A stretch of 53,873 bases of DNA. It comes from an uncultured Desulfobacteraceae bacterium (lineage in GTDB: Bacteria > Desulfobacterota > DSM-4660 > Desulfatiglandales > HGW-15). The translations under genes were made by a program, and so were the position numbers. Positions 1-53,873 of this stretch are shown one piece after another; position 1 is the first letter of the stretch, and the number at the start of each line of letters is the position of its first letter. Where the stretch lies: positions 1 through 53,873 of the forward strand of contig CAZXWJ010000002.1 of NCBI GenBank assembly GCA_964644375.1, written 5' to 3'. A model generated the notes under the pieces. The model did no database searches. It had not been told where the DNA came from and saw only the letters and a program-made list of their open reading frames with translations.

Positions 1-467
1 AACCCAAGCTCGTCATTGCAGATGAACCCGTTTCGGCCCTGGATGTATCCATTCAGTCCCAGGTCCTGAACCTCCTCGTGGATCTGCGCAAGCAACTGGG
101 CCTCTCCATGATCTTTATTTCCCATGACCTGGCCGTGGTAGAGCACCTCTGCAACAGGATCGCCGTCATGTACCTCGGTGAAATCGTGGAGATGACGGAC
201 TGCCCTACCCTTTTTTCAGATCCCAAACACCCCTACACGGAAGCCCTGCTTTCGGCGATTCCGAGGCCCGATCCGACCTATCTCGGGAGCAGACGAATCG
301 TGCTGAACGGGGATATTCCCAGCCCGGAGAACCCGCCCGATGGCTGTCGTTTTCACACGCGGTGCAGCAGGGCAACGGCTTTGTGTGAGAGCCGAGCACC
401 TCAGGAATATTGGCTCGGCGGGTCCGATCGCCCCCATATGGTCCGCTGCCACCTCTATGCCCCATGA
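1..467 (+). CDS. Oligopeptide/dipeptide ABC transporter ATP-binding protein, C-terminal part (5' end lies outside the window)
   Basis: Frame 3 is open from the window edge (..[25 protein letters not shown]..). It shows a Walker B/D-loop '[12 protein letters not shown]', an H-loop 'ISHDL', the OppD/F-type C-terminal extension '[12 protein letters not shown]', and the Cys-rich '[13 protein letters not shown]'. The stop is at 465-467. Confidence 0.9.
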
Positions 468-700
468 TATTTTCAGAACCCCTTTTTTTGTCCTTGACGG
501 TCGGGGATAATTTTCTCATACTTTATGCGGCATAATTGCCGCGTTAAAAAAAGACGCTATACAAAAGGACATTTTCAACCGCACCGGACGGGCCTAAGAC
601 CGGGGAAGGCCACCTATAATGCGAACCATTTGCCGGATATCTCATAGGCACCTGAAGAGTCCGGGTGGGGAGACGGTATCCGACACAAAGGAGTCGGTTC

Positions 701-877
701 ATGCTACCCTTATTGTTCATCCTGATCATCACGGGGCTTGGTATTTTCATTACGTATTATCTCAGCAACGATATCAGTTGGTTCACCTATTACATCGGCG
801 GCGTCATCGGACTGCTCGTGAGCAGCCTTATCCTGGAAATCTGGACAAAACAAAAGAGGAAACAACACGACAAATGA
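701..877 (+). CDS. Small (58 aa) two-helix membrane protein, function unknown
   Basis: The ATG at 701 is preceded by AAGGAG 7 nt upstream. There are two hydrophobic helices (LPLLFILIITGLGIFITYY and YIGGVIGLLVSSLILEIW) and a basic tail, KQKRKQHDK. No family was recognised. Confidence 0.4.
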   Translation: MLPLLFILIITGLGIFITYYLSNDISWFTYYIGGVIGLLVSSLILEIWTKQKRKQHDK

Positions 878-1041
878 TTCATCGGCCGAGTTGCAAAACG
901 GATATACGGCCCTCTTTTTTTCAATAAACATCTCGGACCTCGATACCGGCGCCTTCTTCCACACCCCACCATCCCGTTCCAATTTCGAATCAACCATGGA
1001 TAGCGCGCCTTTGAGCCGAAAAAAAACACCCCTCAAATTAC

Positions 1042-1078
1042 TTTACACCTTGTAAAAAATCCTGACACATGTTAATAC
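1042..1078 (+). promoter_or_regulatory. Near-palindromic 16-mer overlapping a sigma70-like promoter
   Basis: TTTACACCTTGTAAAA lies at 1042-1057. It overlaps TTGTAA (1050-1055)-N17-TAATAC (1073-1078), about 300 nt upstream of the permease CDS. The same 16-mer, with one mismatch, recurs at 4715-4730. Confidence 0.3.
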
Positions 1079-1379
1079 TCAATAACATTTTCACACCATC
1101 CTGATTCGGGCGAAATTTATGGCTGGATCACGGCGTTGTTTGATGATGTGATTTTTTGTCCCGTTTGGTACGGGAAATGATTTATTACTGAGTGGGTTAT
1201 TTTTACTGCTGAGCTGACCATAACCCTATAGGAAGGCCTCTGCACCCTCCCCAGCCTTTTGAAAAGGCAGTGAAAACGAGCAGGGAGAAAATTTTTGAGG
1301 CATTCGGGGTATAGGGTTCTCTGGATCGACACTTGTTGCTGAGAAGAATCTGAGCGGAAACTGTTATAGAGGACGTTGA

Positions 1380-2684
1380 ATGGAAGGGGCACTTCTACCT
1401 ATTGTTGTCTTTGTCTTGGTGTACTTAGCGCTGACCTTTGAGTTGGTCAACAAGGCGGTCGCAGCGCTTCTGGGCGTGATGATCCTGTTTGTCTTTCGGA
1501 TCGTCGATGAGCACGCCGCCGCACAATTTATTGACTATGAGACCATCATGCTGCTGCTCGGCATGATGTCTATTGTCGCCATTTTGAAAAAATCCGGCTT
1601 TTTCAAAATCCTGTCGGTCAAGGTGGCGGAACTCACCAAGGGCAGCCCGCTGAAGATCCTGATTTTGTTCTCTATCGTCACGTCCGTGCTATCGGCCTTT
1701 CTGGACAATGTCACAACCGTCCTAATCATCATCCCCATTATCATCGAACTGACCGTCGGCATGGGGCTGGACCCGAAGATTTACGTCATCAGCCAGGCCA
1801 TCATCTCCAATGTAGGGGGCACGGCAACCCTCATCGGAGATCCTCCCAATATCATCATCGGCTCAAAGGTCGGCCTGACCTTCAATCAATTTGTCATCAA
1901 TCTGTCCATTCCCGTGATCATTTCCTTCTGTGTCGTGCTGCTCTACATCTGGATCACAAACAGGGAGCAGTTTCGTCCGGCCGATACGAATTTTACCCGG
2001 CTCTTCACGATCCACCTGCTCCTGGGAAAGATTCGCTTCGGATTCCTCAATACCAGGATCGACAAGGTCTTCCTTATAAAATCCCTGTCCTGTCTGGTGC
2101 TGGCCATTCTTCTCTTCGTGACCCAGACCGTCACGGGCCTCACCCCTGGCGTGGTGGCCATCCTGGTGGCCATGATCCTCTTTATTCTCAGCCGGGTCGA
2201 TGTGGAAAGCATGCTCGAAGAGGTCGAATGGAGCACGCTTCTCTTTTTCTCAGGGCTGTTCATCCTGGTGGGCGTGCTGGAGGAAAAGGGAGTGATCGAG
2301 TGGATCGCAGAAAATGTCTTTATGCGGGTCGGCGACAATCCCTATGTCCTTGTGCTAACCATTCTCTGGGTATCAGGCATCGTTTCAGGCTTCCTGGATA
2401 ACATTCCCTTTACCATCGCCATGATACCCATTGTGCGTTTGATGCTGGAAACCACCCCCGTCCCCAACGACATCCTCTGGTGGGCCCTTTCACTCGGGGC
2501 CTGCTTCGGGGGTAATCTGACCTATATCGGGGCCTCGGCGAACATCGTTTCCGTTGGAATGGCCAAACAGAACAACGTGGACATCACTTTTTGGGAATTC
2601 ATGAAAACGAGCGCCCTGGTGACCATCCTCACCCTGGCGGTCGCATCACTTTTCCTCGTAGGGTATTTGTGGGTATCGTTATGA
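1380..2684 (+). CDS. ArsB/NhaD-superfamily permease (YbiR/CitMHS-like anion or Na+-coupled transporter)
   Basis: The 434-aa product is hydrophobic throughout. It has an internal two-fold repeat with matching re-entrant motifs, 'SAFLDNVTTVLIIIPI' and 'SGFLDNIPFTIAMIPI', plus 'GGTATLIGDPPNIIIG' and 'GGNLTYIGASANIV'. Confidence 0.8.
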   Translation: MEGALLPIVVFVLVYLALTFELVNKAVAALLGVMILFVFRIVDEHAAAQFIDYETIMLLLGMMSIVAILKKSGFFKILSVKVAELTKGSPLKILILFSIVTSVLSAFLDNVTTVLIIIPIIIELTVGMGLDPKIYVISQAIISNVGGTATLIGDPPNIIIGSKVGLTFNQFVINLSIPVIISFCVVLLYIWITNREQFRPADTNFTRLFTIHLLLGKIRFGFLNTRIDKVFLIKSLSCLVLAILLFVTQTVTGLTPGVVAILVAMILFILSRVDVESMLEEVEWSTLLFFSGLFILVGVLEEKGVIEWIAENVFMRVGDNPYVLVLTILWVSGIVSGFLDNIPFTIAMIPIVRLMLETTPVPNDILWWALSLGACFGGNLTYIGASANIVSVGMAKQNNVDITFWEFMKTSALVTILTLAVASLFLVGYLWVSL

Positions 2685-3613
2685 AAGCAGAAGAAAAGGA
2701 AAATCTGTACGGACTGCTTAGGGATTCGGGAGACGTGCTGGGCACATCCCGGGCCACGATGGTGGCGCTCGGGGCCATGATCGATGTCATCAAATCGTTG
2801 AAGTGCTCGGAGGACAACGTCGGGGAACTGTATCAGGAATTCGTGGACGTGGTCAAAAGCTCTCAACCTAAAATTGTTCCTCTCTTGCAACTGATCAGGG
2901 AATTTGAGCGGGAATCCAAGGCCTACCTGAACGCTGACCTTCAAGACCGGCGTAAGCAGGCCGTCGAGATCCTCGAACGAAAGCTCAAATCATACCGGGC
3001 CAGTATCAAGAGGGTTATTGAAAACGGCACCCCCCTGGTCCAAGACGGGGAGATGATCGTCGTTCACATGGCAAGTTACATGGTGACCAATCTCCTCATC
3101 AGGGCCAAACAGGCCTTGAAGCGAAAATTCAAGGTTATCATTCTTCAGCAGCTTGTCGTGCGATCAAAACAGGCGATAAATGCGCTGACAGATGTGGGCA
3201 TCGAACATATCATCGCCCCGGCTCACGATCTCGGTCATTATCTGGAGAGCAGCAACAAATTATTTGCCGCGGCGGCCACGATCACCAAAGACCGCAAGGT
3301 CATGGCGGCCGCCGGCACCGCGAACATCGTCAACTCCTGCAATCTGAACGGGATTCCCGCCTATCTCCTGGCTCCTTCCTATCATTTCTTCAACGGCACC
3401 TGTGATGAGCTCAACATTCATGAAGCAAATGAAGAAATCTGCGATGAGGACTGCCAATACAACCTGATGTCCCATTCCCACGACCTCTTGGACGTGAACC
3501 GCTTTGACTTCTTCATCAATGAACACGGCATCATGGAAAAGGAAGCATTTATGGCTCAGTATATGGATGATGGAGATCCCGACCAGGACAAACGGCGAGC
3601 GGCCGTCCCTTGA
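2681..3613 (+). CDS. eIF-2B alpha/beta/delta-family (sugar-phosphate isomerase-like) protein, divergent
   Basis: The ATG at 2681 overlaps the permease stop (ATGA). The C-terminal Rossmann-like half, 'MIVVHMASYMV..KFKVIILQ..GIEHIIAP..LFAAAATITKDRKVMAAAGTANIVNSCNLNGIPAYLLAPSYHF', follows the IF-2B family pattern. The canonical 'GAD' is replaced by 'AAA'. Confidence 0.55.
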   Translation: MKAEEKENLYGLLRDSGDVLGTSRATMVALGAMIDVIKSLKCSEDNVGELYQEFVDVVKSSQPKIVPLLQLIREFERESKAYLNADLQDRRKQAVEILERKLKSYRASIKRVIENGTPLVQDGEMIVVHMASYMVTNLLIRAKQALKRKFKVIILQQLVVRSKQAINALTDVGIEHIIAPAHDLGHYLESSNKLFAAAATITKDRKVMAAAGTANIVNSCNLNGIPAYLLAPSYHFFNGTCDELNIHEANEEICDEDCQYNLMSHSHDLLDVNRFDFFINEHGIMEKEAFMAQYMDDGDPDQDKRRAAVP

Positions 3614-3620
3614 AGATGAA

Positions 3621-3654
3621 GGTCGGTCATCCCCCGATTCAGGAATGACCGACC
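3621..3654. terminator. Perfect 10-bp stem-loop between convergent genes (putative bidirectional terminator)
   Basis: GGTCGGTCAT (3621-3630), a 14-nt loop, then ATGACCGACC (3645-3654). It sits between the stops at 3613 (+) and 3692 (-). There is no strong U-tract on either strand. Confidence 0.4.
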
Positions 3655-3691
3655 AAAATGACCATAGCGGCGAGAGGAATATCCCTCTCTT

Positions 3692-4459
3692 CTAGTTGGC
3701 GACCCTGGAAAAGGCCGGGACTTCACTTGTGAATTTTTTCTGAAAGGACAGGGAAACGAGTTCAGCGGCGCAATGGGCATTCTGAATATGGTCGCCGTTT
3801 ATGATGAGATCGAATTCATAGGCCGGTGCGCTCCTTTTTCCGTATACATTTCTGAAAAACGCCCCCTGCTCCCTGTCCACTTGATCCAGAATCTCTTCGG
3901 CCCGCTTCTCACTGATATCGCCGACCCTCACGATTCTCTTGATTCGATATTCCCTTGAGGCGACAATTCTTACGGCCAGCACCCTGTCTCGGGGTAGTGC
4001 CAGATGAATCCCTCGGCCCACGAAAACGGCAGGGCCCAGCCCCGCCATGGAAAACACCACATCAAACAGATGCCTGATATAGTCTGATTGTACGAAGGAT
4101 CTTTCCCCGAAGGCCATGGAGATGAATTCCCGAAGCTTTCCCGGGTAGCGCCCGTCAAAAAGACGGACGGTCTTATCGCTCAGCTTCGCCTCGTCCGCGA
4201 TATGTTCTATTATTTCCCGATTGAGGACCGGGTATCCGATCATCTCACCCAAGGTCTCTGCGATCTCCAGGGCACCGGCCCCGATCTTTCGCGAAAGACA
4301 TATGGCAGGGGGAAGACTTTCGAAATCATCTTTGCTTTTCCAGTCGAATCGTCTTTCTTCCCACTTCCGAATATATTGATTGGCCAAATCAGCAATACTA
4401 TAACCTTTTTTCACATGAAAACCGAGCCTATGCTCCATATTATCAGCGTGCAAATTCAT
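3692..4459 (-). CDS. Cytidylate kinase-like family protein
   Basis: The start was chosen at ATG 4459 (MNLHADN..), 5 nt downstream of a GAGGAGGA Shine-Dalgarno. 'ICLSRKIGAGALEIAETLGEMIGYPVLNREIIEHIA' and the overall length (about 255 aa) match the degenerate-P-loop cytidylate-kinase-like family. Confidence 0.65.
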   Translation of the reverse strand: MNLHADNMEHRLGFHVKKGYSIADLANQYIRKWEERRFDWKSKDDFESLPPAICLSRKIGAGALEIAETLGEMIGYPVLNREIIEHIADEAKLSDKTVRLFDGRYPGKLREFISMAFGERSFVQSDYIRHLFDVVFSMAGLGPAVFVGRGIHLALPRDRVLAVRIVASREYRIKRIVRVGDISEKRAEEILDQVDREQGAFFRNVYGKRSAPAYEFDLIINGDHIQNAHCAAELVSLSFQKKFTSEVPAFSRVAN

Positions 4460-4714
4460 TTCATCCTCCTCTTCTGAATCTTTACAGCAACCGATCTGTT
4501 TCATTCTCACTGAAAAACCTACTCCTAATCTCAGAAATCGTTCTCTCTTCAGGGCCTAAAAGAACAGCAGATGAACATGGTCAGGCTGACACTGCACTAT
4601 TTTCACGTTCAACCCTCAAAGGATTGATTTATTTCACATCCCCGCTCCTTTTCCAGAATCCGAATATCAAAACAAAAAGAGTATACCAGAAAAGCTCCAC
4701 AAATGTCAGCTTTT

Positions 4715-4751
4715 TTTACACATTGTAAAACATTTTTTTTACGACATAAAG
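4715..4751 (+). promoter_or_regulatory. Second copy of the 16-mer near-palindrome, with a promoter-like context
   Basis: TTTACACATTGTAAAA lies at 4715-4730, matching the 1042-1057 copy at 15 of 16 positions. TTGTAA (4723-4728) is followed 16-17 nt later by CATAAA/ATAAAG. It sits in a 1.2-kb gene-free gap. Confidence 0.25.
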
Positions 4752-5727
4752 ACAACATAAAAGACCTCGGCATAAAACGAAATCGATCGCCCTGTTGAGG
4801 CGACCGGCAACAGTCTGGAAAATTGACGGCTTAGTTTAAAACTCTAAAAACGTCTAAATTAAACCTATTTAATATTTTTTTATTTAATTTACCGTCTTGG
4901 TGTGACCGGCTGAAGTGGTAGGACCCTTTCATTTTTCACCGGTAAGGCATGCCGAACAAGTGAAAAGTGACGACTGGAGTGTTTGAGCTATGCGCCGCAT
5001 CTTTGCGTTTCATAAAAACGGGAGTGATTTACTTCGCACCCACGCCCACCTGGCAGGGCTCTAGCGTTTAATTTTTCAGGTCGGGCAGGATGCCCCGTGC
5101 ATTCCGGATCGATCTGCGCCTCTCGCAATCCAATCAAAAAACCTTTTCATGAACCCCGATCTTTGAGAGGACTTTATACACGATGCTGAAACACCGTCAT
5201 CCTTTTCTTTATATTCATTCTCATTGTCAGACATCATCGAGCCCTTCTCCTTTCAACCATAAATTTATAAAGCCCTTCCCAGACATTGTCCGCCCTATAC
5301 AAGGTCTTTCGGGCCTCCTGCAAGCCGCCATTCCTGTCAGTTTCATCTCATGCTCCTTGTTCCGTAAGAGTCATAGTTTAATCCCGATGCTTTCTGCAGA
5401 TATCGAATTTCTGGAACCAGCTCGCGAATTAATTGCAAAATAGAGGGCATAAAACACTTTAAATACACCCCAAAAGATGGTAGATTTAGCATTATTTATG
5501 AAATTTTTCTGCTGAATTTTTTCATGCCGATCCATTGATCTTTCCAGCGGATAGAAATCTGTTGAGGCGGTGAAACCTTTGCCAGTGCGCAATTTTCAGT
5601 GCATCACCGATTTCACCCCTCGGCACGGCCATTTTTTCCCATACCGCCCGTTTCCACTCACTTCCCCAAAATGGCCACTCAACCTTCAACCTACCTTATT
5701 TCACCTATAAAATATCGGGGGATTAAA

Positions 5728-7170
5728 ATGAAAAGAGATCGCCACGAACCGCATCCCTCCGTCAACCATTTAAAGCCCGGGTTAATCTTTTCATTGACTC
5801 TTTTTATATTTCTTCTCTTTGTTATGCCGTCCCATTCAAAAGCGAATAATGGATCCGAAAATATCCCCGGTGAGCAGCCGCAGCTTATCATGATTGCAGT
5901 CGGAGACAGTATTGGCGAAGGTGTTCAATCGGGAGACGCAAATATCGCGACGCAAATGTTCAGTTACCCTCGCCTGCTGGCCAGCTATGCCGGTTTTCCT
6001 TTCAGTCTTCCTCTGCTTTCAACCAATCCATTCGGCCTTGTTGGAGACACATCGGTTCGGTCCCGACTTGATTCTTCCCTTAACGCCCTTAACCTCGCCG
6101 TATCCGGTTCCGACGTCCATTCCTTGCTGTACGACCGGGCCGACGCACCGACCGAAATGGAGATCGATTCAGAGACCGACCTCGTGCTCTTCCCTCGGCA
6201 GGGGAGCCAGATAGAAATCGCCGAGCAAATTGCCCGGCATATCCCGGCTTTCATTGCATGCTGGATTGGAAATAACGATGTTCTCTCAGCCGCAATATCC
6301 TTTGACCGGCTGGATGCCTCTCAAATGACCCCTGTTGCAGAATTCGATACCGACTTTGCGGAGATAGTGGAAAGACTGGATGCAACGGGCATGCCTCTTA
6401 TTTTTGCAAATATTCCAGATGTCACAAACATGGCCTTTCTTATGAATCGGGAAGATCTGACACATTTCTTAGGATCTGACTACGGATTACCCGAAGGCGC
6501 TTTCACAAGTATTGTCGCCATGTTTCTCATCAAGCTGGGACTGGACGACGGCAGCATTGTCCTGAACCCCGACTTTGTTCTTGATGCTCATGAAGTTGAA
6601 CTGATTCAACAGCGAATCGATATTTTCAATCAGATAATAGAGGAGATAACCGCGTCCTACAACCATCCTCTTGTCGATGTTCATACCCTGTTCCATTACT
6701 ATTCAGAAAATCCCCCGTCCTTTTTCGGCATCCCTGTTTCGGAACGTTTTCTTGGAGGTCTATTCAGTCTTGATGGCGTACACCCATCCAATCTGGGGCA
6801 CATACTCATTGTCCAGGCCTTTATCAAAAAGATGAACGACCATTTCAATATCAACATTCCACCGGTCAGTCAGACCTTACTGGATCAGATTTTTTTAAAT
6901 GATCCTTTTATCGACAAGGACGGTGACGGCAGGGTCAAGGGGCGCTTCGGTTTGGGGACACTTGAAACCTTGGGACCTTTTCTGGGGATATCCAGAGACC
7001 TGGATGACGCGATTCCCTCCACCCCTGCACCGGAGAGTTTCACGAGTGAAGACGAAGCGTTCAAGCCACCCGAAACCTTACCTGATGGGAGACCTCTACC
7101 GAAGGTGCCACAATGGACGAGAAAGGGTCTCATTGAGGCATTCAAAAACATATTCGGGTCTCATCTTTAA
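5728..7170 (+). CDS. Secreted SGNH/GDSL-family hydrolase (lipase/esterase)
   Basis: The start was chosen at ATG 5728 (GGGGGA upstream). The signal peptide is 'LIFSLTLFIFLLFVMPSHSKA'. Block I is 'IAVGDSIGEG' and block V is 'DGVHPSNLGH'. A DKDGDG calcium-loop-like motif lies in the C-terminal tail. Confidence 0.75.
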   Translation: MKRDRHEPHPSVNHLKPGLIFSLTLFIFLLFVMPSHSKANNGSENIPGEQPQLIMIAVGDSIGEGVQSGDANIATQMFSYPRLLASYAGFPFSLPLLSTNPFGLVGDTSVRSRLDSSLNALNLAVSGSDVHSLLYDRADAPTEMEIDSETDLVLFPRQGSQIEIAEQIARHIPAFIACWIGNNDVLSAAISFDRLDASQMTPVAEFDTDFAEIVERLDATGMPLIFANIPDVTNMAFLMNREDLTHFLGSDYGLPEGAFTSIVAMFLIKLGLDDGSIVLNPDFVLDAHEVELIQQRIDIFNQIIEEITASYNHPLVDVHTLFHYYSENPPSFFGIPVSERFLGGLFSLDGVHPSNLGHILIVQAFIKKMNDHFNINIPPVSQTLLDQIFLNDPFIDKDGDGRVKGRFGLGTLETLGPFLGISRDLDDAIPSTPAPESFTSEDEAFKPPETLPDGRPLPKVPQWTRKGLIEAFKNIFGSHL

Positions 7171-7250
7171 AAACTCCTATCTGTTGAGAACGGGAACACG
7201 AAGGCACCGAACCCCGGTTTAAGGGGCAGGATGACTTTCTTTTAGCAGGG

Positions 7251-7283
7251 GGGACCGTGAAAGGGTCCCGACTTGATTTTTTT
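7251..7283 (+). terminator. Rho-independent terminator candidate after the SGNH hydrolase
   Basis: GGGACC (7251-7256), a 7-nt loop, GGTCCC (7264-7269), then a T7 run at 7277-7283. Confidence 0.4.
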
Positions 7284-7333
7284 AAAAGGCCAACGGGGGC
7301 TGATCAGGCAGTCTCCAGGCTTATTCATACGCT

Positions 7334-9532
7334 TTAATTCATCAATGCCTGAATCCACAAAGGTCTTTCCGGGCCTTTACCCAAGTGTAACATCTCGTCC
7401 CATTTTTCATCCGTCAGTCTATCCGTCATGGGCCACTTGAATTCATAGTAGGAGAATACCGGGCCGGCCCCCAAAACCATGCCGCCATCAGGGCGTCTGA
7501 GAACAACCAGCATGGTGTTGACATAGCCCACTCCCTCCTCAAGGACCTCACCGCTGTTAAGGTCGGTATGCACATCAGCTATGGTAAGCGTGCGCTTGCC
7601 TTTCCGGCCTATACCGCGAGTCGCCCCTTCAAGGAGTTCCCCAAAATCCCTGATAAATTCCAAATCCCTACCTGACAATGCCTCGCCTTTCAATTCATTT
7701 CTTGATATCTGCACCAGTCGGTCCAATATCTTACCCAGGAACCGGAGCCTTTTTCTTACCAAATCCTCCAAGACTCCCCAGGCAAGCAGGTTCTTTTCCA
7801 TCCTAAGCGTGAAGTCCCGGAGCCTTGCGTACAATTCGGGAAGAGGTTCGACCGAACCGGGGGGACCTGCTTCCTTTACGGGCATTGCGGCGGTGGGGGT
7901 GTAACTGGGTTTGGCATATAAGATGGTATCGTGCCGGAGTTGCGCCCAAGAGGCGAGGGCAGTGTGGAGTTGCTTTTCTCGCCAGGCATCCGTTTGCATA
8001 AATAAAGGATGACCTTTTCCAGGTGTTTCCATCAGCAGGCTCTTCAGGCTATAGAGCCAGTTCCAGTAAAGGTTTTGGGTCCATTTCGTTGTTTCAATTC
8101 TTCCAAACTTTTTTTCAAGGCTATTGAACGCCGCATCATACCCCTTGTAATCGGCGTCGCCCTCGAATCTGAGAATCTGCTTGGCCCGGTTCGAACCCAG
8201 CAGGGCCATAAGGTCCAATCCTCGCGGAAATCCTCTGATTGACGCACCATGGGATCTGACCATAGTGAACGGAGATTTATTTGCCGTATATGTGAGATTG
8301 ACCAAATTCTGAAACACGTAGGAGTCGGGGATAAAACGCTGACCCATGAGTCGCATTCCTTGCATCTCACCCAAGCATCTTTCCACCTTCTCCTTTGTAA
8401 TGGGTGGCCTCATGACACAGTCCCCGGTTCCCCCGAAAATCTTCGGTCGGTCAAGGCCTGCCAATTTCGCCTTCACCTCGAGCAGGATATCCCTGTTTTC
8501 ATTTAACGCCATACGAAAGGTATCTATCCCCGCTTCTTCCATGGCTTTTCTATAGTCGACGGGGGTCAAATCATCTGCCGACCCGACAAAAAACCCGGTG
8601 ACGGCGTATATACTTTTCCAAATTTCTGCAGCGGTCCGCTCCCCGATCCTCACCCTGGGAAGGGATGCGGCGATAAGACAGGCTTGCAGGGTCTGGACTT
8701 CGGCATCGTCTCTAGAAATGAGGCCTCCCTTCAGGAGAAAGCCCATTCGGCCATACCACGACATGGCCTTGAAATAGTTCTTTAGGGCCTCATTCCGAGC
8801 ATAATATCCTCTTGGAACATATTGTGAAAAGTCTTCCCTGTATTTAAAAATGTTACTCCTTGAAAAACCTCGATGGTTCTCTATGTTCTGAATTTCACCA
8901 ATCACATCCTTTTCGACGGATTTGGGAACAAATGCCTCCGGGTCCTGCAACTTGAGTCCCACGGAGAAGAATGCCACATTCCTTCTTGCGGCCTCCTTCA
9001 ACGCGCCCTTCGTCGTTTCAAAGGCCTTGCGGGCGTCTTCCAGCATGGCCCTGCTGATCTCTCTTAAACGGGGGATGAGATGTCTTTCCTCAATCTCCAC
9101 AAGCGCCTGCACGAATTGGAGGTGAAGAAGATGGAGTACACTGTCGGAGGTAACAAAGATGGGGATACCCTCTCTTTTCAATATCCCGTAAACTTTTATC
9201 ATATCGCCGGATCGAGGAGTATCATCCACCATCAAAAAGCCATTTTTCAATAGAAAGGATTTTCCGCCTTCACTGAGACGAAAAATCCGGGATATGCGAT
9301 CCCAGTTATCCATTTGATTCAGGTCCAGAAGCACATTGCCTTGCAATCGTTTACCCTTGTAAGAACGCTTTTGGTCTCTGGAAAAAGACACGGAAATCTT
9401 CTCGAGCCCTCTTGAAGAAAAACCAACACTCGGAGTCCTGTCTCCGGGTTCTGCTCGGGCAAAACCTGAGAAGAGCCATGACACCGCCATCAGGGTAGCA
9501 AGATATTTTTTCTTATTTGTTTCCCGAAACAT
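7334..9532 (-). CDS. Exported DUF3160-like protein (732 aa), function unknown
   Basis: The signal peptide is 'LATLMAVSWLFSGFARAEP'. The size and sequence character (..NLYWNWLYSLKSLL.., ..WAQLRHDTILYAKPSY..) match my recollection of the DUF3160 family. The family call is from memory only. Confidence 0.6.
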   Translation of the reverse strand: MFRETNKKKYLATLMAVSWLFSGFARAEPGDRTPSVGFSSRGLEKISVSFSRDQKRSYKGKRLQGNVLLDLNQMDNWDRISRIFRLSEGGKSFLLKNGFLMVDDTPRSGDMIKVYGILKREGIPIFVTSDSVLHLLHLQFVQALVEIEERHLIPRLREISRAMLEDARKAFETTKGALKEAARRNVAFFSVGLKLQDPEAFVPKSVEKDVIGEIQNIENHRGFSRSNIFKYREDFSQYVPRGYYARNEALKNYFKAMSWYGRMGFLLKGGLISRDDAEVQTLQACLIAASLPRVRIGERTAAEIWKSIYAVTGFFVGSADDLTPVDYRKAMEEAGIDTFRMALNENRDILLEVKAKLAGLDRPKIFGGTGDCVMRPPITKEKVERCLGEMQGMRLMGQRFIPDSYVFQNLVNLTYTANKSPFTMVRSHGASIRGFPRGLDLMALLGSNRAKQILRFEGDADYKGYDAAFNSLEKKFGRIETTKWTQNLYWNWLYSLKSLLMETPGKGHPLFMQTDAWREKQLHTALASWAQLRHDTILYAKPSYTPTAAMPVKEAGPPGSVEPLPELYARLRDFTLRMEKNLLAWGVLEDLVRKRLRFLGKILDRLVQISRNELKGEALSGRDLEFIRDFGELLEGATRGIGRKGKRTLTIADVHTDLNSGEVLEEGVGYVNTMLVVLRRPDGGMVLGAGPVFSYYEFKWPMTDRLTDEKWDEMLHLGKGPERPLWIQALMN

Positions 9533-9608
9533 TTTAAGGTCTTATAAAATCTTACCCCAAAGGGACGATCAATATTAAGATGTTGCAATGGGCTTTCCTT
9601 GCCGCCTC

Positions 9609-9653
9609 AAAACCCCCGAGGGCAACCTACCAATACGGGTAGAATTGCCCTCG
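9609..9653 (-). terminator. Rho-independent terminator after the small exported protein gene
   Basis: The arms are CGAGGGCAA (9617-9625) and TTGCCCTCG (9645-9653), extended by an inner CTACC/GGTAG pairing. On the minus strand the hairpin is followed by GGGGGTTTTGAGG (A-run 9609-9612 on the plus strand). Confidence 0.6.
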
Positions 9654-9677
9654 CATGTAAAACAGAACGCAACTTGA

Positions 9678-10067
9678 CTACTGCCCGGAGGAGTCCAAGG
9701 GGTCATTCGGATCTACAGAAAGCGCCTGCGCCCCTGGCGGACCGATAAACCACCAACTTGGGGGTTCCTCGCAAGCGCTTATCCTGCGAGTCATAAAACC
9801 ATGAAAGGGCCCCGCATAAAGCGGACAGTTCCCGTTTCTAAAAATCAGTGCAATATTACCGACGAACACCTCCCAATCCCCGTAGCTTCCGTCGGTTGTA
9901 GTAAACGTCATGGTCTCCGTATCCAAGGTCAACCCGGCGGCGGAAAAGACCCCATTCCGGTCCCAATCGTAATACAGGGTCAGTGGGATCTGATCGGCCC
10001 CGGCAACCGCACTGAAAGCCAAGGGAACCAAGACGGCCAGCAATAAAATCAATGTCTTTCTTTTCAT
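9678..10067 (-). CDS. Small exported protein (129 aa), a stand-alone paralog of the peptidase C-terminal domain
   Basis: AAGGAGG lies upstream of ATG 10067. The signal peptide is 'LILLLAVLVPLAFSAVAGA'. The mature part aligns by eye with the last 111 aa of the adjacent peptidase (LTLYYDW..G.F..L.L..FTT..G..EVF..L.F..G.CP.Y.GP..GFM..C..P.W..IG.P...GQ). Confidence 0.8.
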   Translation of the reverse strand: MKRKTLILLLAVLVPLAFSAVAGADQIPLTLYYDWDRNGVFSAAGLTLDTETMTFTTTDGSYGDWEVFVGNIALIFRNGNCPLYAGPFHGFMTRRISACEEPPSWWFIGPPGAQALSVDPNDPLDSSGQ

Positions 10068-10085
10068 TTTTGACCTCCTTTCAGG

Positions 10086-11423
10086 TTATTGACCCTGTGA
10101 GGACGGAAAGGGCGAACCATCATCCGACCTGCCGGTCGGCTCCATAGCCTCCGCATCGGTAGGGCCGCCTATATAGAACCAGCCCGGCTCATTGCTGCAC
10201 TCACCGTCCTTGCAATCCATGAAACCATACCAGGGGCCGGTATACATGGGGCAACAACCGGTCTGAAAATCTAGCGTCATGGTGTTGAGGAACACCTCGA
10301 GGAACCCATTAGCGCCGGTGCCGGTGGTAAAAGGAACGGGATAGGTCCCCGGATTCAGCTGCAGGCTTGTTGAGTCGAATGTACCGTCTTTACCCCAGTC
10401 ATAATAAAGTGTCAGATCGATCGTCGGCGAGGGTCCGGCTGTTCCGACAGCCCTGTAGCAATACGCATATTTTTCAAAATCCCCATATTGTACAGCACCA
10501 TAACCGTCAGTCCCCCAGGTAGGTCCCCAGCTATTCTTCACTATCCAGTACCCTTGTGGATGGAACGGATCATGTCCCGGATCGCAGTATCCCACCAGAA
10601 CGACGCAGTGGTTTGCCAGCCCGGGCTCAAAGAGTTCGGCCCATTCCGGAGATTTAATCGTTGGGGAATAGACCCCACTCTTGTAAAAGTACCAGTCATC
10701 GGGGACTTCAAAGCATACGGCAAGCGGGCCATATTGGAGCGCAGCTTTATAGGCAGCAGTGGTGTGAGGACTCACGGCCGGATAAGAAGTGATTGTCCAC
10801 GCTCGGCTCTCCCAATCCTGACAAGGCGTACAAGGTCTGCCGCCACTCGGACAACTGTTGGTCTTGCAAGTATCAGGGAAACATTCTTCATCGGGAATGC
10901 CACCTTCGTTTCTGGCCTGATCAAACGCGTAATGCGGCCAACCGCCTGAGCACCACGGAGTGGCGTGTGCCTTACCGGGTCCGGGCCAGCAGGAGAGCGT
11001 CATCTGCTCGGAAAGGTCCACATCCACATCGGGATCATTCTTGTCAATGTTGATTTGGGCCTCAATAACGCCAGTCGCGCAATAGTCCCAGCACGTCCCG
11101 CAGGGATTTTGATTTTTTACCGGTGTCATCCAGTTCTTGCCATTGACATTTCGCCAGTCAAAGGTTCCGATAGGGATGACCGTTTCAGGGGGAGGGGTCC
11201 ATATTTCTTCAGGCTCCGGGGGCGGTTCCTGAGGAACTCCACACAAATGCGCTTTCTCATACAAGGTCAGTTTTGAGACCTCTGTTTCGCCGGCCACCCA
11301 GTCAGCCCCTTTGGCTTTGATAGCGTTTTGGACCTCTGACAGGGTCAGGCCGTCAACCCCGAATGCGGTTGCGGAGAGCATTAAAATGCAAGCCATAAAG
11401 ACTAAGATTATGCGGATTTTCAT
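10086..11423 (-). CDS. Secreted papain-family (C1) cysteine peptidase with an uncharacterised C-terminal domain
   Basis: AGGAGG lies 8 nt upstream of ATG 11423, and there is a signal peptide. The catalytic Cys motif is 'NQNPCGTCWDYCATG', the His is in 'ANHCVVLVGY', and the Asn is in 'WIVKNSWGPTWG'. The C-terminal 111 aa (nt 10089-10421) form a separate Cys-containing domain. Confidence 0.85.
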   Translation of the reverse strand: MKIRIILVFMACILMLSATAFGVDGLTLSEVQNAIKAKGADWVAGETEVSKLTLYEKAHLCGVPQEPPPEPEEIWTPPPETVIPIGTFDWRNVNGKNWMTPVKNQNPCGTCWDYCATGVIEAQINIDKNDPDVDVDLSEQMTLSCWPGPGKAHATPWCSGGWPHYAFDQARNEGGIPDEECFPDTCKTNSCPSGGRPCTPCQDWESRAWTITSYPAVSPHTTAAYKAALQYGPLAVCFEVPDDWYFYKSGVYSPTIKSPEWAELFEPGLANHCVVLVGYCDPGHDPFHPQGYWIVKNSWGPTWGTDGYGAVQYGDFEKYAYCYRAVGTAGPSPTIDLTLYYDWGKDGTFDSTSLQLNPGTYPVPFTTGTGANGFLEVFLNTMTLDFQTGCCPMYTGPWYGFMDCKDGECSNEPGWFYIGGPTDAEAMEPTGRSDDGSPFPSSQGQ

Positions 11424-11635
11424 ACTCAATACCTCCTTTCTGAGCCCAGAGGTGATAGGTTTCTAAATCCCAAGGAAACGTTTTCATGCCTCCATTCGCA
11501 AGAGGGAGCAGAAAACTCAATAGTCCGGATAGACAAAAAAAATCGGATAAAATTAGGATATCTCTCAATCGCATCCGGCCTCCGCGGTGCCAAAAACCGG
11601 TATTTCGTGTCAGAAAGCGGAAATTTTCAAAACCA

Positions 11636-12562
11636 TTATTCACCGATTTTTAACGGAAGCCTCTCTCGCATAATTTCAAAAAACCTCTCGTCTGTCATCT
11701 TTGGTTTAAACGAAAACTCTTTGATATCAGAAAGCCTCTCCGGATAAGCTCTCACCGTGTATTTCTTCTCCAGTTCGGTTCTCTTAATCTCAATGATCCG
11801 TGCTTTTTCTTTGTTTGCCAACTCCCTCCTTATCCTATTCTTAACCTCAAAAAACATCTTTTGCCTTGACGCTTTTCTATCCAATAACTGAATAATATGA
11901 TACTTTGAATCGATTTCAAGGATTTCACTGGTCTCCCCGTCTTTGAGAGAAAACGCCACCTTCTCCAGCTCCGGTACCATCCTCCCTTTGCCAATCCAAC
12001 CTCGTTCACCTCCTTCCCTTCCCTTACAATTCCTAGAGTTTTGTTCCACCCACTGGGGCAAATCCTCTCCAGCCTTTATCAGACCCAGGGCTTTCTTGGC
12101 CTCATCTTTCGTTTTAAAAATCACATGTCGAAGCCTGACCTGTTCACCCCCTTGGAAACGGTCTCTGCTCCGTTCATAGTAACGAATCAAATCGTTTTCA
12201 GAGGGAGTTTCCATAGAAGAGCGAGCCAAGGCCATGGATTCCTCTGCCAGAATATTTTCAACGGCGGCGCTTATTTTTTTCTGTACTTCAGGTTGCAGAT
12301 CAAGACCCTTGGAGCGGGCCTCCTTAGAGAACAACTTCACATCCATCAACTCTCTGAGGAGTCTTTTCTTTCCACTCTCGCCTCGATAATAAACCAGAAA
12401 TACCGGATGGGACTCAATGGCCGAAGAAAAATCATTCACAGTAATCCTATCATCTCCCACTATCGCTAAAACGTCATTCCCTTCATTTTCAGCCATGGTA
12501 AAGGGGATGAATGAAAGCCAAGCAAAACATATCAGTGAAAAAATCAGTTTCCCCTTTGTCAT
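11636..12562 (-). CDS. Exported PpiC/parvulin-type peptidyl-prolyl isomerase (SurA/PrsA-like)
   Basis: The start was chosen at ATG 12562 (GGGAG upstream). The signal peptide is 'LIFSLICFAWLSFIPFTMA'. The parvulin core is 'VRLRHVIFKTKDEAKKAL..GGERGWIGKGRMVPELEKVAFSLKDGETSEILEIDSKYHIIQLL'. Confidence 0.8.
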   Translation of the reverse strand: MTKGKLIFSLICFAWLSFIPFTMAENEGNDVLAIVGDDRITVNDFSSAIESHPVFLVYYRGESGKKRLLRELMDVKLFSKEARSKGLDLQPEVQKKISAAVENILAEESMALARSSMETPSENDLIRYYERSRDRFQGGEQVRLRHVIFKTKDEAKKALGLIKAGEDLPQWVEQNSRNCKGREGGERGWIGKGRMVPELEKVAFSLKDGETSEILEIDSKYHIIQLLDRKASRQKMFFEVKNRIRRELANKEKARIIEIKRTELEKKYTVRAYPERLSDIKEFSFKPKMTDERFFEIMRERLPLKIGE

Positions 12563-12680
12563 TTGATTCTCCCTGCACAATGCGTTTTTTTAAAATTCGA
12601 TAAAAACTCGAATACCGAAAACTTCTTCTATCTTTAGCATACTCTACTCTTTCGATAAATATTCTCTTTTAACTGGCTCC

Positions 12681-12764
12681 CATCCGGAAAGGATCTCCGG
12701 GCACAGGTAATCCCGCCGACTTGTCCGCCTCCGGCGGGTTGCGGAAAAGGGCCATTTCCGGATG
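12681..12764. repeat. Nested inverted repeats (structured intergenic element)
   Basis: The outer arms are CATCCGGAAA (12681-12690) and TTTCCGGATG (12755-12764). The inner arms are CCCGCCG (12712-12718) and CGGCGGG (12732-12738). The element lies between two minus-strand genes. Confidence 0.35.
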
Positions 12765-12788
12765 AAAACCAACTGATTTCGTTCCCTG

Positions 12789-13526
12789 TTACCTCAAGGG
12801 GTTCTCATCAATTTGGGCCTCAAGGGACTCAGCGTTTGCATCAATATGATTTTTGATACGCCTTGCGGCATCCTGATTCTCCAGATGAGGCTGAAGTTGA
12901 AGACTGTTCAGCAGTTCATTCAGATGAGACACTGAGTTGACGCTTTTCTGAACTCTTTTTTCGAGTTGCTCCAGGCTTTCCCTCTCTGATTCTGAAATCT
13001 GGTTGGCGAATTTTCTCTTTAAAACTCCGGTCATTTCGAGCAAACGTCTATCTTGATAAAAGTTGGTCGGAAGTGATTTGTATCTCGTCCCAAGGCCATC
13101 CTCCCATAGCCCGTCACCTGGACCCGGCCTCTTTAGAACCACGACTCGCCTCAACAGGAGACCGCTTCTCTTCCCGGAATCTGAAGTCTTTTCAGCATAT
13201 GAAAAGGCATAAGCATGATTTTTCAGAAGCATTTTCAATCCCAAATCCAAAGGAATTCTTTCGCATTGCATGGTCATTGTTTCATTGAGGGGATCTTCAA
13301 TGATGAATTCAATGCCGCTTTTACTTGAAATTTCATAAAGCAATGCTTCAAGCTCAACAGCTTTGGCGGAAAAACTTAAAAAACCATCCTCATAAGTCAC
13401 CTTCATGTCTTGCGAAATCGTTGCGCCGCTTCTGTTAAAACCGGACCCGGGCTCGGCTCCGAAACTCGCTCCCATGATGCTCATCAGCACGACTGATACC
13501 AATACAAAGAGGACCAAGGATTTCAT
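12789..13526 (-). CDS. Exported hypothetical protein (245 aa)
   Basis: The signal peptide is 'LVLFVLVSVVLMSIMGASFGA'. The segment 'AVELEALLYEISSKSGIEFIIEDPLNETMTMQCERIPLDLGLKMLL' loosely resembles secretin/TonB short N-terminal (STN-like) domains. The C-terminal half is coiled-coil-like. No firm family call. Confidence 0.6.
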   Translation of the reverse strand: MKSLVLFVLVSVVLMSIMGASFGAEPGSGFNRSGATISQDMKVTYEDGFLSFSAKAVELEALLYEISSKSGIEFIIEDPLNETMTMQCERIPLDLGLKMLLKNHAYAFSYAEKTSDSGKRSGLLLRRVVVLKRPGPGDGLWEDGLGTRYKSLPTNFYQDRRLLEMTGVLKRKFANQISESERESLEQLEKRVQKSVNSVSHLNELLNSLQLQPHLENQDAARRIKNHIDANAESLEAQIDENPLR

Positions 13527-14337
13527 CTTCCAACTCTCTATCGGCCTAGGGTTTCAAAAGTTTTTATCTACGATGGGGTGTTGGTATTTTTGTTGAAAGG
13601 GAACACGTTGTCTCTGTCCGTGGCGATCACTTCTAAGGATTTAAAGGGGGCACACTCCTAAGTTATGCGCCCGTCAAAACGGAAATCCGGCGTGCCAAGC
13701 TACTGGAGATAAAAAAGATTCCGTTCACACTCAGATTCACTGATTCCTTTGATACCCGTCCTTACTTAAAATGAAAATGCGTAGAACAGAGATTTCTTTT
13801 TAAAAACACGTCTTCTCATGGTGAAATTCAGGGTGATTGTAGAAAATTGACAGTGTGACAACACAGATTTGGCCGGATTTTTTTATCGGGAATTCTTGTG
13901 AGGGCCTTGCGAGAATGAAGAGGCTCCGATTCACTGCACAAAATGGAGCTAAAGATCAATCTGACCGGTAACGTGAGGATCCCGCCCGCATATTTTTCGT
14001 GAGATAAAAGGCATTTACGCTTTAGGCCATATAAATTTATCCATAATTTACAGCAATAAATATTACAATCCAGGGGTATACGATGTCAACATAAATGAGG
14101 TCTCGATGAAATTCAATGGAACAGGATAGAAATACAGGTAACGCTTGTCTTGAAAAATAGTGCTTTTAAATTTCAGTTATTTTTACTTTCATGGATTCAG
14201 TTATCAAAATACACTATTGTAATTTCATGATACTTTATGGTATTTTTTTACATAAAATATTTGCAAACATTTACATAAATCTTCATCTTGCTTCAGGGTA
14301 AAAAGCTAACCTACTGAAATTATAAAAAATAAAAATT

Positions 14338-14352
14338 TGGCTTAAATATTGC
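14338..14352 (+). promoter_or_regulatory. Sigma54-like -24/-12 element facing the polysaccharide locus
   Basis: TGGCTTAAATATTGC has the exact GG-N10-GC spacing of the TGGCAC-N5-TTGC consensus. It lies about 745 nt upstream of the first locus gene, in an AT-rich region where chance matches are plausible. Confidence 0.25.
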
Positions 14353-15095
14353 TTATTAATGACAAGATGAATTTTATTTCAAAACGTTTCGTCTGCAATC
14401 ATTAACTAAATTTTCTCATGCAACATGCTTCTGAATTTGGTGTATGTCGCTCCAGCTAAGACACGAATTCTGTTCTATGAGAAGCATCCAATCTGCACTC
14501 AAATCGATCTGCTTGTTTTCAAGCCAGACATCAACGCAACCCACAATCATCGACGACTTTTATTCGGTTTAGAACTTTTCATTCTGTAAACGTGGTCAGG
14601 TAAAACCCAGCACGGCTATTGCAAATGACCTTTGCCGAAACCTCACGCCCGGCTCTCTTAACCCGAATTTTTTGTGGCACCACCAAGATAGACAGGGCAC
14701 GATATACGAATTCCGTGAATCATCACACACTATACGACATGGACGGCAACGCATTACATTGATGCCTGAATATAGATATGGAATTTCGATCGGTTCCATT
14801 CGGAAAGCCTCATCTGAGCAATTGAGTGCGACAAGGGGGCCGCCTATCATATCGCCTTTACTTAGGAAAACATAAATATTCCCCTGTTTCAGGACCTGAC
14901 ACCATGCTGCGTCATGGGTCTGGTTGAGTCGAACTTTATGCTTTCAAGGTGATGTTTACAAAAAATATCTTTTAATGATTCCTTGCCTATCGGCGGCAGT
15001 GTCTCCAATCGAGAAGTTGATAAATAAAGCATTGAACACAATCTTCTTAACGGACACTGTCCAATCAACCGACAACCTTTCTAAGGCGTTGAGAG

Positions 15096-16358
15096 ATGGC
15101 GATGAAAAGGGAAAGAGTCCTCATTACGGGATGCGGGGGAATGCTCGGCAACGCATTATACCCATATTTCGAGTCCTGGTATGATCATGTCTTGGCCACG
15201 GATAAAACAATCGACGAAGAATGGCTGGGCATGCTGGATATAAGAGAAGATGATAAGCTCTTTGAGCTTTTTCGCGAATACAAGCCGGATATTGTGCTGC
15301 ATCTGGCCGCTGAAACGGACCTGGAATTCTGTGAAACCCATCCAGATAAGGCCAGGGAAACCAATGAAAATGCAACCAAAAACATTGCCAAGCTTTCGGA
15401 AGAATATGGTGCCACGCTCGTCTATATCAGCACCGCCGGTGTTTTCAATGGTAAAAAAAGTGAGTTTTATACCGAAGCAGATCCGCCGAATCCTATCATG
15501 ATTTATGGAAAGACCAAATATGCCGGTGAAACGCATACCCTTGAACATTGTTCCAAATCATTCGTCGTCCGGGCCGGTTGGATGATGGGAGGAGGGAGAA
15601 GAAAAGAGAAAAAGTTTACTTACAAAATACTTCATCAGATCGTGGAAGGACGGAAGGAGATTTTTGCCGTCGTAGATAAATGGGGAACCCCCACATACAC
15701 ATATGATTTTGCAATCAATTTGTTTCTGCTTCTTGAAACCCGAAAATATGGACTTTATCACATGGTTTGTTCCGGAAAGGCTACCCGTTACGATGTCGCC
15801 GGGGAAATAATCCGCCTCTGTAATCGTCACGACATCCAACTCACCCCTGTCCATTCCGATTTCTTTTCCAAGGAATATTTCGCACCCCGGCCCGATTCCG
15901 AAATGATGATAAACCGCAACCTGAACACGCTGGGGATCAATCACATGCGGTCGTGGAAGGCTGCGCTATATGATTACATCAAGAATCAATTCCCCGATTA
16001 CATTGACGGAAAGAATGCATCGGATTCTCAAACTCCTCATATTCCCAGCCCCTATAACTTACACGACAACTCACCGGACTCGGAGCGACGGCGAGCGACT
16101 CGTCATACCTATCCTTCCACGGTTGAGTATGCGGTTTTAAACGGACAACCGGATCATTACGCAAAAAACCTTACCAAAGGCATCGTTATCGACATCAGTG
16201 ACTCGGGATTTTGTATGTATGTGTTTGATCAGCTTAAAATGGGCAAACATATCACCCTAAATAAGGGCGCGCTACCCACAAAACACAAACGCGCAACCGT
16301 TCAATGGGTCCGCCACGAGAGAAGTGGCGTATTCAGAGCCGGATGTACTTTTTCATAA
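15096..16358 (+). CDS. RmlD-like NAD(P)-dependent sugar-nucleotide reductase/epimerase fused to a C-terminal PilZ domain
   Basis: The N-terminal SDR part has 'VLITGCGGMLGNAL', 'YGKTKYAGE' (YxxxK) and an RmlD-type layout. The C-terminal ~95 aa carry both PilZ c-di-GMP signatures, 'RRRATR' (aa 331-336, RxxxR) and 'DISDSG' (aa 366-371, D/NxSxxG), followed by 'ATVQWVRHERSGVFRAGCTF'. Confidence 0.8.
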   Translation: MAMKRERVLITGCGGMLGNALYPYFESWYDHVLATDKTIDEEWLGMLDIREDDKLFELFREYKPDIVLHLAAETDLEFCETHPDKARETNENATKNIAKLSEEYGATLVYISTAGVFNGKKSEFYTEADPPNPIMIYGKTKYAGETHTLEHCSKSFVVRAGWMMGGGRRKEKKFTYKILHQIVEGRKEIFAVVDKWGTPTYTYDFAINLFLLLETRKYGLYHMVCSGKATRYDVAGEIIRLCNRHDIQLTPVHSDFFSKEYFAPRPDSEMMINRNLNTLGINHMRSWKAALYDYIKNQFPDYIDGKNASDSQTPHIPSPYNLHDNSPDSERRRATRHTYPSTVEYAVLNGQPDHYAKNLTKGIVIDISDSGFCMYVFDQLKMGKHITLNKGALPTKHKRATVQWVRHERSGVFRAGCTFS

Positions 16359-16439
16359 AAAATTTTCCTCTTATTATTAATAATACTTTCCGAAGAGAAA
16401 GATACGTCATGATGAGTTATAATCACGAGGAAACGATGG

Positions 16440-17981
16440 ATGAGAGTTTTATTCATTTACACTGATTTAAGTTCAGAAGTTGGATACTCGTCCGGCATCG
16501 GCATTCTGTCCGCCATTTTAAAAAAAAACGGCCACCAGACAAAGCTTATACATGTATCAGACGAAATCGGCTATCCATTGGACAATCTTCGAATCAACCG
16601 GGATATTCATAATTTTCAACCCGGCCTCATCTGTTTCTCCATTACCACCAACCATTGGTTTTCCTCCAGGCGAATCGGTATAAGTGTCCGACAAAACAGC
16701 AATACTCCCATCATCGTCGGGGGGCACCATCCCACGTCGGATCCAGAGCAGGTCATTCGGGAACCGTGGATTGACTTGCTTTGCCGCGGGGAAGGAGACA
16801 GGGCTTTGCCCGAAGTTGTCAGGCGCCTTGAGGCGGGAACACCTATGGACGGAATCCCCAACATCTTTCACAAACGAAATGGCCAAGTGTTTCGCGAACG
16901 TATCCTGGACTGGGTGGAGGACCTGGACACCCTGCCCGTTGAAGACCATGAGATCTTCAATTTTGGGAAAATCGTCGAAACGCGGAATGGATGGGCAGAG
17001 GTTATTGTGACCAGAGGCTGCCCATATCCCTGTAGCTATTGTTTCAACAAACCCCTGTTAAATGACTATAAAAGGACATTCGAGCAAATCGAAGGCCTGC
17101 ATTTCGACACAAAAAAATTTACGAACCGCAGGAGAAGCGTCGATGCGGTGATTTCAATGTTAAAGGGGATGAAAGAGGGCTATCCGAATATTGAACATTT
17201 CACTTTTGTTGACGATATCATGGCCCAAGACAGTCCTTGGTTCAGAAAATTTGCCGAACGTTATGCCGATGAAATCGGCCTTCCATACGCTTGTACTTCC
17301 CAGCCTCTGCTTTTCAACGAAAACCTGGCAAGGCTGCTCAAAGCATCAGGCTGCAAAGTGGTAAAGATGGGTATTGAGGCGGGAAATGAAAATATCAGAA
17401 GGACTGTGTTAAACCGACGAATAAGCAACGAGTACCTGGAAAAAGTCTTTCATATCGCAAGAGAATTCGACCTCAAACCACAGGCCTTCAACATGATCGG
17501 CATTCCCGGCGAAACTTTCAAAAACATGATGGAAACGGTGCGCCTTAACGCCCTGCTCAGGCCTTATATCGTATGGCTTTCGACCTTTAATCCATACCCC
17601 GGTACGGAACTTTACAAAAAGTGTCTTGAAAAAAACATGATAAATCAATCGAAAATCGATTCTGTTGAATCCTATCGAGAGGATTCGGTATTGAAGGATG
17701 AATTTCTTCCTCCCCTTGAGTTTAAAAAAATACGCGTGATGTTCCGTTGGCATCTGAATGCCTTTCTCGCCAATGGCGCGGAGAAAGTCTATAGGGAAAA
17801 CATAAGAGAGATTGATGGATTATCAGACGACCACTGGCGCAATGGAGAGGCGGAAAAAATATTTCTTGAGCGCGACAGAGAATTGGATCGTCATTTCAGG
17901 CACCGTTTGATCGATCATTATATCAGAAAGAAATATATCAATATCCTTTGGGGAGAACTTTACAATTATGACTTGACCTAA
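16440..17981 (+). CDS. B12-binding-domain radical SAM protein (class B), copy 1
   Basis: The N-terminal Rossmann-like cobalamin domain shows 'ICFSITTNHW..PIIVGGHHPT'. The radical SAM cluster motif is 'RGCPYPCSYC' (CxxxCxxC), followed by 'VKMGIEAGNENIRRTVLNR'. Confidence 0.85.
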   Translation: MRVLFIYTDLSSEVGYSSGIGILSAILKKNGHQTKLIHVSDEIGYPLDNLRINRDIHNFQPGLICFSITTNHWFSSRRIGISVRQNSNTPIIVGGHHPTSDPEQVIREPWIDLLCRGEGDRALPEVVRRLEAGTPMDGIPNIFHKRNGQVFRERILDWVEDLDTLPVEDHEIFNFGKIVETRNGWAEVIVTRGCPYPCSYCFNKPLLNDYKRTFEQIEGLHFDTKKFTNRRRSVDAVISMLKGMKEGYPNIEHFTFVDDIMAQDSPWFRKFAERYADEIGLPYACTSQPLLFNENLARLLKASGCKVVKMGIEAGNENIRRTVLNRRISNEYLEKVFHIAREFDLKPQAFNMIGIPGETFKNMMETVRLNALLRPYIVWLSTFNPYPGTELYKKCLEKNMINQSKIDSVESYREDSVLKDEFLPPLEFKKIRVMFRWHLNAFLANGAEKVYRENIREIDGLSDDHWRNGEAEKIFLERDRELDRHFRHRLIDHYIRKKYINILWGELYNYDLT

Positions 17982-18031
17982 ATCCGATTTTTTAATGTGC
18001 ACGTGAATGATACGAGGGGCCAATTTGAAGC

Positions 18032-19975
18032 ATGCTTTCCCATGAAATCGAAAAAAATCAGGATGTAATTAACATTCGAACGTATGTCGATATCCTTTTA
18101 AAGCAGAAAATGTTCATCATCGTATTTTGCCTTTCTGCTATGCTCTTTTCTCTGGGTATCACCTATTTCATTTCGGAAAAATATGAGACCGGTACTACGA
18201 TCTTTTATCGTCCTATCGAGATCAGCTTGATCAGGCAGAAAAGTACCGAGGCCTTCGGGGCGCCGGTACCTGCTCCGCCTTTTAAGGTGATTATCCAGAC
18301 TCTCCGGGATGCTGCAAAAAATGAGATCGTCCTTCGACCCGTGGTCAAGGCACTCCGACTGGACGAAGCATTGGAGATGGAATATGAAAGCCGGTATCAA
18401 CGCTGGTACTACGAGTCAAAGGACTACATAAAAACCAAAATTATAGATCTTTGGACGCTTCTCAAATATGGCAAGCTCATTGAAGAGGACCCTACCGTGG
18501 CCGCCATAATAAAACTGAGAAAAAATATGAATATCACCTCGACCAAAGACTCATACATCTACGTCCTCTCTGTCAGGGATAAATTCCCGAAAAGGGCGGC
18601 GATGATCGTCGATGCCGTTGGTGAAGGACTGGAAAATTTTCTAAAAGGGGAATATCAAAACCCGACCAAATGGAAATTGACACAGCTCACTGAACAGGTG
18701 ACAGCCAAACAACAAGAATTAAGTGAGCTTCGAGCACAACGCGAAGAGATATTTAAAGGGAATAGATTTATTTCCATACCGAATGAAACCTCAGAGGGAC
18801 TCTCCAACCTCTATGGTATGGAACTTGAGGAAATCAATCTTTCCGTTCAAATTGAAAAGAAAAGAAAAAGCATCGCAGAACTGGAAGCAGAGCTTCGAAA
18901 AGGCGCGAAAGATTATGTTCAGTCGGAAGACTTCAAAAAGATGAAGTCCGACCGACTTTTTCAAGAAATCGAACTCAAGGGCCTGATAGCCGGTAGGCAA
19001 CATCTGAGAACTTCAATCGCAAGATTGAAAAGAGAACTACAGGAACTTCCGGCCCTGAAGACAAAGATGGACGAAGTGGAAACAAAGATCGGTTCAGCCA
19101 CTCGTGCTCACGAGCATGCCCGGGATCTGTGTACTGAATTGCTTACACAAGTGCTGACTTTTCAGGACGGTACCCAAATTCTTAACAAGGCCGTGGTGCC
19201 GGACAAGCCTGTTCAGCCCATCAAAGTTTACCATGTCGGTTTATCCCTGCTTCTGAGCCTTGGCATTTCAACTGCTTTGGCCTTTTTATTCGATTTTTTA
19301 AATATTCGGACCTTCGTTTCTACAAGATCATCGAAAGGTTTCACAAAAGGCCCCGACGGGTCGTCCCAATTGACTGGGGCGAATTTGAATCCGTCTCATA
19401 CAGAAAGGCTCCTTGAAGATCTTTCCAGACAACTGGATGCAAAAGGCGGCAGTCTCTTCCTGCGAAAAGAAAACCATCTCGAGCTTGCCCATTCCCTTGA
19501 TCGGGGCCATAAACCTGCGCTCATCCCCTTTCCGCTCAAATCTGACAGCATTTTTGAACACGCGTTGAGAAAAAGACAGCCGATCATTACGGATGATCTC
19601 ATCGGAAAAAAAGATGTGCGATTAAGCGGCCGCAAAGGCTATCAAAATGAATCGATGATTGCATTGCCCATGATAGATGCTTCAGGGGAAGTGGTTGCCA
19701 TGGTTTCGCTCCATAACAAAACATCATCCCCTTTCACCTATGACGATAAACAAAAAGCCTTGACCATTTGGCGCACATACCTGATGGGACATCAGAGCAT
19801 GAACGAGGAAGATCTTACCGAGATTTATGCACCATCTATGCGGCGCACAAAACTTCCCTCAAAAGGACGAAAACAATTCCGGCTTGCATCACTCCTTCTA
19901 TATTCGTCGATAGGGGTCTGCGGTGCCGTGTTGTCTGCCTTGGGCTACTATTTCCTCAACAAATTGGGGTATTGA
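18032..19975 (+). CDS. Polysaccharide co-polymerase (Wzz/GumC-type chain-length determinant) with a cytoplasmic GAF domain and no kinase domain
   Basis: The Wzz-like N-terminus is 'INIRTYVDILLKQKMFIIVFCLSAMLFSLGITYFI'. A long coiled-coil periplasmic region follows, then 'VVPDKPVQP' and TM2 (aa ~400-423). The GAF-like region (aa ~455-585) reads 'GGSLFLRKENHLELAHSL..QPIITDDL..ESMIALPMIDASGEVVAMVSLHNK..FTYDD'. A third TM lies at the C-terminus. There is no Walker A motif. Confidence 0.75.
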   Translation: MLSHEIEKNQDVINIRTYVDILLKQKMFIIVFCLSAMLFSLGITYFISEKYETGTTIFYRPIEISLIRQKSTEAFGAPVPAPPFKVIIQTLRDAAKNEIVLRPVVKALRLDEALEMEYESRYQRWYYESKDYIKTKIIDLWTLLKYGKLIEEDPTVAAIIKLRKNMNITSTKDSYIYVLSVRDKFPKRAAMIVDAVGEGLENFLKGEYQNPTKWKLTQLTEQVTAKQQELSELRAQREEIFKGNRFISIPNETSEGLSNLYGMELEEINLSVQIEKKRKSIAELEAELRKGAKDYVQSEDFKKMKSDRLFQEIELKGLIAGRQHLRTSIARLKRELQELPALKTKMDEVETKIGSATRAHEHARDLCTELLTQVLTFQDGTQILNKAVVPDKPVQPIKVYHVGLSLLLSLGISTALAFLFDFLNIRTFVSTRSSKGFTKGPDGSSQLTGANLNPSHTERLLEDLSRQLDAKGGSLFLRKENHLELAHSLDRGHKPALIPFPLKSDSIFEHALRKRQPIITDDLIGKKDVRLSGRKGYQNESMIALPMIDASGEVVAMVSLHNKTSSPFTYDDKQKALTIWRTYLMGHQSMNEEDLTEIYAPSMRRTKLPSKGRKQFRLASLLLYSSIGVCGAVLSALGYYFLNKLGY

Positions 19976-20090
19976 GGGAAAAAGCCAAAACGAAACCGAT
20001 CTGATCTTTCTCCAAATGAAGGAAGGTTTCGAAATGACACTTACAGACTAAAATTTTTGACCCCATTCAACCGGAACAGGACGAAGATCA

Positions 20091-21065
20091 ATGAACCAGA
20101 AGAACGTCAAGGGCATTATTCTGGCAGCGGGAAAGGGGACAAGGATGGCGCCATTCAGCAGCCGATATCCGAAACCCCTCTTGCCGATCTGCAACAAGCC
20201 TTTACTGCACTATCAAATTGAATCGATGAGAAATATCGGTATCGAAGAAATTATTATCGTGATCGGCCACCTCGGGTACGAAATTGCACAGACCTTTGGC
20301 GACGGGCGTCAGTATGGTGTTGCCCTCAAATACATCGAGCAAAGGGAAACCCTGGGCATCGCACATGCGGTCGGGAAGCTGGAGCCTCATATTTCCTCTC
20401 CCATCTTTCTCTTTCTTGGAGACATATTCTTTGTCACCGAGGATTTGTCAAGCATGAGAGAAATCATGCTGGAAAGAGAGGCATCCGCCGTGCTGGCCGT
20501 CAAACACGAAAAGGACGCCGAAGCCATCAAAAAAAATTTCGCCATCCGGCTGGACGACAAGGGCTTGGTAAAAAGAGTCGTCGAAAAGCCACGGCATCTC
20601 ACCAACAGCCTAAAAGGGTGCGGTTTGTATCTTTTTGACCAGCAGGTTTTCGACGCCATAAGGCGAACACCACGAACCGCCATGCGGGATGAATACGAAA
20701 TCACCGACACCATTCAAATCATGGTCGACGATGGGCTGCCCATTCATATCTCGCCAGTCGTTCGCTGGGACATGAACGTCACCGTCCCCGGAGATGTACT
20801 GGCCTGCAATCTTCACCAGCTGCAAAGGCTTGGCGAGAAAAATCTCATAGGCGATTCGGCCCAGATCCATCCAGGGGCGGAGATCACAAATTCGGTTGTC
20901 GGAAAGGGCGCAGTGATTCAGTATCCCATACACATTTCGAATTCCGTTATTTTCCCGAATACCCTTGTGGCCACCGGCCACGACGTCGAACAATTCATCA
21001 TGACACCGGAGCATCAGATCGATTGCCGGCAATTCAACGCAGAGGAATGGAATGGGACCCTATAA
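20091..21065 (+). CDS. Sugar-1-phosphate nucleotidylyltransferase (NDP-sugar pyrophosphorylase)
   Basis: The signature is 'GIILAAGKGTRMAPFSSRYPKPLLPICNKPLL'. The C-terminal hexapeptide-repeat-like segment is 'IGDSAQIHPGAEITNSVVGKGAVIQYPIHISNSVIF'. Confidence 0.85.
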   Translation: MNQKNVKGIILAAGKGTRMAPFSSRYPKPLLPICNKPLLHYQIESMRNIGIEEIIIVIGHLGYEIAQTFGDGRQYGVALKYIEQRETLGIAHAVGKLEPHISSPIFLFLGDIFFVTEDLSSMREIMLEREASAVLAVKHEKDAEAIKKNFAIRLDDKGLVKRVVEKPRHLTNSLKGCGLYLFDQQVFDAIRRTPRTAMRDEYEITDTIQIMVDDGLPIHISPVVRWDMNVTVPGDVLACNLHQLQRLGEKNLIGDSAQIHPGAEITNSVVGKGAVIQYPIHISNSVIFPNTLVATGHDVEQFIMTPEHQIDCRQFNAEEWNGTL

Positions 21066-21984
21066 CAAAGCACTGGTTACCGGGGGCGCCGGCTTTATTG
21101 GATCGCACCTGTCTAAAGCGCTTTTTTCGCAAGGGGTGGCAGTGGTTATTCTTGACGATCTTTCCATGGGAAAGATGGAAAATGTTCCGGCTGATGCTGC
21201 CTTTGTCCGGGGAGATGTCCGCTCTCAGGAAGATGTCTCCCGAGTGCTCGACGGTGTGGATATCGTATTCCACGAGGCTGCCCGGGTCAGCATTCGAACT
21301 TCCGTGAGGGAATTTTATGAGGATGCTCAAACAAATCTGATGGGAACACTCAATCTTTTGAGATGCTGCGCACAGAGTGATGTCAAAAAAGTCATATTCG
21401 CCTCATCGATGGCCGTTTATTCGGATGGCGATGCCTCGTCTAGAATAACAGAGGATTATCTCACGGAACCCATATCGCCTTACGGTATCTCAAAACTGGC
21501 AAGCGAAAAGTACTGTCTTCATTTTTCGAGGGAAACCGGCATCTCATGCAACGTGCTGCGATATTTCAACACCTACGGTCCTGGTCAGGCTTTCACCCCT
21601 TATGTCGGTGTCATTACCATTTTCATCAACCGGCTTTTAAAGAAAAAAAGTCCCGTGATCTTCGGCGATGGCAAACAGCGTCGTGATTTTGTGCATGTGA
21701 GCGACATTGTTTCAGCCAACATCCTATCCATGCAGGCTGATCTTCCCATCGGGATTCTAAATGTTGGCACCGGGAGAGGCACATCTGTCTACGAAATCGC
21801 AGAGATGCTCTGTCATGAGATCGCGCCGGACGTTCGTCCCGTCTATGCCGCTTCTCAGCCCGGGGAATTGAGATATTCGGTGGCCGATATCGGAAGGGCT
21901 GAAAAGGCCTTAGGGTACGGACCCAGCGCGTCGTTACAGCGGAAAATGGCCGAAGTCATTGAATATCTAAAGAAAAAAAAGTGA
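21052..21984 (+). CDS. NAD-dependent epimerase/dehydratase (GalE/UDP-sugar 4-epimerase-like SDR)
   Basis: Motifs are 'ALVTGGAGFIGSHL', 'ASSMAVY' and 'SPYGISKLASE' (YxxxK). It overlaps the upstream gene by 14 nt. Confidence 0.85.
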   Translation: MGPYNKALVTGGAGFIGSHLSKALFSQGVAVVILDDLSMGKMENVPADAAFVRGDVRSQEDVSRVLDGVDIVFHEAARVSIRTSVREFYEDAQTNLMGTLNLLRCCAQSDVKKVIFASSMAVYSDGDASSRITEDYLTEPISPYGISKLASEKYCLHFSRETGISCNVLRYFNTYGPGQAFTPYVGVITIFINRLLKKKSPVIFGDGKQRRDFVHVSDIVSANILSMQADLPIGILNVGTGRGTSVYEIAEMLCHEIAPDVRPVYAASQPGELRYSVADIGRAEKALGYGPSASLQRKMAEVIEYLKKKK

Positions 21985-22016
21985 CGGATGTCATCCATAC
22001 CGCACGAGTTCCATGA

Positions 22017-22913
22017 ATGAGATGGTTCATTTTGCAAAGCATGAGGGCAAGGTCTATGCGAAGTGACTCGGAGCGTAAGATACTGTTTAACGATCAAAGC
22101 CTACGGGCTGAATTTGTTTTCGTTGAATCAGACGAAGAATATGAAGAGGAAACTCAGGGCAAAATTTTCTGTCTGCCCGCCGGCCGAGTGTATGGACTGG
22201 ACATGCCCCTGAGGGAAAAAACACTCAGGACCCTTTACAGGGCAGGAGAAGTCCTGGCCAGCCTGACGGCTCTGATTATTTTTTTTCCGGTGATGCTTGC
22301 CATTGCGCTTGTCATCAAACTGGACTCGCCCGGCCCTGCTCTTTTTTTCCAAAAAAGGGTCGGTCGCAGTAAACTGGCCAAGGGAAGATCATTGAATAAA
22401 AAGGACGGTGGTCCCGTTTCATCTGGTGATTCCGAAAATATATTTTATGTTCCTCAAACATTCTGGTTCATCAAATTCAGAACGATGTATGCGGATGCCA
22501 AAGAGAGATTTCCAAAACTTTACAATTATAATTACTCAAAAAAGGAGATCGATCATATTCCCTTCAAAGTGGAAAAGGACCCCCGCATAACGCGGGCCGG
22601 TCAGTGGCTGAGATCATCGACATTGGACGAATTGCCCAATTTTTGGAATGTATTAACCGGGGATATGCGACTGGTCGGACCCAGGCCTGAAATTCCGGAG
22701 ATGCTGCCCAATTATCGGCCCCATCAAATGACAAAATTTACGGTTAAACCGGGAATAACCGGCCTGCCTCAGATCAACGGAAGAGGACGGTTGACCTTCC
22801 AGAGGACAGTGGCTTACGATCTGGAATACGTTGAGAAGAAGTCTGTGTTTCTTGATCTGAAAATTTTGGCCGTAACGGTATGGAAGGTGATAACAAGGCA
22901 AGGTGCATTTTAA
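22017..22913 (+). CDS. Initiating phosphoglycosyl transferase (bacterial sugar transferase family, WbaP/EpsL-like)
   Basis: There is a single TM, 'LASLTALIIFFPVMLAIALVI', followed by 'DSPGPALFFQKRVGR', 'KFRTMYADA', 'DPRITRAGQWLRSSTLDELPNFWNVLTGDMRLVGPRP'. The start is uncertain; an alternative ATG lies at 22203. Confidence 0.85.
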   Translation: MRWFILQSMRARSMRSDSERKILFNDQSLRAEFVFVESDEEYEEETQGKIFCLPAGRVYGLDMPLREKTLRTLYRAGEVLASLTALIIFFPVMLAIALVIKLDSPGPALFFQKRVGRSKLAKGRSLNKKDGGPVSSGDSENIFYVPQTFWFIKFRTMYADAKERFPKLYNYNYSKKEIDHIPFKVEKDPRITRAGQWLRSSTLDELPNFWNVLTGDMRLVGPRPEIPEMLPNYRPHQMTKFTVKPGITGLPQINGRGRLTFQRTVAYDLEYVEKKSVFLDLKILAVTVWKVITRQGAF

Positions 22914-22931
22914 AATGACAAAAAATCCGGC

Positions 22932-24260
22932 ATGAGGAGTCCTGTAATGGAATATTCTTCTCATATAAATACAGTAAAAAAAATTATGATATGCCTGTTT
23001 TCGTTACTGCTGATTTCATGTATCGTTGCGCCGGAACCCTCTTCCCATGCCCAATTCTTTAAGGCGTTACGTATAAAGAGCAAGGCGGACAAGGTGGTAA
23101 AACTCATCGAACTCCGGCGCTCCGAAGGGCAGGATGTTCAGAATGCCCTTGTCAAAGCAAGGCGAGTAAAAGAACTTGCCGACCAAAAAAGACTTGACGA
23201 TGCCGATGCCTTGCTTGACGAAATCATGGCCGACCTCAAGGCCACGACGGATTCATCCAAAGAGGTCTCCACCGAAACGCGAACGGCCGTTTTTAGGCCG
23301 GGAAAAATTCGAACGAATAAATCGGATCGGTTCGGCATATGGACGGCCACCCTGGAGGGGAAGAATCTTACCTTACGGTTATCTGATCCAAAGCGGCAGA
23401 TGTCTCATCCCCGTGTTTCCCCGGACAAGAAGTGGATCATGTTTACGCGGTACAACAAAATGCTCAAAGACGGATATGCTTACGAGAAAGGCGGATATAA
23501 AAACACGGAAATAGGCATCATGCGTTTAGACGGCACGGAACTGAAAACAATCGTGGGCCCCAAACCGGGGGTGCTCAACTGTAACGGCAGTTGGACACCG
23601 GACGGTCAAAGCATCCTTTATCTTTCAACGGACAACCCGAAGAAGAGGCCTCGGCTCTACTGGGTGAGCCTAAAGACCGGGAAAATAACCCTAGCCCCTA
23701 CCCCGGATAAACTGAAAGTAGTGTCCGATCCGCATCAAGTGGATGATACGATCGTGTTCCCGGCGCCCTCCACCGGACCGGAACCCTCCGGAATATGGAT
23801 CATGAAAAAAAACGGCACCCAGGCAAGACAGTTGACTCATCCGCCAAATAAACGATTATCAAAGGCCAAAGGCCCTCAGCATCTGGGAGATTATGACCCC
23901 CGGCTCTCTCCGGATGGCTCAAAAGTAGCCGTTATGCGGAACTATGGCAAGGATATCTATCACATCGTTGTCATCGATGTTGCCTCAGGAGAGGAGATAG
24001 ATATCTCGCCAAAAGAGGTTGCGGAGGGAGTGCCCCACTGGTCCAGTGATGGAAGGCTGCTGATCTTTAGGCATGTGAATCTAAAAAACCTGAAAGACTA
24101 CGGCATTTACACCATAAAACCTGATGGGACAGGCAGAAAATTGATTCCTCTTCCCCGAGGTGTGCTGCACAGTCCGCAGCCAAACTTTTTTCCCGAAGAG
24201 GGATCGTCGCCGAAAACGAGGATTATTTTCAGCACAGAGAAAGTAAAATTTTTGGACTAA
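22932..24260 (+). CDS. TolB-like beta-propeller lipoprotein/periplasmic protein (PD40/WD40-like repeats)
   Basis: The lipoprotein-like signal is 'LFSLLLISC'. PD40-type repeat signatures recur: 'PRVSPDKKWIMF', 'SWTPDGQSILY', 'PRLSPDGSKVAV', 'PHWSSDGRLLIF', 'IKPDGTG'. Confidence 0.7.
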   Translation: MRSPVMEYSSHINTVKKIMICLFSLLLISCIVAPEPSSHAQFFKALRIKSKADKVVKLIELRRSEGQDVQNALVKARRVKELADQKRLDDADALLDEIMADLKATTDSSKEVSTETRTAVFRPGKIRTNKSDRFGIWTATLEGKNLTLRLSDPKRQMSHPRVSPDKKWIMFTRYNKMLKDGYAYEKGGYKNTEIGIMRLDGTELKTIVGPKPGVLNCNGSWTPDGQSILYLSTDNPKKRPRLYWVSLKTGKITLAPTPDKLKVVSDPHQVDDTIVFPAPSTGPEPSGIWIMKKNGTQARQLTHPPNKRLSKAKGPQHLGDYDPRLSPDGSKVAVMRNYGKDIYHIVVIDVASGEEIDISPKEVAEGVPHWSSDGRLLIFRHVNLKNLKDYGIYTIKPDGTGRKLIPLPRGVLHSPQPNFFPEEGSSPKTRIIFSTEKVKFLD

Positions 24261-24314
24261 AACAATGTTCCATCCATAAACATACAGGCCCCCGAAAAGG
24301 CTCCAGACGTTATT

Positions 24315-25073
24315 ATGGAACGGTATCTTACCACAACGATTGATCTTATCGACGGCAGACCGACTATTCACCTAAAGCACCTGAAAGAGAGAGGGCTCCG
24401 CGTGAAAGACCGAACCGCAAAACGGATGTCAATGAAAAATCGATTTATGAAGATTTCGTCCTTCGGCCCCTTGGAAGACATCCCCTGCCCTAACTGTCAG
24501 TCCGAAAATTTTGATATTATGGCCAATCAATCAATTTTTGGCGAAAATTTTCAAATCGTCCGCTGTAAAAAATGCGGGCTTATTCACACAAACCCGCGTC
24601 CCACCAAAGACTGGAAGAAACGCTTTTATGACCCCAAATATAACAGGTATATGGAAGATAAGGGTCGTAGCTTCGTCTACTTACCCTCCCCCAAAAAAAT
24701 CCTTCGCGATGGGGGTCTCCTCTTTATTGAAACGCCGAACTATCTGACCTATTACTACCTTAAACGGTACTTTAATTTTTTAACCCCAATTTATTGTAAA
24801 ATCACAGGGAGATATGATCTTCCATGGGGCCCCTTTGATCACTTGTTTCATTGGACACACACAACGCTTATCAGTGCCCTCTCCCATTCAGGATTTGAGC
24901 ATGGCAAAACCCTTACCTTTCGCAACTATAGATCGGAGATCCCAACGGATCGTCCCCTATCGTTAAGCTTCAGGCAATATGCTGAAATGACTCACCGCGT
25001 ATTTAGGCGCTTGGGCGCCTCTTTTGACTTTAGACCGATTCTTCTGGTTATAGCAAAAAAAAGCATCGGATGA
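24315..25073 (+). CDS. Methyltransferase-like protein lacking the SAM-binding core (possible gene remnant)
   Basis: The N-terminal zinc ribbon 'CPNCQS..VRCKKCGLIHTNPRP' and the C-terminal 'LRDGGLLFIETPN...HLFHWTHTTLISALSHSGF' match class I methyltransferases of the Methyltransf_23 type. The roughly 100 aa that should carry the GxGxG motif I are absent. The start is uncertain (internal ATGs at 24426 and 24432). Confidence 0.5.
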   Translation: MERYLTTTIDLIDGRPTIHLKHLKERGLRVKDRTAKRMSMKNRFMKISSFGPLEDIPCPNCQSENFDIMANQSIFGENFQIVRCKKCGLIHTNPRPTKDWKKRFYDPKYNRYMEDKGRSFVYLPSPKKILRDGGLLFIETPNYLTYYYLKRYFNFLTPIYCKITGRYDLPWGPFDHLFHWTHTTLISALSHSGFEHGKTLTFRNYRSEIPTDRPLSLSFRQYAEMTHRVFRRLGASFDFRPILLVIAKKSIG

Positions 25074-25235
25074 TGAAGACAGAGTTGTCAATCTTGAAAA
25101 GGATTCGTGTTGAGTCTATACGTAAGGTTGACTTGTTCCCGGCTAGATGAATTTACCCCAGAGGATTGAAACAACTATTATGCAAGTTGGCCTGACATAG
25201 TAAAATTTTTCAATCATTAATTGGAAGCTAGGGAT

Positions 25236-26309
25236 ATGGAAGTTCACTCTACTCAACATAGCCTCAATAGAATACATGTCCTGTTTTTACTCCTGATAGC
25301 CATCGTATGGGGCCTTCCGCTTGATGGATATGCACGACCTCCGGATACCCCATGGGGAGTCTCGATCAACCCGGCCAATTTCCCAAACGACACTGGGGAA
25401 GATGCCTGGCGAGCGCTTTTAAAGACAGGCGCAATCGGAAGTCATGGTTCTTTTATCTGGACCTGGAATTTTCAGGCAGGATTCAAACGCTATGAACTTC
25501 TTGTTCCGCTTATGCATACCATTGGCTTGAAAAGCTTTGCGCAGGTATCCCCTAATTTTTTAGGGGCCCCGTCACCTCCATATGGCGTCGGCTCAGAGAA
25601 AAGTTACGCAGACAGCGAAGTCCGTGCAAAATATCTCGAGGATATTGAACGCATGGCCAGGCTGCAACCAAACTACCTCGCTCTGGCAACGGAAATCAAT
25701 TTGATGTATTACTTTCATCCGGGTGAATTCGAAAATTATATTTCTCTTTACCGCCAAGCCTATGGTTTGGCAAAATCACTTTCTCCGCGCACGCAGGTGG
25801 GGGTGACTTACCTGTACAGATTGTTCGTATTTGACAAAGAATTTCATCTGCCATCTCTTTTGGGTCCCCACGACTTCATCGCCTTTACAACCTATCCGGA
25901 CTGGTGGGTGAAGAAAGGTTACTTTAATTCCTGTGCCGAACTCCCCGCAGAGTATTACGGCCGAATCCGCGAGGTTTTCCCGAACACTCCCATCGTCTTT
26001 TCCGAAATTGGATGGCCTAGTGTTGGGGAGCACAGCAGCCCGGAAGAACAGGCCATTTTTGTTTCGAGACTGCCGGAATTGATGGTGGATGTACAGCCTG
26101 ACCTTGTGGTCTGGACCCTGCTTCATGACACCGGATTTTTTCAAAAAGAGTACCTAGACCAGGACACAATAGATTTTATCGAAAGCCTGGGGATCCATAT
26201 TGACAAACTGTTTGACCGATTTAACGGAATGGGATTATGCAATCGGGATGGAACATTTAAGCCCGCATGGGATGAGGCACTGGATCTGGATTTCACCCCT
26301 CCGCCGTAA
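25236..26309 (+). CDS. Secreted clan GH-A-like (TIM-barrel) glycoside hydrolase candidate
   Basis: The signal peptide is 'VLFLLLIAIVWGLPLDGYA'. Two Glu-containing strands are spaced about 95 aa apart, as in clan GH-A: 'LALATEINLMYY' and 'IVFSEIGWPS'. The second resembles the GH17 nucleophile motif 'SESGWPS'. Confidence 0.5.
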   Translation: MEVHSTQHSLNRIHVLFLLLIAIVWGLPLDGYARPPDTPWGVSINPANFPNDTGEDAWRALLKTGAIGSHGSFIWTWNFQAGFKRYELLVPLMHTIGLKSFAQVSPNFLGAPSPPYGVGSEKSYADSEVRAKYLEDIERMARLQPNYLALATEINLMYYFHPGEFENYISLYRQAYGLAKSLSPRTQVGVTYLYRLFVFDKEFHLPSLLGPHDFIAFTTYPDWWVKKGYFNSCAELPAEYYGRIREVFPNTPIVFSEIGWPSVGEHSSPEEQAIFVSRLPELMVDVQPDLVVWTLLHDTGFFQKEYLDQDTIDFIESLGIHIDKLFDRFNGMGLCNRDGTFKPAWDEALDLDFTPPP

Positions 26310-26408
26310 CACGATGTATTTTTTCTATACCCATACAAATGGGTAATGATGCACGGTTAGGGCTAAGAATTTTCGGGTTTCATACCGTTAGTGAATAGAC
26401 GAGGATCA

Positions 26409-27833
26409 ATGATTATGAAGGTCGTCTTTCTGCAACGAGATTCATTTGTAAAGATTTCCATCGAGTTGCTGTCCGGTATTCTAAAGCAAAACGGGCATGC
26501 ATGCGAACTCTATATCGAGTCCGGCGAAAATCAATTTCTTTCTTCGGCGCTTTCGAGCGGTGCAGACTTGTTCGCCTTTTCCTGTACGACCGGAGGAGAG
26601 CAATGGGTCTATGATACCGCTGAGAGGCTCAAAAAGCAAACCTCAACGCCCATCATCGTGGGCGGCCCCCATACCACATTCTTCCCTCAAATGATCCATA
26701 ATCCTCACATCGATTACATCTGCAGAGGCGAGGGGGAGGAGGCCCTCCTCGAACTACTTTCGGTTCTCCATCGACCTGACGCCATCAGACAGATTCGAAA
26801 CATCTGGTCAAAAGACTTGCAGGGAAACGTTCATGAAACGGAGGTGAGGCCCTTCTTTCGTGATCTCGATAACATTCCCTTGCCGGATTTTGGCATCTAT
26901 ACCAAATACCCCTACATGACACCATACAACTTGGAGATGTTCCCCGTTATGACCGGTCGAGGATGCCCTTTTGCCTGCAGTTACTGCTTTAACAAGGCCT
27001 ACCGTGACCTCTACCGAAAAGGCGGCCGGTATTTAAGAAAAAGAAGCCCTGAGGTGATGATCGAGGAGCTTGTTAGGGCTAAAAAAAAGTGGGGAGTCAA
27101 AAAGATCAACTTTGTAGACGATTCCTTTTTTCTTTTTCCGAAATGGTTCGAGGAGTTTTACCCTCTTTATATAAAGCATGTAAACTTACCCTTTATCATC
27201 AACGTCGAAGCGACTCATGTGAAGGACGATCTTGTAAAAAAAGTAAGTGAAATGGGTTGCATTTGTGTAAGGATGGGAGTTGAGACCGGAAACGATACCC
27301 TGAGGAAAGAAGTCCTCAACAAAAAAGTCAACAATGAGCAGATTAGAAGAGCGGCCGCCAGCATCAAGAAATACGGCATGAACCTGAGCACATACAACAT
27401 GCTCGGGCTCCCCGGAGAAACTTTCGAAAACGCCATGGAGACCTATCAATTGAACAGGGAAATCGGCACGAATTTCGCGCAGTGCTCATTACTGCAGCCA
27501 TATCCCGGGACGAAAATAAACGATTATGTTCGAGAAATGGGCATCTATGGACAGACCGACCGAGAGATAACGTTAAACGCGTCATTTTTTGCAACAAGCA
27601 AAATCATATTGGAAAATGAAAGGGAAATCACTAATCTTCAAAAGCTCATGCAGGTATTCATTCAAATGAAGGTGCCTGCGAGTACAGTCAGGAAGATCGT
27701 AAAACTTCCGGAAAATTTATTTTTTCACTATGTTTTTAGGCTCAGTTTTATTATCGGAAAGATAAAAAATCAGCATATAAAGCTGATTCCTTTGATCCGC
27801 CTGGGGTTGCATTCGCTTAGCTACATGAAATAG
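26409..27833 (+). CDS. B12-binding-domain radical SAM protein (class B), copy 2
   Basis: The start was chosen at ATG 26409 (GAGGA upstream). Motifs are 'FAFSCTTGGEQW..PIIVGGPHTTFFP', 'GRGCPFACSYC' (CxxxCxxC) and 'VRMGVETGNDTLRKEVLNK'. It is collinear with the 16440 gene. Confidence 0.85.
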   Translation: MIMKVVFLQRDSFVKISIELLSGILKQNGHACELYIESGENQFLSSALSSGADLFAFSCTTGGEQWVYDTAERLKKQTSTPIIVGGPHTTFFPQMIHNPHIDYICRGEGEEALLELLSVLHRPDAIRQIRNIWSKDLQGNVHETEVRPFFRDLDNIPLPDFGIYTKYPYMTPYNLEMFPVMTGRGCPFACSYCFNKAYRDLYRKGGRYLRKRSPEVMIEELVRAKKKWGVKKINFVDDSFFLFPKWFEEFYPLYIKHVNLPFIINVEATHVKDDLVKKVSEMGCICVRMGVETGNDTLRKEVLNKKVNNEQIRRAAASIKKYGMNLSTYNMLGLPGETFENAMETYQLNREIGTNFAQCSLLQPYPGTKINDYVREMGIYGQTDREITLNASFFATSKIILENEREITNLQKLMQVFIQMKVPASTVRKIVKLPENLFFHYVFRLSFIIGKIKNQHIKLIPLIRLGLHSLSYMK

Positions 27834-28025
27834 GCACGATTGAGTCGATGGAATCAAACCGGCCATGAGAGAGCGAAGGACGCTTGGTGTGGAACTTTTA
27901 CTTTGAGAGAAAACCGATAAGGCCCACTTGGCCAAGGTCCGGGATACGCGGCTGAGTGGGTGACCGTTGGTCCTTAGCGGGATATTGTTGCAGGAAAACG
28001 CATGTAAAGAAGGCCAGTCTATCAA

Positions 28026-29342
28026 ATGGAAGGCAAATCATATCATACCGTCATCCTCGGGGCAGGGTTGTCGGGCTTGAGTGCCGCCTATCATTCCGGG
28101 TATCCGGTTTTCGAAAAACGGTGTGCGCCGGGAGGGACTGCGGGTTCCGTAAGAAAGGAAGGATATGTCTTTGATTTCGGCATCCACGTGATCCACAGCA
28201 GGAACCCCGATTTTCATACCCTGATGCAAGAGATCGGTGCCGAATTTATTGCACATATACGCAGGGGGTTGATTTACAGTTATGGCGCCTACGCTGCATA
28301 TCCTTTCCAGGTCAATACCTCACATCTTTCTCTCAAGCTACGGCTACAATGTGTGCTCGGTTATCTCTTTCGTAAAAGGCATGCATCCATCCACAGTTAT
28401 GAGGACTGGATCATTCAAAATTTCGGGGCGGGGTTTGCCGAATATTTCTTAATTCCGTATTCAAAAAAATTCTGGGGCATATCACCCCGTGAAATGACGC
28501 ATGAATGGACGGGACAGCAGCGAGTACCCAAACCCAGAACCATGGATGTGATCAAGGGGGCCTTCCGGGATCAGAATAGCGGGTTCGGGCCAAATGCCGA
28601 ATTTTCCTACCCATCAAGACAGGGTGAGGGTTTTGCCGGTATCGCAGAAGCCTTTTCGTCAAAGATCGACGATATTCATTACAACATGAAGGCCACGGCC
28701 ATAGACCCCCGGAACAAGGTCATTATCTTCAACGGGGGCGATTTTATCATCAGGTATGACAAGATAATTTCGTCCCTCCCGTTGCCCGAACTGATCGGTA
28801 TATTGTCAGATCCGCCCCTGCAGGTGAAAAGGGCGATCGATCGCCTGCGTTTCAATTCCATTGCCATCGTCAATTTGGGGCTGAATCGATCCATCATCGA
28901 TCCGAATCATTGGATTCATTATCCGGATCCCGATATCCGTTTTTTCCGGATCAGCTTCCCGAGTAATTTCTGCGATGGCCTCAACCCGAAAGGGACCAGT
29001 ACGATTCAGGCGGAAGTCTCTTACGAGACCACCACACCGCCCGACAAAGAGGAACTCACCCATCAGATTCACCGGGATCTCATTAAAGTCGGCATCCTAA
29101 AATCTTCAGATCATGCGGTTTTTAAAGATGTTCTTTTCCTGAAATATGGCTATGTCATTTATGACCACCATAGGATGGAGGCCGTGCACACGATTCACCG
29201 GTATCTGAATGCGCTGGACATCTTTCCATGCGGCCGTTACGGCGCTTGGGAATATCAGTGGACTGATGAAGCGATTCTCAGCGGCAGGGATATGGCCCTG
29301 CAACTACTGCAGAGAGGTGATGTCGATACGGTTCAGCTATGA
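28026..29342 (+). CDS. FAD/NAD(P)-binding oxidoreductase (amine-oxidase/UDP-galactopyranose-mutase-like fold)
   Basis: The N-terminal dinucleotide fold is 'HTVILGAGLSGLSAAYH..FEKRCAPGG'. The C-terminal 'CGRYGAWEYQWTDEAILSG' is typical of this flavoenzyme group. Substrate unknown. Confidence 0.7.
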   Translation: MEGKSYHTVILGAGLSGLSAAYHSGYPVFEKRCAPGGTAGSVRKEGYVFDFGIHVIHSRNPDFHTLMQEIGAEFIAHIRRGLIYSYGAYAAYPFQVNTSHLSLKLRLQCVLGYLFRKRHASIHSYEDWIIQNFGAGFAEYFLIPYSKKFWGISPREMTHEWTGQQRVPKPRTMDVIKGAFRDQNSGFGPNAEFSYPSRQGEGFAGIAEAFSSKIDDIHYNMKATAIDPRNKVIIFNGGDFIIRYDKIISSLPLPELIGILSDPPLQVKRAIDRLRFNSIAIVNLGLNRSIIDPNHWIHYPDPDIRFFRISFPSNFCDGLNPKGTSTIQAEVSYETTTPPDKEELTHQIHRDLIKVGILKSSDHAVFKDVLFLKYGYVIYDHHRMEAVHTIHRYLNALDIFPCGRYGAWEYQWTDEAILSGRDMALQLLQRGDVDTVQL

Positions 29343-29479
29343 ACGATGCTTGGCGCAAACAAGGCGCGGCGGATATCTTCGACTTGAGAGACAAATCCTA
29401 TTTCCCTTTTCGAGTAGGTGGTCTTCGATGGGCGAGCAGAGTACAATGGCGCTGAAATCACGATCGAAGGAGAGTAGGA

Positions 29480-30943
29480 TTGGAAACAGTATTCCCAAAT
29501 GACCTGCCTGCTGTTGCTATCGCCATTGTAACCATGAACCGTTGCGAGGCCTTACTGAGCCTCTTATCCCAAATTCGGAACCTTGATTATCCGATCGGAA
29601 AGATCGATGCATACGTGGTTGACAATGCCTCCAATGATGGAACGGCGCAACAGGTCCGCAGGCTTTTTCCGGCAGTACACATCGATGAAGGCAGCGAAAA
29701 TGTAGGCATTACAGCAGGCTTCAACTTGGCGATTCTGGAGGCATTGAAAACCGACAGGGGCTATTCGTATATATGGCTTTTGGACGACGATGCCGAAATC
29801 GAGAATCAAACCTTGTCTACACTGGTAGCGGTGGCGCAAAAAGATCCGAATATCGCCGTGGTCGGGTCTGCGGTTTATGATTTAGACAGGCCCGAACACC
29901 TGGTTGCTGCGGGCTTTGACGTCGACTGGAAAAGGGCCACATTGACTTTTCGCAGACCCGAAGACGAAAATGCCGAACAGCTCTTGGATGTGGATGTCAA
30001 TGCGGCCTGTTCATCGCTTGTCAGAGCGGAACTTTTCCGTAAGATGGGGACTTGGGACGAGAAATTCTGGCTTTACTGGGGGGATACCGACTGGTGCATC
30101 CGGGCAAAAAAGAGCGGGTTCCGGATCTGCTGCCACTTGCAATCTCGCGTCTGGCACAGAAACTGGGCACATGTCAAGCCCGATTTTGGCTACTCCCGAC
30201 TTCTGTATGATCGCATTCGCGGTGGACTTCTTTTCAACCATCGGCACGGTCCTAGGCACACGGTGACCGGCATTCGACATCTGGCCTTCAAGAGCTATAT
30301 GAAGGCTGTGGCGGAAACTTTCACCCGACGACCGAATTTCCCTCGCGCATGCGTGGAAGGCGTGGATGATTTTTTAAAAGGATCTTTTTCAACAAAGGAT
30401 TTTTCTCCATGGACGAAAGACCTGGCCGTCTCCGGCATCGATGAAACCTGTCGAAGGCTAAAAGACCTGATTCCGAAAAACCCAAGCATCATTATCAACC
30501 AAATTGGCGATGAAGGACGAAAACGGATCATCAAAGAGACGATGGAAAGGCATTTCGCTCACATTCAATGGGAGGAGTTCCCGGAGATAAGGGGCGTCAG
30601 GGAAGAACACCTTGCAGACCACTATCGAGAATATCTTCTCCACTATTTCCCCCGATTTTTATTGTCTCTCACCAGGCTGTGCCACAGAAAAGACCTTGTT
30701 ATATCCTCCATTTCCAGTCCCGAACTTTTAAACATGACGGTCGCCAGAAAGACCATGTTTTTGAATCCCACTCTGCAGGCCTGTGTTACCGGCAATCACC
30801 CGTTTCACGCTCTACAAATTTCTCTCAGACTCATCATCAAGGGTTTTAAAATTGCCTTTATTGATATACCAAAAGTGGTAAACGATGACGGCCCACGCCA
30901 AATGATGGCAGCAAAGGACCCTGTTGAACCGGCCGAAAGATAA
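29480..30943 (+). CDS. Family 2 glycosyltransferase with a ~200-aa C-terminal extension
   Basis: GAAGGAGAG lies upstream of a TTG start. Motifs are 'VAIAIVTMNRCEALLSLL..VVDNASNDGT', 'WLLDDDAEI' (DxD) and 'WGDTDWCIRAKKSGF'. Confidence 0.8.
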   Translation: METVFPNDLPAVAIAIVTMNRCEALLSLLSQIRNLDYPIGKIDAYVVDNASNDGTAQQVRRLFPAVHIDEGSENVGITAGFNLAILEALKTDRGYSYIWLLDDDAEIENQTLSTLVAVAQKDPNIAVVGSAVYDLDRPEHLVAAGFDVDWKRATLTFRRPEDENAEQLLDVDVNAACSSLVRAELFRKMGTWDEKFWLYWGDTDWCIRAKKSGFRICCHLQSRVWHRNWAHVKPDFGYSRLLYDRIRGGLLFNHRHGPRHTVTGIRHLAFKSYMKAVAETFTRRPNFPRACVEGVDDFLKGSFSTKDFSPWTKDLAVSGIDETCRRLKDLIPKNPSIIINQIGDEGRKRIIKETMERHFAHIQWEEFPEIRGVREEHLADHYREYLLHYFPRFLLSLTRLCHRKDLVISSISSPELLNMTVARKTMFLNPTLQACVTGNHPFHALQISLRLIIKGFKIAFIDIPKVVNDDGPRQMMAAKDPVEPAER

Positions 30944-31060
30944 GAATCAGGACGGCATGACGGGTTTGTGTCTGTCTTCGCATTGGATGGCGCCGTATCG
31001 GCGCAAGACCCGTTTATGCGTGAATGTTTTTAAATCAACCCGTGAGCAGACTCAAAAAAA

Positions 31061-32548
31061 GTGCAAAATAAGGCTTCCACTTTAATTTTGAAATATGGCA
31101 TGACCTCCCTTTCAGGCGCTTTGATTGCCGTCGCCGCCTGGCAGATTTTACGGCTGGAGTTTCGGTACGCCCTCGCCGTTATCGGGGGCATCGTTGTATT
31201 ATGTGCAGGGTTGGCCCTGATCAAGCGCTTGGACGACTACCTTATCTATATTCTGATCTTCAATGTGACCTTTGCGCAGTTCGGAAAATGGATGTTGCCC
31301 CAGCGAGAGGACATCGTATTTGCGCGCGGCATCAGTGTGGGGCTTGCAGAGTTAATCATTTTGATGGCCTACTTGTCATGGTATGCAAAAATTTTCATCT
31401 CCCGTACAGAATCGATGCCAAGGTTTCAAAAGGCTGAATATCTCATCCTCTTGCTGATTCTGTGTCAGGTGATGTCCATGATCGGTGCACCTAAAAAAAT
31501 CCTGAGTTTTCTCGATATCGTTTACAACATCAAGCATGCGTTGATTTATTTTTTTATCGCCCGAAAGATCAAATACGGTCATTTAACGGGCATTATTCTT
31601 ATTTTTTTATTTGCGATTTTTCTTGAAAGCTCGATAGGAGTCTACGAACGCTATACAGGTAATGTGGGGATTGGGAATGCCAAAGGGAGTGCCGAGGGAC
31701 TGGGAACACAGTTCATTGTCCCCGGCATCGAGCATGTCATTCGGTCAGAAGGGACAACTGCGGATTCCCATTCTCTCGGCCTATACTTCGTCATGCTATT
31801 GCCGGTTCCCCTGGTTTTCACAGCCATGAGATTCTTAAAAACGCCTTACAAGGTCGCAACGGGATTGGTTTTTATTATCGGTTCCATCGGTCTTTTAGTC
31901 ACCTTTACACGCTCCGGATGGATCTGTTTTGCCCTCTCTTCGGCCTTTTCTCTAAGCGTCATCATCTTCCTATGGAGGCAGAGCCGGGCCATTATTATGC
32001 TCCTCGCTGTTCTTCTGGGTTTGAGTCTTTTTTACCCACAGGGCTATCAAAAAATCCACCAGCGCTTCCAGAGCGCTCCATGGGAACTGATCACCGAACG
32101 ATTGGATCAGTCGAAAACGGCGTTCGGCGTATGGAAAAGTCATTTTTTTTTCGGATGCGGGGCAGCAAACTACATGCCGTATATCGAAAACACAGATACT
32201 CCCCAGTATGACACCGGTGAGCTTCCCGCCCATGTTATGGTTCTTCTGATTGCGGCCGAGATCGGATTGTTTGGCGTGACCGCTTATTATGGCATCATTT
32301 TTTTGGCCATGTTCCGGTGCTGTCAAATGCTTGGCTGTAGCGATCGACTGATCAGGGGGGTGGCGCTCGCCCTCCTGACGGCATTTATCGGCTATCTTCT
32401 CGATGGTCTGACGAGTCCGCTGGGTCGCAATGTCGTACCCTATTACCAGTTGTGGGTGTACATCGGCATCAGTATGTCCCTAAAAAGAGTCGTGGAGGAA
32501 AAGGGCACCCTATCCGTGAAACCGATCAACGAGGAGGTTACCCCATGA
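31061..32548 (+). CDS. O-antigen ligase/polymerase-family membrane protein (Wzy-like)
   Basis: This is a polytopic membrane protein of 495 aa with a large loop after 'TFTRSGWICFALS' and 'FFFGCGAANY', as in Wzy_C-type proteins. It has a GTG start. Confidence 0.7.
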   Translation: MQNKASTLILKYGMTSLSGALIAVAAWQILRLEFRYALAVIGGIVVLCAGLALIKRLDDYLIYILIFNVTFAQFGKWMLPQREDIVFARGISVGLAELIILMAYLSWYAKIFISRTESMPRFQKAEYLILLLILCQVMSMIGAPKKILSFLDIVYNIKHALIYFFIARKIKYGHLTGIILIFLFAIFLESSIGVYERYTGNVGIGNAKGSAEGLGTQFIVPGIEHVIRSEGTTADSHSLGLYFVMLLPVPLVFTAMRFLKTPYKVATGLVFIIGSIGLLVTFTRSGWICFALSSAFSLSVIIFLWRQSRAIIMLLAVLLGLSLFYPQGYQKIHQRFQSAPWELITERLDQSKTAFGVWKSHFFFGCGAANYMPYIENTDTPQYDTGELPAHVMVLLIAAEIGLFGVTAYYGIIFLAMFRCCQMLGCSDRLIRGVALALLTAFIGYLLDGLTSPLGRNVVPYYQLWVYIGISMSLKRVVEEKGTLSVKPINEEVTP

Positions 32549-33615
32549 ATAGGAGGCTGAAAATAAGCGTCGTGATCGCCTCCTACAACCGCAGCATGAC
32601 GATTCCCAGCACCCTTCGCTGCCTTGCCGAACAGACCCTACATCCCTCGGATTACGAGGTGATTGTGGTTGACGACGGCTCCCCGGATGACACCGAGGGG
32701 GCCGTCAGATCTGCTATGGAACGCCATCCGTACGATCTGCGATATCTCAGACATGCAAACAGGGGAATTTGCTATACCCAAAACCGAGGTATCCGCCACG
32801 CACGGGCACCGCTTATTCTCCTGATTCCGGACGACATCAAACTGGTCCCCGGGGCATTGGCGGCCCATGTCGACAGACATGAGCGCCATCCCGACCCACA
32901 TATTGCCATACTGGGTAAGGTCCTGCAATCGGACGAACTCGCCACGGAATCCGTTTTTTTGAGGAATTGGGACCCCTTTAAATTTAAGACCCTTAAGCAT
33001 ATCCATGAACTGCCCTATTATTATTTCTGGGCCTGTAACATTTCGTTCAAAAAGGACTTTGTGATCAAAAACGGCATGTTCAATGAATCGCTGGTGCGGG
33101 GAGGGGCCGACGGCCATGAAGATGTTGAACTCGGCTATCGACTCGCCCGAAAAGGTCTTCGTATTCTTTACAGCAACAAGGCCCTCGGATATCATTATCA
33201 TATCGTGACCCTGAAAGATGCGCTGCGAAAATACTACCACAAGGGTCAGACCTGGCCCAAATTTCGCCGCAGTGCGAATCACCCCGAAATAACGGTGCAT
33301 TATCATGTTTTGAGCATTCACACGCTCAAGGATTACATGCGAACGTTTCGACATCCAAACCGCCTCCTCGGCGTGGACAGAAACCCTGTTTTGCTCCTTT
33401 TTCGCCACGTGGCGCATGCCCTGTTTTTTAATTTTATGTCTGTTCCCTTCCTGTGGCTGCCCCTTATGTTCAGAGCGGAAAAATTTCCGCAGCTAGCAAA
33501 ACTCATGCATCCGCAATTGTACCGAGGTGTCCTGTTTCACTTTTTTTTAAAAGGCGCCGTCCACAATCTGAGAGGTTTTTGCAGGACACAATTATACGGA
33601 ATAAAAACAGGATAG
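32545..33615 (+). CDS. Family 2 glycosyltransferase
   Basis: ATG 32545 overlaps the upstream stop (ATGA). Motifs are 'ISVVIASYNRSMTIPSTL..VIVVDDGSPDDT', 'LLIPDDI' and 'GHEDVELGYRLARKG'. Confidence 0.8.
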   Translation: MNRRLKISVVIASYNRSMTIPSTLRCLAEQTLHPSDYEVIVVDDGSPDDTEGAVRSAMERHPYDLRYLRHANRGICYTQNRGIRHARAPLILLIPDDIKLVPGALAAHVDRHERHPDPHIAILGKVLQSDELATESVFLRNWDPFKFKTLKHIHELPYYYFWACNISFKKDFVIKNGMFNESLVRGGADGHEDVELGYRLARKGLRILYSNKALGYHYHIVTLKDALRKYYHKGQTWPKFRRSANHPEITVHYHVLSIHTLKDYMRTFRHPNRLLGVDRNPVLLLFRHVAHALFFNFMSVPFLWLPLMFRAEKFPQLAKLMHPQLYRGVLFHFFLKGAVHNLRGFCRTQLYGIKTG

Positions 33616-33621
33616 ATTCCC

Positions 33622-34614
33622 ATGAAGCTGAGTGTAGAGATTTCCACCTACAACCGAAAGGACGTCCTGCGTAAGGTCCTCGAGCATTTGGCGGGTCAGA
33701 CATATCCCGCAGACCGATTCGAAGTGGTGGTATCCGACGACGGGTCTACGGATCGCACTCTCGAAATGGTGGATTCGCTGGCGCCCTCTCTGCCCTATCG
33801 CGTCCGATTTTTTTCACACGATCATCGAGGCGCGGGACCGACACATAATCAGGGGATCAGGGAAGCCCACGGAGAGCTCGTGCTCATGCTGGCCGACGAT
33901 ATTTTTCCCGCCCCGCAATTGCTTGAAGAGCATGTTAAAAGCCATGAGGCGCATTCCGCGGAATCCGTTGTCGTGGTGGGCCGATTGATACAGTCCGAGG
34001 AACTTCCGGAAACCGTTTTCCAAAAAAACTGGAACACGATCGCCAATACCCTGTTTTCAGGGCGTATAAAGAACCTTGAACACGGGGGATTTCTGGTCAG
34101 CAACCTGTCCTTTAAAAGACGCTTCATCATGAATTGCGGACTGTTTCGAAACTGGCCGGCCGGTTCCCATGAAGATGTGGAACTGGGGCATCGCCTGTTT
34201 CAAAACGGCATGACGCTTTTTTCTAATCCTCGGGCACTGGGATATCATCACCATGCCGAAACCCTTGACTCCGTGGCCGCTCGATCTTACATGCACGGCT
34301 ACAACTGGCACTATTTTGAAGAGACCGTTTCCGATCTGTGGATCCGACGGAGGTCGGAGCATGTGATGGTGCGTGACGGTAAGGGCTTATTGGTGAAATC
34401 CTACTTCAAGAGGACCTTGCGCCGCTTACTCGTCAATCGATTGACCATCTCGTGGATCGCCGATCCCTTGATTCGGAAGGCCGAGCGTAAGCCCGGCTTG
34501 ACCTTTATGGTCCCCTTTTTGACCGGAAAGGTCGCCTCTTATCATTTTCATAAGGGCATTCGCGATTCCCTGAAAAAAAACCGTGTTTCAGAGAGACGGA
34601 AGTCACAAATTTAA
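33622..34614 (+). CDS. Family 2 glycosyltransferase (tandem paralog of the previous gene)
   Basis: Motifs are 'LSVEISTYNRKDVLRKVL..VVVSDDGSTDRT', 'LMLADDI' and 'SHEDVELGHRLFQNG'. It is collinear with 32545-33615. Confidence 0.8.
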   Translation: MKLSVEISTYNRKDVLRKVLEHLAGQTYPADRFEVVVSDDGSTDRTLEMVDSLAPSLPYRVRFFSHDHRGAGPTHNQGIREAHGELVLMLADDIFPAPQLLEEHVKSHEAHSAESVVVVGRLIQSEELPETVFQKNWNTIANTLFSGRIKNLEHGGFLVSNLSFKRRFIMNCGLFRNWPAGSHEDVELGHRLFQNGMTLFSNPRALGYHHHAETLDSVAARSYMHGYNWHYFEETVSDLWIRRRSEHVMVRDGKGLLVKSYFKRTLRRLLVNRLTISWIADPLIRKAERKPGLTFMVPFLTGKVASYHFHKGIRDSLKKNRVSERRKSQI

Positions 34615-36201
34615 ATGGCAACGATATCTCCAAATCCGACCACCGAATCGCTCCTGAGGGAGTCAAATCATATCTCAGGCCTGGCCTCCGTTGAAAAAGA
34701 ACTGGTGGGCGTCGCCGGTGGAGCGGCCGTTAATTTCATCGGGAAAATCCTGGGGACCGGCATCTTGTATCTTTATTCCGTTGTTGTCGCCAGGATGTTG
34801 GGGCCCCAGATTTTCGGCCTGTTCATACTGGGGCTGACGATCATCAATCTTGCCGGAATATTATGCCGGCTGGGGTTGGACAACGGTATTATTAAATTTG
34901 CGGCTCAATACCAGGGCATCGGCGATAAGGCCCGGATGAAAGGCGCCCTGAACGATGCCTTGAAGTATTCCTTCGTTATCTCCATTGCCGTGGGTGGTCT
35001 GTTGTGCCTTTTTGCAGAACCCGTCATTTCTCATGGCCTCGGCAAACCCGACCTGGTCAATATCGTGAGATTATTGTCGGTTTCCCTGCCTTTTACTTCT
35101 CTCCTTTTCATCGCCCTAGGATTCACCATGGGGTTGAAAATCATGAAATACTGGGTTTATGTTCAAAACCTGTTTTGGCCCTTGTCAAATCTTCTCCTTG
35201 CCGTGTTATTTTTATACCTGGGGTTCCATATTTACGGAGTGGTCGCAGCCCAAGTGGTTTCGATCATCTCAGCCTCCCTTCTTGCCCTCTATTGCGTCCG
35301 ACGGGCCTTTCCGGAAATCGTTTCGGCGCCGTCCATCCCGGAGACGCGAAGGCTTTTTGAGGTATCCTTTCCACTGTCCTTGACGGTTTTTTTGAATTTT
35401 ATCGCCTCCTGGACCGATACTTTGATGCTGGGGTACTTCAACGCTTCGGAAGAGGTCGGCATTTATGCCGCAGCCATGAAGACCGCTCTGCTCACGAGCG
35501 TCTTCTTGCTATCCTTCAATATCATATTTGCACCCACCATTTCCGACCTATACCATAAAGAAGAAACTCAAAAGCTGGAGAACATGCTCAAGATCATTAC
35601 CCGGTGGGTGTTTACCATCAGCCTGGTCGTGTTTATAGGTATTTCGTTGCGTGCAAGAACCATCACGGGCTTGTTTGGTCCCGAGTTCGTTGCGGGTTCC
35701 GGTTGTCTCATTTTACTTTCCCTGGCCCAGGTTGCTAACGGGTTCGTGGGTCCGGTGGGCTTAATGCTTGCGATGACCGGACACCAAAAGCATCTGATGG
35801 CCACGACCCTTGGCACTTGCCTGTTGAATGTCACACTCAACGGCATCCTGATTCCGATGTACGGAATTCTGGGGGCGGCCGTTGCTACCGGCACCTCGCT
35901 GGTTGCACTCAACGCTGGCATGCTTTTTCAAGTTCATTTCTTATTAGGAATGCATCCCCACAATAAGAAGTTTGTTAAAATCATTTTTTTTGGTGTGATG
36001 ACATATGGCGTGATGTATGGCGTTGATTGCCTGTTCCCCGGACTGGATACAGGGTTGGGCCTTATGGGCTGGGGTGCCGCTTTGCTTCTCCTGTATGCGG
36101 GAATGATTGCCTGGTTTGGGTTTTATGAGGAGGATCGGTTTATTTTTGCGACGCTCAAACAGAACATTTTGAATCACATGTCTCAGCAAAGAGGACGATA
36201 G
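34615..36201 (+). CDS. Oligosaccharide flippase (Wzx-like, MOP superfamily polysaccharide biosynthesis protein)
   Basis: The 528-aa product is hydrophobic throughout, with about 14 helices. It has the typical N-terminus 'GVAGGAAVNFIGKILGTGILYLYSVVVARMLGPQIFGLF'. The ATG directly abuts the upstream stop. Confidence 0.8.
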   Translation: MATISPNPTTESLLRESNHISGLASVEKELVGVAGGAAVNFIGKILGTGILYLYSVVVARMLGPQIFGLFILGLTIINLAGILCRLGLDNGIIKFAAQYQGIGDKARMKGALNDALKYSFVISIAVGGLLCLFAEPVISHGLGKPDLVNIVRLLSVSLPFTSLLFIALGFTMGLKIMKYWVYVQNLFWPLSNLLLAVLFLYLGFHIYGVVAAQVVSIISASLLALYCVRRAFPEIVSAPSIPETRRLFEVSFPLSLTVFLNFIASWTDTLMLGYFNASEEVGIYAAAMKTALLTSVFLLSFNIIFAPTISDLYHKEETQKLENMLKIITRWVFTISLVVFIGISLRARTITGLFGPEFVAGSGCLILLSLAQVANGFVGPVGLMLAMTGHQKHLMATTLGTCLLNVTLNGILIPMYGILGAAVATGTSLVALNAGMLFQVHFLLGMHPHNKKFVKIIFFGVMTYGVMYGVDCLFPGLDTGLGLMGWGAALLLLYAGMIAWFGFYEEDRFIFATLKQNILNHMSQQRGR

Positions 36202-36203
36202 CT

Positions 36204-37820
36204 ATGAAAGTGATTATTCTGGGCTTGGACGGAATGACAATGCGAATTGTCAAGCCATATGTGGATGCTCATTTGCTGCCAAATTTTCAAAAGGTCATGG
36301 CCGAAGGCTTTCATGGCCGACTGCGGTCGACCATTCCACCCGTGACAGGGCCGGGTTGGGCGTCTCTTGCCACCGGCAAGGAACCCGGGAAGCACGGCAT
36401 TTTTGAATTTCGTAAAAGAGAAGGTTATACCTCTCGTTTTCTTACAAAAAACACCTCAATCCACGCCGAGCCTCTGTGGAACATTCTCAGCAGAAACGGA
36501 AGACAGGCCATCGTTATCAATGTTCCGATGACCTACCCCCCTGATGAGTTGAATGGCATTATGATTTCCGGTTTGATGACACCGGGCATTGAATCGCCGT
36601 TTACCTATCCGGCGGATATCAAGCGTGAAATATTCGAAATAATTCCGAATTACAAAATCGACATCGATGAAAAAATGTTTTTGATTTCGCGAGATAAAGA
36701 CCAATTTTTGAAAGCCATTAAGGATCTCACGAAAGATAGAAGACGATTGATGAACCATTTCATTGATCACAAGCCGTGGGATCTCTTTTTTGCCACTTTT
36801 GTCGGAGTTGACAGGATCCAGCACTTTTTCTGGGACGAGATCCTATCCAAGGCCCCAAACTGTGTCGCCTATTATCAATTACTCGATGACATCCTCGGCG
36901 ATATCTTAAAAAGAATGGACGAGGAAACGATGTTATTTGTCGTTTCGGATCATGGATTTACGGATGGTAGACGGGCATTCTGCATCAACAGCTTTTTCAG
37001 GGAAATGGGCTTAGCCACATTGAAATCACAATTCAATGCCCAAAAGAGGCTGGCGAAAATCGGGATGACGGGGGATTCCATCAAGGGCCTACTCCATAAA
37101 ATAGGTCTGATTCGTTTGAAAGAATGTTTGCCATTATGGGTTCTTAACCATTTAAAAAAATTCATACCCAATAAAAGCAGTATTGAAAATGAAATCGACT
37201 GGACACGAACGAAGGTGTTCTCACTGTTTGGGTACGGGTTGATCCATATCAATTTGGTGGGCAGGGAGCCCCAGGGTATCGTTACCAAAGATGAGTACAA
37301 AAATCTGTGCACCTTCATCAAAGAACGGCTCTTGGAAGTAGAAGACCCGGCAACGGGACGAAAGATTGTCCGGTCCGTTTTTCTGGGCAGTGAGATTTAC
37401 AATACGACCTATGGCCATGAGTTGCCCGATTTGATCATCCTCTGCCACGACGGTTTCTCTGTTGTGACCGAGTTCTGGAAAGACATCGTGACAGATACCA
37501 GATTCGGAAATCTGCAGATGACGGGCAATCATGATTTGGATGGTATTTGCATGGCCTATGGTAAATCGATTGAACCCACCGAGATGGATGCACAGATTTA
37601 TGATATTCTGCCGACCGTTCTCTATTCAATGGATATCGGGATCCCCGCTGATGTGGACGGAAGGGTTTTAACGGAAATCTTCTCCAAAGAATTTATCGCG
37701 AAAACAACCCTGCACATCAACAGGGAAAAATCCGACGGCTTATCGGGGAAAAACCGGTTGAGCAAACAAGAACGGGAAACCCTGGAGCAACAGTTGAAAA
37801 ATTTAGGGTATATGGCATGA
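36204..37820 (+). CDS. Alkaline-phosphatase-superfamily enzyme (type I phosphodiesterase/nucleotide pyrophosphatase family)
   Basis: The metal/nucleophile motifs are 'VIILGLDGMT', 'TIPPVTGPGWASLATGKEPGKHGIF' and 'LFVVSDHGFTDG', plus 'MTGNHDLDG'. Confidence 0.7.
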   Translation: MKVIILGLDGMTMRIVKPYVDAHLLPNFQKVMAEGFHGRLRSTIPPVTGPGWASLATGKEPGKHGIFEFRKREGYTSRFLTKNTSIHAEPLWNILSRNGRQAIVINVPMTYPPDELNGIMISGLMTPGIESPFTYPADIKREIFEIIPNYKIDIDEKMFLISRDKDQFLKAIKDLTKDRRRLMNHFIDHKPWDLFFATFVGVDRIQHFFWDEILSKAPNCVAYYQLLDDILGDILKRMDEETMLFVVSDHGFTDGRRAFCINSFFREMGLATLKSQFNAQKRLAKIGMTGDSIKGLLHKIGLIRLKECLPLWVLNHLKKFIPNKSSIENEIDWTRTKVFSLFGYGLIHINLVGREPQGIVTKDEYKNLCTFIKERLLEVEDPATGRKIVRSVFLGSEIYNTTYGHELPDLIILCHDGFSVVTEFWKDIVTDTRFGNLQMTGNHDLDGICMAYGKSIEPTEMDAQIYDILPTVLYSMDIGIPADVDGRVLTEIFSKEFIAKTTLHINREKSDGLSGKNRLSKQERETLEQQLKNLGYMA

Positions 37821-38737
37821 GGGTTATGGAGACCGGACATTCCAAGATATCTGTGTTGATCATCAGCTTCAATTGCTGGGAAGACCTGAATCACTGCATT
37901 CAAAGCCTATATGATACAGAGTTCCCTCTTTTTGAGATTATTGTTTTGGATAACGCGTCTGTTGACGGGACGGCTGAAAAAATCAGGAAAAAGCACCCCT
38001 CTATTCGGTATATTCAAAACGCCGTCAACAGAGGCCATGTGCGTGCCGTAAATCAGGGATTACGAATGGTACGCGGAGACCGGGTCCTTTTGCTGGATGC
38101 GGATACCGTCGTAGCGCGGGATTCCATAAGCATCCTCTCGGCTTTTCTGGACGGACACCCCCAAGTCTGGATGGTGGCACCGAAAACATATAATACCGAT
38201 GGCTCCGTCCAGGAGGGCAACAGAAGGTTTCCCAGGGCAATCAATGGCATTTTCGGGCGTCAGAGTTGGCTGACCCGACGCTTTCCAAAAAATCGATTTT
38301 CCGAACGGTACCTCGCCCGGGATTTTGCAAACAGGCAGAATCCCTACCCTGTCGAACAGGTCGGCGCATGCTGCATGCTGTTTCGCAAATCCATAGTTGA
38401 TGAAATCGGGGGTTGGGATGAAGAATATTTCGGTTATTTCGTGGACTCGGACTGGTGTAAAAAAATCCAGGTCCATGGTGGGCTGATTTACAGTGTTCCT
38501 GCGGCCACCATCATCCATCATGATCAAAACAAAGATTCGCGAAAAAAAAGCCCAGCACGAATCATCGAATTTCAAAAAGGCGCCTATCGTTTTTATTGCA
38601 AGTATTACACCCGCGGCATTTTGGACCCGCGAAGTATCGCTGCAGGTGGCCTTTTGTTCTTGCGAGCCGCGTTTCTCTTGACTCTCAATGCGGCCAAAAA
38701 ACCTGATGGTGCAAGAGAGGACCCACTCTCCAAATAA
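37817..38737 (+). CDS. Family 2 glycosyltransferase
   Basis: ATGA overlap with the upstream gene. Motifs are 'ISVLIISFNCWEDLNHCI..IIVLDNASVDGT', 'LLLDADT' and 'YFVDSDWCKKIQVHG'. Confidence 0.8.
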   Translation: MRVMETGHSKISVLIISFNCWEDLNHCIQSLYDTEFPLFEIIVLDNASVDGTAEKIRKKHPSIRYIQNAVNRGHVRAVNQGLRMVRGDRVLLLDADTVVARDSISILSAFLDGHPQVWMVAPKTYNTDGSVQEGNRRFPRAINGIFGRQSWLTRRFPKNRFSERYLARDFANRQNPYPVEQVGACCMLFRKSIVDEIGGWDEEYFGYFVDSDWCKKIQVHGGLIYSVPAATIIHHDQNKDSRKKSPARIIEFQKGAYRFYCKYYTRGILDPRSIAAGGLLFLRAAFLLTLNAAKKPDGAREDPLSK

Positions 38738-38790
38738 AATATCTCCTTTCGCGTTCAAAGACGTGCATCCTCAACCCTAAATAGAGCGAG

Positions 38791-39411
38791 GTGATAACCG
38801 TGGCACCTTATCCTTATGATTCGAATATTCAGACTGGAATCGCCCATAGCGCCGTTACTATTGTTTCCGGACTGCCCCGATCAGGCACGTCAATGCTGAT
38901 GCAGATGTTGGATGCGGGCGGGATGCCGGTGGTTGTCGACCATGTTCGGCAACCGGACGCAGATAATCCCCATGGATATTATGAATATGAGCCTGTCAAG
39001 AATATCAAGAATGGGGACAGGTCCTGGCTGCACGATTGCCGGGGTAAAGCCGTAAAAATCGTTTCGCCCCTTCTGGAATACTTGCCGCACGACAACCACT
39101 ACCGCGTAATATTCATCAAGAGAAAAATTGCGGAGGTGCTGGCCTCGCAAAAAAAAATGGCGTCCCGACTGGGCGGGAAAGACATCGATGCCTCTGAGAT
39201 GGCTGAAATGTACGAAAAACATTTGAGATATATCATGACCTGGTTGTCGCAGCAACCGGACATGGAAACCATCTATATCCATCATATCGATATGATAAAA
39301 GACCCTTTCGGCCAGACACAAAGGATGAATCAATTTTTGGGACGACGGCTCGACGAGAGGAAGATGGTCCAAATGGTCGACCCGTCGCTCCACCGGCAGA
39401 AAAAGCCGTAA
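38791..39411 (+). CDS. Sulfotransferase-family protein
   Basis: The PAPS 5'-phosphosulfate loop is 'VSGLPRSGTSMLMQML'. The 3'-phosphate motif region is 'YRVIFIKRKIAEVLASQ'. The size (206 aa) fits small cytosolic bacterial sulfotransferases. GTG start. Confidence 0.7.
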   Translation: MITVAPYPYDSNIQTGIAHSAVTIVSGLPRSGTSMLMQMLDAGGMPVVVDHVRQPDADNPHGYYEYEPVKNIKNGDRSWLHDCRGKAVKIVSPLLEYLPHDNHYRVIFIKRKIAEVLASQKKMASRLGGKDIDASEMAEMYEKHLRYIMTWLSQQPDMETIYIHHIDMIKDPFGQTQRMNQFLGRRLDERKMVQMVDPSLHRQKKP

Positions 39412-39468
39412 AAATGTTATTTGATGACCGGGGAGGCCAGGGACAACTGCCCAGAATTCATCAAAAAA

Positions 39469-39513
39469 TTGACAAAACAACCATTTTCATATAAAGTTCA
39501 GTCATAATGACTG
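39469..39513 (+). promoter_or_regulatory. Sigma70-like promoter plus a perfect 15-bp palindrome upstream of the export gene
   Basis: TTGACA (39469-39474) is followed after N15 by TATAAA (39490-39495), or after N17 by TAAAGT. Immediately downstream is the palindrome CAGTCATAATGACTG (39499-39513). Confidence 0.3.
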
Positions 39514-39595
39514 TGAAAATATCATGAGGTCACCTGTGTCGACCCTTTAAACCGCCACATCCTGAGAACGGGGCCGTTCAGAAAGCGCACGATAT

Positions 39596-40621
39596 ATGCA
39601 AAAAACAATGAGGGTATCTGGAAAGTTCAAGACCGTCTTCTTCCATGTCAAGGCAGCAAAATATCTCATGCGTACATGCTTTTTTTCGATCATCCTGGCC
39701 GCCATGGGATGTCAAACCAGCCCCGGCCCGGCTTTGACATCTTCCGACATCTCGAACCTCAACGCCCGATCCACTCCAACCGATTATATACTCGGCTCGG
39801 GGGACGTTATTGAATTGAAATTTTTTTACAACGCCGCTCTGGATGATCAATTAACCATCGGTCCCGATGGGAAGATTTCCCCGCAACTCATCGGCGAAGT
39901 CAAAGCAGCAGGACTACCCCTGGCAGGACTCGATACCCTGCTCACTGAAAAATATTATAACGCACTTGGATACTCCAAAAAAACTTACACCCTTGGCATC
40001 GGGGATGTAATTGCGGTAAAATTTTTTTACAACAGTGAGCTTAACGACGAGGTGCCCATTCGCCCGGACGGAAAAATTTCTTTGAATCTCATCGACGATG
40101 TAAAAGCGGCGGGTCTGACCCCTGCCGAGCTGGATGCCCTGATAACCGAGAAGTACGCCTATCTTCTTAAAACGGAGAATGCCCCTGCCGTTACGGTGAT
40201 GGTAAAAGAATATAAGGTTCCCGAACTGTCCGTGACCCTGAGAGCATCGGCCTCACAGAAGGTTTATTTGGGGGGAGAGGTGGCCAAGCCCGGGATGATC
40301 ACTATACAGGGGACATTGAGAAGTCTGGATGCATTGATCCTTGCTGGTGGGGCGCTCAAGACCGCCCAGTTGAACAATGTCTTGCTGATCAGAAACAACG
40401 GTAGCCAAAAGCCGGATCCCCACATCATCGACCTCAACAAGATCATCTCCGGCGAGTTGATGGATGTCCGTCTCAAGCCCTATGATATCGTTTATGTGCC
40501 GAAGACCACCATCGAGCAGGTCGATCAATTTATGCAGCACATCTACCATATCATCCCGGTGAGTGCGCTATTCGGCGTGCAGTATGACCTGAACCGTGAT
40601 TCCACCATAAGGGTGGAGTAG
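39596..40621 (+). CDS. Outer-membrane polysaccharide export protein (Wza/OPX family) with a duplicated Poly_export domain
   Basis: The lipoprotein-like signal is 'FFSIILAAMGC'. Two Poly_export repeats are present: 'YILGSGDVIELKFFYN..GPDGKISPQLIGEVKAAGL' and 'YTLGIGDVIAVKFFYN..RPDGKISLNLIDDVKAAGL'. The SLBB segment is 'KVYLGGEVAKPGMITIQGTLRSLDALILAGG'. An alternative start lies at 39668. Confidence 0.8.
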   Translation: MQKTMRVSGKFKTVFFHVKAAKYLMRTCFFSIILAAMGCQTSPGPALTSSDISNLNARSTPTDYILGSGDVIELKFFYNAALDDQLTIGPDGKISPQLIGEVKAAGLPLAGLDTLLTEKYYNALGYSKKTYTLGIGDVIAVKFFYNSELNDEVPIRPDGKISLNLIDDVKAAGLTPAELDALITEKYAYLLKTENAPAVTVMVKEYKVPELSVTLRASASQKVYLGGEVAKPGMITIQGTLRSLDALILAGGALKTAQLNNVLLIRNNGSQKPDPHIIDLNKIISGELMDVRLKPYDIVYVPKTTIEQVDQFMQHIYHIIPVSALFGVQYDLNRDSTIRVE

Positions 40622-40873
40622 GCCCACCCTTTTCCCGGTGCAAAAATCGGAGTCAAAGCCGAAAAGAAACCCTATTCCGGATGACGGCCGCTCGAACGAG
40701 CTGGTTGGAGAGTGCGGGCGAAAGTGTCTAAACTTTTGGGACGGCCTGCTTCGACCTGATCGGCCGATGTTCGGGCCAGCCTTTGCTCTTATAAAACCTG
40801 ATCAGGACGATCTCTTTTCAAAAGGCTCAAACCTTGCGTTATTATTTGTTTAGGGTCACGAGCCGTGCTCCTG

Positions 40874-41311
40874 TCATCGGCGCCTTTTATGGAAGTGAAT
40901 ATCACCGTAATAGGCGGTCGCGGATTCCCTGGTATCGTCCGTATCGGTCATGATCACCACCCCGGAAATCATGGGTGGCTCATCTTTGAAAGCATTCCGG
41001 TAATCCTGGTAAAGGTTCCTTTCTTCATTGCACCATGTATTCAGATTCTTTTCCCCGCTTTCGACCACTATCATCATGGACCGATCGGTGTAAGGATTCG
41101 GTACAACCAGGCCCACCGGTATTTTTGAAGACCAAACATAGTTTATGGAGGCTTGAGGGGGATAGGCTCCATAAAGCATCCGTGCAATCTCGTATTGGAC
41201 CTTCTCAGAAAAGCTCAACCTCTTCGAATCATATTCGAAGGTGATAATCATTCGGGCCGGGTTATCATCTCCCTCCTTTTGATAACCGTTGCCTTTTTTC
41301 AGGTTTGACAA
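40874..41311 (-). CDS. DUF3047-like protein, apparently N-terminally truncated
   Basis: The motifs 'KEGDDNPARMIITF', 'INYVWSS..PVG..PNPYTDRSMMIVVESG' and 'VVIMTDTDDTRESATAYYGDIHF' match my recollection of the DUF3047 C-terminal two-thirds. Only a TTG start is available, and four in-frame stops lie within about 60 codons upstream. Confidence 0.45.
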   Translation of the reverse strand: MSNLKKGNGYQKEGDDNPARMIITFEYDSKRLSFSEKVQYEIARMLYGAYPPQASINYVWSSKIPVGLVVPNPYTDRSMMIVVESGEKNLNTWCNEERNLYQDYRNAFKDEPPMISGVVIMTDTDDTRESATAYYGDIHFHKRRR

Positions 41312-41622
41312 ATAAAATAGCGGGGTTACGGTGACTCTCCCAAATCAAATACCGAAGCCTTTAGCCTACAGCCTAAACAACCTGAACAGTTACCCTCGCC
41401 CTTCCTTCAAGAAATCCACCCTGGCTCTCGAGATAACCCCTTGCATGACGGCAAATCTCTCTGATCCCGAACTTGAACTTTTACGCTGTCAGTACAGTCC
41501 GGAAGATTCCTTCGGCGCGAAAGTCATGATGGTCGCCGAGTTACATGGACAAATTATTTACAGTGGCAACACCTTGTAAGGTGGGCTTGTCCCGGCCGAT
41601 CTAGACCCAAAATGAAAAACCG

Positions 41623-42399
41623 ATGAGGGCCTGCATGAAAAAATCAGATCATAGAGGAATCATTGGCGTGGTTGTGTTCTTGACTGTAGGCTTGCTTTCC
41701 GGGGAGGTGTTTGCCGCATCAGATAACAGAGTTGAACACGGCCTGTACGGCGAGCTTTTGCAGAAATATGTCAAGAGCGGCGTGGTGGACTATCGAGGAT
41801 TCAAAACGGAAGAAGCCAAGCTCGATCAGTATCTGAAGTTTCTAGAGAAGACGGATACAAAAACGCTTTTCCGAAACGAGCAGTTCGCCTTTTATATCAA
41901 CGCTTACAATGCCTGGACCATCAAGCTGATCTTGAACGCCTATCCAGACCTTAAATCGATCAAGGACCTCGGAAGCCTTTTCAAGAGCCCATGGAAAAAA
42001 AAGATTGCCCGTATCGATCAGGATGTCATTTCCTTGGACAACATTGAACACGACATCCTCCGTCCCCGCTTCAAGGACCCGCGGGTTCATTTTGCCGTCA
42101 ATTGTGCGGCCAAAAGCTGCCCTCCTCTCAGGTCGGAACCCTATCAGGAAGAGGTGCTGAATAAACAACTCACAGAAATGACTGAAGCGTTCATCAATGA
42201 TCCTGAGAGCAACCGCATTGAGGGGAACACCCTTTATGTGAGCAGCATTTTCAAGTGGTACGCCGAGGATTTCGAAGATGACATAATAGAATTCTTCTTG
42301 AAATACGCCAGGGGAAGTCTCATGGAGACATTGAAAAAAAAACAGGCGGAAATCAAACTCCAATATCTTGAATACGACTGGTCACTCAACGGCAAATGA
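41623..42399 (+). CDS. DUF547 domain-containing exported protein
   Basis: There is a signal peptide. The DUF547 core is 'FAFYINAYNAWTIKLIL..YP..SIKDL..PWKKKIARID..ISLDNIEHDILRPRFKDPRVHFAVNCAAKSCPPL'. Confidence 0.75.
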   Translation: MRACMKKSDHRGIIGVVVFLTVGLLSGEVFAASDNRVEHGLYGELLQKYVKSGVVDYRGFKTEEAKLDQYLKFLEKTDTKTLFRNEQFAFYINAYNAWTIKLILNAYPDLKSIKDLGSLFKSPWKKKIARIDQDVISLDNIEHDILRPRFKDPRVHFAVNCAAKSCPPLRSEPYQEEVLNKQLTEMTEAFINDPESNRIEGNTLYVSSIFKWYAEDFEDDIIEFFLKYARGSLMETLKKKQAEIKLQYLEYDWSLNGK

Positions 42400-42590
42400 T
42401 TGCGATGACCGCAGGGCATACGAAGCAAGAGATATAGGAAAGGTATCCGCAACTCGTAGGGTAGGACATAAACGAGGCTCTGGCCCACGCGGCTTGGCGC
42501 ATTTAAGGTTGATGGTCACGCCTTGACAGGGTCGACATGGCAATTGTCACTGATAGTGACCTTGGACAGCCACAGGCCGCACGTTAGGCT

Positions 42591-42654
42591 GAGGGCCAAG
42601 GACGGCCCTCAGTTCAAATCAATGGATTGCGCGTCCCGCGGACTTCAGCGGGAC
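42591..42654. terminator. Two GC-rich stem-loops between convergent genes
   Basis: The first is GAGGGCC (42591-42597) paired with GGCCCTC (42604-42610). The second is GTCCCGC (42633-42639) paired with GCGGGAC (42648-42654). Neither has a clear U-tract. Confidence 0.35.
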
Positions 42655-42664
42655 TGGATGAAAA

Positions 42665-43129
42665 CTATCTAAATGCCAACACATTTGAGCGGCATCCATA
42701 AATTTCATCAAGGTTTTTTAAATATTTTCGTTTTGTGTAGATTGGCATTTTTAATATCATCGAAAGACTTATTGCATCACTTGCCCGAATCTTAAGCGTT
42801 TGTTTTTTTTCATCTCGAGTCGAGTGGATTAGGCCAACATAATCAGCCTCGGACTTGATTTCGATTTGGGTGATATCTTTTCCCACAAATTCATGAAAAG
42901 AGCCTGTGAATTCCTTGACTAATGCACTATTTTTGTTATCCGGGTTAATCAGGAACGCAATGGTTAATATTTCGGTAATACTTGTATATATAGCGAGGGC
43001 ATTTTTTCTATCTTGGTTATTTGAATTTAGTGTTGGATTATTTGACATCTTTGCCAGAATGACCATCGGCCCATTTTTTGCCGGATAAATTTGAACTCCA
43101 AATACGCTCATCCTTACGAGCATGTCCAT
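42665..43129 (-). CDS. Divergent bifunctional-nuclease-like (BFN/DUF151) protein
   Basis: 'NGPMVILA', 'ALAIYTSITEILTIAFL' and especially 'LKIRASDAISLSMILKMPIYTKRKYL' parallel the BFN pattern (..PVVILG.., LPIWIG..EA.AIA, D.RPSDAI.LA....PIFV). The usual 'RP.THDL' segment is not conserved. The gene is low in GC. Confidence 0.45.
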   Translation of the reverse strand: MDMLVRMSVFGVQIYPAKNGPMVILAKMSNNPTLNSNNQDRKNALAIYTSITEILTIAFLINPDNKNSALVKEFTGSFHEFVGKDITQIEIKSEADYVGLIHSTRDEKKQTLKIRASDAISLSMILKMPIYTKRKYLKNLDEIYGCRSNVLAFR

Positions 43130-43409
43130 CCCCCTTATTTTAAATGGCTATAACTATCAAAAAAACAGTATAATAATATACCCAATTTTTTCAATCATTA
43201 AAACAGCGGGGTTTATATTTTGGACATCGATAAAAGACACCTTGTTGCTGAACAAGCAACCCGAAAGAGGTGATCATCCCGGTCGATGATTTCAGAATAT
43301 CGTACCATCTTTTCGATTCTCTTTGTTGCGGATTTTTGTGTTATTGTGTGGTAAGAACCATAATCCCACAAGGAAAATTTCTACCATATTTTAATCAACC
43401 AAGAGGCGC

Positions 43410-44240
43410 GTGATGATGAGAAATTGTAAAACAATTTGTGGAATGGTACTTTTAATTTTTTTGGGACTCATTTATGTACCATTAGCTAATGCCAGTGATG
43501 TTAAAATTTTTTCCAACAGTAACAAAAATACAGTTCATAACCTCAAAACTACGACATTTAAATTAACACGACCAATGGTCATCACAAGGATCGATACGTA
43601 TCATTGGAATGACCAGAAGGGCACACCTCCAGGTAAAATTGGTATCAGAGGTGTGGGGTTGTGGCAGGCAAAGGGATGGGCTGGTATGCACAATACTCCA
43701 AATGCAAACTGGACGGTACATCCGAATATTAGACTGGAGCCTGGAATTTATGCCATTACCGATTCCGATCCTGCAACTTGGTCTCAAAATTCCGGATCCG
43801 GGGGATTTGGTTTTGTGGAGGTGTTCGGAAAGCCGATTAATGGGTCGTCCTCAACGTCATCTAATAGTGGATCAATTTCAAGTCCTACAGATAATAATAC
43901 GGGTAATTGGGTTGATGGGTTTATCAGTGGGAAGGTTCATAGTGGAAAGGCTTTTCAAGGCAGTAAATCCTGGCCTTTTACGATCCGGATTACAGATTAT
44001 AACAAAACTACAGGCTCCTTTGTCGGGGAACTTACCTGGAATACATTAAATAGCATTCATTTAATCCGTGGCACACTAAATGGCAGTAAAATGAATTTCA
44101 AAGAAGAGGAAGCAATTAAACGAGGAGGGGCTCACCTAAACGTAGTCTACACAACGAGGATATCAAGCAATAATGCCAGGGGTACCTGGGTAGATCAGGG
44201 AGACAAATCCACCGGGGATGTATTGATATCAGGATCGTAA
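43410..44240 (+). CDS. Secreted hypothetical protein (276 aa), two domains joined by a Ser-rich linker
   Basis: The signal peptide is 'ICGMVLLIFLGLIYVPLANA'. The linker is 'GSSSTSSNSGSISSPTDNNTG'. No family was recognised. GTG start, or ATG at 43413. Low GC. Confidence 0.7.
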   Translation: MMMRNCKTICGMVLLIFLGLIYVPLANASDVKIFSNSNKNTVHNLKTTTFKLTRPMVITRIDTYHWNDQKGTPPGKIGIRGVGLWQAKGWAGMHNTPNANWTVHPNIRLEPGIYAITDSDPATWSQNSGSGGFGFVEVFGKPINGSSSTSSNSGSISSPTDNNTGNWVDGFISGKVHSGKAFQGSKSWPFTIRITDYNKTTGSFVGELTWNTLNSIHLIRGTLNGSKMNFKEEEAIKRGGAHLNVVYTTRISSNNARGTWVDQGDKSTGDVLISGS

Positions 44241-44354
44241 GATTTATCTAGTGCCCATCCGGAAATGCACAATTTCCAGAACTTAGGCTCTTCTTAAACA
44301 GTTTGCTTTAAAAACCATACACCGGGTATCGACTCTGCTTTGTTCTCCATCTGA

Positions 44355-45140
44355 TTAGCGCTTAGTCAGCGCCAGTTCAACCAAGAATTTAAAAACATCT
44401 ATACCCATGAGATCGGCTGGTTCCTCACCTCGGACATATCGCGAGACCCAGGCCAGATCTGAATCACTCTTCGGTGAAAAAGGTCCTTTCTTCAGGCCTA
44501 ACGACAGGGTTTCTTCGCTGAAGAGGAGGAGATGCTCGAAGGAAGGAACAACGCCGGCGTTAAGCATTGGCCTTGCAAAGATCTGTAAATCCTGCTCCGC
44601 AACCCCAAGAGAAACGGACTGGAAATCCAGTAGTTCCAAGAAGAGATCGAAAGGCTCCTGTATTTTTTCAAGGGATTCTCGCTCAAGACCCTGGCGCGCG
44701 TCTTCAAGGAGAGGCACCAGGTCATCCCTGGTATAGGTGAGATCCAGCAGCGCCAAAGCGTCGGCGTGTAATCTCTTAAGGGAATCCTTCCCTTTACTTA
44801 CAATTACGTCCTGATCATTCATGATTTTCTTGATATTTCCAATGCTAAACATTTCCTGCCAGCGCGGGCTTTTGCGAAGGGCAACGTCAGTCAAAGTTGT
44901 GTGATAGATGGGCAATTCATTGTCGAAAACCAAGACTTCCATGATCTCGCCCTCCAGAGGACGTATGTAAAGATGGAGATCCCTGAACTTCTTGTGCTCA
45001 AGATCAGTAATATCGAGAAGTTCCTGCATGCGAACCTTGTCCACCCTCCGCCTTCCGGGGGGCTCTCTAATGGTGGAAACCAATTTTCGCAAAAGTCTGT
45101 CGAGCTTGATTTTGGCTTTGAGGTCCTCTTTAAAGGACAT
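44355..45140 (-). CDS. Hypothetical cytoplasmic protein (261 aa)
   Basis: This is a long unambiguous ORF starting 57 nt downstream of the glucan synthase stop on the same strand. It has no signal peptide or TM segment, and no motif was recognised. Confidence 0.7.
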   Translation of the reverse strand: MSFKEDLKAKIKLDRLLRKLVSTIREPPGRRRVDKVRMQELLDITDLEHKKFRDLHLYIRPLEGEIMEVLVFDNELPIYHTTLTDVALRKSPRWQEMFSIGNIKKIMNDQDVIVSKGKDSLKRLHADALALLDLTYTRDDLVPLLEDARQGLERESLEKIQEPFDLFLELLDFQSVSLGVAEQDLQIFARPMLNAGVVPSFEHLLLFSEETLSLGLKKGPFSPKSDSDLAWVSRYVRGEEPADLMGIDVFKFLVELALTKR

Positions 45141-45197
45141 GACAACAACCTGCCCGCAGTCCGGGTTGTGATGTTAGGTGCTTGTTACAGTAAGGCG

Positions 45198-48100
45198 CTA
45201 CACAACGGGTATTCTTACCTCGACCGAGTGTTCCTGATGGTCGTCAATCAGGGGAATAGCCTTGTCGTGTCGCTCGACTCCGTCAACAGTTACACCGGCC
45301 CCGCCTTTGTCTTCGCGCGTTTGAAGGACATCAATGTGGTAGACGGTCTCCCGATATCGGTAGTGCACCTTGAACGCCCCCCAATCCACAGGGAGGCAAG
45401 GCGTGACATGCAGCTTGTTTACTTCCAGCCGCAGACCCAGGAGCGATTCCACGATCAAGCGGTACGTCCAGGCGGCCGATCCGGTATACCAAGTCCAGCC
45501 ACCGCGGCCGGTATGCGGCGAGAGCGCATAGACGTCGGCCGAAACGACATAGGGTTCTACTTTGTAGATCGCAGCATCCTCAGGAGATTTTGCATGGTTC
45601 ACCGGGTTGATCATTGTAAATAGTTCCCACGCACGACGGCTGTCGCCCAATGCAGCAAACGCCATCGCCGCCCAGATGGCCGCATGGGTATACTGCCCGC
45701 CATTTTCTCTTACGCCCGGGACATATCCCTTGATGTAGCCGGGATTTAAATTCGACTTGTCGAACGGCGGATCCAAAAGCTGAATGAGCTTGTTGTCGCG
45801 GCGAACGAGGCGCTGATCCACAGCTTCCATGGCCAGGCGGGAGCGCCCGGTGTCCCCTGCTCCGGATAGAACAGACCAGCTTTGCGCAATCGAATCAATC
45901 CGGCATTCAGGGTTGCTCGCCGACCCAAGCGGCGAGCCGTCGTCAAAGTAGGCGCGGCGGTACCACCCTCCATCCCATCCATTCTGCTCGAGATTCCGGC
46001 GCAGTTGAGCCGCCTCCTTCCGGCAACGTTCGACGAAAGACAGGTCACCCCGCATGCGGGCAACCTCCGTGAACTGCATGAGCACTTCATAAAGAAAAAA
46101 CCCCAACCATACGCTTTCGCCTTTGCCGTGTTCGCCCACTAGGTTCATACCGTCGTTCCAGTCACCTGAACCGATGAGCGGCAGGCCGTGTTCACCAAAT
46201 TTGAGACTGTTCAGGATGGCGCGGACACAGTGTTCGTAAAGACTCGCCATTTCTCCGGAGCGCCCGGGCAGATCGAAATAAGAGTCTTCATCCGCTTTTA
46301 CCGGGCGGCCATGGACGAAGTGGATGGTCTCATCCAACACGCCGGTGTCCCCTGTGGTGGAGACATAGCGGCACGTCGTGAGCGGTAGCCAGAGGTAATC
46401 GTCCGAACAGTGGGTACGCACACCCCGACCCGTTGGAGGATGCCACCAATGCTGAACATCTCCTTCCTGGAATTGACGGGCCGCGCACAGGAGCAGATGC
46501 TCGCGCACGAGATGCGGCCTGGCGTGGATGAGTGCTATCACGTCCTGCAACTGATCGCGGAAACCGAAGGCACCCCCAGACTGGTAGGTTGCACTTCGGG
46601 CCCAAAGGCGGCACGCCAAAGTTTGGTACAGCAGCCAGCCGTTGGCCAACACATTGAGGGACGGGTCCGGTGTTTCCACATTTACCGCGCCAAGGGTGTG
46701 CGTCCAGTGCTGCCACACCACATCGAGAGCGCCTTGCGCGGCGGTTGATCCTCGAAAGCGTTTGAGCAGATTTCTGGCATCGTCGGCGTCTCGCCCTACG
46801 CCGAGCCTGAAGATGATCTCACGTTCTTGCCCGGCGGCCAGATCAAAGCTCACCTGGATCGCGGCACAGGGATCCAGGCCAGCCCCCACCTTGCCGGAAA
46901 GGCGCATGCGCGTCATGGCGGCAGGAGAGCGTAGCGTGCCGTTGCGTCCCAGGAATTCAGTCCGATTGCCGGTTACGGTGCGAGTCGTATCGTCCACGTC
47001 GAAGAAGGCAGTCCGATCGGCAAATTCAGTGTTGTAGAGGTTCCGCGCGAAGAGCGTTCCGCTCCCGGGGTCGAATTCGGTGACCACATGCATGGTCGAT
47101 TTCGGCCGCAGGTCGCCGAGCACCCATTCCGCGTATCCGGTAGCGGATAGCCGGCGTGATCGGCCCGACTCGTTTCGCACTTTGAGCACCGTAAACTTGA
47201 TCGCTGCGTCCATGGCCACGTAAACCCACACCTCTGAGCGTATGCCGCGTTCCATGTGCTCGAAGACGCTGTAGCCGAACCCGTGTCGGGTAACGTAAGG
47301 CGTCGTCCCGCGGCATGGCAGCGGCGTGGGCGACCAGAAGTGACCTCTCTCTTCATCACGGAGGTAAAACGCTTCTCCGCTCGAATCGCTCACGGGATCG
47401 TTGTTCCAGGGGGTAAGACGAAACTCGTGGGCATTTTCGCTCCAGGTATAGGCAGCTCCGCTTTCTGAAATGACGCTACCGAAGTGCGGGTTGGCCAGCA
47501 CATTCACCCACGGCGCCGGTGTCACCTGCCCGTGCGCGGTGGTAATAACATACTCGCGTCCATCCGGGGTGAATCCGCCCATCCCGTTGAAAAACGTCAG
47601 ATCGTGGCGAGGCAATGCGGCCACTGTCGGGGGTTCGGATCGGCGGGTTCGGGTCGGCGAAAGGAGCGGCACTGCAGTTTCCACCAGACTGCGCCGATTG
47701 ATCTGGTCCGCCAGGGCCCCCCGACTGTCGGTGAGGATGACCCGGGCAACCGTTTGGATCAGGATGCGGTCCTCGTTCGATATCTGGTCCGCAGGTCTTA
47801 CAAAGATGCCGCCGGGTCGATCGGTCACGTTGGCTTCGATGCCAGCGGCTATCAACCCCATGATCTGATCGTGGAGGAGTTGCCGGTAACCGGCGTGATC
47901 TTCGTTCCAGATCATCAGGTCCACCGCCAGTCCTTTTAGACGCCAGTACCCATGGGCCTGCACGAGCTGGCGCACCAGCTCGATATTGGCCGGATCTTCG
48001 ATCTGCAGCAGCACAATCGGTAAATCGCCGGAGATGGCGTATCCCCAAAGACCGGATTGCCCGCGGCGGTTCTTGATGAGGAGGCCAGGATTGGCTCGCA

Positions 48101-51100
48101 ACGAAGAATTTGCGTAAAGGACCGAGCTGGCGATCTGCCCACAGAGTTGCGCGTCTGCCTCGGTGGCATTGATCTGCTGCAAGACCACCTGGCTGTGTGA
48201 CCACGCCAGATCAAAGACGCGATCTGCGAGACGCCGATCCTGGTATTTCCCGACCAGGCCCAGGCATGCATCGCGGGTCTCGCCGATGCCGGAGACCATA
48301 TTGATCGTCGCCGATTCTTCCGGGTCGAGGTTGATCTGGTACCGGATGGCGACGATCGGATCGAGCACGGAGCCCTCGCTGTCCGAAAGCGCAGCAGGCC
48401 CGTTCATCGCCCGGGGGTCCTCGACGGTATTGCCGCGGCCGATGAACTGCATACGATCTGTCTCATAGGAGACTTCTCCGATCTCCGCCCCGTGCACGGC
48501 CATCAGATGAAACATCCATGGCGCCTGTTCGTCCAGGGAGCGAGGCCGGCGAGTGCAGAGAATCGCCCGTTGCGGGCGGAGGATTTCGGTTTGAACAAAG
48601 AGGTTACTGAACGCCGGATGCAGGGCATCCGCCGCCGCCGAGGCCAGAACGACTTCCGCGTAACTCGTGACATCAATCGCCCTGCGTGTTCGGGCACGGT
48701 TGGTGATTGTGATGCGTCGTAGTTCGATGTCATCCTCGGGCGAAACGGTGATCTCCGTATGTGTATCGAATTCGCTGTGGCGGCAGCGGAATTCCACCCT
48801 CGCCTCCGAGAAAATCGCTTCGTAAGGGTCCGCTCGCTTGAGCGTCGGCTGATAGGCGGTCGACCAGAACTCCCCGCTGGTCATGTCGCGAAGGTAGCAG
48901 AAGGTGCCCCAGTTGTCGCAGGTACCGTCTTCTCGCCAGCGCGTGACGGCCATGTCCTTCCAGCGACTGTACCCACCACCCGCGTTCGTGACCATCACGT
49001 GGTAACTGCCGTTCGACAGAAGCTGCACCTCCGGTATCGGAGTGTCGGGACTGCGGAAGATGCGCACCGGCGTTTCCGGCACCGTGAATGTCGTCCGTGA
49101 ATCGGAGATCTCGGCGGTGTGCCAATAGAACGCCGAGGGCTTGGGAATACGCTCCTGGAGCAATAGCGTGGTCGCCTGGAACAACGGGTCCGAATCGAAT
49201 CGCTTTTGCATCGGACGGTCCAGGAGCAGATAGGCCAGGGCGAGGAAGCTCATGCCCTCGTGATGGGCCATGTACGACCGGACCACTGCACTCGATTGCC
49301 CGCGCGGCAGTCGCGATGGGGTGTAGTCGATGGCTTCATAGAAGCCGTATTTCCCATCCAGCCCTTCAGCTGCGAGTCGCTGCAAATTCAGGCATGCCTC
49401 CTCGGGTGCCACCATCAGGGCGAGCGCCGAGGCATAGGGCGCAATGACCGAATCCTCAGCGAGCCCGCGTTTGAGCCCCAGGCCGGGCACGCCGAAGGCG
49501 CGGTATTGGTAACTGAGATGAACGTCGATTGTATTGTAGCCGGATTCCGAAATACCCCAAGGTAGCCCGCGGCTCCTTCCATACTCGATCTGCCTTTCCA
49601 CCGCGGCCTGGTAGGTCTGGTCGAGCAGAGTGTCTTCATAAGTCGGCATCACCAGAAGCGGCATGAGGTACTCAAACATCGAACCGCTCCACGAAAGTAG
49701 GATCGGTTTTCCATCGACGGTGGTGAGTAGGCGCCCCAGGGCAAACCAGCTCTCCTGAGGCAGTTTTCCCTGAGCAATTGCCACGAAACTGCAAAATCTC
49801 GCTTCCGAAGCCAACAGATCGTAGTAACTCGAGTCCCGGCGTCGCTCCGCAACGTTGTAGCCGATCGCCAAGAGATGACGCGTCTTGTCAAACAGGAAGT
49901 CATACTGCATATCGGCCATTTCGCCGGATTGCCGCGCCAGGCTTTCGATGGCCACAATCCTTGTTTTGGCTCGACTGCTTGCTTGGGTGATGAGGCGTTG
50001 AAGCTTATCAAGCCGTGCGTTTTCCCCGGACGGCGCGGCAGAGCTCAGTTGCTGCTCGATGGTCGGCAGGAGCTTCATGTCCAGTGCTGCCAGTTCGCGC
50101 AGTGTCGGGACCTCGTCGAGATCGGGAAAGTCTCCGAGGCCATTCTGAGAAGACAAGAGATCTGTCCACGGAGCGAGAGAGGTGAGTTCATCGACGGCGT
50201 CTCGACATTGTCCGACGAACGCACGGGCCCACCACATCAATTGGCTTTCGGGGTCTGCATCGAGAGCATGGATGCCGGCGACCAACTCCGCGGCGGACGT
50301 TGCCAACCGATCAAGGCATAGTCGCGAAGCCATGAGCGTGGTGGGAAGGGAGCGGGCCTCAGACTCCAGATCCTGCTGAAGTTGAGTGAGCTGGGCTGGA
50401 GCGTATTCTTCCGGGGTGGCGGCCGCGGTATTCGTGACAATCCCGAGGGTATCACTCAGGCCCTCAAACAAACGCGCTCCCAGGATCTTGTGATCGATAA
50501 GTCCGAGTAGCCCCGGCCGCAAGGTCAGCAGGTGGCCCGCTAGATTGCCGCTGTCCACCGTCGAGATATAGGTCGGTCGCAGCGGTTTCAGGGACTGGGT
50601 GTCATACCAGTTGTAGAAGTGGCCTTGGTACCGTTCCAATTTTTGCATCGCGTGAAACGCATTCCCCGTTCGCTCGATGAGTCGCCCGGCCGAAATATAG
50701 CCAAAGTCGTACGCAGACAAATTCGCCAAGAGCGCAAGTCCCATGTTGGTGGGCGACGTTCGATGCCCGACCACGGGAGCTGGATGCTCTTGATAATTAT
50801 CCGGCGGCAGCCAATGATCTTCCGGGCCGACGAAAGTCTCGAAGAACGCCCAGGTTTTTCGAGAAAGTTTCTTAAGAAAGAGGGTCTGCTCATCCGTCAG
50901 CCTTGTTCGCCGGCGAGCAAGAGGCCGGCTGATCCACCAGGCGATAGCAGGAGAGGCGAACCAGAGGCCCAGGATGGGCCCGGCCACAACGAGGGCGGCC
51001 GGCCTCGAAACGGTCAGATAAATCCCCGCAGCAGCGGCCAGGACGGGGGCAAACCACATTGTCCGCCAAGAGGCGGCGAGGTCCGTACGGCTTTGGCGAT

Positions 51101-53873
51101 CGGCGTCATTCGACGGGTTCCATTCCAAAAGTCGTTTGTGGGTGACCCACATTCGCCAGGCCGCGCGCACAATCGCATCCAGACTGAAGAAGGCCTCATA
51201 GGGGAGACAGGTGAGAGAAAAGGCCGCCTGAGCGAAGTGCCGGCCGGCCGAGCGCAACATGCCTGCAAGATGCTGACGCAGCCGCAAATCGCCCGGTTTC
51301 TGGAACAAATCCAGAAAAGAGGCTATCCCGGGGGGGGCCAGGATGGTTCCGATTACGGCGAGGGTCCATAGCCAAGGCGGGGACAAGACGGTCCAGCCGA
51401 GGAGCAATAACAAGGTCAGTGCTACCGATACGAGGCTCCGACGAAGGTTGTCGAAAATCTTCCATCGGGACACCCCGGAAAGCGGATTCTTCCGGCGAGT
51501 TCCTCCGAGGCCGGGAACGAACGGCATCAACCAGCGGGCAATTTGCCAATCCCCGCGAATCCAGCGGTGTCGACGGCTCACGTCCGCGCTGTAGCGGGAT
51601 GGAGATTCCTCGTACAACAGCACATCGCTGAGCAGCCCCGCCCGCGCGTAGCATCCCTCCACAAGGTCATGACTGAGGATCCGGTTCTCGGGAAAACGTC
51701 CCTTGAGTGCCCATTCGAACGCATCGACATCATAGATCCCCTTGCCGATGAATGAGCCTTCACCGAACAGGTCCTGGTAGACATCGGAGACGACCCGGGT
51801 ATACGGGTCGATGCCCGGCTCACTCCCGAACAATCGTGCATATCGCGACCGGTTCATTCCCGGCAGACTCACGGCCACCCGGGGCTGAAGGATGCCGTAC
51901 CCCTTATCGATTCTCTGCCTGCCTTCGTCGTACCGCGCCCGATTCAGCGGGTGCGCCATGGCTCCTACAAACTGCCATGCCGAATCGCGGGGAAGCTGCG
52001 TATCCGTGTCCAGGGTGATCACATACTTCACGTTCGATAACACAAAAATATCCCCAATGATGAGGGAGAAGCGGTCCCTTGTGTCGCCGCGTAGAAACGA
52101 ATTCAAATCAGCAAGCTTTCCTCGCTTCCGCTCGTAACCCATCCAAATTTGCTCCCGAGGGTTCCAACGGCGCGGACGATGAAATAGGAAGAACGTGTCG
52201 GCTTTTGGGCCTCGGTACTTTTCGTTCAGCTCTTGAATTCTCTTTTGGGCCAACTGTAAAAAAGGTTCGTCCTCTGGAAGCGTTTCCTCAGGTGCGTCCC
52301 GGAAATCCGTCAGCAAACCGAAGTGCAGATGCTCGTCTCGATTGGCCAGAAATCGAACTTCCAGCGCCTCGACCAGGTCCTCAACGTTTTGAGCACTCGT
52401 GAGCATCGTCGGGATCACGGCGAGGGTACGCGATTCCGGAGGAATTCCTCCGGAAAAGTCCATTCGCGGCAGCAAGCGCGGCGTCGCCAGTAATGTCACC
52501 AGCCAGTTCACCACCGCCACGGCCAGATGACTTGCGCCCAACAACAAAGGGAGACCTATCAGCGCAAGGAGCCAATCCCGGTACCCCATGCTATGCACCT
52601 TCACCAACAAACTCCCGGTGAAAATAGCCGAAATCAGAGTGATTATGGCAAGATAGAAGAACAAAGGGAACTGACGGCTTAATCGCCGAAGAGCCTCAAG
52701 GGGAGATCGGCGCACCTGCACCGTTCCTTCGAGCTGCCGTAACCCCTCGTCGATCAGGTAGAACCCGACATGGGCTGTTCGATCGGCGCTGTTATCCTTG
52801 GCTGCGGCCTCGCAGGCCAATCGGATCGCTTCACGGGCCACCTCGCTTTCGGATCGCTGGCTGCTCTTTGCGATCTTTTCAACGACGTGACGGTAGCGAT
52901 CCCGGGTGGCAAAATCCATACTGCCATAGACGCCGATAGGATCCGAACGCAGGGTCTGTTCGACACCGCTCATCGTCTCGACGAACTCACGCCAGTCCAT
53001 CGCTCCCAGAAATCGGAGGCTGCCGATGCTGTTGCTTAGGGAAACCTGATCGGCGGCCTGTTGTTGGTTCTCCGCCTGCACCAGTTGCTCAATCGTCAGG
53101 CCGGATTCGGAGAGCTGCTGCTCAATCCAGGTGAGCGGCAAGGCCAAGTCAGTGCTTCGTCCCTGCAACCGCCGCGAAAATTCCGCGACATATGAACTCA
53201 CCAGCGGCGGATTCGACCGGGCCATATCCGCAATCACGAGAATCAGACTCTTCGGGTCTTTCTCCGCGATCTCCGTCAAGTGATCCGCCCAGTAGTCGGC
53301 GCGGTTGCGTTCAGCCCGGTCGGCGGCAATCCGGGTTCCAACGCGACGCAGATTCTCGATCAGGGCGAGGCGCAGCATGATCGGGACGGCCCACAATTCG
53401 CCAAGCTTCAGGATGGTCACCGTTTGGTAGGCGGCCACGAAACTGCCGAGACTTTCCGGATCCGCCCGCCCATCGCCGTGCGAGATAATCTCCAGCGCAA
53501 TGTCGTACACGCGTGGAAGCCCGGCCGATGGGCCGTTCAGCAGGCGTGGCAGTTCCCGGCTGTAACCCTCGGGCAAGTGCCGCCTGGCCATGCGAATCTG
53601 TTCTTCGATCAGATAGAAGTTGTCGAGCAACCATTCCCCGGCCGGCACAATCCGGCGGTTGGCCTTAACGGCCTCCGTCAGCAGGTTGTGGGCTCCAATC
53701 AGGACACCTTCATTCTCAGCCAGACGCGTCAGCAGTCGGTCCGAAGCACGACCCAAACTCAGTTTGTGCGAGTCCGCCAACGCCTTGCCGTGCCCCTTCA
53801 TCTGCTCTCTGCTGAACAGTTCCGATCGCAGCGGTGGTTCGTCGCCGGCGACCTCTTGTGCCAGGCCGGTTCT
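45198..53873 (-). CDS. ndvB: Cyclic beta-1,2-glucan synthase (GT84 glycosyltransferase plus GH94 phosphorylase-like domains); N-terminus lies outside the window
   Basis: The reading frame covers 2,867 aa and stays open for the remaining 24 codons to the window edge (RTGLAQEVAGDEPPLRSELFSREQ-MKGHG..). The N-terminal region reads 'EWLLDNFYLIEEQIR..GELWAVPIMLRLALIENLRR'. The GT core reads 'ITLDTDTQLPRDSAW..GKGIYDVDAFE..ILSHDLVEG..RWIRGDWQ'. There are multiple TM segments and a large C-terminal GH94-like region. Confidence 0.9.
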   Translation of the reverse strand, partial: RTGLAQEVAGDEPPLRSELFSREQMKGHGKALADSHKLSLGRASDRLLTRLAENEGVLIGAHNLLTEAVKANRRIVPAGEWLLDNFYLIEEQIRMARRHLPEGYSRELPRLLNGPSAGLPRVYDIALEIISHGDGRADPESLGSFVAAYQTVTILKLGELWAVPIMLRLALIENLRRVGTRIAADRAERNRADYWADHLTEIAEKDPKSLILVIADMARSNPPLVSSYVAEFSRRLQGRSTDLALPLTWIEQQLSESGLTIEQLVQAENQQQAADQVSLSNSIGSLRFLGAMDWREFVETMSGVEQTLRSDPIGVYGSMDFATRDRYRHVVEKIAKSSQRSESEVAREAIRLACEAAAKDNSADRTAHVGFYLIDEGLRQLEGTVQVRRSPLEALRRLSRQFPLFFYLAIITLISAIFTGSLLVKVHSMGYRDWLLALIGLPLLLGASHLAVAVVNWLVTLLATPRLLPRMDFSGGIPPESRTLAVIPTMLTSAQNVEDLVEALEVRFLANRDEHLHFGLLTDFRDAPEETLPEDEPFLQLAQKRIQELNEKYRGPKADTFFLFHRPRRWNPREQIWMGYERKRGKLADLNSFLRGDTRDRFSLIIGDIFVLSNVKYVITLDTDTQLPRDSAWQFVGAMAHPLNRARYDEGRQRIDKGYGILQPRVAVSLPGMNRSRYARLFGSEPGIDPYTRVVSDVYQDLFGEGSFIGKGIYDVDAFEWALKGRFPENRILSHDLVEGCYARAGLLSDVLLYEESPSRYSADVSRRHRWIRGDWQIARWLMPFVPGLGGTRRKNPLSGVSRWKIFDNLRRSLVSVALTLLLLLGWTVLSPPWLWTLAVIGTILAPPGIASFLDLFQKPGDLRLRQHLAGMLRSAGRHFAQAAFSLTCLPYEAFFSLDAIVRAAWRMWVTHKRLLEWNPSNDADRQSRTDLAASWRTMWFAPVLAAAAGIYLTVSRPAALVVAGPILGLWFASPAIAWWISRPLARRRTRLTDEQTLFLKKLSRKTWAFFETFVGPEDHWLPPDNYQEHPAPVVGHRTSPTNMGLALLANLSAYDFGYISAGRLIERTGNAFHAMQKLERYQGHFYNWYDTQSLKPLRPTYISTVDSGNLAGHLLTLRPGLLGLIDHKILGARLFEGLSDTLGIVTNTAAATPEEYAPAQLTQLQQDLESEARSLPTTLMASRLCLDRLATSAAELVAGIHALDADPESQLMWWARAFVGQCRDAVDELTSLAPWTDLLSSQNGLGDFPDLDEVPTLRELAALDMKLLPTIEQQLSSAAPSGENARLDKLQRLITQASSRAKTRIVAIESLARQSGEMADMQYDFLFDKTRHLLAIGYNVAERRRDSSYYDLLASEARFCSFVAIAQGKLPQESWFALGRLLTTVDGKPILLSWSGSMFEYLMPLLVMPTYEDTLLDQTYQAAVERQIEYGRSRGLPWGISESGYNTIDVHLSYQYRAFGVPGLGLKRGLAEDSVIAPYASALALMVAPEEACLNLQRLAAEGLDGKYGFYEAIDYTPSRLPRGQSSAVVRSYMAHHEGMSFLALAYLLLDRPMQKRFDSDPLFQATTLLLQERIPKPSAFYWHTAEISDSRTTFTVPETPVRIFRSPDTPIPEVQLLSNGSYHVMVTNAGGGYSRWKDMAVTRWREDGTCDNWGTFCYLRDMTSGEFWSTAYQPTLKRADPYEAIFSEARVEFRCRHSEFDTHTEITVSPEDDIELRRITITNRARTRRAIDVTSYAEVVLASAAADALHPAFSNLFVQTEILRPQRAILCTRRPRSLDEQAPWMFHLMAVHGAEIGEVSYETDRMQFIGRGNTVEDPRAMNGPAALSDSEGSVLDPIVAIRYQINLDPEESATINMVSGIGETRDACLGLVGKYQDRRLADRVFDLAWSHSQVVLQQINATEADAQLCGQIASSVLYANSSLRANPGLLIKNRRGQSGLWGYAISGDLPIVLLQIEDPANIELVRQLVQAHGYWRLKGLAVDLMIWNEDHAGYRQLLHDQIMGLIAAGIEANVTDRPGGIFVRPADQISNEDRILIQTVARVILTDSRGALADQINRRSLVETAVPLLSPTRTRRSEPPTVAALPRHDLTFFNGMGGFTPDGREYVITTAHGQVTPAPWVNVLANPHFGSVISESGAAYTWSENAHEFRLTPWNNDPVSDSSGEAFYLRDEERGHFWSPTPLPCRGTTPYVTRHGFGYSVFEHMERGIRSEVWVYVAMDAAIKFTVLKVRNESGRSRRLSATGYAEWVLGDLRPKSTMHVVTEFDPGSGTLFARNLYNTEFADRTAFFDVDDTTRTVTGNRTEFLGRNGTLRSPAAMTRMRLSGKVGAGLDPCAAIQVSFDLAAGQEREIIFRLGVGRDADDARNLLKRFRGSTAAQGALDVVWQHWTHTLGAVNVETPDPSLNVLANGWLLYQTLACRLWARSATYQSGGAFGFRDQLQDVIALIHARPHLVREHLLLCAARQFQEGDVQHWWHPPTGRGVRTHCSDDYLWLPLTTCRYVSTTGDTGVLDETIHFVHGRPVKADEDSYFDLPGRSGEMASLYEHCVRAILNSLKFGEHGLPLIGSGDWNDGMNLVGEHGKGESVWLGFFLYEVLMQFTEVARMRGDLSFVERCRKEAAQLRRNLEQNGWDGGWYRRAYFDDGSPLGSASNPECRIDSIAQSWSVLSGAGDTGRSRLAMEAVDQRLVRRDNKLIQLLDPPFDKSNLNPGYIKGYVPGVRENGGQYTHAAIWAAMAFAALGDSRRAWELFTMINPVNHAKSPEDAAIYKVEPYVVSADVYALSPHTGRGGWTWYTGSAAWTYRLIVESLLGLRLEVNKLHVTPCLPVDWGAFKVHYRYRETVYHIDVLQTREDKGGAGVTVDGVERHDKAIPLIDDHQEHSVEVRIPVV

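What the first reader, a model, noticed from the sequence alone, without database searches (positions are those of the whole stretch)
15096..40621. A 25.5-kb Wzx/Wzy polysaccharide locus with an unusually rich tailoring and signalling gene set
Twenty co-oriented genes, many tightly packed and several with ATGA or abutting junctions, encode a complete Wzx/Wzy pathway. The core comprises a phosphoglycosyl transferase, four GT2 enzymes, a Wzy-like polymerase, Wzx, a PCP and an OPX, together with NDP-sugar synthesis genes.

Added to this core are two class-B radical SAM enzymes, an FAD oxidoreductase, an alkaline-phosphatase-superfamily enzyme, a sulfotransferase, a secreted GH-A-like hydrolase and a TolB-like propeller. 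Two signalling fusions (PilZ and GAF) are also present. No BY-kinase or phosphatase, acetyltransferase or exosortase is present.

This combination predicts a sulfated polymer, possibly also C-methylated or phospho-decorated, whose output is controlled by small-molecule sensing rather than by tyrosine phosphorylation. I do not know of a characterised locus with this composition.
Basis: partly seen in the sequence, partly recalled or inferred. Interest (0 to 1): 0.7.

Follow-up and report, generated by a model that had tools for sequence, protein, structure and literature searches.

The report
Conserved sugar-polymer locus with built-in sensors
This is a real 20-gene locus for making and exporting a surface polysaccharide; it belongs to an unstudied locus family found in many uncultivated bacterial phyla, and here two core proteins carry sensor domains (a c-di-GMP-binding PilZ and a GAF) where better-known systems use a tyrosine kinase.

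Summary

The interpretation needs revision:
- **A shared family signature.** The "tailoring" set is largely shared by an uncharacterised locus family in MAGs of Planctomycetota, Nitrospirota, Desulfobacterota, anammox bacteria, Betaproteobacteria and others.
- **FAD enzyme.** It is a eukaryote-type UDP-galactopyranose-mutase homologue, so it predicts a furanose sugar rather than tailoring.
- **Radical SAM paralogues.** Their closest solved relative is AprD4, a sugar diol-dehydratase. In several family members one lies within about 260 bp of the RmlD-like reductase gene. C-methylation is therefore not specifically supported.
- **Sulfotransferase.** Its motifs are intact, but it is shared only with the closest related locus.
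- **PilZ.** The c-di-GMP-binding residues are the invariant positions across homologous fusions.
- **GAF.** It sits where Wzc carries its kinase, is a sensor-kinase subtype, and is rare on PCPs (about 5-6 representative clusters).

No kinase, exosortase or characterised equivalent was found. Verdict: a new variant of a known kind. All function is inferred from sequence.

The parts
15096..16358 (+). g01: RmlD-like SDR reductase (residues 1-300) fused to a C-terminal PilZ domain (about residues 326-420; RRATR ... DISDSG)
   Evidence: RmlD_sub_bind 217 bits; TIGR01214 scores 211 against a cutoff of 224. PilZ scores 20.6 bits when the domain is scanned alone, and 15 of 16 homologous domains hit PilZ. 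RxxxR and (D/N)xSxxG are the invariant columns.
16440..17981 (+). g02: radical SAM enzyme with an N-terminal B12-binding-type domain (CPYPCSYC cluster motif)
   Evidence: Pfam B12-binding + Radical_SAM. Best PDB hit is AprD4 6FD2, E 2e-14. 31% identical to g10. Orthologues at 49-62% identity in 6 of 18 related loci.
18032..19975 (+). g03: polysaccharide co-polymerase with TM1 25-49, a periplasmic helical domain, TM2 401-425, a cytoplasmic GAF domain (about 454-590) and a C-terminal TM helix 616-639
   Evidence: GAF_2 37 bits. Hydropathy. AF2 plus Foldseek match Wzc/WzzE/KpsE and GAF structures. Family alignment A1.
20091..21065 (+). g04: sugar-1-phosphate nucleotidylyltransferase with a short LbH tail
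   Evidence: NTP_transferase 117 bits. Hits to rmlA_long and Arch_glmU are below their cutoffs.
21052..21984 (+). g05: NDP-sugar 4-epimerase-type SDR
   Evidence: Epimerase 201 bits; GalE 182 bits against a cutoff of 262. By inspection of the sequence it has SMAVYSD where, from memory, RmlB-type dehydratases have TDEVYG.
22017..22913 (+). g06: small phosphoglycosyl transferase (initiating enzyme)
   Evidence: Bac_transf 185 bits; TIGR03025 235 bits against a cutoff of 296. Present in 17 of 18 related loci.
22932..24260 (+). g07: exported TolB-like beta-propeller protein
   Evidence: PD40 and TIGR02800 hits. N-terminal hydrophobic segment. Co-occurs with g09, and the two are fused in P0085.
24315..25073 (+). 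g08: Zn-ribbon class-I methyltransferase relic lacking the SAM-binding core
   Evidence: Alignment with intact homologues from L014, L004 and L005 shows an in-frame loss of about 95 residues including motif I.
25221..26309 (+). g09: exported clan GH-A-like glycoside hydrolase (likely start 25236)
   Evidence: No Pfam, NCBIfam or PDB sequence hit. AF2 pLDDT 88.6. Foldseek matches GH5_18 and PslG, E 3e-11 to 2e-9. Invariant Glu after strand 4 and at the end of strand 7.
26391..27833 (+). g10: second B12-domain radical SAM enzyme (likely start 26415; CPFACSYC)
   Evidence: Pfam. AprD4 E 1e-16; CysS 6e-7; TokK 1e-4. Orthologues at 56-67% identity in 7 of 18 loci.
28026..29342 (+). g11: eukaryote-type UDP-galactopyranose-mutase homologue (flavoenzyme)
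   Evidence: PDB 3UKA/3UTE/4DSG, E 3e-36, nearly full length. His loop, R182, W315, Y317, R327, Y419, R447 and Y453 equivalents are conserved; Y334 is Phe. Present in 17 of 18 loci.
29480..30943 (+). g12: GT2 glycosyltransferase with a 250-residue C-terminal extension
   Evidence: Glycos_transf_2 hit, plus weak rhamnosyltransferase and GlfT1 similarity.
31061..32548 (+). g13: Wzy-type polymerase
   Evidence: Wzy_C 57 bits. At least 10 hydrophobic segments. 41-62% identical orthologues in 10 of 18 loci.
32545..33615 (+). g14: GT2 (EpsD-like); start corrected from 32452
   Evidence: Pfam and NCBIfam EpsD 152 bits against a cutoff of 370. ATG at 32545 with a GAGGAGG upstream gives an ATGA overlap with Wzy.
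33622..34614 (+). g15: GT2 (EpsD-like)
34615..36201 (+). g16: Wzx flippase (MOP superfamily)
   Evidence: Polysacc_synt 101 bits.
36204..37820 (+). g17: cytoplasmic NPP-type alkaline-phosphatase-superfamily enzyme
   Evidence: Phosphodiest 156 bits. No TM segment. By inspection, LGLDG, PPVTGPG...TGxxPxxHG, DHG and GNHD match the NPP metal and nucleophile motifs as I recall them. Orthologues at 47-60% identity in 4 of 18 loci.
37817..38737 (+). g18: GT2
   Evidence: Present in 12 of 18 loci.
38791..39411 (+). g19: small cytoplasmic PAPS-type sulfotransferase
   Evidence: Sulfotransfer_3/_1 hits. PRSGTS and RKxxxxxxS are conserved with the L028 homologue (52% identity). Relatives elsewhere sit beside PAPS synthase and a CysQ-like gene.
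39596..40621 (+). g20: outer-membrane polysaccharide export protein (OPX, Wza-like), with two Poly_export stretches and an SLBB domain
   Evidence: Poly_export 118 bits. TIGR03027 scores 139 against a cutoff of 180.

Best explanation
The region is one functional Wzx/Wzy-dependent, OPX-exported exopolysaccharide or capsule locus. It is a member of a conserved, so far uncharacterised locus family spread over many bacterial phyla.

Shown by sequence and fold:
- All machinery is present: PGT, four GT2 enzymes, Wzx, Wzy, PCP and OPX.
- The family hallmark genes are an RmlD-like reductase, one or two B12-domain radical SAM enzymes, and a eukaryote-type UDP-galactopyranose-mutase homologue.

Inferred mechanism:
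1. g04 and g05 make NDP-hexoses.
2. g11 converts one of them to a furanose.
3. A radical SAM enzyme and the neighbouring reductase g01 jointly remodel a sugar. By analogy with AprD4/AprD3 this would be dehydration followed by reduction, that is deoxygenation. Methylation is the alternative.
4. g06 starts a repeat unit of about five sugars on undecaprenyl phosphate, and g12, g14, g15 and g18 extend it.
5. g19 sulfates the unit from PAPS on the cytoplasmic face. g17 performs an unknown phosphodiester or pyrophosphate step.
6. Wzx flips the unit, Wzy with the PCP polymerises it, and OPX exports it.
7. In the periplasm, the GH-A hydrolase g09 with the propeller g07 trims or proof-reads the polymer, as PslG and BcsZ do.

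Inferred control is post-translational at two points. c-di-GMP binds the PilZ domain fused to the reductase and gates precursor supply or docking of the enzyme. A sensor-kinase-type GAF domain occupies the cytoplasmic position that the BY-kinase domain has in Wzc, and modulates co-polymerase assembly in response to an unknown ligand.
For: Gene content and packing.

Conservation:
- The contig held as L002+L028 has the same set, including the sulfotransferase, AP enzyme, propeller and GH, at 49-70% identity in a different order.
- 21 GTDB genomes and further metagenome contigs share the core.
- Frequencies in 18 loci of at least 15 kb: RmlD-like 16, UGM-like 17, PGT 17, EpsD-like GT2 18, PCP 13, OPX 12, and at least one of the two B12-rSAM types in 12.

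Individual proteins:
- UGM homology with catalytic residues conserved.
- AprD4 is the best solved relative of both radical SAM enzymes. AprD4 works with the reductase AprD3 (PMC5461906).
- The RmlD-like gene lies less than 260 bp from a B12-rSAM gene in the window, L009, L010, L012, L014 and L023, and the two genes overlap in L110.
- GH-A fold with Glu after strand 4 and on strand 7, PslG among the top hits, and a GH-propeller fusion in P0085.

PilZ: RxxxR in 39 of 40 and (D/N)xSxxG in 31 of 40 fusion homologues. These positions are the only invariant columns apart from one Gly. 15 of 16 domains hit Pfam PilZ.

PCP-GAF: Wzc-like fold plus GAF fold, with a topology that puts the GAF in the cytoplasm after TM2. 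33 columns are at least 85% identical with GAFs of REC-GAF-PAS-HisKA kinases.

Sulfotransferase: PAPS-loop motifs are conserved, and relatives sit beside PAPS synthase and CysQ.

No BY-kinase was found in the window or among the 20 unexplained ORFs sampled from related loci.
Against: - Nothing is experimentally tested, and the organism is uncultivated and unnamed.
- No protein passes an NCBIfam equivalog cutoff, so substrates are unknown.
- The radical SAM N-terminal domains resemble cobalamin domains of true methylases (CysS, TokK), so methylation is not excluded.
- No 4,6-dehydratase or RmlC is present to feed a classical RmlD.
- The window's PilZ domain is below the Pfam gathering score.
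- The window's GAF has Arg where 97% of the subtype have Trp. GAF domains can be purely structural, as in PelD (from memory).
- GAF and PilZ are missing from most family members, so they are accessory.
- A BY-kinase, PAPS synthesis and diguanylate cyclases could lie elsewhere in the genome, or be absent.
- Intergenic gaps of 115-192 bp suggest several transcripts.
Confidence: 0.65

Rival explanations
1. The two class-B radical SAM enzymes are cobalamin-dependent C-methyltransferases that methylate sugars of the repeat unit, and the RmlD-like reductase is an ordinary 6-deoxyhexose pathway enzyme unrelated to them.
For: Both proteins have a Pfam B12-binding domain. Their N-terminal parts align with the cobalamin domains of the methylases CysS and TokK. 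Related loci also carry ordinary methyltransferases, so methylated sugars are a family theme. The Brocadiaceae locus L016 carries RmlC next to an NTP-transferase.
Against: The best solved relative of both radical SAM cores is the dehydratase AprD4. NCBIfam methylase models score far below their cutoffs. The tight, conserved adjacency to the reductase gene argues for a coupled pair. No RmlB or RmlC is present in the window.
Confidence: 0.3
2. The sensor domains are vestigial or purely structural. PilZ and GAF were acquired by domain shuffling and no longer sense anything. Output is controlled transcriptionally, or by a BY-kinase encoded elsewhere.
For: Most family members lack both domains and presumably still function. 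The window's GAF carries W534R at a near-invariant position. The window's PilZ is below the Pfam cutoff. A 1.57-kb non-coding leader upstream could host transcriptional control.
Against: The c-di-GMP-contacting residues are exactly the invariant ones across diverged fusions (25-45% domain identity). That is hard to explain without selection for binding. The GAF signature is conserved at 33 positions across PCP and kinase contexts. No kinase lies near any of the related loci examined.
Confidence: 0.2
3. The locus makes an O-antigen, an S-layer or protein-linked glycan, or a lipid-linked oligosaccharide rather than a secreted or capsular polymer. In that case the Wzy_C protein would be a ligase.
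For: Pfam Wzy_C also covers O-antigen ligases. Relatives occur in anammox bacteria, which from memory have glycosylated S-layers.
Against: A Wza-type OPX and a Wzc-like PCP are present and conserved with the locus. From established knowledge of group-1-type capsule and EPS export, these are needed for export of high-molecular-weight polymer, not for O-antigen or protein glycosylation. An in-locus periplasmic GH is typical of EPS systems.
Confidence: 0.1
4. The 25.5 kb is a chance juxtaposition of two or more unrelated clusters, for example a small-molecule sugar-modification cluster inserted into an EPS operon.
For: The block g06-g10 (PGT, propeller, MT relic, GH, rSAM) is inserted between PCP and UGM relative to the canonical order. 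In L028 the propeller-GH-rSAM block lies at the 3' end instead.
Against: The same gene set stays together despite rearrangement at 49-70% protein identity. GC content is uniform across the locus.
Confidence: 0.05

Closest known systems
Group-1-type Wzx/Wzy capsule and EPS systems with Wza and Wzc (E. coli K30, colanic acid)
   Same: Same overall logic and parts: PGT, GTs, Wzx, Wzy, PCP and OPX. The g03 model matches Wzc cryo-EM structures, and the OPX has Poly_export and SLBB domains.
   Different: The cytoplasmic BY-kinase domain of Wzc is replaced by a GAF domain followed by an extra C-terminal TM helix. There is no Wzb phosphatase.
Myxococcus xanthus EPS pathway (EpsZ, EpsD, EpsY) and XrtA/PEP-CTERM EPS systems
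   Same: The best NCBIfam matches of the GT2s (EpsD), OPX (TIGR03027, EpsY), PCP (TIGR03007) and PGT (TIGR03025) are to these systems.
   Different: All scores are far below the equivalog cutoffs. There is no exosortase. Neither system is known, to my knowledge, to include radical SAM, UGM-like or AP-family genes.
Synechan (xss) cluster of Synechocystis 6803, and wps-1 of Actinoplanes missouriensis
   Same: These are Wzx/Wzy clusters that carry sulfotransferase genes inside the cluster. Synechan is an experimentally shown sulfated EPS (PMC8205485; PMC13390465).
   Different: The sulfotransferases differ: no tblastn match of g19 to any plasmid in the plasmid collection at E<=1e-3 (whether pSYSM is in that collection was not checked). 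The organism is not a cyanobacterium. Synechan is controlled by the transcriptional system XssS/R/Q rather than by sensor domains fused to pathway proteins.
c-di-GMP receptors of synthase-dependent EPS machines (BcsA PilZ, Alg44 PilZ, PelD GAF + degenerate GGDEF)
   Same: A PilZ with RxxxR/(D/N)xSxxG is fused to a pathway protein. A GAF domain sits on an inner-membrane EPS component, as in PelD (PelD from memory, cited in PMC12802240).
   Different: Here the pathway is Wzx/Wzy-dependent, and post-translational regulation of that pathway type is described as 'incompletely understood' (PMC12802240). PilZ sits on a soluble nucleotide-sugar-type reductase rather than on the synthase. The GAF is not paired with a GGDEF domain.
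AprD4/AprD3 of apramycin biosynthesis
   Same: A radical SAM enzyme with an N-terminal B12-like domain plus an NAD(P)H reductase partner, acting on a sugar. AprD4 is the best solved relative of g02 and g10 (PMC5461906).
   Different: Similarity is remote (56-64 bits, core only). The context is a polysaccharide, not an aminoglycoside. g01 is RmlD-like, and no homology to AprD3 was tested.
PslG, BcsZ and AlgL-type periplasmic hydrolases or lyases encoded in EPS operons
   Same: g09 is an exported GH-A TIM barrel encoded inside the EPS locus. PslG is among the top structural matches.
   Different: There is no detectable sequence similarity to any CAZy-type Pfam family. It is partnered, and elsewhere fused, with a PD40 propeller.

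Membership tests
Wzx/Wzy-dependent polysaccharide pathway with OPX export | Initiating polyprenyl-phosphate phosphoglycosyl transferase | tested here: met
   Bac_transf 185 bits against a cutoff of 27.
Wzx/Wzy-dependent polysaccharide pathway with OPX export | Wzx flippase and Wzy polymerase | tested here: met
   Polysacc_synt 101 bits and Wzy_C 57 bits, both above their cutoffs. Both are polytopic.
Wzx/Wzy-dependent polysaccharide pathway with OPX export | PCP and OPX proteins | tested here: met
   OPX: Poly_export 118 bits. PCP: Wzz and GNVR are sub-threshold, but the fold matches Wzc/WzzE/KpsE and homologues carry PF02706/PF13807.
PCP-2a (Wzc-like) co-polymerases | C-terminal cytoplasmic BY-kinase domain (Walker A/A'/B, Tyr cluster) | tested here: not met
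   The region after TM2 is a GAF domain, and Pfam finds no P-loop family.
PilZ c-di-GMP receptor domains | RxxxR and (D/N)xSxxG motifs about 20-30 residues apart in a small beta-barrel domain | tested here: met
   The window has RRATR ... DISDSG. These are the invariant columns in 16 aligned fusion domains, and they occur in 39 of 40 and 31 of 40 homologues respectively.
PilZ c-di-GMP receptor domains | Match to Pfam PF07238 at the gathering score | tested here: inconclusive
   The window domain scores 20.6 bits against a cutoff of 22.5. 15 of 16 homologous domains match at E<=0.01, the best at 1e-9.
PilZ c-di-GMP receptor domains | Binding of c-di-GMP | not testable with these tools
   Needs ITC or DRaCALA on purified protein.
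UDP-galactopyranose mutase (eukaryote-type) | Full-length homology with the FAD-binding fold and the His-loop, Arg and Tyr active-site residues | tested here: met
   E 3e-36 to 3UKA over residues 7-412. H63, R182, W315, Y317, R327, Y419, R447 and Y453 equivalents are conserved; Y334 is Phe. Residue roles are from memory of the A. fumigatus UGM literature.
UDP-galactopyranose mutase (bacterial Glf, TIGR00031) | NCBIfam equivalog score | tested here: not met
   22.9 bits against a cutoff of 303.75. The best NCBIfam hit is the uncharacterised PRK07208 group, also below its cutoff.
Class B (cobalamin-dependent) radical SAM methyltransferases | N-terminal B12-binding domain plus a CxxxCxxC radical SAM core | tested here: met
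   Pfam hits are above their cutoffs for both proteins. The motifs CPYPCSYC and CPFACSYC are seen in the sequence.
Class B (cobalamin-dependent) radical SAM methyltransferases | Methyl transfer via methylcobalamin | not testable with these tools
   The nearest solved relative is AprD4, a non-methylating dehydratase. All methylase equivalogs score far below their cutoffs.
Clan GH-A glycoside hydrolases | (beta/alpha)8 barrel with catalytic Glu after strand 4 and on strand 7 | tested here: met
   AF2 pLDDT 88.6, with eight strands. Invariant E153 follows strand 4 (147-149) and invariant E257 ends strand 7 (253-258). Foldseek matches GH5, GH39, GH53 and GH2, E down to 3e-11. Activity is untested.
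XrtA/PEP-CTERM exosortase-associated EPS system | Exosortase gene, and TIGR03007/03027/03013 equivalogs at cutoff | tested here: not met
   No exosortase was found in the window. Scores are 48 against 279, 139 against 180 and 130 against 393. One relative (L111) has a PEP-CTERM protein upstream.
PAPS-dependent sulfotransferases | 5'-PSB loop (PxxGT/S) and 3'-PB motif (R...S), and a Pfam match | tested here: met
   Sulfotransfer_3 scores 45.8 and Sulfotransfer_1 scores 38.5, both above their cutoffs. PRSGTS and RKIAEVLAS are conserved with L028. Motif definitions are from memory. PAPS-synthase neighbours occur elsewhere.

The most novel reading that the evidence does not exclude
This locus family is a distinct, phylum-spanning class of Wzx/Wzy pathway with three features.
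1. A radical SAM enzyme and an RmlD-like reductase form an AprD4/AprD3-like pair that makes an unusual deoxy or rearranged sugar for a furanose-containing polymer.
2. c-di-GMP acts directly on the pathway through a PilZ domain on that reductase. This would be the first allosteric second-messenger checkpoint inside a Wzx/Wzy pathway.
3. A ligand-sensing GAF domain substitutes for the tyrosine-autokinase cycle in driving co-polymerase assembly.
Probability: 0.25. Interest if true: 0.8.

Novelty: new variant of a known kind. Interest (0 to 1): 0.6.

Why it matters
Wzx/Wzy pathways make most bacterial capsules, O-antigens and many biofilm polymers. Their post-translational control is described as 'incompletely understood' (PMC12802240), whereas c-di-GMP receptors are well known only for synthase-dependent systems.

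Two features here give concrete, testable handles on that gap: a reductase-PilZ fusion conserved in dozens of metagenomic lineages, and a co-polymerase that carries a sensor-type GAF where Wzc carries its kinase.

The family also occurs in organisms that dominate engineered and natural biofilms, including anammox Brocadiaceae/Scalindua, Propionivibrio, Nitrospirota and Desulfobacterota. Matrix polymers of such uncultivated organisms are, to my knowledge, poorly defined.

Radical SAM chemistry in a polysaccharide locus would be unusual, and so would an in-locus sulfotransferase outside the cyanobacteria (PMC8205485 regarded such genes as absent from other bacterial EPS clusters).

Tried and rejected
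- **Riboswitch or other RNA in the 1.57-kb upstream gap.** Rfam found nothing at gathering score over the window, or at E<=1 on 13400-15200. Promoter and terminator scans did not exceed shuffles there. Repeats were trivial.
- **tRNA.** ARAGORN found no tRNA or tmRNA gene in the window.
- **Naming the organism.** Cluster look-ups gave no names for the window proteins or the closest relatives. The source sample is only known as MUDA16-1_SAMN06140899.
- **Filing under a characterised system.** NCBIfam gave no equivalog at cutoff for any of the 20 proteins. XrtA/PEP-CTERM and M. xanthus EPS were rejected on score and missing parts.
- **Plasmid collection.** No match for g19 or g03.
- **Literature.** Searches for RmlD-PilZ, PCP-GAF, radical SAM + UGM + Wzy, radical SAM + Wzx/Wzy + sulfotransferase, and anammox + radical SAM + EPS returned nothing relevant.
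- **PilZ profile against PDB.** Only weak hits were found (YpfA at E 0.2, BcsA at about 0.9), so PilZ rests on Pfam and motifs.
- **g08 as a working methyltransferase.** Rejected.
- **g19 as a core family gene.** Rejected (1 of 18 loci). Its many metagenomic relatives are not in Wzx/Wzy loci.
- **g12 as the furanosyltransferase partner of g11.** Not supported. g12 is in 3 of 18 loci while g11 is in 17 of 18.

Full report

Yes. Twenty + strand ORFs run from 15096 to 40621. They are preceded by a 1.57-kb stretch without any ORF above 90 aa, and followed by genes on the other strand.

Packing is as described:
- ATGA overlaps at 32545 (Wzy/GT2, once the GT2 start is moved to the ATG behind a GAGGAGG) and at 37817 (AP/GT2).
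- TAAATG at 34614/34615, with gaps of 2 and 6 nt nearby.
- A 14-nt overlap at 21052.
- Six gaps of 115-192 nt, which suggest more than one transcript.

GC content is 45-50% throughout the locus.

Three calls that sequence alone left weak were tested further.
- *The PCP.* Wzz and GNVR hits were below threshold. Its AlphaFold model (pLDDT 78.5) has Wzc, WzzE and KpsE as best PDB matches (Foldseek E 5e-12 to 1e-5). Its C-terminal domain matches solved GAF domains.
- *The GH-A-like hydrolase.* It has no Pfam, NCBIfam or PDB sequence hit. It gives a confident model (pLDDT 88.6) of an eight-stranded barrel. Best matches are GH5_18, PslG (GH39), GH53 and GH2. Family-invariant glutamates fall after strand 4 and at the end of strand 7.
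- *The PilZ.* See section 4.

It has lost about 95 residues in frame, including the SAM-binding motif I, relative to intact homologues in related loci.

**2. What is it part of?**

Neighbourhoods of PCP-GAF homologues were examined. One scan of 185,579 species-representative genomes was run. The 20 window proteins were then compared by tblastn against all fetched loci. Together these show that the locus belongs to a conserved family.

Members are all MAGs or metagenome contigs, titled:
- Pirellulales and Planctomycetota
- Nitrospirota
- Krumholzibacteriia
- Desulfobacterales, Desulfocapsa and Thermodesulfobacteriota
- Brocadiaceae (one protein also named under Ca. Scalindua rubra)
- Betaproteobacteria (Propionivibrio, Rhodoferax, Usitatibacteraceae, Burkholderiaceae)
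- Acetobacterales

The usual gene order is OPX, RmlD-like, B12-rSAM, PCP, UGM-like, GT2, PGT, Wzy, GT2, (GT2 or MT), Wzx, (AP).

Counts below are for 18 loci of at least 15 kb, at thresholds of at least 35% identity and 50% coverage. They are lower bounds because only 10 kb on each side was fetched.

| Gene | Loci (of 18) |
|---|---|
| EpsD-like GT2 | 18 |
| UGM-like | 17 |
| PGT | 17 |
| RmlD-like | 16 |
| PCP | 13 |
| OPX | 12 |
| g18-type GT2 | 12 |
| At least one of the two B12-rSAM types | 12 |
| Wzy | 10 |
| NTP-transferase + epimerase | 7 |
| Wzx | 7 |
| Propeller | 5 |
| GH | 4 |
| AP | 4 |
| g12 | 3 |
| Sulfotransferase | 1 |
| g08 | 0 |

One contig (JBNKDS010000196.1, held as L002+L028) has the window's set at 49-70% identity in a different order. 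It lacks g08 and adds a second kind of radical SAM enzyme, rSAM-SPASM. The sulfotransferase, AP enzyme, propeller and GH are all included.

The 'tailoring' genes are largely the signature of the family.

No BY-kinase was seen among the 20 otherwise unexplained ORFs sampled from related loci. Those extras are GT2, GT4, rSAM-SPASM, methyltransferases, RmlC and an AlgX-like SGNH protein.

**3. Chemistry**

*FAD enzyme.* It aligns over nearly its full length with eukaryote-type UDP-galactopyranose mutases (3UKA, 3UTE, 4DSG; E 3e-36). The histidine loop is retained, together with the Arg, Trp and Tyr residues that, from memory of the A. fumigatus enzyme, line the active site; one Tyr is Phe. This points to a furanose precursor, not to a tailoring oxidation.

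*Radical SAM proteins.* The two are paralogues (31% identity). No NCBIfam model comes near its cutoff. In the PDB both are closest to AprD4 (E 1e-16 and 2e-14, core region), while their N-terminal parts align weakly with cobalamin domains of CysS and TokK.

AprD4 is a radical SAM sugar 1,2-diol dehydratase that works with the NADPH reductase AprD3 (PMC5461906). The RmlD-like reductase gene lies within 260 bp of a B12-rSAM gene in the window and at least five relatives, and the two genes overlap in L110. The window has no RmlB or RmlC. I therefore favour a coupled rSAM-reductase sugar remodelling step. This is inference, and methylation is not excluded.

*AP-superfamily protein.* It is cytoplasmic. 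By inspection it retains NPP-type metal and Thr-nucleophile motifs. Its role is unknown.

*Sulfotransferase.* It keeps the PAPS-loop motifs and is 52% identical to its counterpart in L028. Its family is very large in metagenomes, with at least 439 relatives. Elsewhere it sits not in Wzx/Wzy loci but beside large PF01663 proteins (17 of 33 loci), a PAPS synthase, a CysQ-like phosphatase and a sulfatase. That supports a genuine PAPS-dependent activity, and shows it is a recent add-on to this locus type.

*Repeat unit.* One PGT plus four GT2 enzymes suggest a repeat of about five sugars.

**4. The sensor domains**

*PilZ.* The window's C-terminal 95 residues carry RRATR and DISDSG. Results across homologues:
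- Among the 120 best homologues of g01, 40 are full-length fusions. RxxxR occurs in 39 of them and (D/N)xSxxG in 31.
- In an alignment of 16 such domains (17-44% identical to the window's) the only invariant columns are the two Arg, the Ser, the Gly and one further Gly.
- 15 of the 16 match Pfam PilZ. The window's copy scores 20.6 bits against a cutoff of 22.5.
- The two further fusion proteins that were looked up lie in the canonical locus.

*GAF.* It follows TM2 and is therefore cytoplasmic, where Wzc has its kinase. It is followed by a conserved extra TM helix.

A profile search of 1.84 billion representative proteins found only about 5-6 PCP+GAF representatives, against about 70 GAF-less PCPs of the same family in the top 150. 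In the genome scan, 1 of 21 hits had the GAF.

The GAF part alone matches REC-GAF-PAS-HisKA-HATPase hybrid kinases at 150-180 bits, and 33 columns are at least 85% identical across both contexts. It is therefore a signalling-type GAF of a sharply defined subtype with unknown ligand. The window copy has Arg where 97% of the subtype have Trp. Two relatives carry tandem GAFs.

Both domains are accessory to the family. Only the window and L002+L028 have both.

**5. Comparison with what is known**

The pathway works like a group-1-type Wzx/Wzy/Wza/Wzc system, but it fails the PCP-2a test because it has no kinase. Its nearest NCBIfam neighbours are the M. xanthus Eps proteins and XrtA/PEP-CTERM system proteins, all far below cutoff, and there is no exosortase.

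Sulfotransferases inside Wzx/Wzy clusters are documented for synechan and proposed for Actinoplanes wps-1 (PMC8205485, PMC13390465). g19 gave no match in the plasmid collection.

PilZ and GAF on EPS machinery are known from synthase-dependent systems: BcsA, Alg44 and PelD. For Wzx/Wzy pathways, post-translational control is described as incompletely understood (PMC12802240). I found no paper on RmlD-PilZ or PCP-GAF fusions, or on this locus type. The library lacks most subscription journals, so absence there is weak evidence.

**6. Verdict**

The locus is a new variant of a known kind of system and one member of an unstudied, widespread family. Its most interesting features are the two sensor-domain fusions and the conserved radical SAM/reductase/UGM-like trio. 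All functional statements are inferences from sequence, fold and gene context. Interest 0.6.

Noticed in passing
window 24315-25073 (+): A Zn-ribbon class-I methyltransferase homologue that has lost about 95 residues in frame, including SAM-binding motif I, relative to intact homologues in L014, L004 and L005. It is probably inactive, yet it remains an open frame.
   Followed up: yes
window 13527-15095: A 1.57-kb AT-rich (about 40% GC) stretch with no ORF above 90 aa lies directly upstream of the first gene of the locus. There is no Rfam match even at E<=1, no excess of promoter or terminator motifs, and only trivial repeats. It may be a long leader or regulatory region.
   Followed up: partly
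window 45198-53801 (-), and GC profile 44-53.8 kb: A 2867-aa GH94/glucoamylase-domain protein (cyclic beta-1,2-glucan-synthase-like) lies at about 60% GC, against 45-50% for the rest of the contig. It runs almost to the contig end. This could be foreign DNA or a chimeric assembly.
   Followed up: no
L031-L108 (e.g. L033 4252-11814; L107 7201-14931): Relatives of the g19 sulfotransferase (45-52% identity; at least 439 in metagenomes) recur next to one or two 670-760-aa PF01663 alkaline-phosphatase-family genes (17 of 33 loci of at least 6 kb). In places they also sit next to a PAPS synthase, a CysQ-like phosphatase or a sulfatase, and not in Wzx/Wzy loci. This looks like an uncharacterised sulfotransferase-PF01663 module.
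   Followed up: partly
P0085 / L029 43-1887: A 614-aa protein fuses a g09-like GH domain to a PD40 propeller. This supports a functional link between the window's g07 and g09.
   Followed up: partly
window 19391-19801 (GAF of g03); P0280-P0358: The GAF belongs to a sharply conserved subtype (GGSLFL...SLDPxHxP...FPL..GS.FE...SGWxGY...SLHNK) shared with REC-GAF-PAS-HisKA hybrid kinases. The window copy has R534 where 97% have Trp. P0003 and P0004 carry two tandem copies.
   Followed up: partly
L004 17609-18685; L007 16737-19430; L016 17375-18430; L028 11308-12396: Radical SAM-SPASM genes recur in related loci in addition to the B12-domain radical SAM genes. L007 has two in tandem.
   Followed up: no
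L111 7633-8322: A PEP-CTERM-domain protein (weak Pfam hit) lies just upstream of the OPX gene of a related locus. This hints at a link to exosortase systems in some family members.
   Followed up: no
L001 1531-2893 (ENA contig of the same sequence): In another public assembly of the same locus, the RmlD-PilZ gene is split by a frameshift into 190-, 238- and 53-aa calls. This is either an assembly error or strain variation.
   Followed up: no
L018, L019, L021, L023, L027: Betaproteobacterial members carry two diverged g09-like GH paralogues per locus (about 44% and 26-28% identity to g09).
   Followed up: no

What the first reader, a model, noticed from the sequence alone, without database searches (positions are those of the whole stretch)
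16068..16358. PilZ (c-di-GMP receptor) domain fused to an RmlD-like sugar-nucleotide reductase, the first gene of the locus
The last ~95 aa of the 420-aa SDR protein carry both canonical PilZ signatures: RRRATR (RxxxR, aa 331-336) and DISDSG (D/NxSxxG, aa 366-371). They are spaced 29 residues apart and are followed by a beta-barrel-like 'ATVQWVRHERSGVFRAGCTF'.

Established PilZ-regulated polysaccharide enzymes are synthases or co-polymerases, such as BcsA and Alg44. A PilZ domain fused directly to a precursor-forming NDP-sugar reductase/epimerase would put c-di-GMP control at the nucleotide-sugar supply step. I am not aware that this has been described.
Basis: partly seen in the sequence, partly recalled or inferred. 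Interest (0 to 1): 0.75.

Follow-up and report, generated by a model that had tools for sequence, protein, structure and literature searches.

The report
PilZ sensor fused to sugar reductase
The first gene of a polysaccharide-export locus encodes an RmlD-type sugar-nucleotide reductase with a genuine but atypical PilZ (cyclic-di-GMP receptor) domain on its C-terminus, a rare, recurrent and apparently undescribed architecture that would let the biofilm second messenger act on a soluble precursor enzyme rather than on the polymerase.

Summary
Window 15096-16358 (+) encodes a 420-aa protein. Residues 7-297 are an RmlD-type SDR (Pfam E=2.9e-64; predicted fold TM 0.93-0.95 to solved RmlD).

Residues 331-419 are a PilZ beta-barrel. 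They carry RRRATR (331-336) and DISDSG (366-371). The window's own PilZ score is below Pfam's cut-off (16.7-20.4 vs 22.5 bits). Three other lines support the call:
- 31 of 40 homologous tails hit PilZ (best E=5e-10).
- The motif residues are the most conserved tail positions (R332 40/40, R336 39/40, D/N366 40/40, G371 38/40).
- The AlphaFold model's top 33 PDB matches are all PilZ domains.

It differs from canonical PilZ in lacking the C-terminal helix.

The fusion recurs in about 40 protein clusters, from Desulfobacterota, Nitrospirota and Brocadiaceae. It always sits in one conserved Wzx/Wzy-type cassette: Wza, SDR, B12-radical-SAM, PCP, flavoprotein, PGT, Wzy, GT2. The same cassette exists in other phyla with an unfused SDR.

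No paper describing the fusion was found. c-di-GMP binding and its effect on the enzyme are inferred, not shown.

Verdict: a real, new variant of a known kind, of moderate-to-good interest.

The parts
15096..16358 (+). Gene for the 420-aa SDR-PilZ fusion protein. An alternative start, ATG 15102, matches the homologues' 'MK.ERV' N-terminus.
   Evidence: ORF list; Pfam; 40-sequence alignment A1.
15114..15986 (+). RmlD-type extended SDR domain, aa 7-297.
   Evidence: PF04321 E=2.9e-64. Best PDB sequence match is 5u9c, a dTDP-4-dehydrorhamnose reductase, E=1e-43. Foldseek TM normalised to target is 0.93-0.95 to 3sc6.
15129..15149 (+). Gly-rich NAD(P)-binding motif GCGGMLG, aa 12-18.
   Evidence: M16, L17 and G18 are invariant; G12, G14 and G15 are at least 90% conserved in A1.
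15504..15518 (+). Catalytic YxxxK, Y137-K141. Together with S112/T113 it forms the SDR triad.
   Evidence: Y137, T140 and K141 are invariant and S112/T113 at least 90% conserved in A1. They align to YGRSK of 5u9c.
16011..16085 (+). Disordered inter-domain linker, aa 306-330, variable in length between homologues.
   Evidence: pLDDT is below 50 for residues 306-330 in the full-length AF2 model. Alignment A1 shows 0-35-residue length variation here.
16086..16103 (+). RRxxxR c-di-GMP-binding motif (RRRATR, aa 331-336) at the linker/barrel junction.
   Evidence: R332 is present in 40/40 and R336 in 39/40 homologues.
16104..16352 (+). Six-stranded PilZ beta-barrel, aa 337-419. The protein ends one residue later, so there is no C-terminal helix.
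   Evidence: AF2 strands E337-348, 360-367, 371-376, 385-391, 399-407 and 413-419. Foldseek top 33 hits are all PilZ domains.
16191..16208 (+). D/NxSxxG c-di-GMP-binding motif (DISDSG, aa 366-371).
   Evidence: D/N366 40/40, S368 34/40, G371 38/40.
13527..15095 (.). A 1.5-kb AT-rich stretch without a convincing gene, upstream of the locus. It is the presumed regulatory/promoter region.
   Evidence: Sequence and ORF list. No Rfam family, including no c-di-GMP riboswitch. The promoter scan found no more than chance.
16440..17981 (+). B12-binding radical-SAM enzyme, a conserved neighbour of the SDR.
   Evidence: Pfam B12-binding plus Radical_SAM. It lies next to the SDR in L002, L004, L005, L008, L009, L012, L081 and L082.
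18032..19975 (+). Polysaccharide co-polymerase (Wzz/PCP-like) carrying a C-terminal GAF domain, aa 458-572.
   Evidence: Pfam GAF_2 and weak Wzz. Only about 10 of 41 homologue clusters carry the GAF domain.
20091..21984 (+). Sugar-1-phosphate nucleotidyltransferase (20091-21065) and a GalE/4,6-dehydratase-like SDR (21052-21984).
   Evidence: Pfam and NCBIfam, all below equivalog cut-offs.
22017..22913 (+). Initiating polyprenyl-phosphate sugar phosphotransferase (Bac_transf).
   Evidence: Pfam E=8e-55; conserved in the cassette.
26391..29342 (+). Second B12-radical-SAM enzyme (26391-27833) and an amine-oxidase-like flavoprotein (28026-29342). Both are conserved cassette members.
   Evidence: Pfam. 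tblastn gives 56-63% and 40-57% identity in the related loci.
31061..36201 (+). Wzy polymerase (31061-32548), two GT2 glycosyltransferases, and the Wzx flippase (34615-36201).
   Evidence: Pfam Wzy_C, Glycos_transf_2 and Polysacc_synt.
39596..40621 (+). Wza-type outer-membrane polysaccharide export protein. In most related loci it sits immediately upstream of the SDR.
   Evidence: Pfam Poly_export plus SLBB; synteny.

Best explanation
The gene encodes a soluble two-domain protein.

The N-terminal 300 residues are a catalytically intact RmlD-type NAD(P)H-dependent NDP-4-keto-sugar reductase. It is a core enzyme of a conserved Wzx/Wzy-dependent exopolysaccharide cassette.

The C-terminal 90 residues are a helix-less PilZ beta-barrel that keeps the two c-di-GMP-binding motifs. 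The RRxxxR motif sits at the end of a 25-residue disordered tether, directly after the reductase's substrate-binding lobe.

Proposed mechanism, all inferred:
- At high c-di-GMP the nucleotide is clamped between RRxxxR and DxSxxG.
- This orders the tether and repositions the barrel against the reductase or against a membrane partner.
- The change switches the reductase's activity and/or its association with the membrane assembly machinery.
- Supply of the special sugar for this polysaccharide is thereby coupled post-translationally to the biofilm second messenger.
For: Shown:
- Both domains are real, by Pfam, PDB sequence match and fold match.
- The SDR catalytic and cofactor residues are invariant.
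- The c-di-GMP-contacting motif positions are the most conserved positions of a tail with 28% mean identity, and 32 of 40 homologues keep both motifs. This argues for selection on ligand binding.
- The fusion recurs in about 40 clusters from three phyla. It is always inside the same Wza-SDR-rSAM-PCP-flavoprotein-GT2-PGT-Wzy cassette.
- The same cassette exists with an unfused SDR in Pirellulales, Nitrospirota, Gammaproteobacteria, Acidobacteria and Krumholzibacteriia. The PilZ is therefore an accessory regulatory add-on to a core enzyme.
- RRxxxR lies at the boundary of the low-confidence linker (pLDDT below 50 for residues 306-330).

Inferred from established knowledge (my own, not tested here):
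- In YcgR/PlzD-type proteins the RxxxR motif lies in the inter-domain linker, and c-di-GMP binding re-orients the two domains.
- In BcsA the PilZ domain relieves auto-inhibition in cis.
Against: - No binding or activity data exist.
- The window's own PilZ score is below Pfam's gathering threshold.
- The domain lacks the C-terminal helix that mediates partner contacts in all characterised canonical PilZ proteins.
- No fused-specific conserved surface was found on the SDR domain. Only position 207 differs. This gives no support for a tight intramolecular interface.
- 8 of 40 homologues have a degenerate motif.
- No diguanylate cyclase or phosphodiesterase gene lies in the window or in the inspected flanks.
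- The SDR's substrate is unknown. It scores below the rmlD equivalog cut-off, and no rmlB/rmlC genes are in the window.
Confidence: 0.55

Rival explanations
1. Adaptor model. The PilZ tail does bind c-di-GMP, but its target is another component of the machinery, such as the co-polymerase, the initiating transferase, Wzy or the radical-SAM enzyme. The regulated step would then be assembly or polymerisation, as with Alg44 or MapZ acting in trans. The reductase would merely carry the sensor, or be recruited for substrate channelling, with its catalytic rate unchanged.
For: - The long, poorly conserved, disordered tether fits a module that reaches out to a partner.
- There is no fused-specific surface on the SDR.
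- Unfused relatives carry strongly basic C-terminal tails of 40-45 aa with median net charge +6 to +7 at the same position. This suggests the SDR's C-terminus generally serves for localisation or partner binding.
- HfsK, a soluble holdfast-modifying enzyme, uses a short C-terminal extension for both membrane association and c-di-GMP binding (PMC5362036).
Against: - The usual partner-binding element of PilZ, the C-terminal helix, is missing.
- Domain fusion most simply implies that the fused enzyme itself is the regulated element.
- No partner has been identified.
Confidence: 0.27
2. Degenerate or ligand-independent PilZ. The barrel is a structural, oligomerisation or protein-interaction domain that no longer binds c-di-GMP. 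Non-binding PilZ proteins of this kind are known, for example the type IV pilus protein PilZ itself.
For: - The window's HMM score is sub-threshold.
- The missing C-terminal helix resembles the 'xPilZ' class, which has generally lost binding.
- 8 of 40 homologues have lost one or both motifs.
Against: - The window protein has both motifs intact.
- The motif residues are the best-conserved tail positions across three phyla. This is hard to explain without selection for ligand binding.
- The best structural matches are c-di-GMP-bound PilZ domains.
Confidence: 0.15
3. Artefact. The fusion arises from a chance motif coincidence, or from an assembly or frameshift error joining two genes.
For: The motif pair alone occurs in 0.86% of shuffled sequences.
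Against: - Forty independent clusters from different samples and phyla have the same continuous ORF.
- The fold prediction and HMM evidence agree.
- There is no alternative reading frame downstream.
Confidence: 0.02

Closest known systems
BcsA cellulose synthase C-terminal PilZ domain (PDB 4p00, 5ej1)
   Same: - A PilZ beta-barrel fused in cis to the C-terminus of a polysaccharide-pathway enzyme.
- RxxxR and DxSxxG motifs are present.
- It is among the best structural matches: E=2.7e-4, TM 0.67.
   Different: - BcsA is a membrane-embedded processive synthase in a synthase-dependent pathway.
- Its PilZ keeps the C-terminal helix, which packs on the GT domain.
- Here the carrier is a soluble SDR in a Wzx/Wzy-dependent locus, and the helix is absent.
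Alg44 alginate co-polymerase PilZ domain (PDB 4rt0)
   Same: A c-di-GMP receptor built into an exopolysaccharide machine. It is a structural match (ranks 21 and 23).
   Different: Alg44's PilZ is N-terminal, on a membrane-fusion-type co-polymerase, and dimerises through its C-terminal helices. It is not on an enzyme of sugar-nucleotide metabolism.
YcgR / PP4397 / VCA0042 (PlzD) two-domain PilZ proteins (PDB 3kyf, 5y6f, 2rde)
   Same: - Best structural matches (ranks 1, 4, 5 and 17).
- The RxxxR motif lies in the linker between an N-terminal domain and the barrel, as it does here.
   Different: Their N-terminal domain is a PilZ-derived PilZN domain and their output is flagellar motor control. 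Here the N-terminal domain is an enzyme.
RmlD dTDP-4-dehydrorhamnose reductase (PDB 5u9c, 3sc6, 1vl0, 1kbz)
   Same: - Fold and sequence of aa 1-300 match.
- The Gly-rich motif and the S/T-Y-K triad are present.
- It shares the 'RAGWMxGGG..K..KF' insertion with 5u9c.
   Different: - It scores below the TIGR01214 equivalog cut-off.
- There is no rmlB/rmlC context.
- Its constant partners are a B12-radical-SAM enzyme and an amine-oxidase-like flavoprotein.
- It carries a C-terminal sensor domain.
Caulobacter HfsK, a c-di-GMP-binding N-acetyltransferase of holdfast biogenesis (PMC5362036)
   Same: A soluble polysaccharide-pathway enzyme of a Wzx/Wzy-type system whose C-terminal extension mediates c-di-GMP binding and membrane association. 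It is the nearest functional analogy.
   Different: HfsK has a GNAT fold with a 25-aa extension and no PilZ domain. It acts on the polymer rather than on a nucleotide sugar, and c-di-GMP inactivates it by releasing it from the membrane.
MAT2B, the RmlD-like regulatory subunit of human methionine adenosyltransferase (PDB 4ktt, 2ydx)
   Same: An RmlD-fold protein. It shows that this fold can serve in regulation and in protein-protein complexes.
   Different: It is eukaryotic, has no PilZ domain, and has no link to polysaccharides.

Membership tests
PilZ domain (Pfam PF07238, canonical c-di-GMP receptor) | The protein's own match to the PF07238 profile is above the curated gathering score. | tested here: not met
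   16.7 bits for the whole protein and 19.6-20.4 bits for the tail alone, against a cut-off of 22.5. E=7e-4 to 1e-2, in register over profile positions 1-85 of 102.
PilZ domain (Pfam PF07238, canonical c-di-GMP receptor) | Homologous tails as a family match PF07238. | tested here: met
   31 of 40 tails hit at E<=0.01, best 5e-10, and no other family is hit. Precomputed PF07238 is recorded on 10 of the full-length homologues.
PilZ domain (Pfam PF07238, canonical c-di-GMP receptor) | RxxxR (RRxxxR) motif N-terminal to the barrel. | tested here: met
   RRRATR at aa 331-336; R332 in 40/40 and R336 in 39/40 homologues.
PilZ domain (Pfam PF07238, canonical c-di-GMP receptor) | (D/N)xSxxG motif on the barrel. 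| tested here: met
   DISDSG at aa 366-371; D/N 40/40, S 34/40, G 38/40.
PilZ domain (Pfam PF07238, canonical c-di-GMP receptor) | Six-stranded anti-parallel beta-barrel fold. | tested here: met
   The AF2 model has pLDDT 84 and six strands. The 33 best Foldseek PDB hits are PilZ domains, with TM 0.57-0.69.
PilZ domain (Pfam PF07238, canonical c-di-GMP receptor) | [quoted passage not shown] | tested here: not met
   The protein ends one residue after strand 6. No frame continues past the stop. The window's whole sub-clade ends within about 8 residues of strand 6. The Pfam match stops at profile position 85 of 102.
PilZ domain (Pfam PF07238, canonical c-di-GMP receptor) | Specific binding of c-di-GMP. 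| not testable with these tools
   Needs DRaCALA, ITC or MST on purified protein.
RmlD, dTDP-4-dehydrorhamnose reductase (PF04321 / TIGR01214) | Match to the RmlD_sub_bind domain model. | tested here: met
   PF04321 scores 217 bits against a cut-off of 27, over aa 7-297.
RmlD, dTDP-4-dehydrorhamnose reductase (PF04321 / TIGR01214) | Score above the rmlD equivalog cut-off, implying the same function. | tested here: not met
   TIGR01214 scores 211.4 bits against a cut-off of 224.05.
RmlD, dTDP-4-dehydrorhamnose reductase (PF04321 / TIGR01214) | GxxGxxG cofactor motif and the S/T-Y-K catalytic triad. | tested here: met
   GCGGMLG at aa 12-18, S112/T113 and Y137-x3-K141 are invariant or at least 90% conserved, and align to 5u9c.
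RmlD, dTDP-4-dehydrorhamnose reductase (PF04321 / TIGR01214) | RmlD three-dimensional fold. | tested here: met
   Foldseek TM normalised to target is 0.93-0.95 to 3sc6 and 0.89-0.92 to 5u9c and 1vl0.
RmlD, dTDP-4-dehydrorhamnose reductase (PF04321 / TIGR01214) | Genomic association with rmlA, rmlB and rmlC (the dTDP-L-rhamnose pathway). | tested here: not met
   No dTDP-sugar 3,5-epimerase and no equivalog-level rmlA or rmlB was found among the ORFs scanned in the window. The constant neighbours are instead a B12-radical-SAM enzyme and an amine-oxidase-like protein.
RmlD, dTDP-4-dehydrorhamnose reductase (PF04321 / TIGR01214) | Reduction of dTDP-4-keto-6-deoxy-L-mannose. | not testable with these tools
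   Needs an enzyme assay.
PilZ-gated exopolysaccharide synthases and co-polymerases (BcsA, Alg44 type) | The PilZ domain sits on the membrane synthase or co-polymerase of a synthase-dependent pathway. | tested here: not met
   The carrier is a soluble SDR. The locus encodes Wzx, Wzy, PCP, Wza and an initiating phosphotransferase, so it is Wzx/Wzy-dependent.

The most novel reading that the evidence does not exclude
The C-terminus of this cassette-specific reductase is a general regulatory socket, and the PilZ fusion is only its most recognisable form.

On this reading the Arg-rich '[DE]RR-x4-5-[DEN]RR ... [DE]RR-x4-xRR' repeat tails of the unfused relatives in Gammaproteobacteria, Acidobacteria and Krumholzibacteriia would be minimal c-di-GMP-binding or c-di-GMP-sensitive membrane-anchoring peptides. 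The PilZ forms begin their tail with the same 'ERRxxxR'.

A widespread, multi-phylum Wzx/Wzy polysaccharide system would then be gated by c-di-GMP at the sugar-nucleotide reductase. Together with the GAF domain on the co-polymerase, the window's locus would be a dual-input, post-translationally controlled exopolysaccharide machine.
Probability: 0.15. Interest if true: 0.8.

Novelty: new variant of a known kind. Interest (0 to 1): 0.58.

Why it matters
Known direct c-di-GMP receptors in polysaccharide production sit on membrane synthases or co-polymerases of synthase-dependent systems (BcsA, Alg44, PelD, PgaCD), or act through transcription.

A PilZ domain on a soluble sugar-nucleotide reductase in a Wzx/Wzy-dependent locus would add two things:
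- a new regulated step, namely precursor formation or delivery;
- a new PilZ output class, a cytoplasmic metabolic enzyme.

It also offers a natural, motif-bearing but helix-less PilZ. This can test whether the C-terminal helix is needed for signalling.

The carriers are uncultured Desulfobacterota, Nitrospirota and anammox Brocadiaceae. In these aggregate- and granule-forming organisms, control of the extracellular matrix is of ecological and engineering interest.

The hypothesis can be tested directly in vitro with one 420-aa soluble protein.

Tried and rejected
1. A c-di-GMP riboswitch or other known RNA in the 1.5-kb upstream region: an Rfam gathering scan of the whole window found nothing.
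2. A profile built from the tails against PDB sequences: only insignificant hits, with YpfA/MotI at E=0.55. The fold comparison was needed instead.
3. A word-indexed homologue search with the tail profile returned only 2 small proteins, so it gave no architecture census.
4. Stand-alone or otherwise-fused relatives of the tail in the 74 loci with an unfused SDR: none at E<=0.01 with the family HMM. A generic PilZ HMM was not run on those loci.
5. A fused-specific conserved surface on the SDR domain, as a sign of an intramolecular docking site: only position 207 stands out.
6. GGDEF, EAL or HD-GYP genes near the locus: none in the window ORFs scanned or in the flanks of L081, L082 and L084.
7. 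Single versus multiple origin of the fusion: a neighbour-joining tree places the fused forms in one half of the tree, interleaved with unfused ones. It has no support values and some 'unfused' entries may be truncated gene calls, so this is unresolved.
8. The promoter and terminator scan around the gene found no more than chance.
9. The canonical dTDP-rhamnose operon explanation was rejected. There are no rmlB/rmlC genes and the protein is below the equivalog cut-off.
Full report
**1. What is there**

The ORF 15096..16358 (+) encodes 420 aa. It follows a 1.5-kb AT-rich stretch with no convincing gene (13527-15095) and a divergently oriented upstream gene.

It heads a co-directional run of about 20 genes ending near 40621. 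In order these are:
- a B12-binding radical-SAM enzyme;
- a Wzz/PCP-like co-polymerase with a C-terminal GAF domain;
- a sugar-1-phosphate nucleotidyltransferase;
- a GalE/4,6-dehydratase-like SDR;
- a Bac_transf initiating phosphotransferase;
- a PD40 propeller protein and two unknowns;
- a second B12-radical-SAM enzyme;
- an amine-oxidase-like flavoprotein;
- GT2 transferases, Wzy, Wzx, a phosphodiesterase-family protein, a sulfotransferase and Wza.

This is a Wzx/Wzy-dependent exopolysaccharide locus.

**2. The observation**

- RRRATR at aa 331-336;
- DISDSG at aa 366-371, with 29 residues in between;
- ATVQWVRHERSGVFRAGCTF at aa 400-419.

The motif pair by itself is not strong evidence. 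It arises in 0.86% of shuffles of this protein.

The window's own match to PF07238 is in register (profile positions 1-85 of 102) but below the gathering score. It scores 16.7 bits in the whole protein and 19.6-20.4 bits for the tail alone, against 22.5.

**3. Why it is nevertheless a PilZ domain**

A homologue search returned 40 clusters of 403-436 aa (the window's own among them) that cover the whole protein.

- Scanned individually, 31 of the 40 tails hit PilZ at E<=0.01 (best 5e-10), and none hits any other family.
- The tails are only 28% identical on average. Even so, R332 is present in 40/40, R336 in 39/40, D/N366 in 40/40, S368 in 34/40 and G371 in 38/40. Thirty-two of 40 keep both motifs.
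- An AlphaFold2 model of aa 322-420 (pLDDT 84, pTM 0.73) is a six-stranded barrel.
- Its 33 best Foldseek matches in the PDB are all PilZ domains: PP4397, BcsA, YcgR, PA0012, MrkH, MotI, VCA0042, Alg44 and MapZ. Many of these structures are c-di-GMP-bound.

**4. How it departs from canonical PilZ**

The protein ends one residue after strand 6. No reading frame continues past the stop. The window's whole sub-clade ends within about 8 residues of that strand.

Galperin and Chou define canonical PilZ by a long C-terminal helix that mediates partner contacts in BcsA, Alg44, MapZ, MrkH and PilZ-FimX. The helix-less 'xPilZ' forms have generally lost the binding motifs (10.1101/814665).

The window's domain is therefore an unusual combination: helix-less but motif-bearing. 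Two other sub-groups of the fusion family carry 15-35 extra C-terminal residues. Whether those residues form a helix was not tested.

**5. The enzyme domain**

Residues 7-297 match RmlD_sub_bind (E=2.9e-64).

- The best solved relative by sequence is the Yersinia dTDP-4-dehydrorhamnose reductase 5u9c (E=1e-43). It shares the 'RAGWMxGGG..K..KF' insertion.
- The full-length model (pLDDT 85, pTM 0.84) superposes on RmlD structures with target-normalised TM of 0.89-0.95.
- The Gly-rich motif and the S/T-Y-K triad are invariant or nearly so, so an active reductase is expected.

It is not demonstrably RmlD in the strict sense. It falls below the TIGR01214 equivalog cut-off (211 vs 224 bits), and the window has no rmlB or rmlC equivalog.

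**6. Distribution and context**

Among one genome for each of 185,579 species, six carry the fusion: Desulfocapsa, a Desulfobacterales MAG, two Nitrospirota, a Brocadiaceae and a Geobacterales MAG. A named homologue comes from Candidatus Scalindua rubra.

At 50% identity the family collapses to about two representatives among 1.84 billion. It is rare and compact.

In every fused locus with enough flank, the gene lies in the same cassette: Wza, SDR-PilZ, B12-radical-SAM, PCP, amine-oxidase-like protein, GT2, PGT, Wzy, GT2.

The same cassette, with an SDR 55-70% identical but lacking PilZ, occurs in Pirellulales, Nitrospirota, Gammaproteobacteria, Burkholderiaceae, Acidobacteria and Krumholzibacteriia.

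The reductase is therefore a core enzyme of a widespread polysaccharide system, and PilZ is an accessory add-on in some lineages. A neighbour-joining tree places the fused forms in one half of the SDR tree, interleaved with unfused ones. Single gain with losses versus repeated gain is unresolved.

**7. Mechanism**

Shown:
- two intact domains;
- a 25-residue low-confidence tether (aa 306-330), variable in length between homologues;
- RRxxxR at the tether-barrel junction.

Inferred: c-di-GMP is clamped between RRxxxR and DxSxxG, as in all solved PilZ complexes. Clamping orders the tether and repositions the barrel relative to the reductase's substrate-binding lobe or a membrane partner.

I favour control of the reductase step itself, through its activity and/or its localisation (confidence 0.55). 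Fusion to this particular enzyme is the conserved feature.

The main rival (0.27) is that the barrel acts in trans on the assembly machinery. It gains some weight from three points:
- no fused-specific surface on the SDR;
- the strongly basic C-terminal tails of unfused relatives;
- the HfsK precedent, where a C-terminal extension couples membrane association and c-di-GMP binding (PMC5362036).

A ligand-independent, degenerate PilZ (0.15) is disfavoured by the motif conservation. An artefact is excluded (0.02).

**8. Novelty**

Full-text searches found no description of this architecture. The searches combined PilZ with dTDP-4-dehydrorhamnose reductase, RmlD, epimerase or nucleotide sugar. They also covered a 2023 review of c-di-GMP receptors and the PilZ domain survey.

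Database names for members are only 'NAD(P)-dependent oxidoreductase' or 'dTDP-4-dehydrorhamnose reductase'. Only 10 of the 40 carry a precomputed PilZ hit, which explains why the fusion has been overlooked.

It is a new variant of a known kind: a known sensor domain on a new class of output, in a pathway type where PilZ control was not known.

**9. Verdict**

The finding is real and correctly located. Its functional interpretation is plausible but unproven.

The interest is moderate to good (0.58). It is a clean, testable, previously unannotated architecture, but it extends an established paradigm rather than breaking it.

Noticed in passing
window 18032-19975 (+); also L084 11056-12984: The polysaccharide co-polymerase (Wzz/PCP-like) of the locus carries a C-terminal GAF domain (aa 458-572) where many PCPs carry a kinase domain or nothing. 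Only about 10 of 41 homologue clusters have it. It co-occurs with an SDR-PilZ gene in one other genome (GCA_050288385.1, L084), and elsewhere it accompanies an unfused SDR. The window's locus therefore has two small-molecule sensor domains grafted onto core machinery.
   Followed up: partly
Proteins P0084-P0119 (e.g. P0093, P0108, P0109) and P0022-P0064; loci L003, L006, L014-L019: Most 'unfused' relatives of the reductase are not tail-less. They carry basic C-terminal tails of 40-45 aa of two recurrent kinds. Twenty of 80 have Arg-rich repeats '[DE]RR-x4-5-[DEN]RR ... [DE]RR-x4-xRR' with median net charge +7. At least 12 of 80 have a Lys/Arg-rich '..IRIEEVK..' tail with median net charge +6. 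The PilZ-fused forms start their tail with the same 'ERRxxxR'. The function of these tails is unknown.
   Followed up: partly
window 16440-17981, 26391-27833, 28026-29342; loci L002-L021, L081, L082, L084: The RmlD-like SDR is persistently linked to a B12-binding radical-SAM enzyme and an amine-oxidase-like flavoprotein (NCBIfam 'PRK07208 hypothetical'). The SDR-flavoprotein pairing extends as far as Patescibacteria and a Woesearchaeota MAG (L022, L026, L029, L031). This suggests an uncharacterised sugar-modification pathway. The window has two paralogous radical-SAM genes, whereas the other loci inspected show one.
   Followed up: partly
window 45198-53801 (-): A 2867-aa ORF has two GH94 supersandwich domains, a GH94 catalytic domain and a glucoamylase-like domain, resembling a cyclic beta-1,2-glucan synthase. 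It lies in a block of about 60% G+C (46-52 kb), against 41-52% for the rest of the window. This suggests horizontal acquisition.
   Followed up: partly
Proteins P0131, P0134, P0139, P0141, P0144, P0152, P0156, P0211, P0274: Other representatives of this SDR family are 554-1525 aa long, with the SDR at one end. They are further, unexamined fusions of the reductase to other domains.
   Followed up: no
window 13527-15095: A 1.5-kb AT-rich (about 41% G+C) stretch lies upstream of the locus. It has only short ORFs with no evidence of coding, no Rfam match, and no promoter signal above chance. It is an unusually long leader or regulatory region for a polysaccharide operon.
   Followed up: partly
window 36204-39411 (+): The locus also encodes a type I phosphodiesterase/nucleotide-pyrophosphatase-family protein and a sulfotransferase. 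This hints that the polysaccharide is sulfated or phospho-substituted.
   Followed up: no

Follow-up and report, generated by a model that had tools for sequence, protein, structure and literature searches.

A kinase-free PCP-2-like co-polymerase fused to a mini membrane protein carries an inserted GAF domain in a Wzx/Wzy polysaccharide locus

Here, we report that ORF 18032-19975, located in a stretch of 53.9 kb (referred to below as the window, i.e., the whole of the DNA that was analyzed), encodes a PCP-2-like protein of a kinase-free subfamily, which serves a Wzx/Wzy/Wza-dependent polysaccharide pathway as co-polymerase and export adaptor. The explanation that best accounts for the observations overall, in which we place about even confidence, is that a kinase-free PCP has been fused to a mini membrane protein and carries an inserted GAF sensor tuning polymerization and export. 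The gene and the segments of its product are as follows.

18032..19975, + strand: PCP-GAF-miniTM fusion gene; 647 aa, single ORF
18107..18175, + strand: TM1, aa 26-48, after a cytoplasmic N terminus of 25 aa; Kyte-Doolittle peak 2.33; model helix 26-47; weak Wzz match at aa 13-58
18176..19225, + strand: periplasmic PCP domain, aa 49-398; alpha/beta base and long helices 186-377 (AF2), ending in the proline-rich PVQPIKVYHVG
19226..19303, + strand: TM2, aa 399-424; hydropathy peak 2.14; model helix 399-422; weak GNVR match at aa 382-419
19304..19390, + strand: cytoplasmic linker 1, aa 425-453; conserved juxtamembrane NIRTF first, disordered after it, with pLDDT <50 at aa 428-450
19391..19795, + strand: GAF domain, aa 454-588; found by Pfam, PDB profile search, model, and Foldseek
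19796..19855, + strand: cytoplasmic linker 2, aa 589-608; disordered, with pLDDT <50 at aa 590-614
19856..19972, + strand: mini-protein-like segment, aa 609-647; basic cluster RRTKLPSKGRKQFR, TM3 at aa 617-640, and C-terminal YYFLNKLGY

The N-terminal two-thirds of the protein adopt a Wzc-like fold, as revealed by Foldseek searches with aa 1-425 (9r68_I, E 3e-13; 7nhr_A, E 5.6e-11), with WzzE and KpsE ranking behind and an identity to Wzc of ~12-15% in the Foldseek alignments. This match, together with hydropathy and the structural model (pTM 0.46 for the whole protein by AlphaFold), bears out the arrangement of TM1, periplasmic coiled coil, and TM2 described in the initial annotation. The match to Pfam Wzz (PF02706), the family named there for a check, reached 20.4 bits, under the gathering threshold of 25.5, and that to GNVR (PF13807) reached 17.5 bits, below its threshold of 27.7. 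Since Wzz/GNVR matches are on record for several homologs, the window protein is a divergent member of the PCP family rather than a non-member. Assignment to the XrtA/PEP-CTERM chain length determinants (TIGR03007) was rejected, with a partial match only, at 48.3 bits against an NCBIfam equivalog cut-off of 278.85. Alignment of the PCP family revealed the invariant residues P393, Q395, P396, I397, Y400, and H401, and a post-TM2 segment, F.NIR.FF.S.G.KGR, is kept across the PCP subfamily. Linker 1 contains four K/R residues versus one D/E, consistent with a location on the cytoplasmic side, and sequence counting placed seven K/R residues ahead of TM3.

The co-polymerase gene shares an operon with genes for Wzy, Wzx, Wza, and an initiating transferase (Bac_transf); the first gene of the operon encodes an RmlD-like reductase.

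15096..16358, + strand: RmlD-like reductase with a PilZ-like C-terminal tail; RmlD_sub_bind, 2.9e-64
22017..22913, + strand: initiating phosphoglycosyl transferase (Bac_transf); Pfam Bac_transf, 8.4e-55
31061..32548, + strand: Wzy-type polymerase; Pfam Wzy_C, 2.1e-15
34615..36201, + strand: Wzx-type flippase; Pfam Polysacc_synt, 1.2e-28
39596..40621, + strand: Wza-type outer-membrane polysaccharide export protein (OPX); Pfam Poly_export, 1.5e-34 (two stretches), plus SLBB

PCPs modulate the activity of Wzy, and an OPX is the expected periplasmic partner of a PCP-2. The co-encoding of Wzy, Wzx, and OPX, with the same synteny in related loci, places the window protein with the PCP-2 group. The C-terminal tail of the reductase scored 19.3 bits against PilZ, below the gathering threshold of 22.5, and contains RRATR at aa 332 and DISDSG at aa 366; this pair of motifs is conserved in loci L001, L007, and L016, and the L001 ortholog has a recorded PilZ match. 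The tail is a candidate for a second, independent nucleotide input to the pathway. Rfam gave no matches in the window, and no riboswitch was found in the 1.5-kb leader that precedes the operon.

The initial annotation had noted the lack of a kinase domain, a Tyr-rich tail, and a local BY-kinase gene, and Pfam searches and motif scans across the 53.9-kb window agreed with this on every count. Within the 647-aa protein, the BY-kinase domain of PCP-2a (Walker A, A', and B) is absent by both methods: no P-loop family matched at E<=10, and the Walker A motif [AG]x4GK[ST] was not detected. The protein also lacks the cytoplasmic Tyr cluster of PCP-2a, with 0 and 1 Tyr in the two cytoplasmic linkers and the four C-terminal Tyr residues lying within or directly after TM3. 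In the 53.9-kb window, none of the real ORFs across the six frames contained Walker A, no LMW-PTP/phosphatase motif was present, no Wzb phosphatase is encoded in the locus, and no nucleotide cyclase was visible. Three ORFs without family assignment (24315, 25221, and 12789) had no P-loop-type Pfam match at E<=10 and are missing from syntenic loci. A neighboring stand-alone BY-kinase of the PCP-2b, CapA/CapB-like kind was found neither in the window nor in 30 related loci.

A BY-kinase or pseudokinase encoded elsewhere in the genome might still drive this PCP by docking on its post-TM2 tail, which would reduce the GAF domain to an accessory input. The gene ecpK is located away from epsV, and its product is a BY pseudokinase without Walker motifs that is proposed to act as a scaffold, so motif scans could miss a protein of this kind (PMC12004946); the conservation of F.NIR.FF.S.G.KGR across the subfamily also speaks for a docking site. 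Against this, P-loop, AAA_31, CbiA, and ParA-type matches were absent from the 53.9-kb window and from within +/-10 kb of six related loci, no BY-kinase-type Walker-A ORF was found in the 373 kb of the 30 related loci, and the conserved neighbor of the PCP is in fact a mini-TM protein. We therefore regard a distant kinase or pseudokinase partner as quite unlikely.

The region that follows TM2 is a GAF domain. The span 19394-19786, corresponding to aa 455-585, had been called GAF-like, and it scored above the Pfam gathering thresholds with GAF_2 (PF13185; 37.3 bits versus 28.6, E 3.8e-9, aa 458-572) as well as GAF (PF01590; 34.2 bits versus 22.4). In AlphaFold models, the domain has a pLDDT of about 85-90, a GAF-only model reaching pLDDT 85.4 and pTM 0.81, and the top 50 Foldseek matches listed for the GAF model were all GAF domains, with TM values of 0.6-0.7. 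The third transmembrane helix said to follow it was likewise found, TM3 being placed at aa 617-640 by hydropathy and the model. The proposal that the GAF domain takes the position of the BY-kinase holds for topology, i.e., cytoplasmic and after TM2, but not as an evolutionary replacement: the closest PCP relatives, ~30 homologs of ~450 aa, consist of the PCP without any cytoplasmic domain, and their loci have no BY-kinase.

Among the relatives, 17 of 20 GAF-less genome loci, as well as L007, have a mini-TM ORF of 40-60 aa directly behind the PCP stop codon or overlapping it, the overlaps between the two genes being of ~11 nt. Mini-TM ORFs next to a PCP occur in at least eight phyla or classes, and the kinase-less PCP subfamily with its mini-protein was found in Planctomycetota, Nitrospirota, Krumholzibacteriia, Brocadiaceae, Acidobacteria, and several proteobacterial classes. 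These mini-proteins are tail-anchored: a basic cytoplasmic N terminus leads into a single TM helix, and the conserved ...Y.LRK.GY forms the end. An HMM constructed from 17 unfused mini-proteins only was searched against the 1028 six-frame ORFs of the window; it matched aa 609-647 with an E value of 5.9e-6, the sole significant match in the window, the next best having E 0.48. This profile test ruled out TM3 as a generic hydrophobic tail. By this sequence match, the TM3 segment is a fused mini-protein, not an appendage of the GAF domain. We tentatively propose, jointly with the reading of a ligand-gated co-polymerase, that the mini-TM protein may be a core component, so far unrecognized, of a kinase-less PCP subfamily that is widespread, although we rate this pair of claims below an even chance.

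A search for PCP-GAF architectures, as the initial annotation had suggested, recovered the same PCP-GAF-TM3 layout in P0002-P0009, P0011, P0083, P0085, and P0044. Altogether, this order recurs in at least 10 distinct sequences that are 36-50% identical and come from NCBI, JGI, ENA, and Logan assemblies. The fusion could in principle be an artefact, with the PCP joined to a downstream GAF gene by a frameshift or misassembly or in a pseudogene, given that the source is uncultured and that, with a PCP/mini-gene overlap of ~11 nt in relatives, one indel could fuse the frames. However, recurrence of the architecture in at least 10 independent sequences from four assembly sources rules out an assembly or frameshift artefact, no stand-alone GAF-TM3 gene was found among the best 150 GAF relatives, and conservation in the family alignment extends along the entire ORF 18032-19975; an artefact is hardly credible.

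The fused proteins vary in their number of GAF domains. Fused forms without a GAF (P0012, P0029, and P0037) and with two GAFs (P0003 and P0004) fall in one clade of the PCP tree together with those having a single copy. Going by these sequences, the GAF domain is an insertion into the linker that joins PCP and mini-protein in the fusion, and its copy number is 0, 1, or 2. The PCP-GAF fusion is rare, with five representative clusters among the best 150 matches in a library of 1.84 billion proteins, and a literature search on PCPs, Wzc, and chain-length determinants with GAF domains found no published description of such a fusion. The GAF-bearing relatives point to Planctomycetota/Pirellulales.

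The conserved GAF module comprises 127 aa (aa 456-582), including GGS at 472-474, SLD..H at 488-493, and NK..F...D at 562-572. Twelve copies of the module align without gaps and share the invariant polar residues S19, D35, H38, S77, Y82, and H106, as well as F113, which points to a conserved pocket or interface. The nearest non-PCP relatives of the module are hybrid histidine kinases with the order REC-GAF-PAS-HisKA-HATPase, in which the GAF domain, at approximately aa 183-305, comes straight after REC; their GAF domains are 36-43% identical to the module over an ungapped 127 aa and have the same invariant residues. As part of the whole explanation given at the outset, and with the same even confidence, the GAF module may have been taken over from a family whose other members occur in REC-GAF-PAS histidine kinases. 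The direct succession of REC and GAF in these top relatives also raises the idea that the GAF domain is a docking module for a stand-alone phosphorylated response regulator, coupling export to a two-component system instead of a metabolite. Such docking is very improbable in our judgment, with no gene for a REC-domain protein in the window and no REC ahead of the GAF domains of P0042 and P0058; we also know of no precedent for it.

Another possibility is that the GAF domain acts as a ligand-independent scaffold, forming dimers or oligomers that hold the PCP protomers and the mini-protein helix together, as EcpK is proposed to do for EpsV. Many GAF domains serve mainly as dimerization modules, and the natural relatives without a GAF, i.e., P0012, P0029, P0037, and the ~30 unfused homologs, indicate that the domain is dispensable for core function. 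A phosphorylation-independent scaffold model also exists for PCP-2 proteins (PMC12004946). Nonetheless, the invariance of S19, D35, H38, S77, Y82, and H106 across PCP and histidine-kinase contexts at 36-43% identity fits a binding site better, and the linkers of ~25 residues flanking the GAF domain, predicted to be disordered, would be poorly suited to a rigid scaffold. For these reasons, a pure scaffold seems unlikely to us, and we favor an inserted GAF sensor.

As for what such a sensor might bind, a profile of 11 family GAF modules searched against the PDB matched PDE2A GAF-A/B best (E 6e-10), followed by CyaB2 and the PDE5/6 GAFs, with E values ranging from 6e-10 to 1e-3, and the top Foldseek match of the GAF domain was 5w10, the Lcd1 GAF with cAMP bound. 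In the HMMER alignment with 1mc0 GAF-B, the family residues S19 and D35 align with S424 and D439, which we take to be cGMP contacts of PDE2A; of the approximately nine positions that presumably contact cGMP in PDE2A, only two are conserved in the module. The NKFDE residues N562, K563, F568, and D572 are kept, with F-x3-D spacing, and the fifth position is K573, not E. This motif is said to mark out the GAF domains that bind cNMPs (PMC11977230). Identity to cNMP-binding GAFs is about 20%. A firm call of the ligand by fold was abandoned, with cAMP-, cGMP-, heme-, and Met-sulfoxide-binding as well as unliganded GAFs scoring nearly equally in Foldseek. A cyclic-nucleotide-type ligand is our leading guess for the predicted binding. 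Because an NKFD-type motif is kept and the best PDB matches are cNMP-binding GAFs, ligand gating of the PCP by its GAF domain is plausible. Control of the pathway may lie with a metabolite instead of phosphorylation.

The norm in the subfamily would be a PCP that pairs with a separate mini membrane protein; the window protein combines both in one polypeptide. In the scheme that we infer, from what is bound to which way regulation runs and how oligomerization is affected, the GAF domain would bind a cytoplasmic small molecule that alters its conformation or GAF-GAF pairing. Via the two linkers, which are short and flexible, the change would reach TM2 and TM3 and shift either the packing of the mini-protein helix on the PCP transmembrane ring or the oligomerization of the protomers; in this way, polymerization by Wzy and delivery to Wza would be adjusted. 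The equivalent tuning of Wzc is achieved by cycles of tyrosine phosphorylation. A more specific version, possible but somewhat doubtful, is that a messenger or metabolite on the GAF domain directly switches polymerization or export by moving the tethered mini-subunit helix in the PCP ring.

To our knowledge, the well-understood PCP-2 proteins of Wzx/Wzy capsule/EPS pathways are all under the control of a BY-kinase or of a proposed BY-pseudokinase scaffold, and direct post-translational control by small molecules is known in synthase-dependent systems (Alg44, PelD, BcsA, and PgaCD), with no Wzx/Wzy case known to us. If true, the proposed mechanism would represent a third, small-molecule-based control of PCP-2 proteins, beside tyrosine phosphorylation and pseudokinase scaffolding. 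The conserved mini membrane protein and the natural series of forms offer two handles on the control of PCPs that are free of kinase and pseudokinase; the series from unfused to fused, to one GAF, and to two GAFs looks like a sensor being wired into a machine. Should the GAF domain bind a messenger, small-molecule control would extend to the most widespread type of pathway, and the protein would provide a simple test system, in which loss or mutation of the GAF domain should lock the pathway on or off.

Among known systems, the best structural match is Wzc, the PCP-2a of E. coli K30/K-12 (group 1 capsule, colanic acid). In both proteins, the large periplasmic domain is helical, lies between two TMs, and has a proline-rich segment ahead of TM2; a regulatory domain follows TM2 in the cytoplasm, and the functional partners are Wzy, Wzx, and an OPX of the Wza type. 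Unlike Wzc, the window protein has no BY-kinase, Walker A/A'/B motifs, or Tyr cluster, and its locus has no Wzb; it has a GAF domain and TM3 instead. EpsV/EcpK and HfsA/HfsB make up a PCP-2 subfamily that is independent of phosphorylation (Blocher et al. 2025, PMC12004946). Its members resemble the system described here in being of PCP-2 type, in serving a Gram-negative Wzx/Wzy pathway, in having no kinase domain, and in being proposed to operate without Tyr phosphorylation, whereas their PCPs need a separate scaffold with a BY-pseudokinase fold, none of which was detected in the window, where the conserved partner is the mini-TM protein and the module is a GAF domain.

Two synthase-dependent proteins share the principle of a small-molecule or GAF domain in a polysaccharide machine. 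Alg44, which acts in alginate synthesis, is an inner-membrane co-polymerase with a cytoplasmic small-molecule domain that is thought to control polymerization post-translationally (PMC8461298); it differs in its synthase-dependent pathway, single TM, N-terminal PilZ domain, ligand (c-di-GMP), and MFP-like periplasmic domain, the window protein having a Wzx/Wzy pathway, a PCP fold, and a GAF domain after TM2. PelD, the TM-GAF-GGDEF receptor in Pel synthesis, places a membrane-anchored cytoplasmic GAF domain in a polysaccharide secretion machine (PMC8461298), but it binds c-di-GMP via a degenerate GGDEF I-site and not via the GAF domain, is no PCP, lacks a periplasmic domain, and is synthase-dependent. 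With regard to the GAF domain itself, the NKFDE GAFs (PDE2A, PDE5/6, CyaB1/2, and Lcd1) provide the best PDB profile match and the top fold match and share the N, K, F, and D residues, differing in the fifth motif position, K for E in the window GAF, at ~20% identity. The closest relatives of the module are the GAF domains of hybrid histidine kinases, which sit in soluble proteins with a kinase output, whereas in the window protein, membrane helices of the PCP tether the GAF domain on either side.

The interval 19394-19786 falls within a single ORF (18032-19975, + strand) encoding a 647-aa polysaccharide co-polymerase (PCP), in which it corresponds to aa 455-585. In Pfam, aa 458-574 matched GAF_2 (37.3 bits against a gathering threshold of 28.6, E 3.8e-9) and GAF (34.2 bits against 22.4), so that the first outcome named in the initial annotation as refuting, a region that does not score as GAF, does not hold. 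In the N-terminal part, matches to Wzz (aa 13-58) and GNVR (aa 382-419) were sub-threshold, and NCBIfam chain-length-determinant models matched partially with scores far under their cut-offs. An AlphaFold model built with 41 sequences (mean pLDDT 78.8) contained TM1 (26-47), an alpha/beta base, three very long helices (186-377) and TM2 (399-422), and the best Foldseek match of the N-terminal part was Escherichia coli Wzc (9r68_I, 3e-13; 7nhr_A, 5.6e-11), with WzzE and KpsE ranking after it. Hydropathy gave three TM segments, 26-48, 399-424 and 617-640. With one K/R cluster after TM2 and another before TM3, the GAF domain is predicted to be cytoplasmic and the last five residues periplasmic; linkers disordered in the model (pLDDT <50 at aa 428-450 and 590-614) flank the domain. 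No Walker A motif was found in the 647-aa protein, the cytoplasmic linkers hold one tyrosine in total, and the four C-terminal tyrosines lie inside or just past TM3. Altogether, the Pfam scores, model, hydropathy, and Walker A and tyrosine checks confirm in each descriptive detail the initial annotation of a PCP with TM1, periplasmic helices and TM2, then a GAF domain and a third TM helix, with neither a Walker-A kinase domain nor a Tyr-rich tail.

The same annotation reported no separate BY-kinase gene in the locus, and our searches agree. A six-frame scan of the 53.9-kb window returned one Walker A match, antisense to a glycosyltransferase gene and in no real ORF; the unassigned ORFs gave no match to P-loop-type families even at E<=10, and the window contains no LMW-PTP signature. 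Neither a BY-kinase nor a phosphatase is visible within the window. Likewise, no BY-kinase-type domain was found within +/-10 kb of six related loci for which genes had been called (three with and three without GAF), and a Walker-A scan of 30 fetched loci (373 kb) recovered only unrelated P-loop proteins, i.e., ClpB, a Ras-like GTPase and an AAA_16 protein. A local kinase is therefore absent throughout this PCP subfamily, and the GAF domain did not take a kinase's place in this lineage. Less probably, a remote kinase or pseudokinase partner could drive the PCP; the pseudokinase EcpK is a proposed phosphorylation-free scaffold of its PCP-2 partner, EpsV (PMC12004946).

Among the 41 proteins from a large-database homolog search, about 30 are ~450 aa long and end shortly past TM2, and nine besides the window protein carry GAF. 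At two GAF-less loci, L006 and L007, a very short gene (11352-11540 and 11358-11519, respectively) has an 11-nt overlap with the PCP stop codon and encodes a product of 62 and 53 aa, respectively, with the C-terminus ...RYFIIAAIGALLAYGVYYGLNKLGY, the ending also found in the window protein (...LGYYFLNKLGY). In species-representative genomes, a mini-ORF lies directly 3' of or overlaps the PCP gene at 17 of 20 GAF-less loci (L009-L014, L016, L018-L026 and L030), the 20 coming from Pirellulales, Nitrospirota, Krumholzibacteriia, Brocadiaceae, Acidobacteria, and beta-, gamma-, alpha- and deltaproteobacteria. The products, tail-anchored membrane proteins of 40-60 aa for which Pfam has no family, share a basic cluster (K/RRRxLP), xxRY, one TM helix with a central G, and a terminal Y.LRK.GY. 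When an HMM built from the 17 unfused sequences only was run on the window's full set of 1028 six-frame ORFs, a single match was significant, aa 609-647 of the PCP-GAF protein (E 5.9e-6; runner-up E 0.48); the window holds many other TM-rich proteins, yet none was picked significantly. The third helix is thus a fused mini-protein.

Three homologs (P0012, P0029 and P0037) are PCP-mini-protein fusions with a linker of 30-60 residues and no GAF, and in a rough neighbor-joining tree of the PCP part every fused form belongs to a single clade. GAF is duplicated in tandem in P0003 (locus L003, 9143-11485) and P0004, and decayed or recombined second-GAF fragments persist in P0007 and P0009. Identity among GAF-1 copies is 69-80% and among GAF-2 copies 78%, compared with 50-59% between the kinds; because each kind groups apart, the duplication predates these proteins and was lost later in some. 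GAF copy number is thus evolutionarily labile, and the simplest history runs from separate genes to fusion, GAF insertion in the linker, and later duplications and losses. An artefactual fusion is ruled out by recurrence of the PCP-GAF-TM3 architecture.

In an alignment of twelve copies, the GAF module forms an ungapped 127-aa block with invariant G17, G18, S33, L34, D35, H38, P40, P44, P46, S51, F53, S77, Y82, S86, P91, G97, S104, H106 and F113; modeled by itself, it reached pLDDT 85.4 and pTM 0.81. An exhaustive profile search over 1.84 billion representatives yielded 2406 matches at E<=1e-3, of which 167 reached E<=1e-30. In the top 150, PCP-GAF-TM3 was found only in P0007, P0011, P0044, P0083 and P0085. 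The PCP fusion is rare: it accounts for five representative clusters and about a dozen sequences, and of 22 species-level genome matches only L015, from an uncultured Pirellulales, has it. Nearly all of the other best-150 matches that were checked are REC-GAF-PAS-HisKA-HATPase(-REC) hybrid histidine kinases, with GAF at about aa 183-305 and 36-43% ungapped identity to the window GAF. The module is thus a signaling GAF borrowed from two-component kinases. Alternatively, a response regulator might dock on the domain.

As for a ligand, sequence-profile comparison ranks cyclic-nucleotide GAFs best among solved structures, namely those of PDE2A (6e-10), CyaB2 and PDE5/6. Of NKFDE, the family motif SLHNK-x4-F-x3-DK retains N, K, F and D, and its fifth residue is K; NKFDE is said to mark cNMP-binding GAFs, though without contacting the ligand (PMC11977230). 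By Foldseek, the first fold match was the cAMP-bound Lcd1 GAF, with almost equal scores for fRMsr, the heme proteins DosS/DosT and unliganded GAFs. A rival reading makes the domain a ligand-independent scaffold. In a HMMER alignment, family residues S19 and D35 pair with S424 and D439 of 1mc0 GAF-B, which we take to be cGMP contacts; other presumed contact positions differ. A ligand of cyclic-nucleotide type is thus the leading guess, not a result.

The gene lies in a Wzx/Wzy-dependent polysaccharide cluster (15096 to 40621) with all genes on the + strand.

Genes of the polysaccharide cluster
15096-16358, +, RmlD-like reductase, opening the operon
16440-17981, +, B12-binding radical-SAM enzyme
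18032-19975, +, PCP-GAF gene
within the cluster, +, nucleotidyltransferase and epimerase
22017-22913, +, initiating Bac_transf
22932-26309, +, PD40 beta-propeller protein and two family-less ORFs (252 aa, 362 aa)
26391-27833, +, second B12-binding radical-SAM enzyme
28026-29342, +, flavin amine oxidase
within the cluster, +, four GT2 glycosyltransferases
31061-32548 and 34615-36201, +, Wzy and Wzx
36204-37820, +, type I phosphodiesterase/nucleotide pyrophosphatase-family protein
38791-39411, +, sulfotransferase
39596-40621, +, Wza-type exporter

Six related loci share a core of Wza, RmlD-like, B12 radical-SAM, PCP, amine oxidase, Bac_transf, Wzy, GT2s, Wzx and Phosphodiest genes. The tailoring set, unusual and kept across related loci, comprises two B12 radical-SAMs, the amine oxidase, the phosphodiesterase-family protein and the sulfotransferase; heavy modification of the polymer is probable. 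Between Bac_transf and the second radical-SAM gene lie the PD40 protein and two family-less ORFs, of which the 252-aa one includes a zinc-ribbon-like CxxC region. None of the three occurs in the syntenic loci L001, L003, L006 and L007, which marks the block as a window-specific insertion. The exporter has the Poly_export (PES) domain twice in tandem (...YILGSGDVIELKFFYN... and ...YTLGIGDVIAVKFFYN...), and its L003 ortholog (2485-4065) likewise gives two Poly_export matches. The reductase ends in a PilZ-like domain (aa ~330-420, nt 16083-16355) scoring 19.3 bits, just below the Pfam gathering threshold of 22.5, and holding both c-di-GMP-binding motifs, RxxxR (RRATR) and DxSxxG (DISDSG). Its orthologs in L001 (8620-9864, with a PilZ match on record), L007 (5662-6933) and L016 (1341-2642) place the fusion at GAF-bearing and GAF-less loci alike; this tail is possibly a second nucleotide input to the pathway, on a sugar-nucleotide enzyme. 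The 1.5 kb upstream of the operon (13527-15095) holds no convincing ORFs, and no Rfam family matched there or elsewhere in the window. At 45198-53801 (-), a giant 2867-aa ORF combines two GH94 domains, supersandwich and catalytic, with a glucoamylase-like domain and a weak GT2 region, as cyclic beta-1,2-glucan synthases do; its GC content of ~60%, versus 45-50% in the rest of the window, suggests that it may be foreign or compositionally distinct.

The architecture is established as a kinase-less, Wzc-like PCP with GAF tethered between TM2 and a mini-protein-homologous helix, and natural variants exist with zero, one and two GAFs. We propose that the mini-protein would belong to the PCP assembly as a membrane subunit, and that GAF in the tether could make mini-protein placement or PCP oligomerization depend on its ligand or dimer state. 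A full-text literature search found no paper on a PCP, Wzc or chain-length determinant with GAF. The PCP-GAF protein is genuine and rare and hints at a mechanism; ligand gating, as initially suggested, is a testable but unproven idea. The more general by-product, a mini-TM protein conserved as the partner of a kinase-less PCP subfamily that is widespread, may interest specialists as much as GAF. In Wzc, octamer assembly is governed by the kinase ring and phosphorylation state (PMC12004946). For a polysaccharide machine that bears a nucleotide-sensing domain, the nearest functional precedents are Alg44 (PilZ) and PelD (GAF-GGDEF), both from synthase-dependent systems (PMC8461298), whereas the locus described here is Wzx/Wzy dependent. 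Because it lacks the kinase features that define PCP-2a and PCP-2b, the window protein falls outside both, while sharing with PCP-2 proteins the same kind of pathway and the same periplasmic fold.
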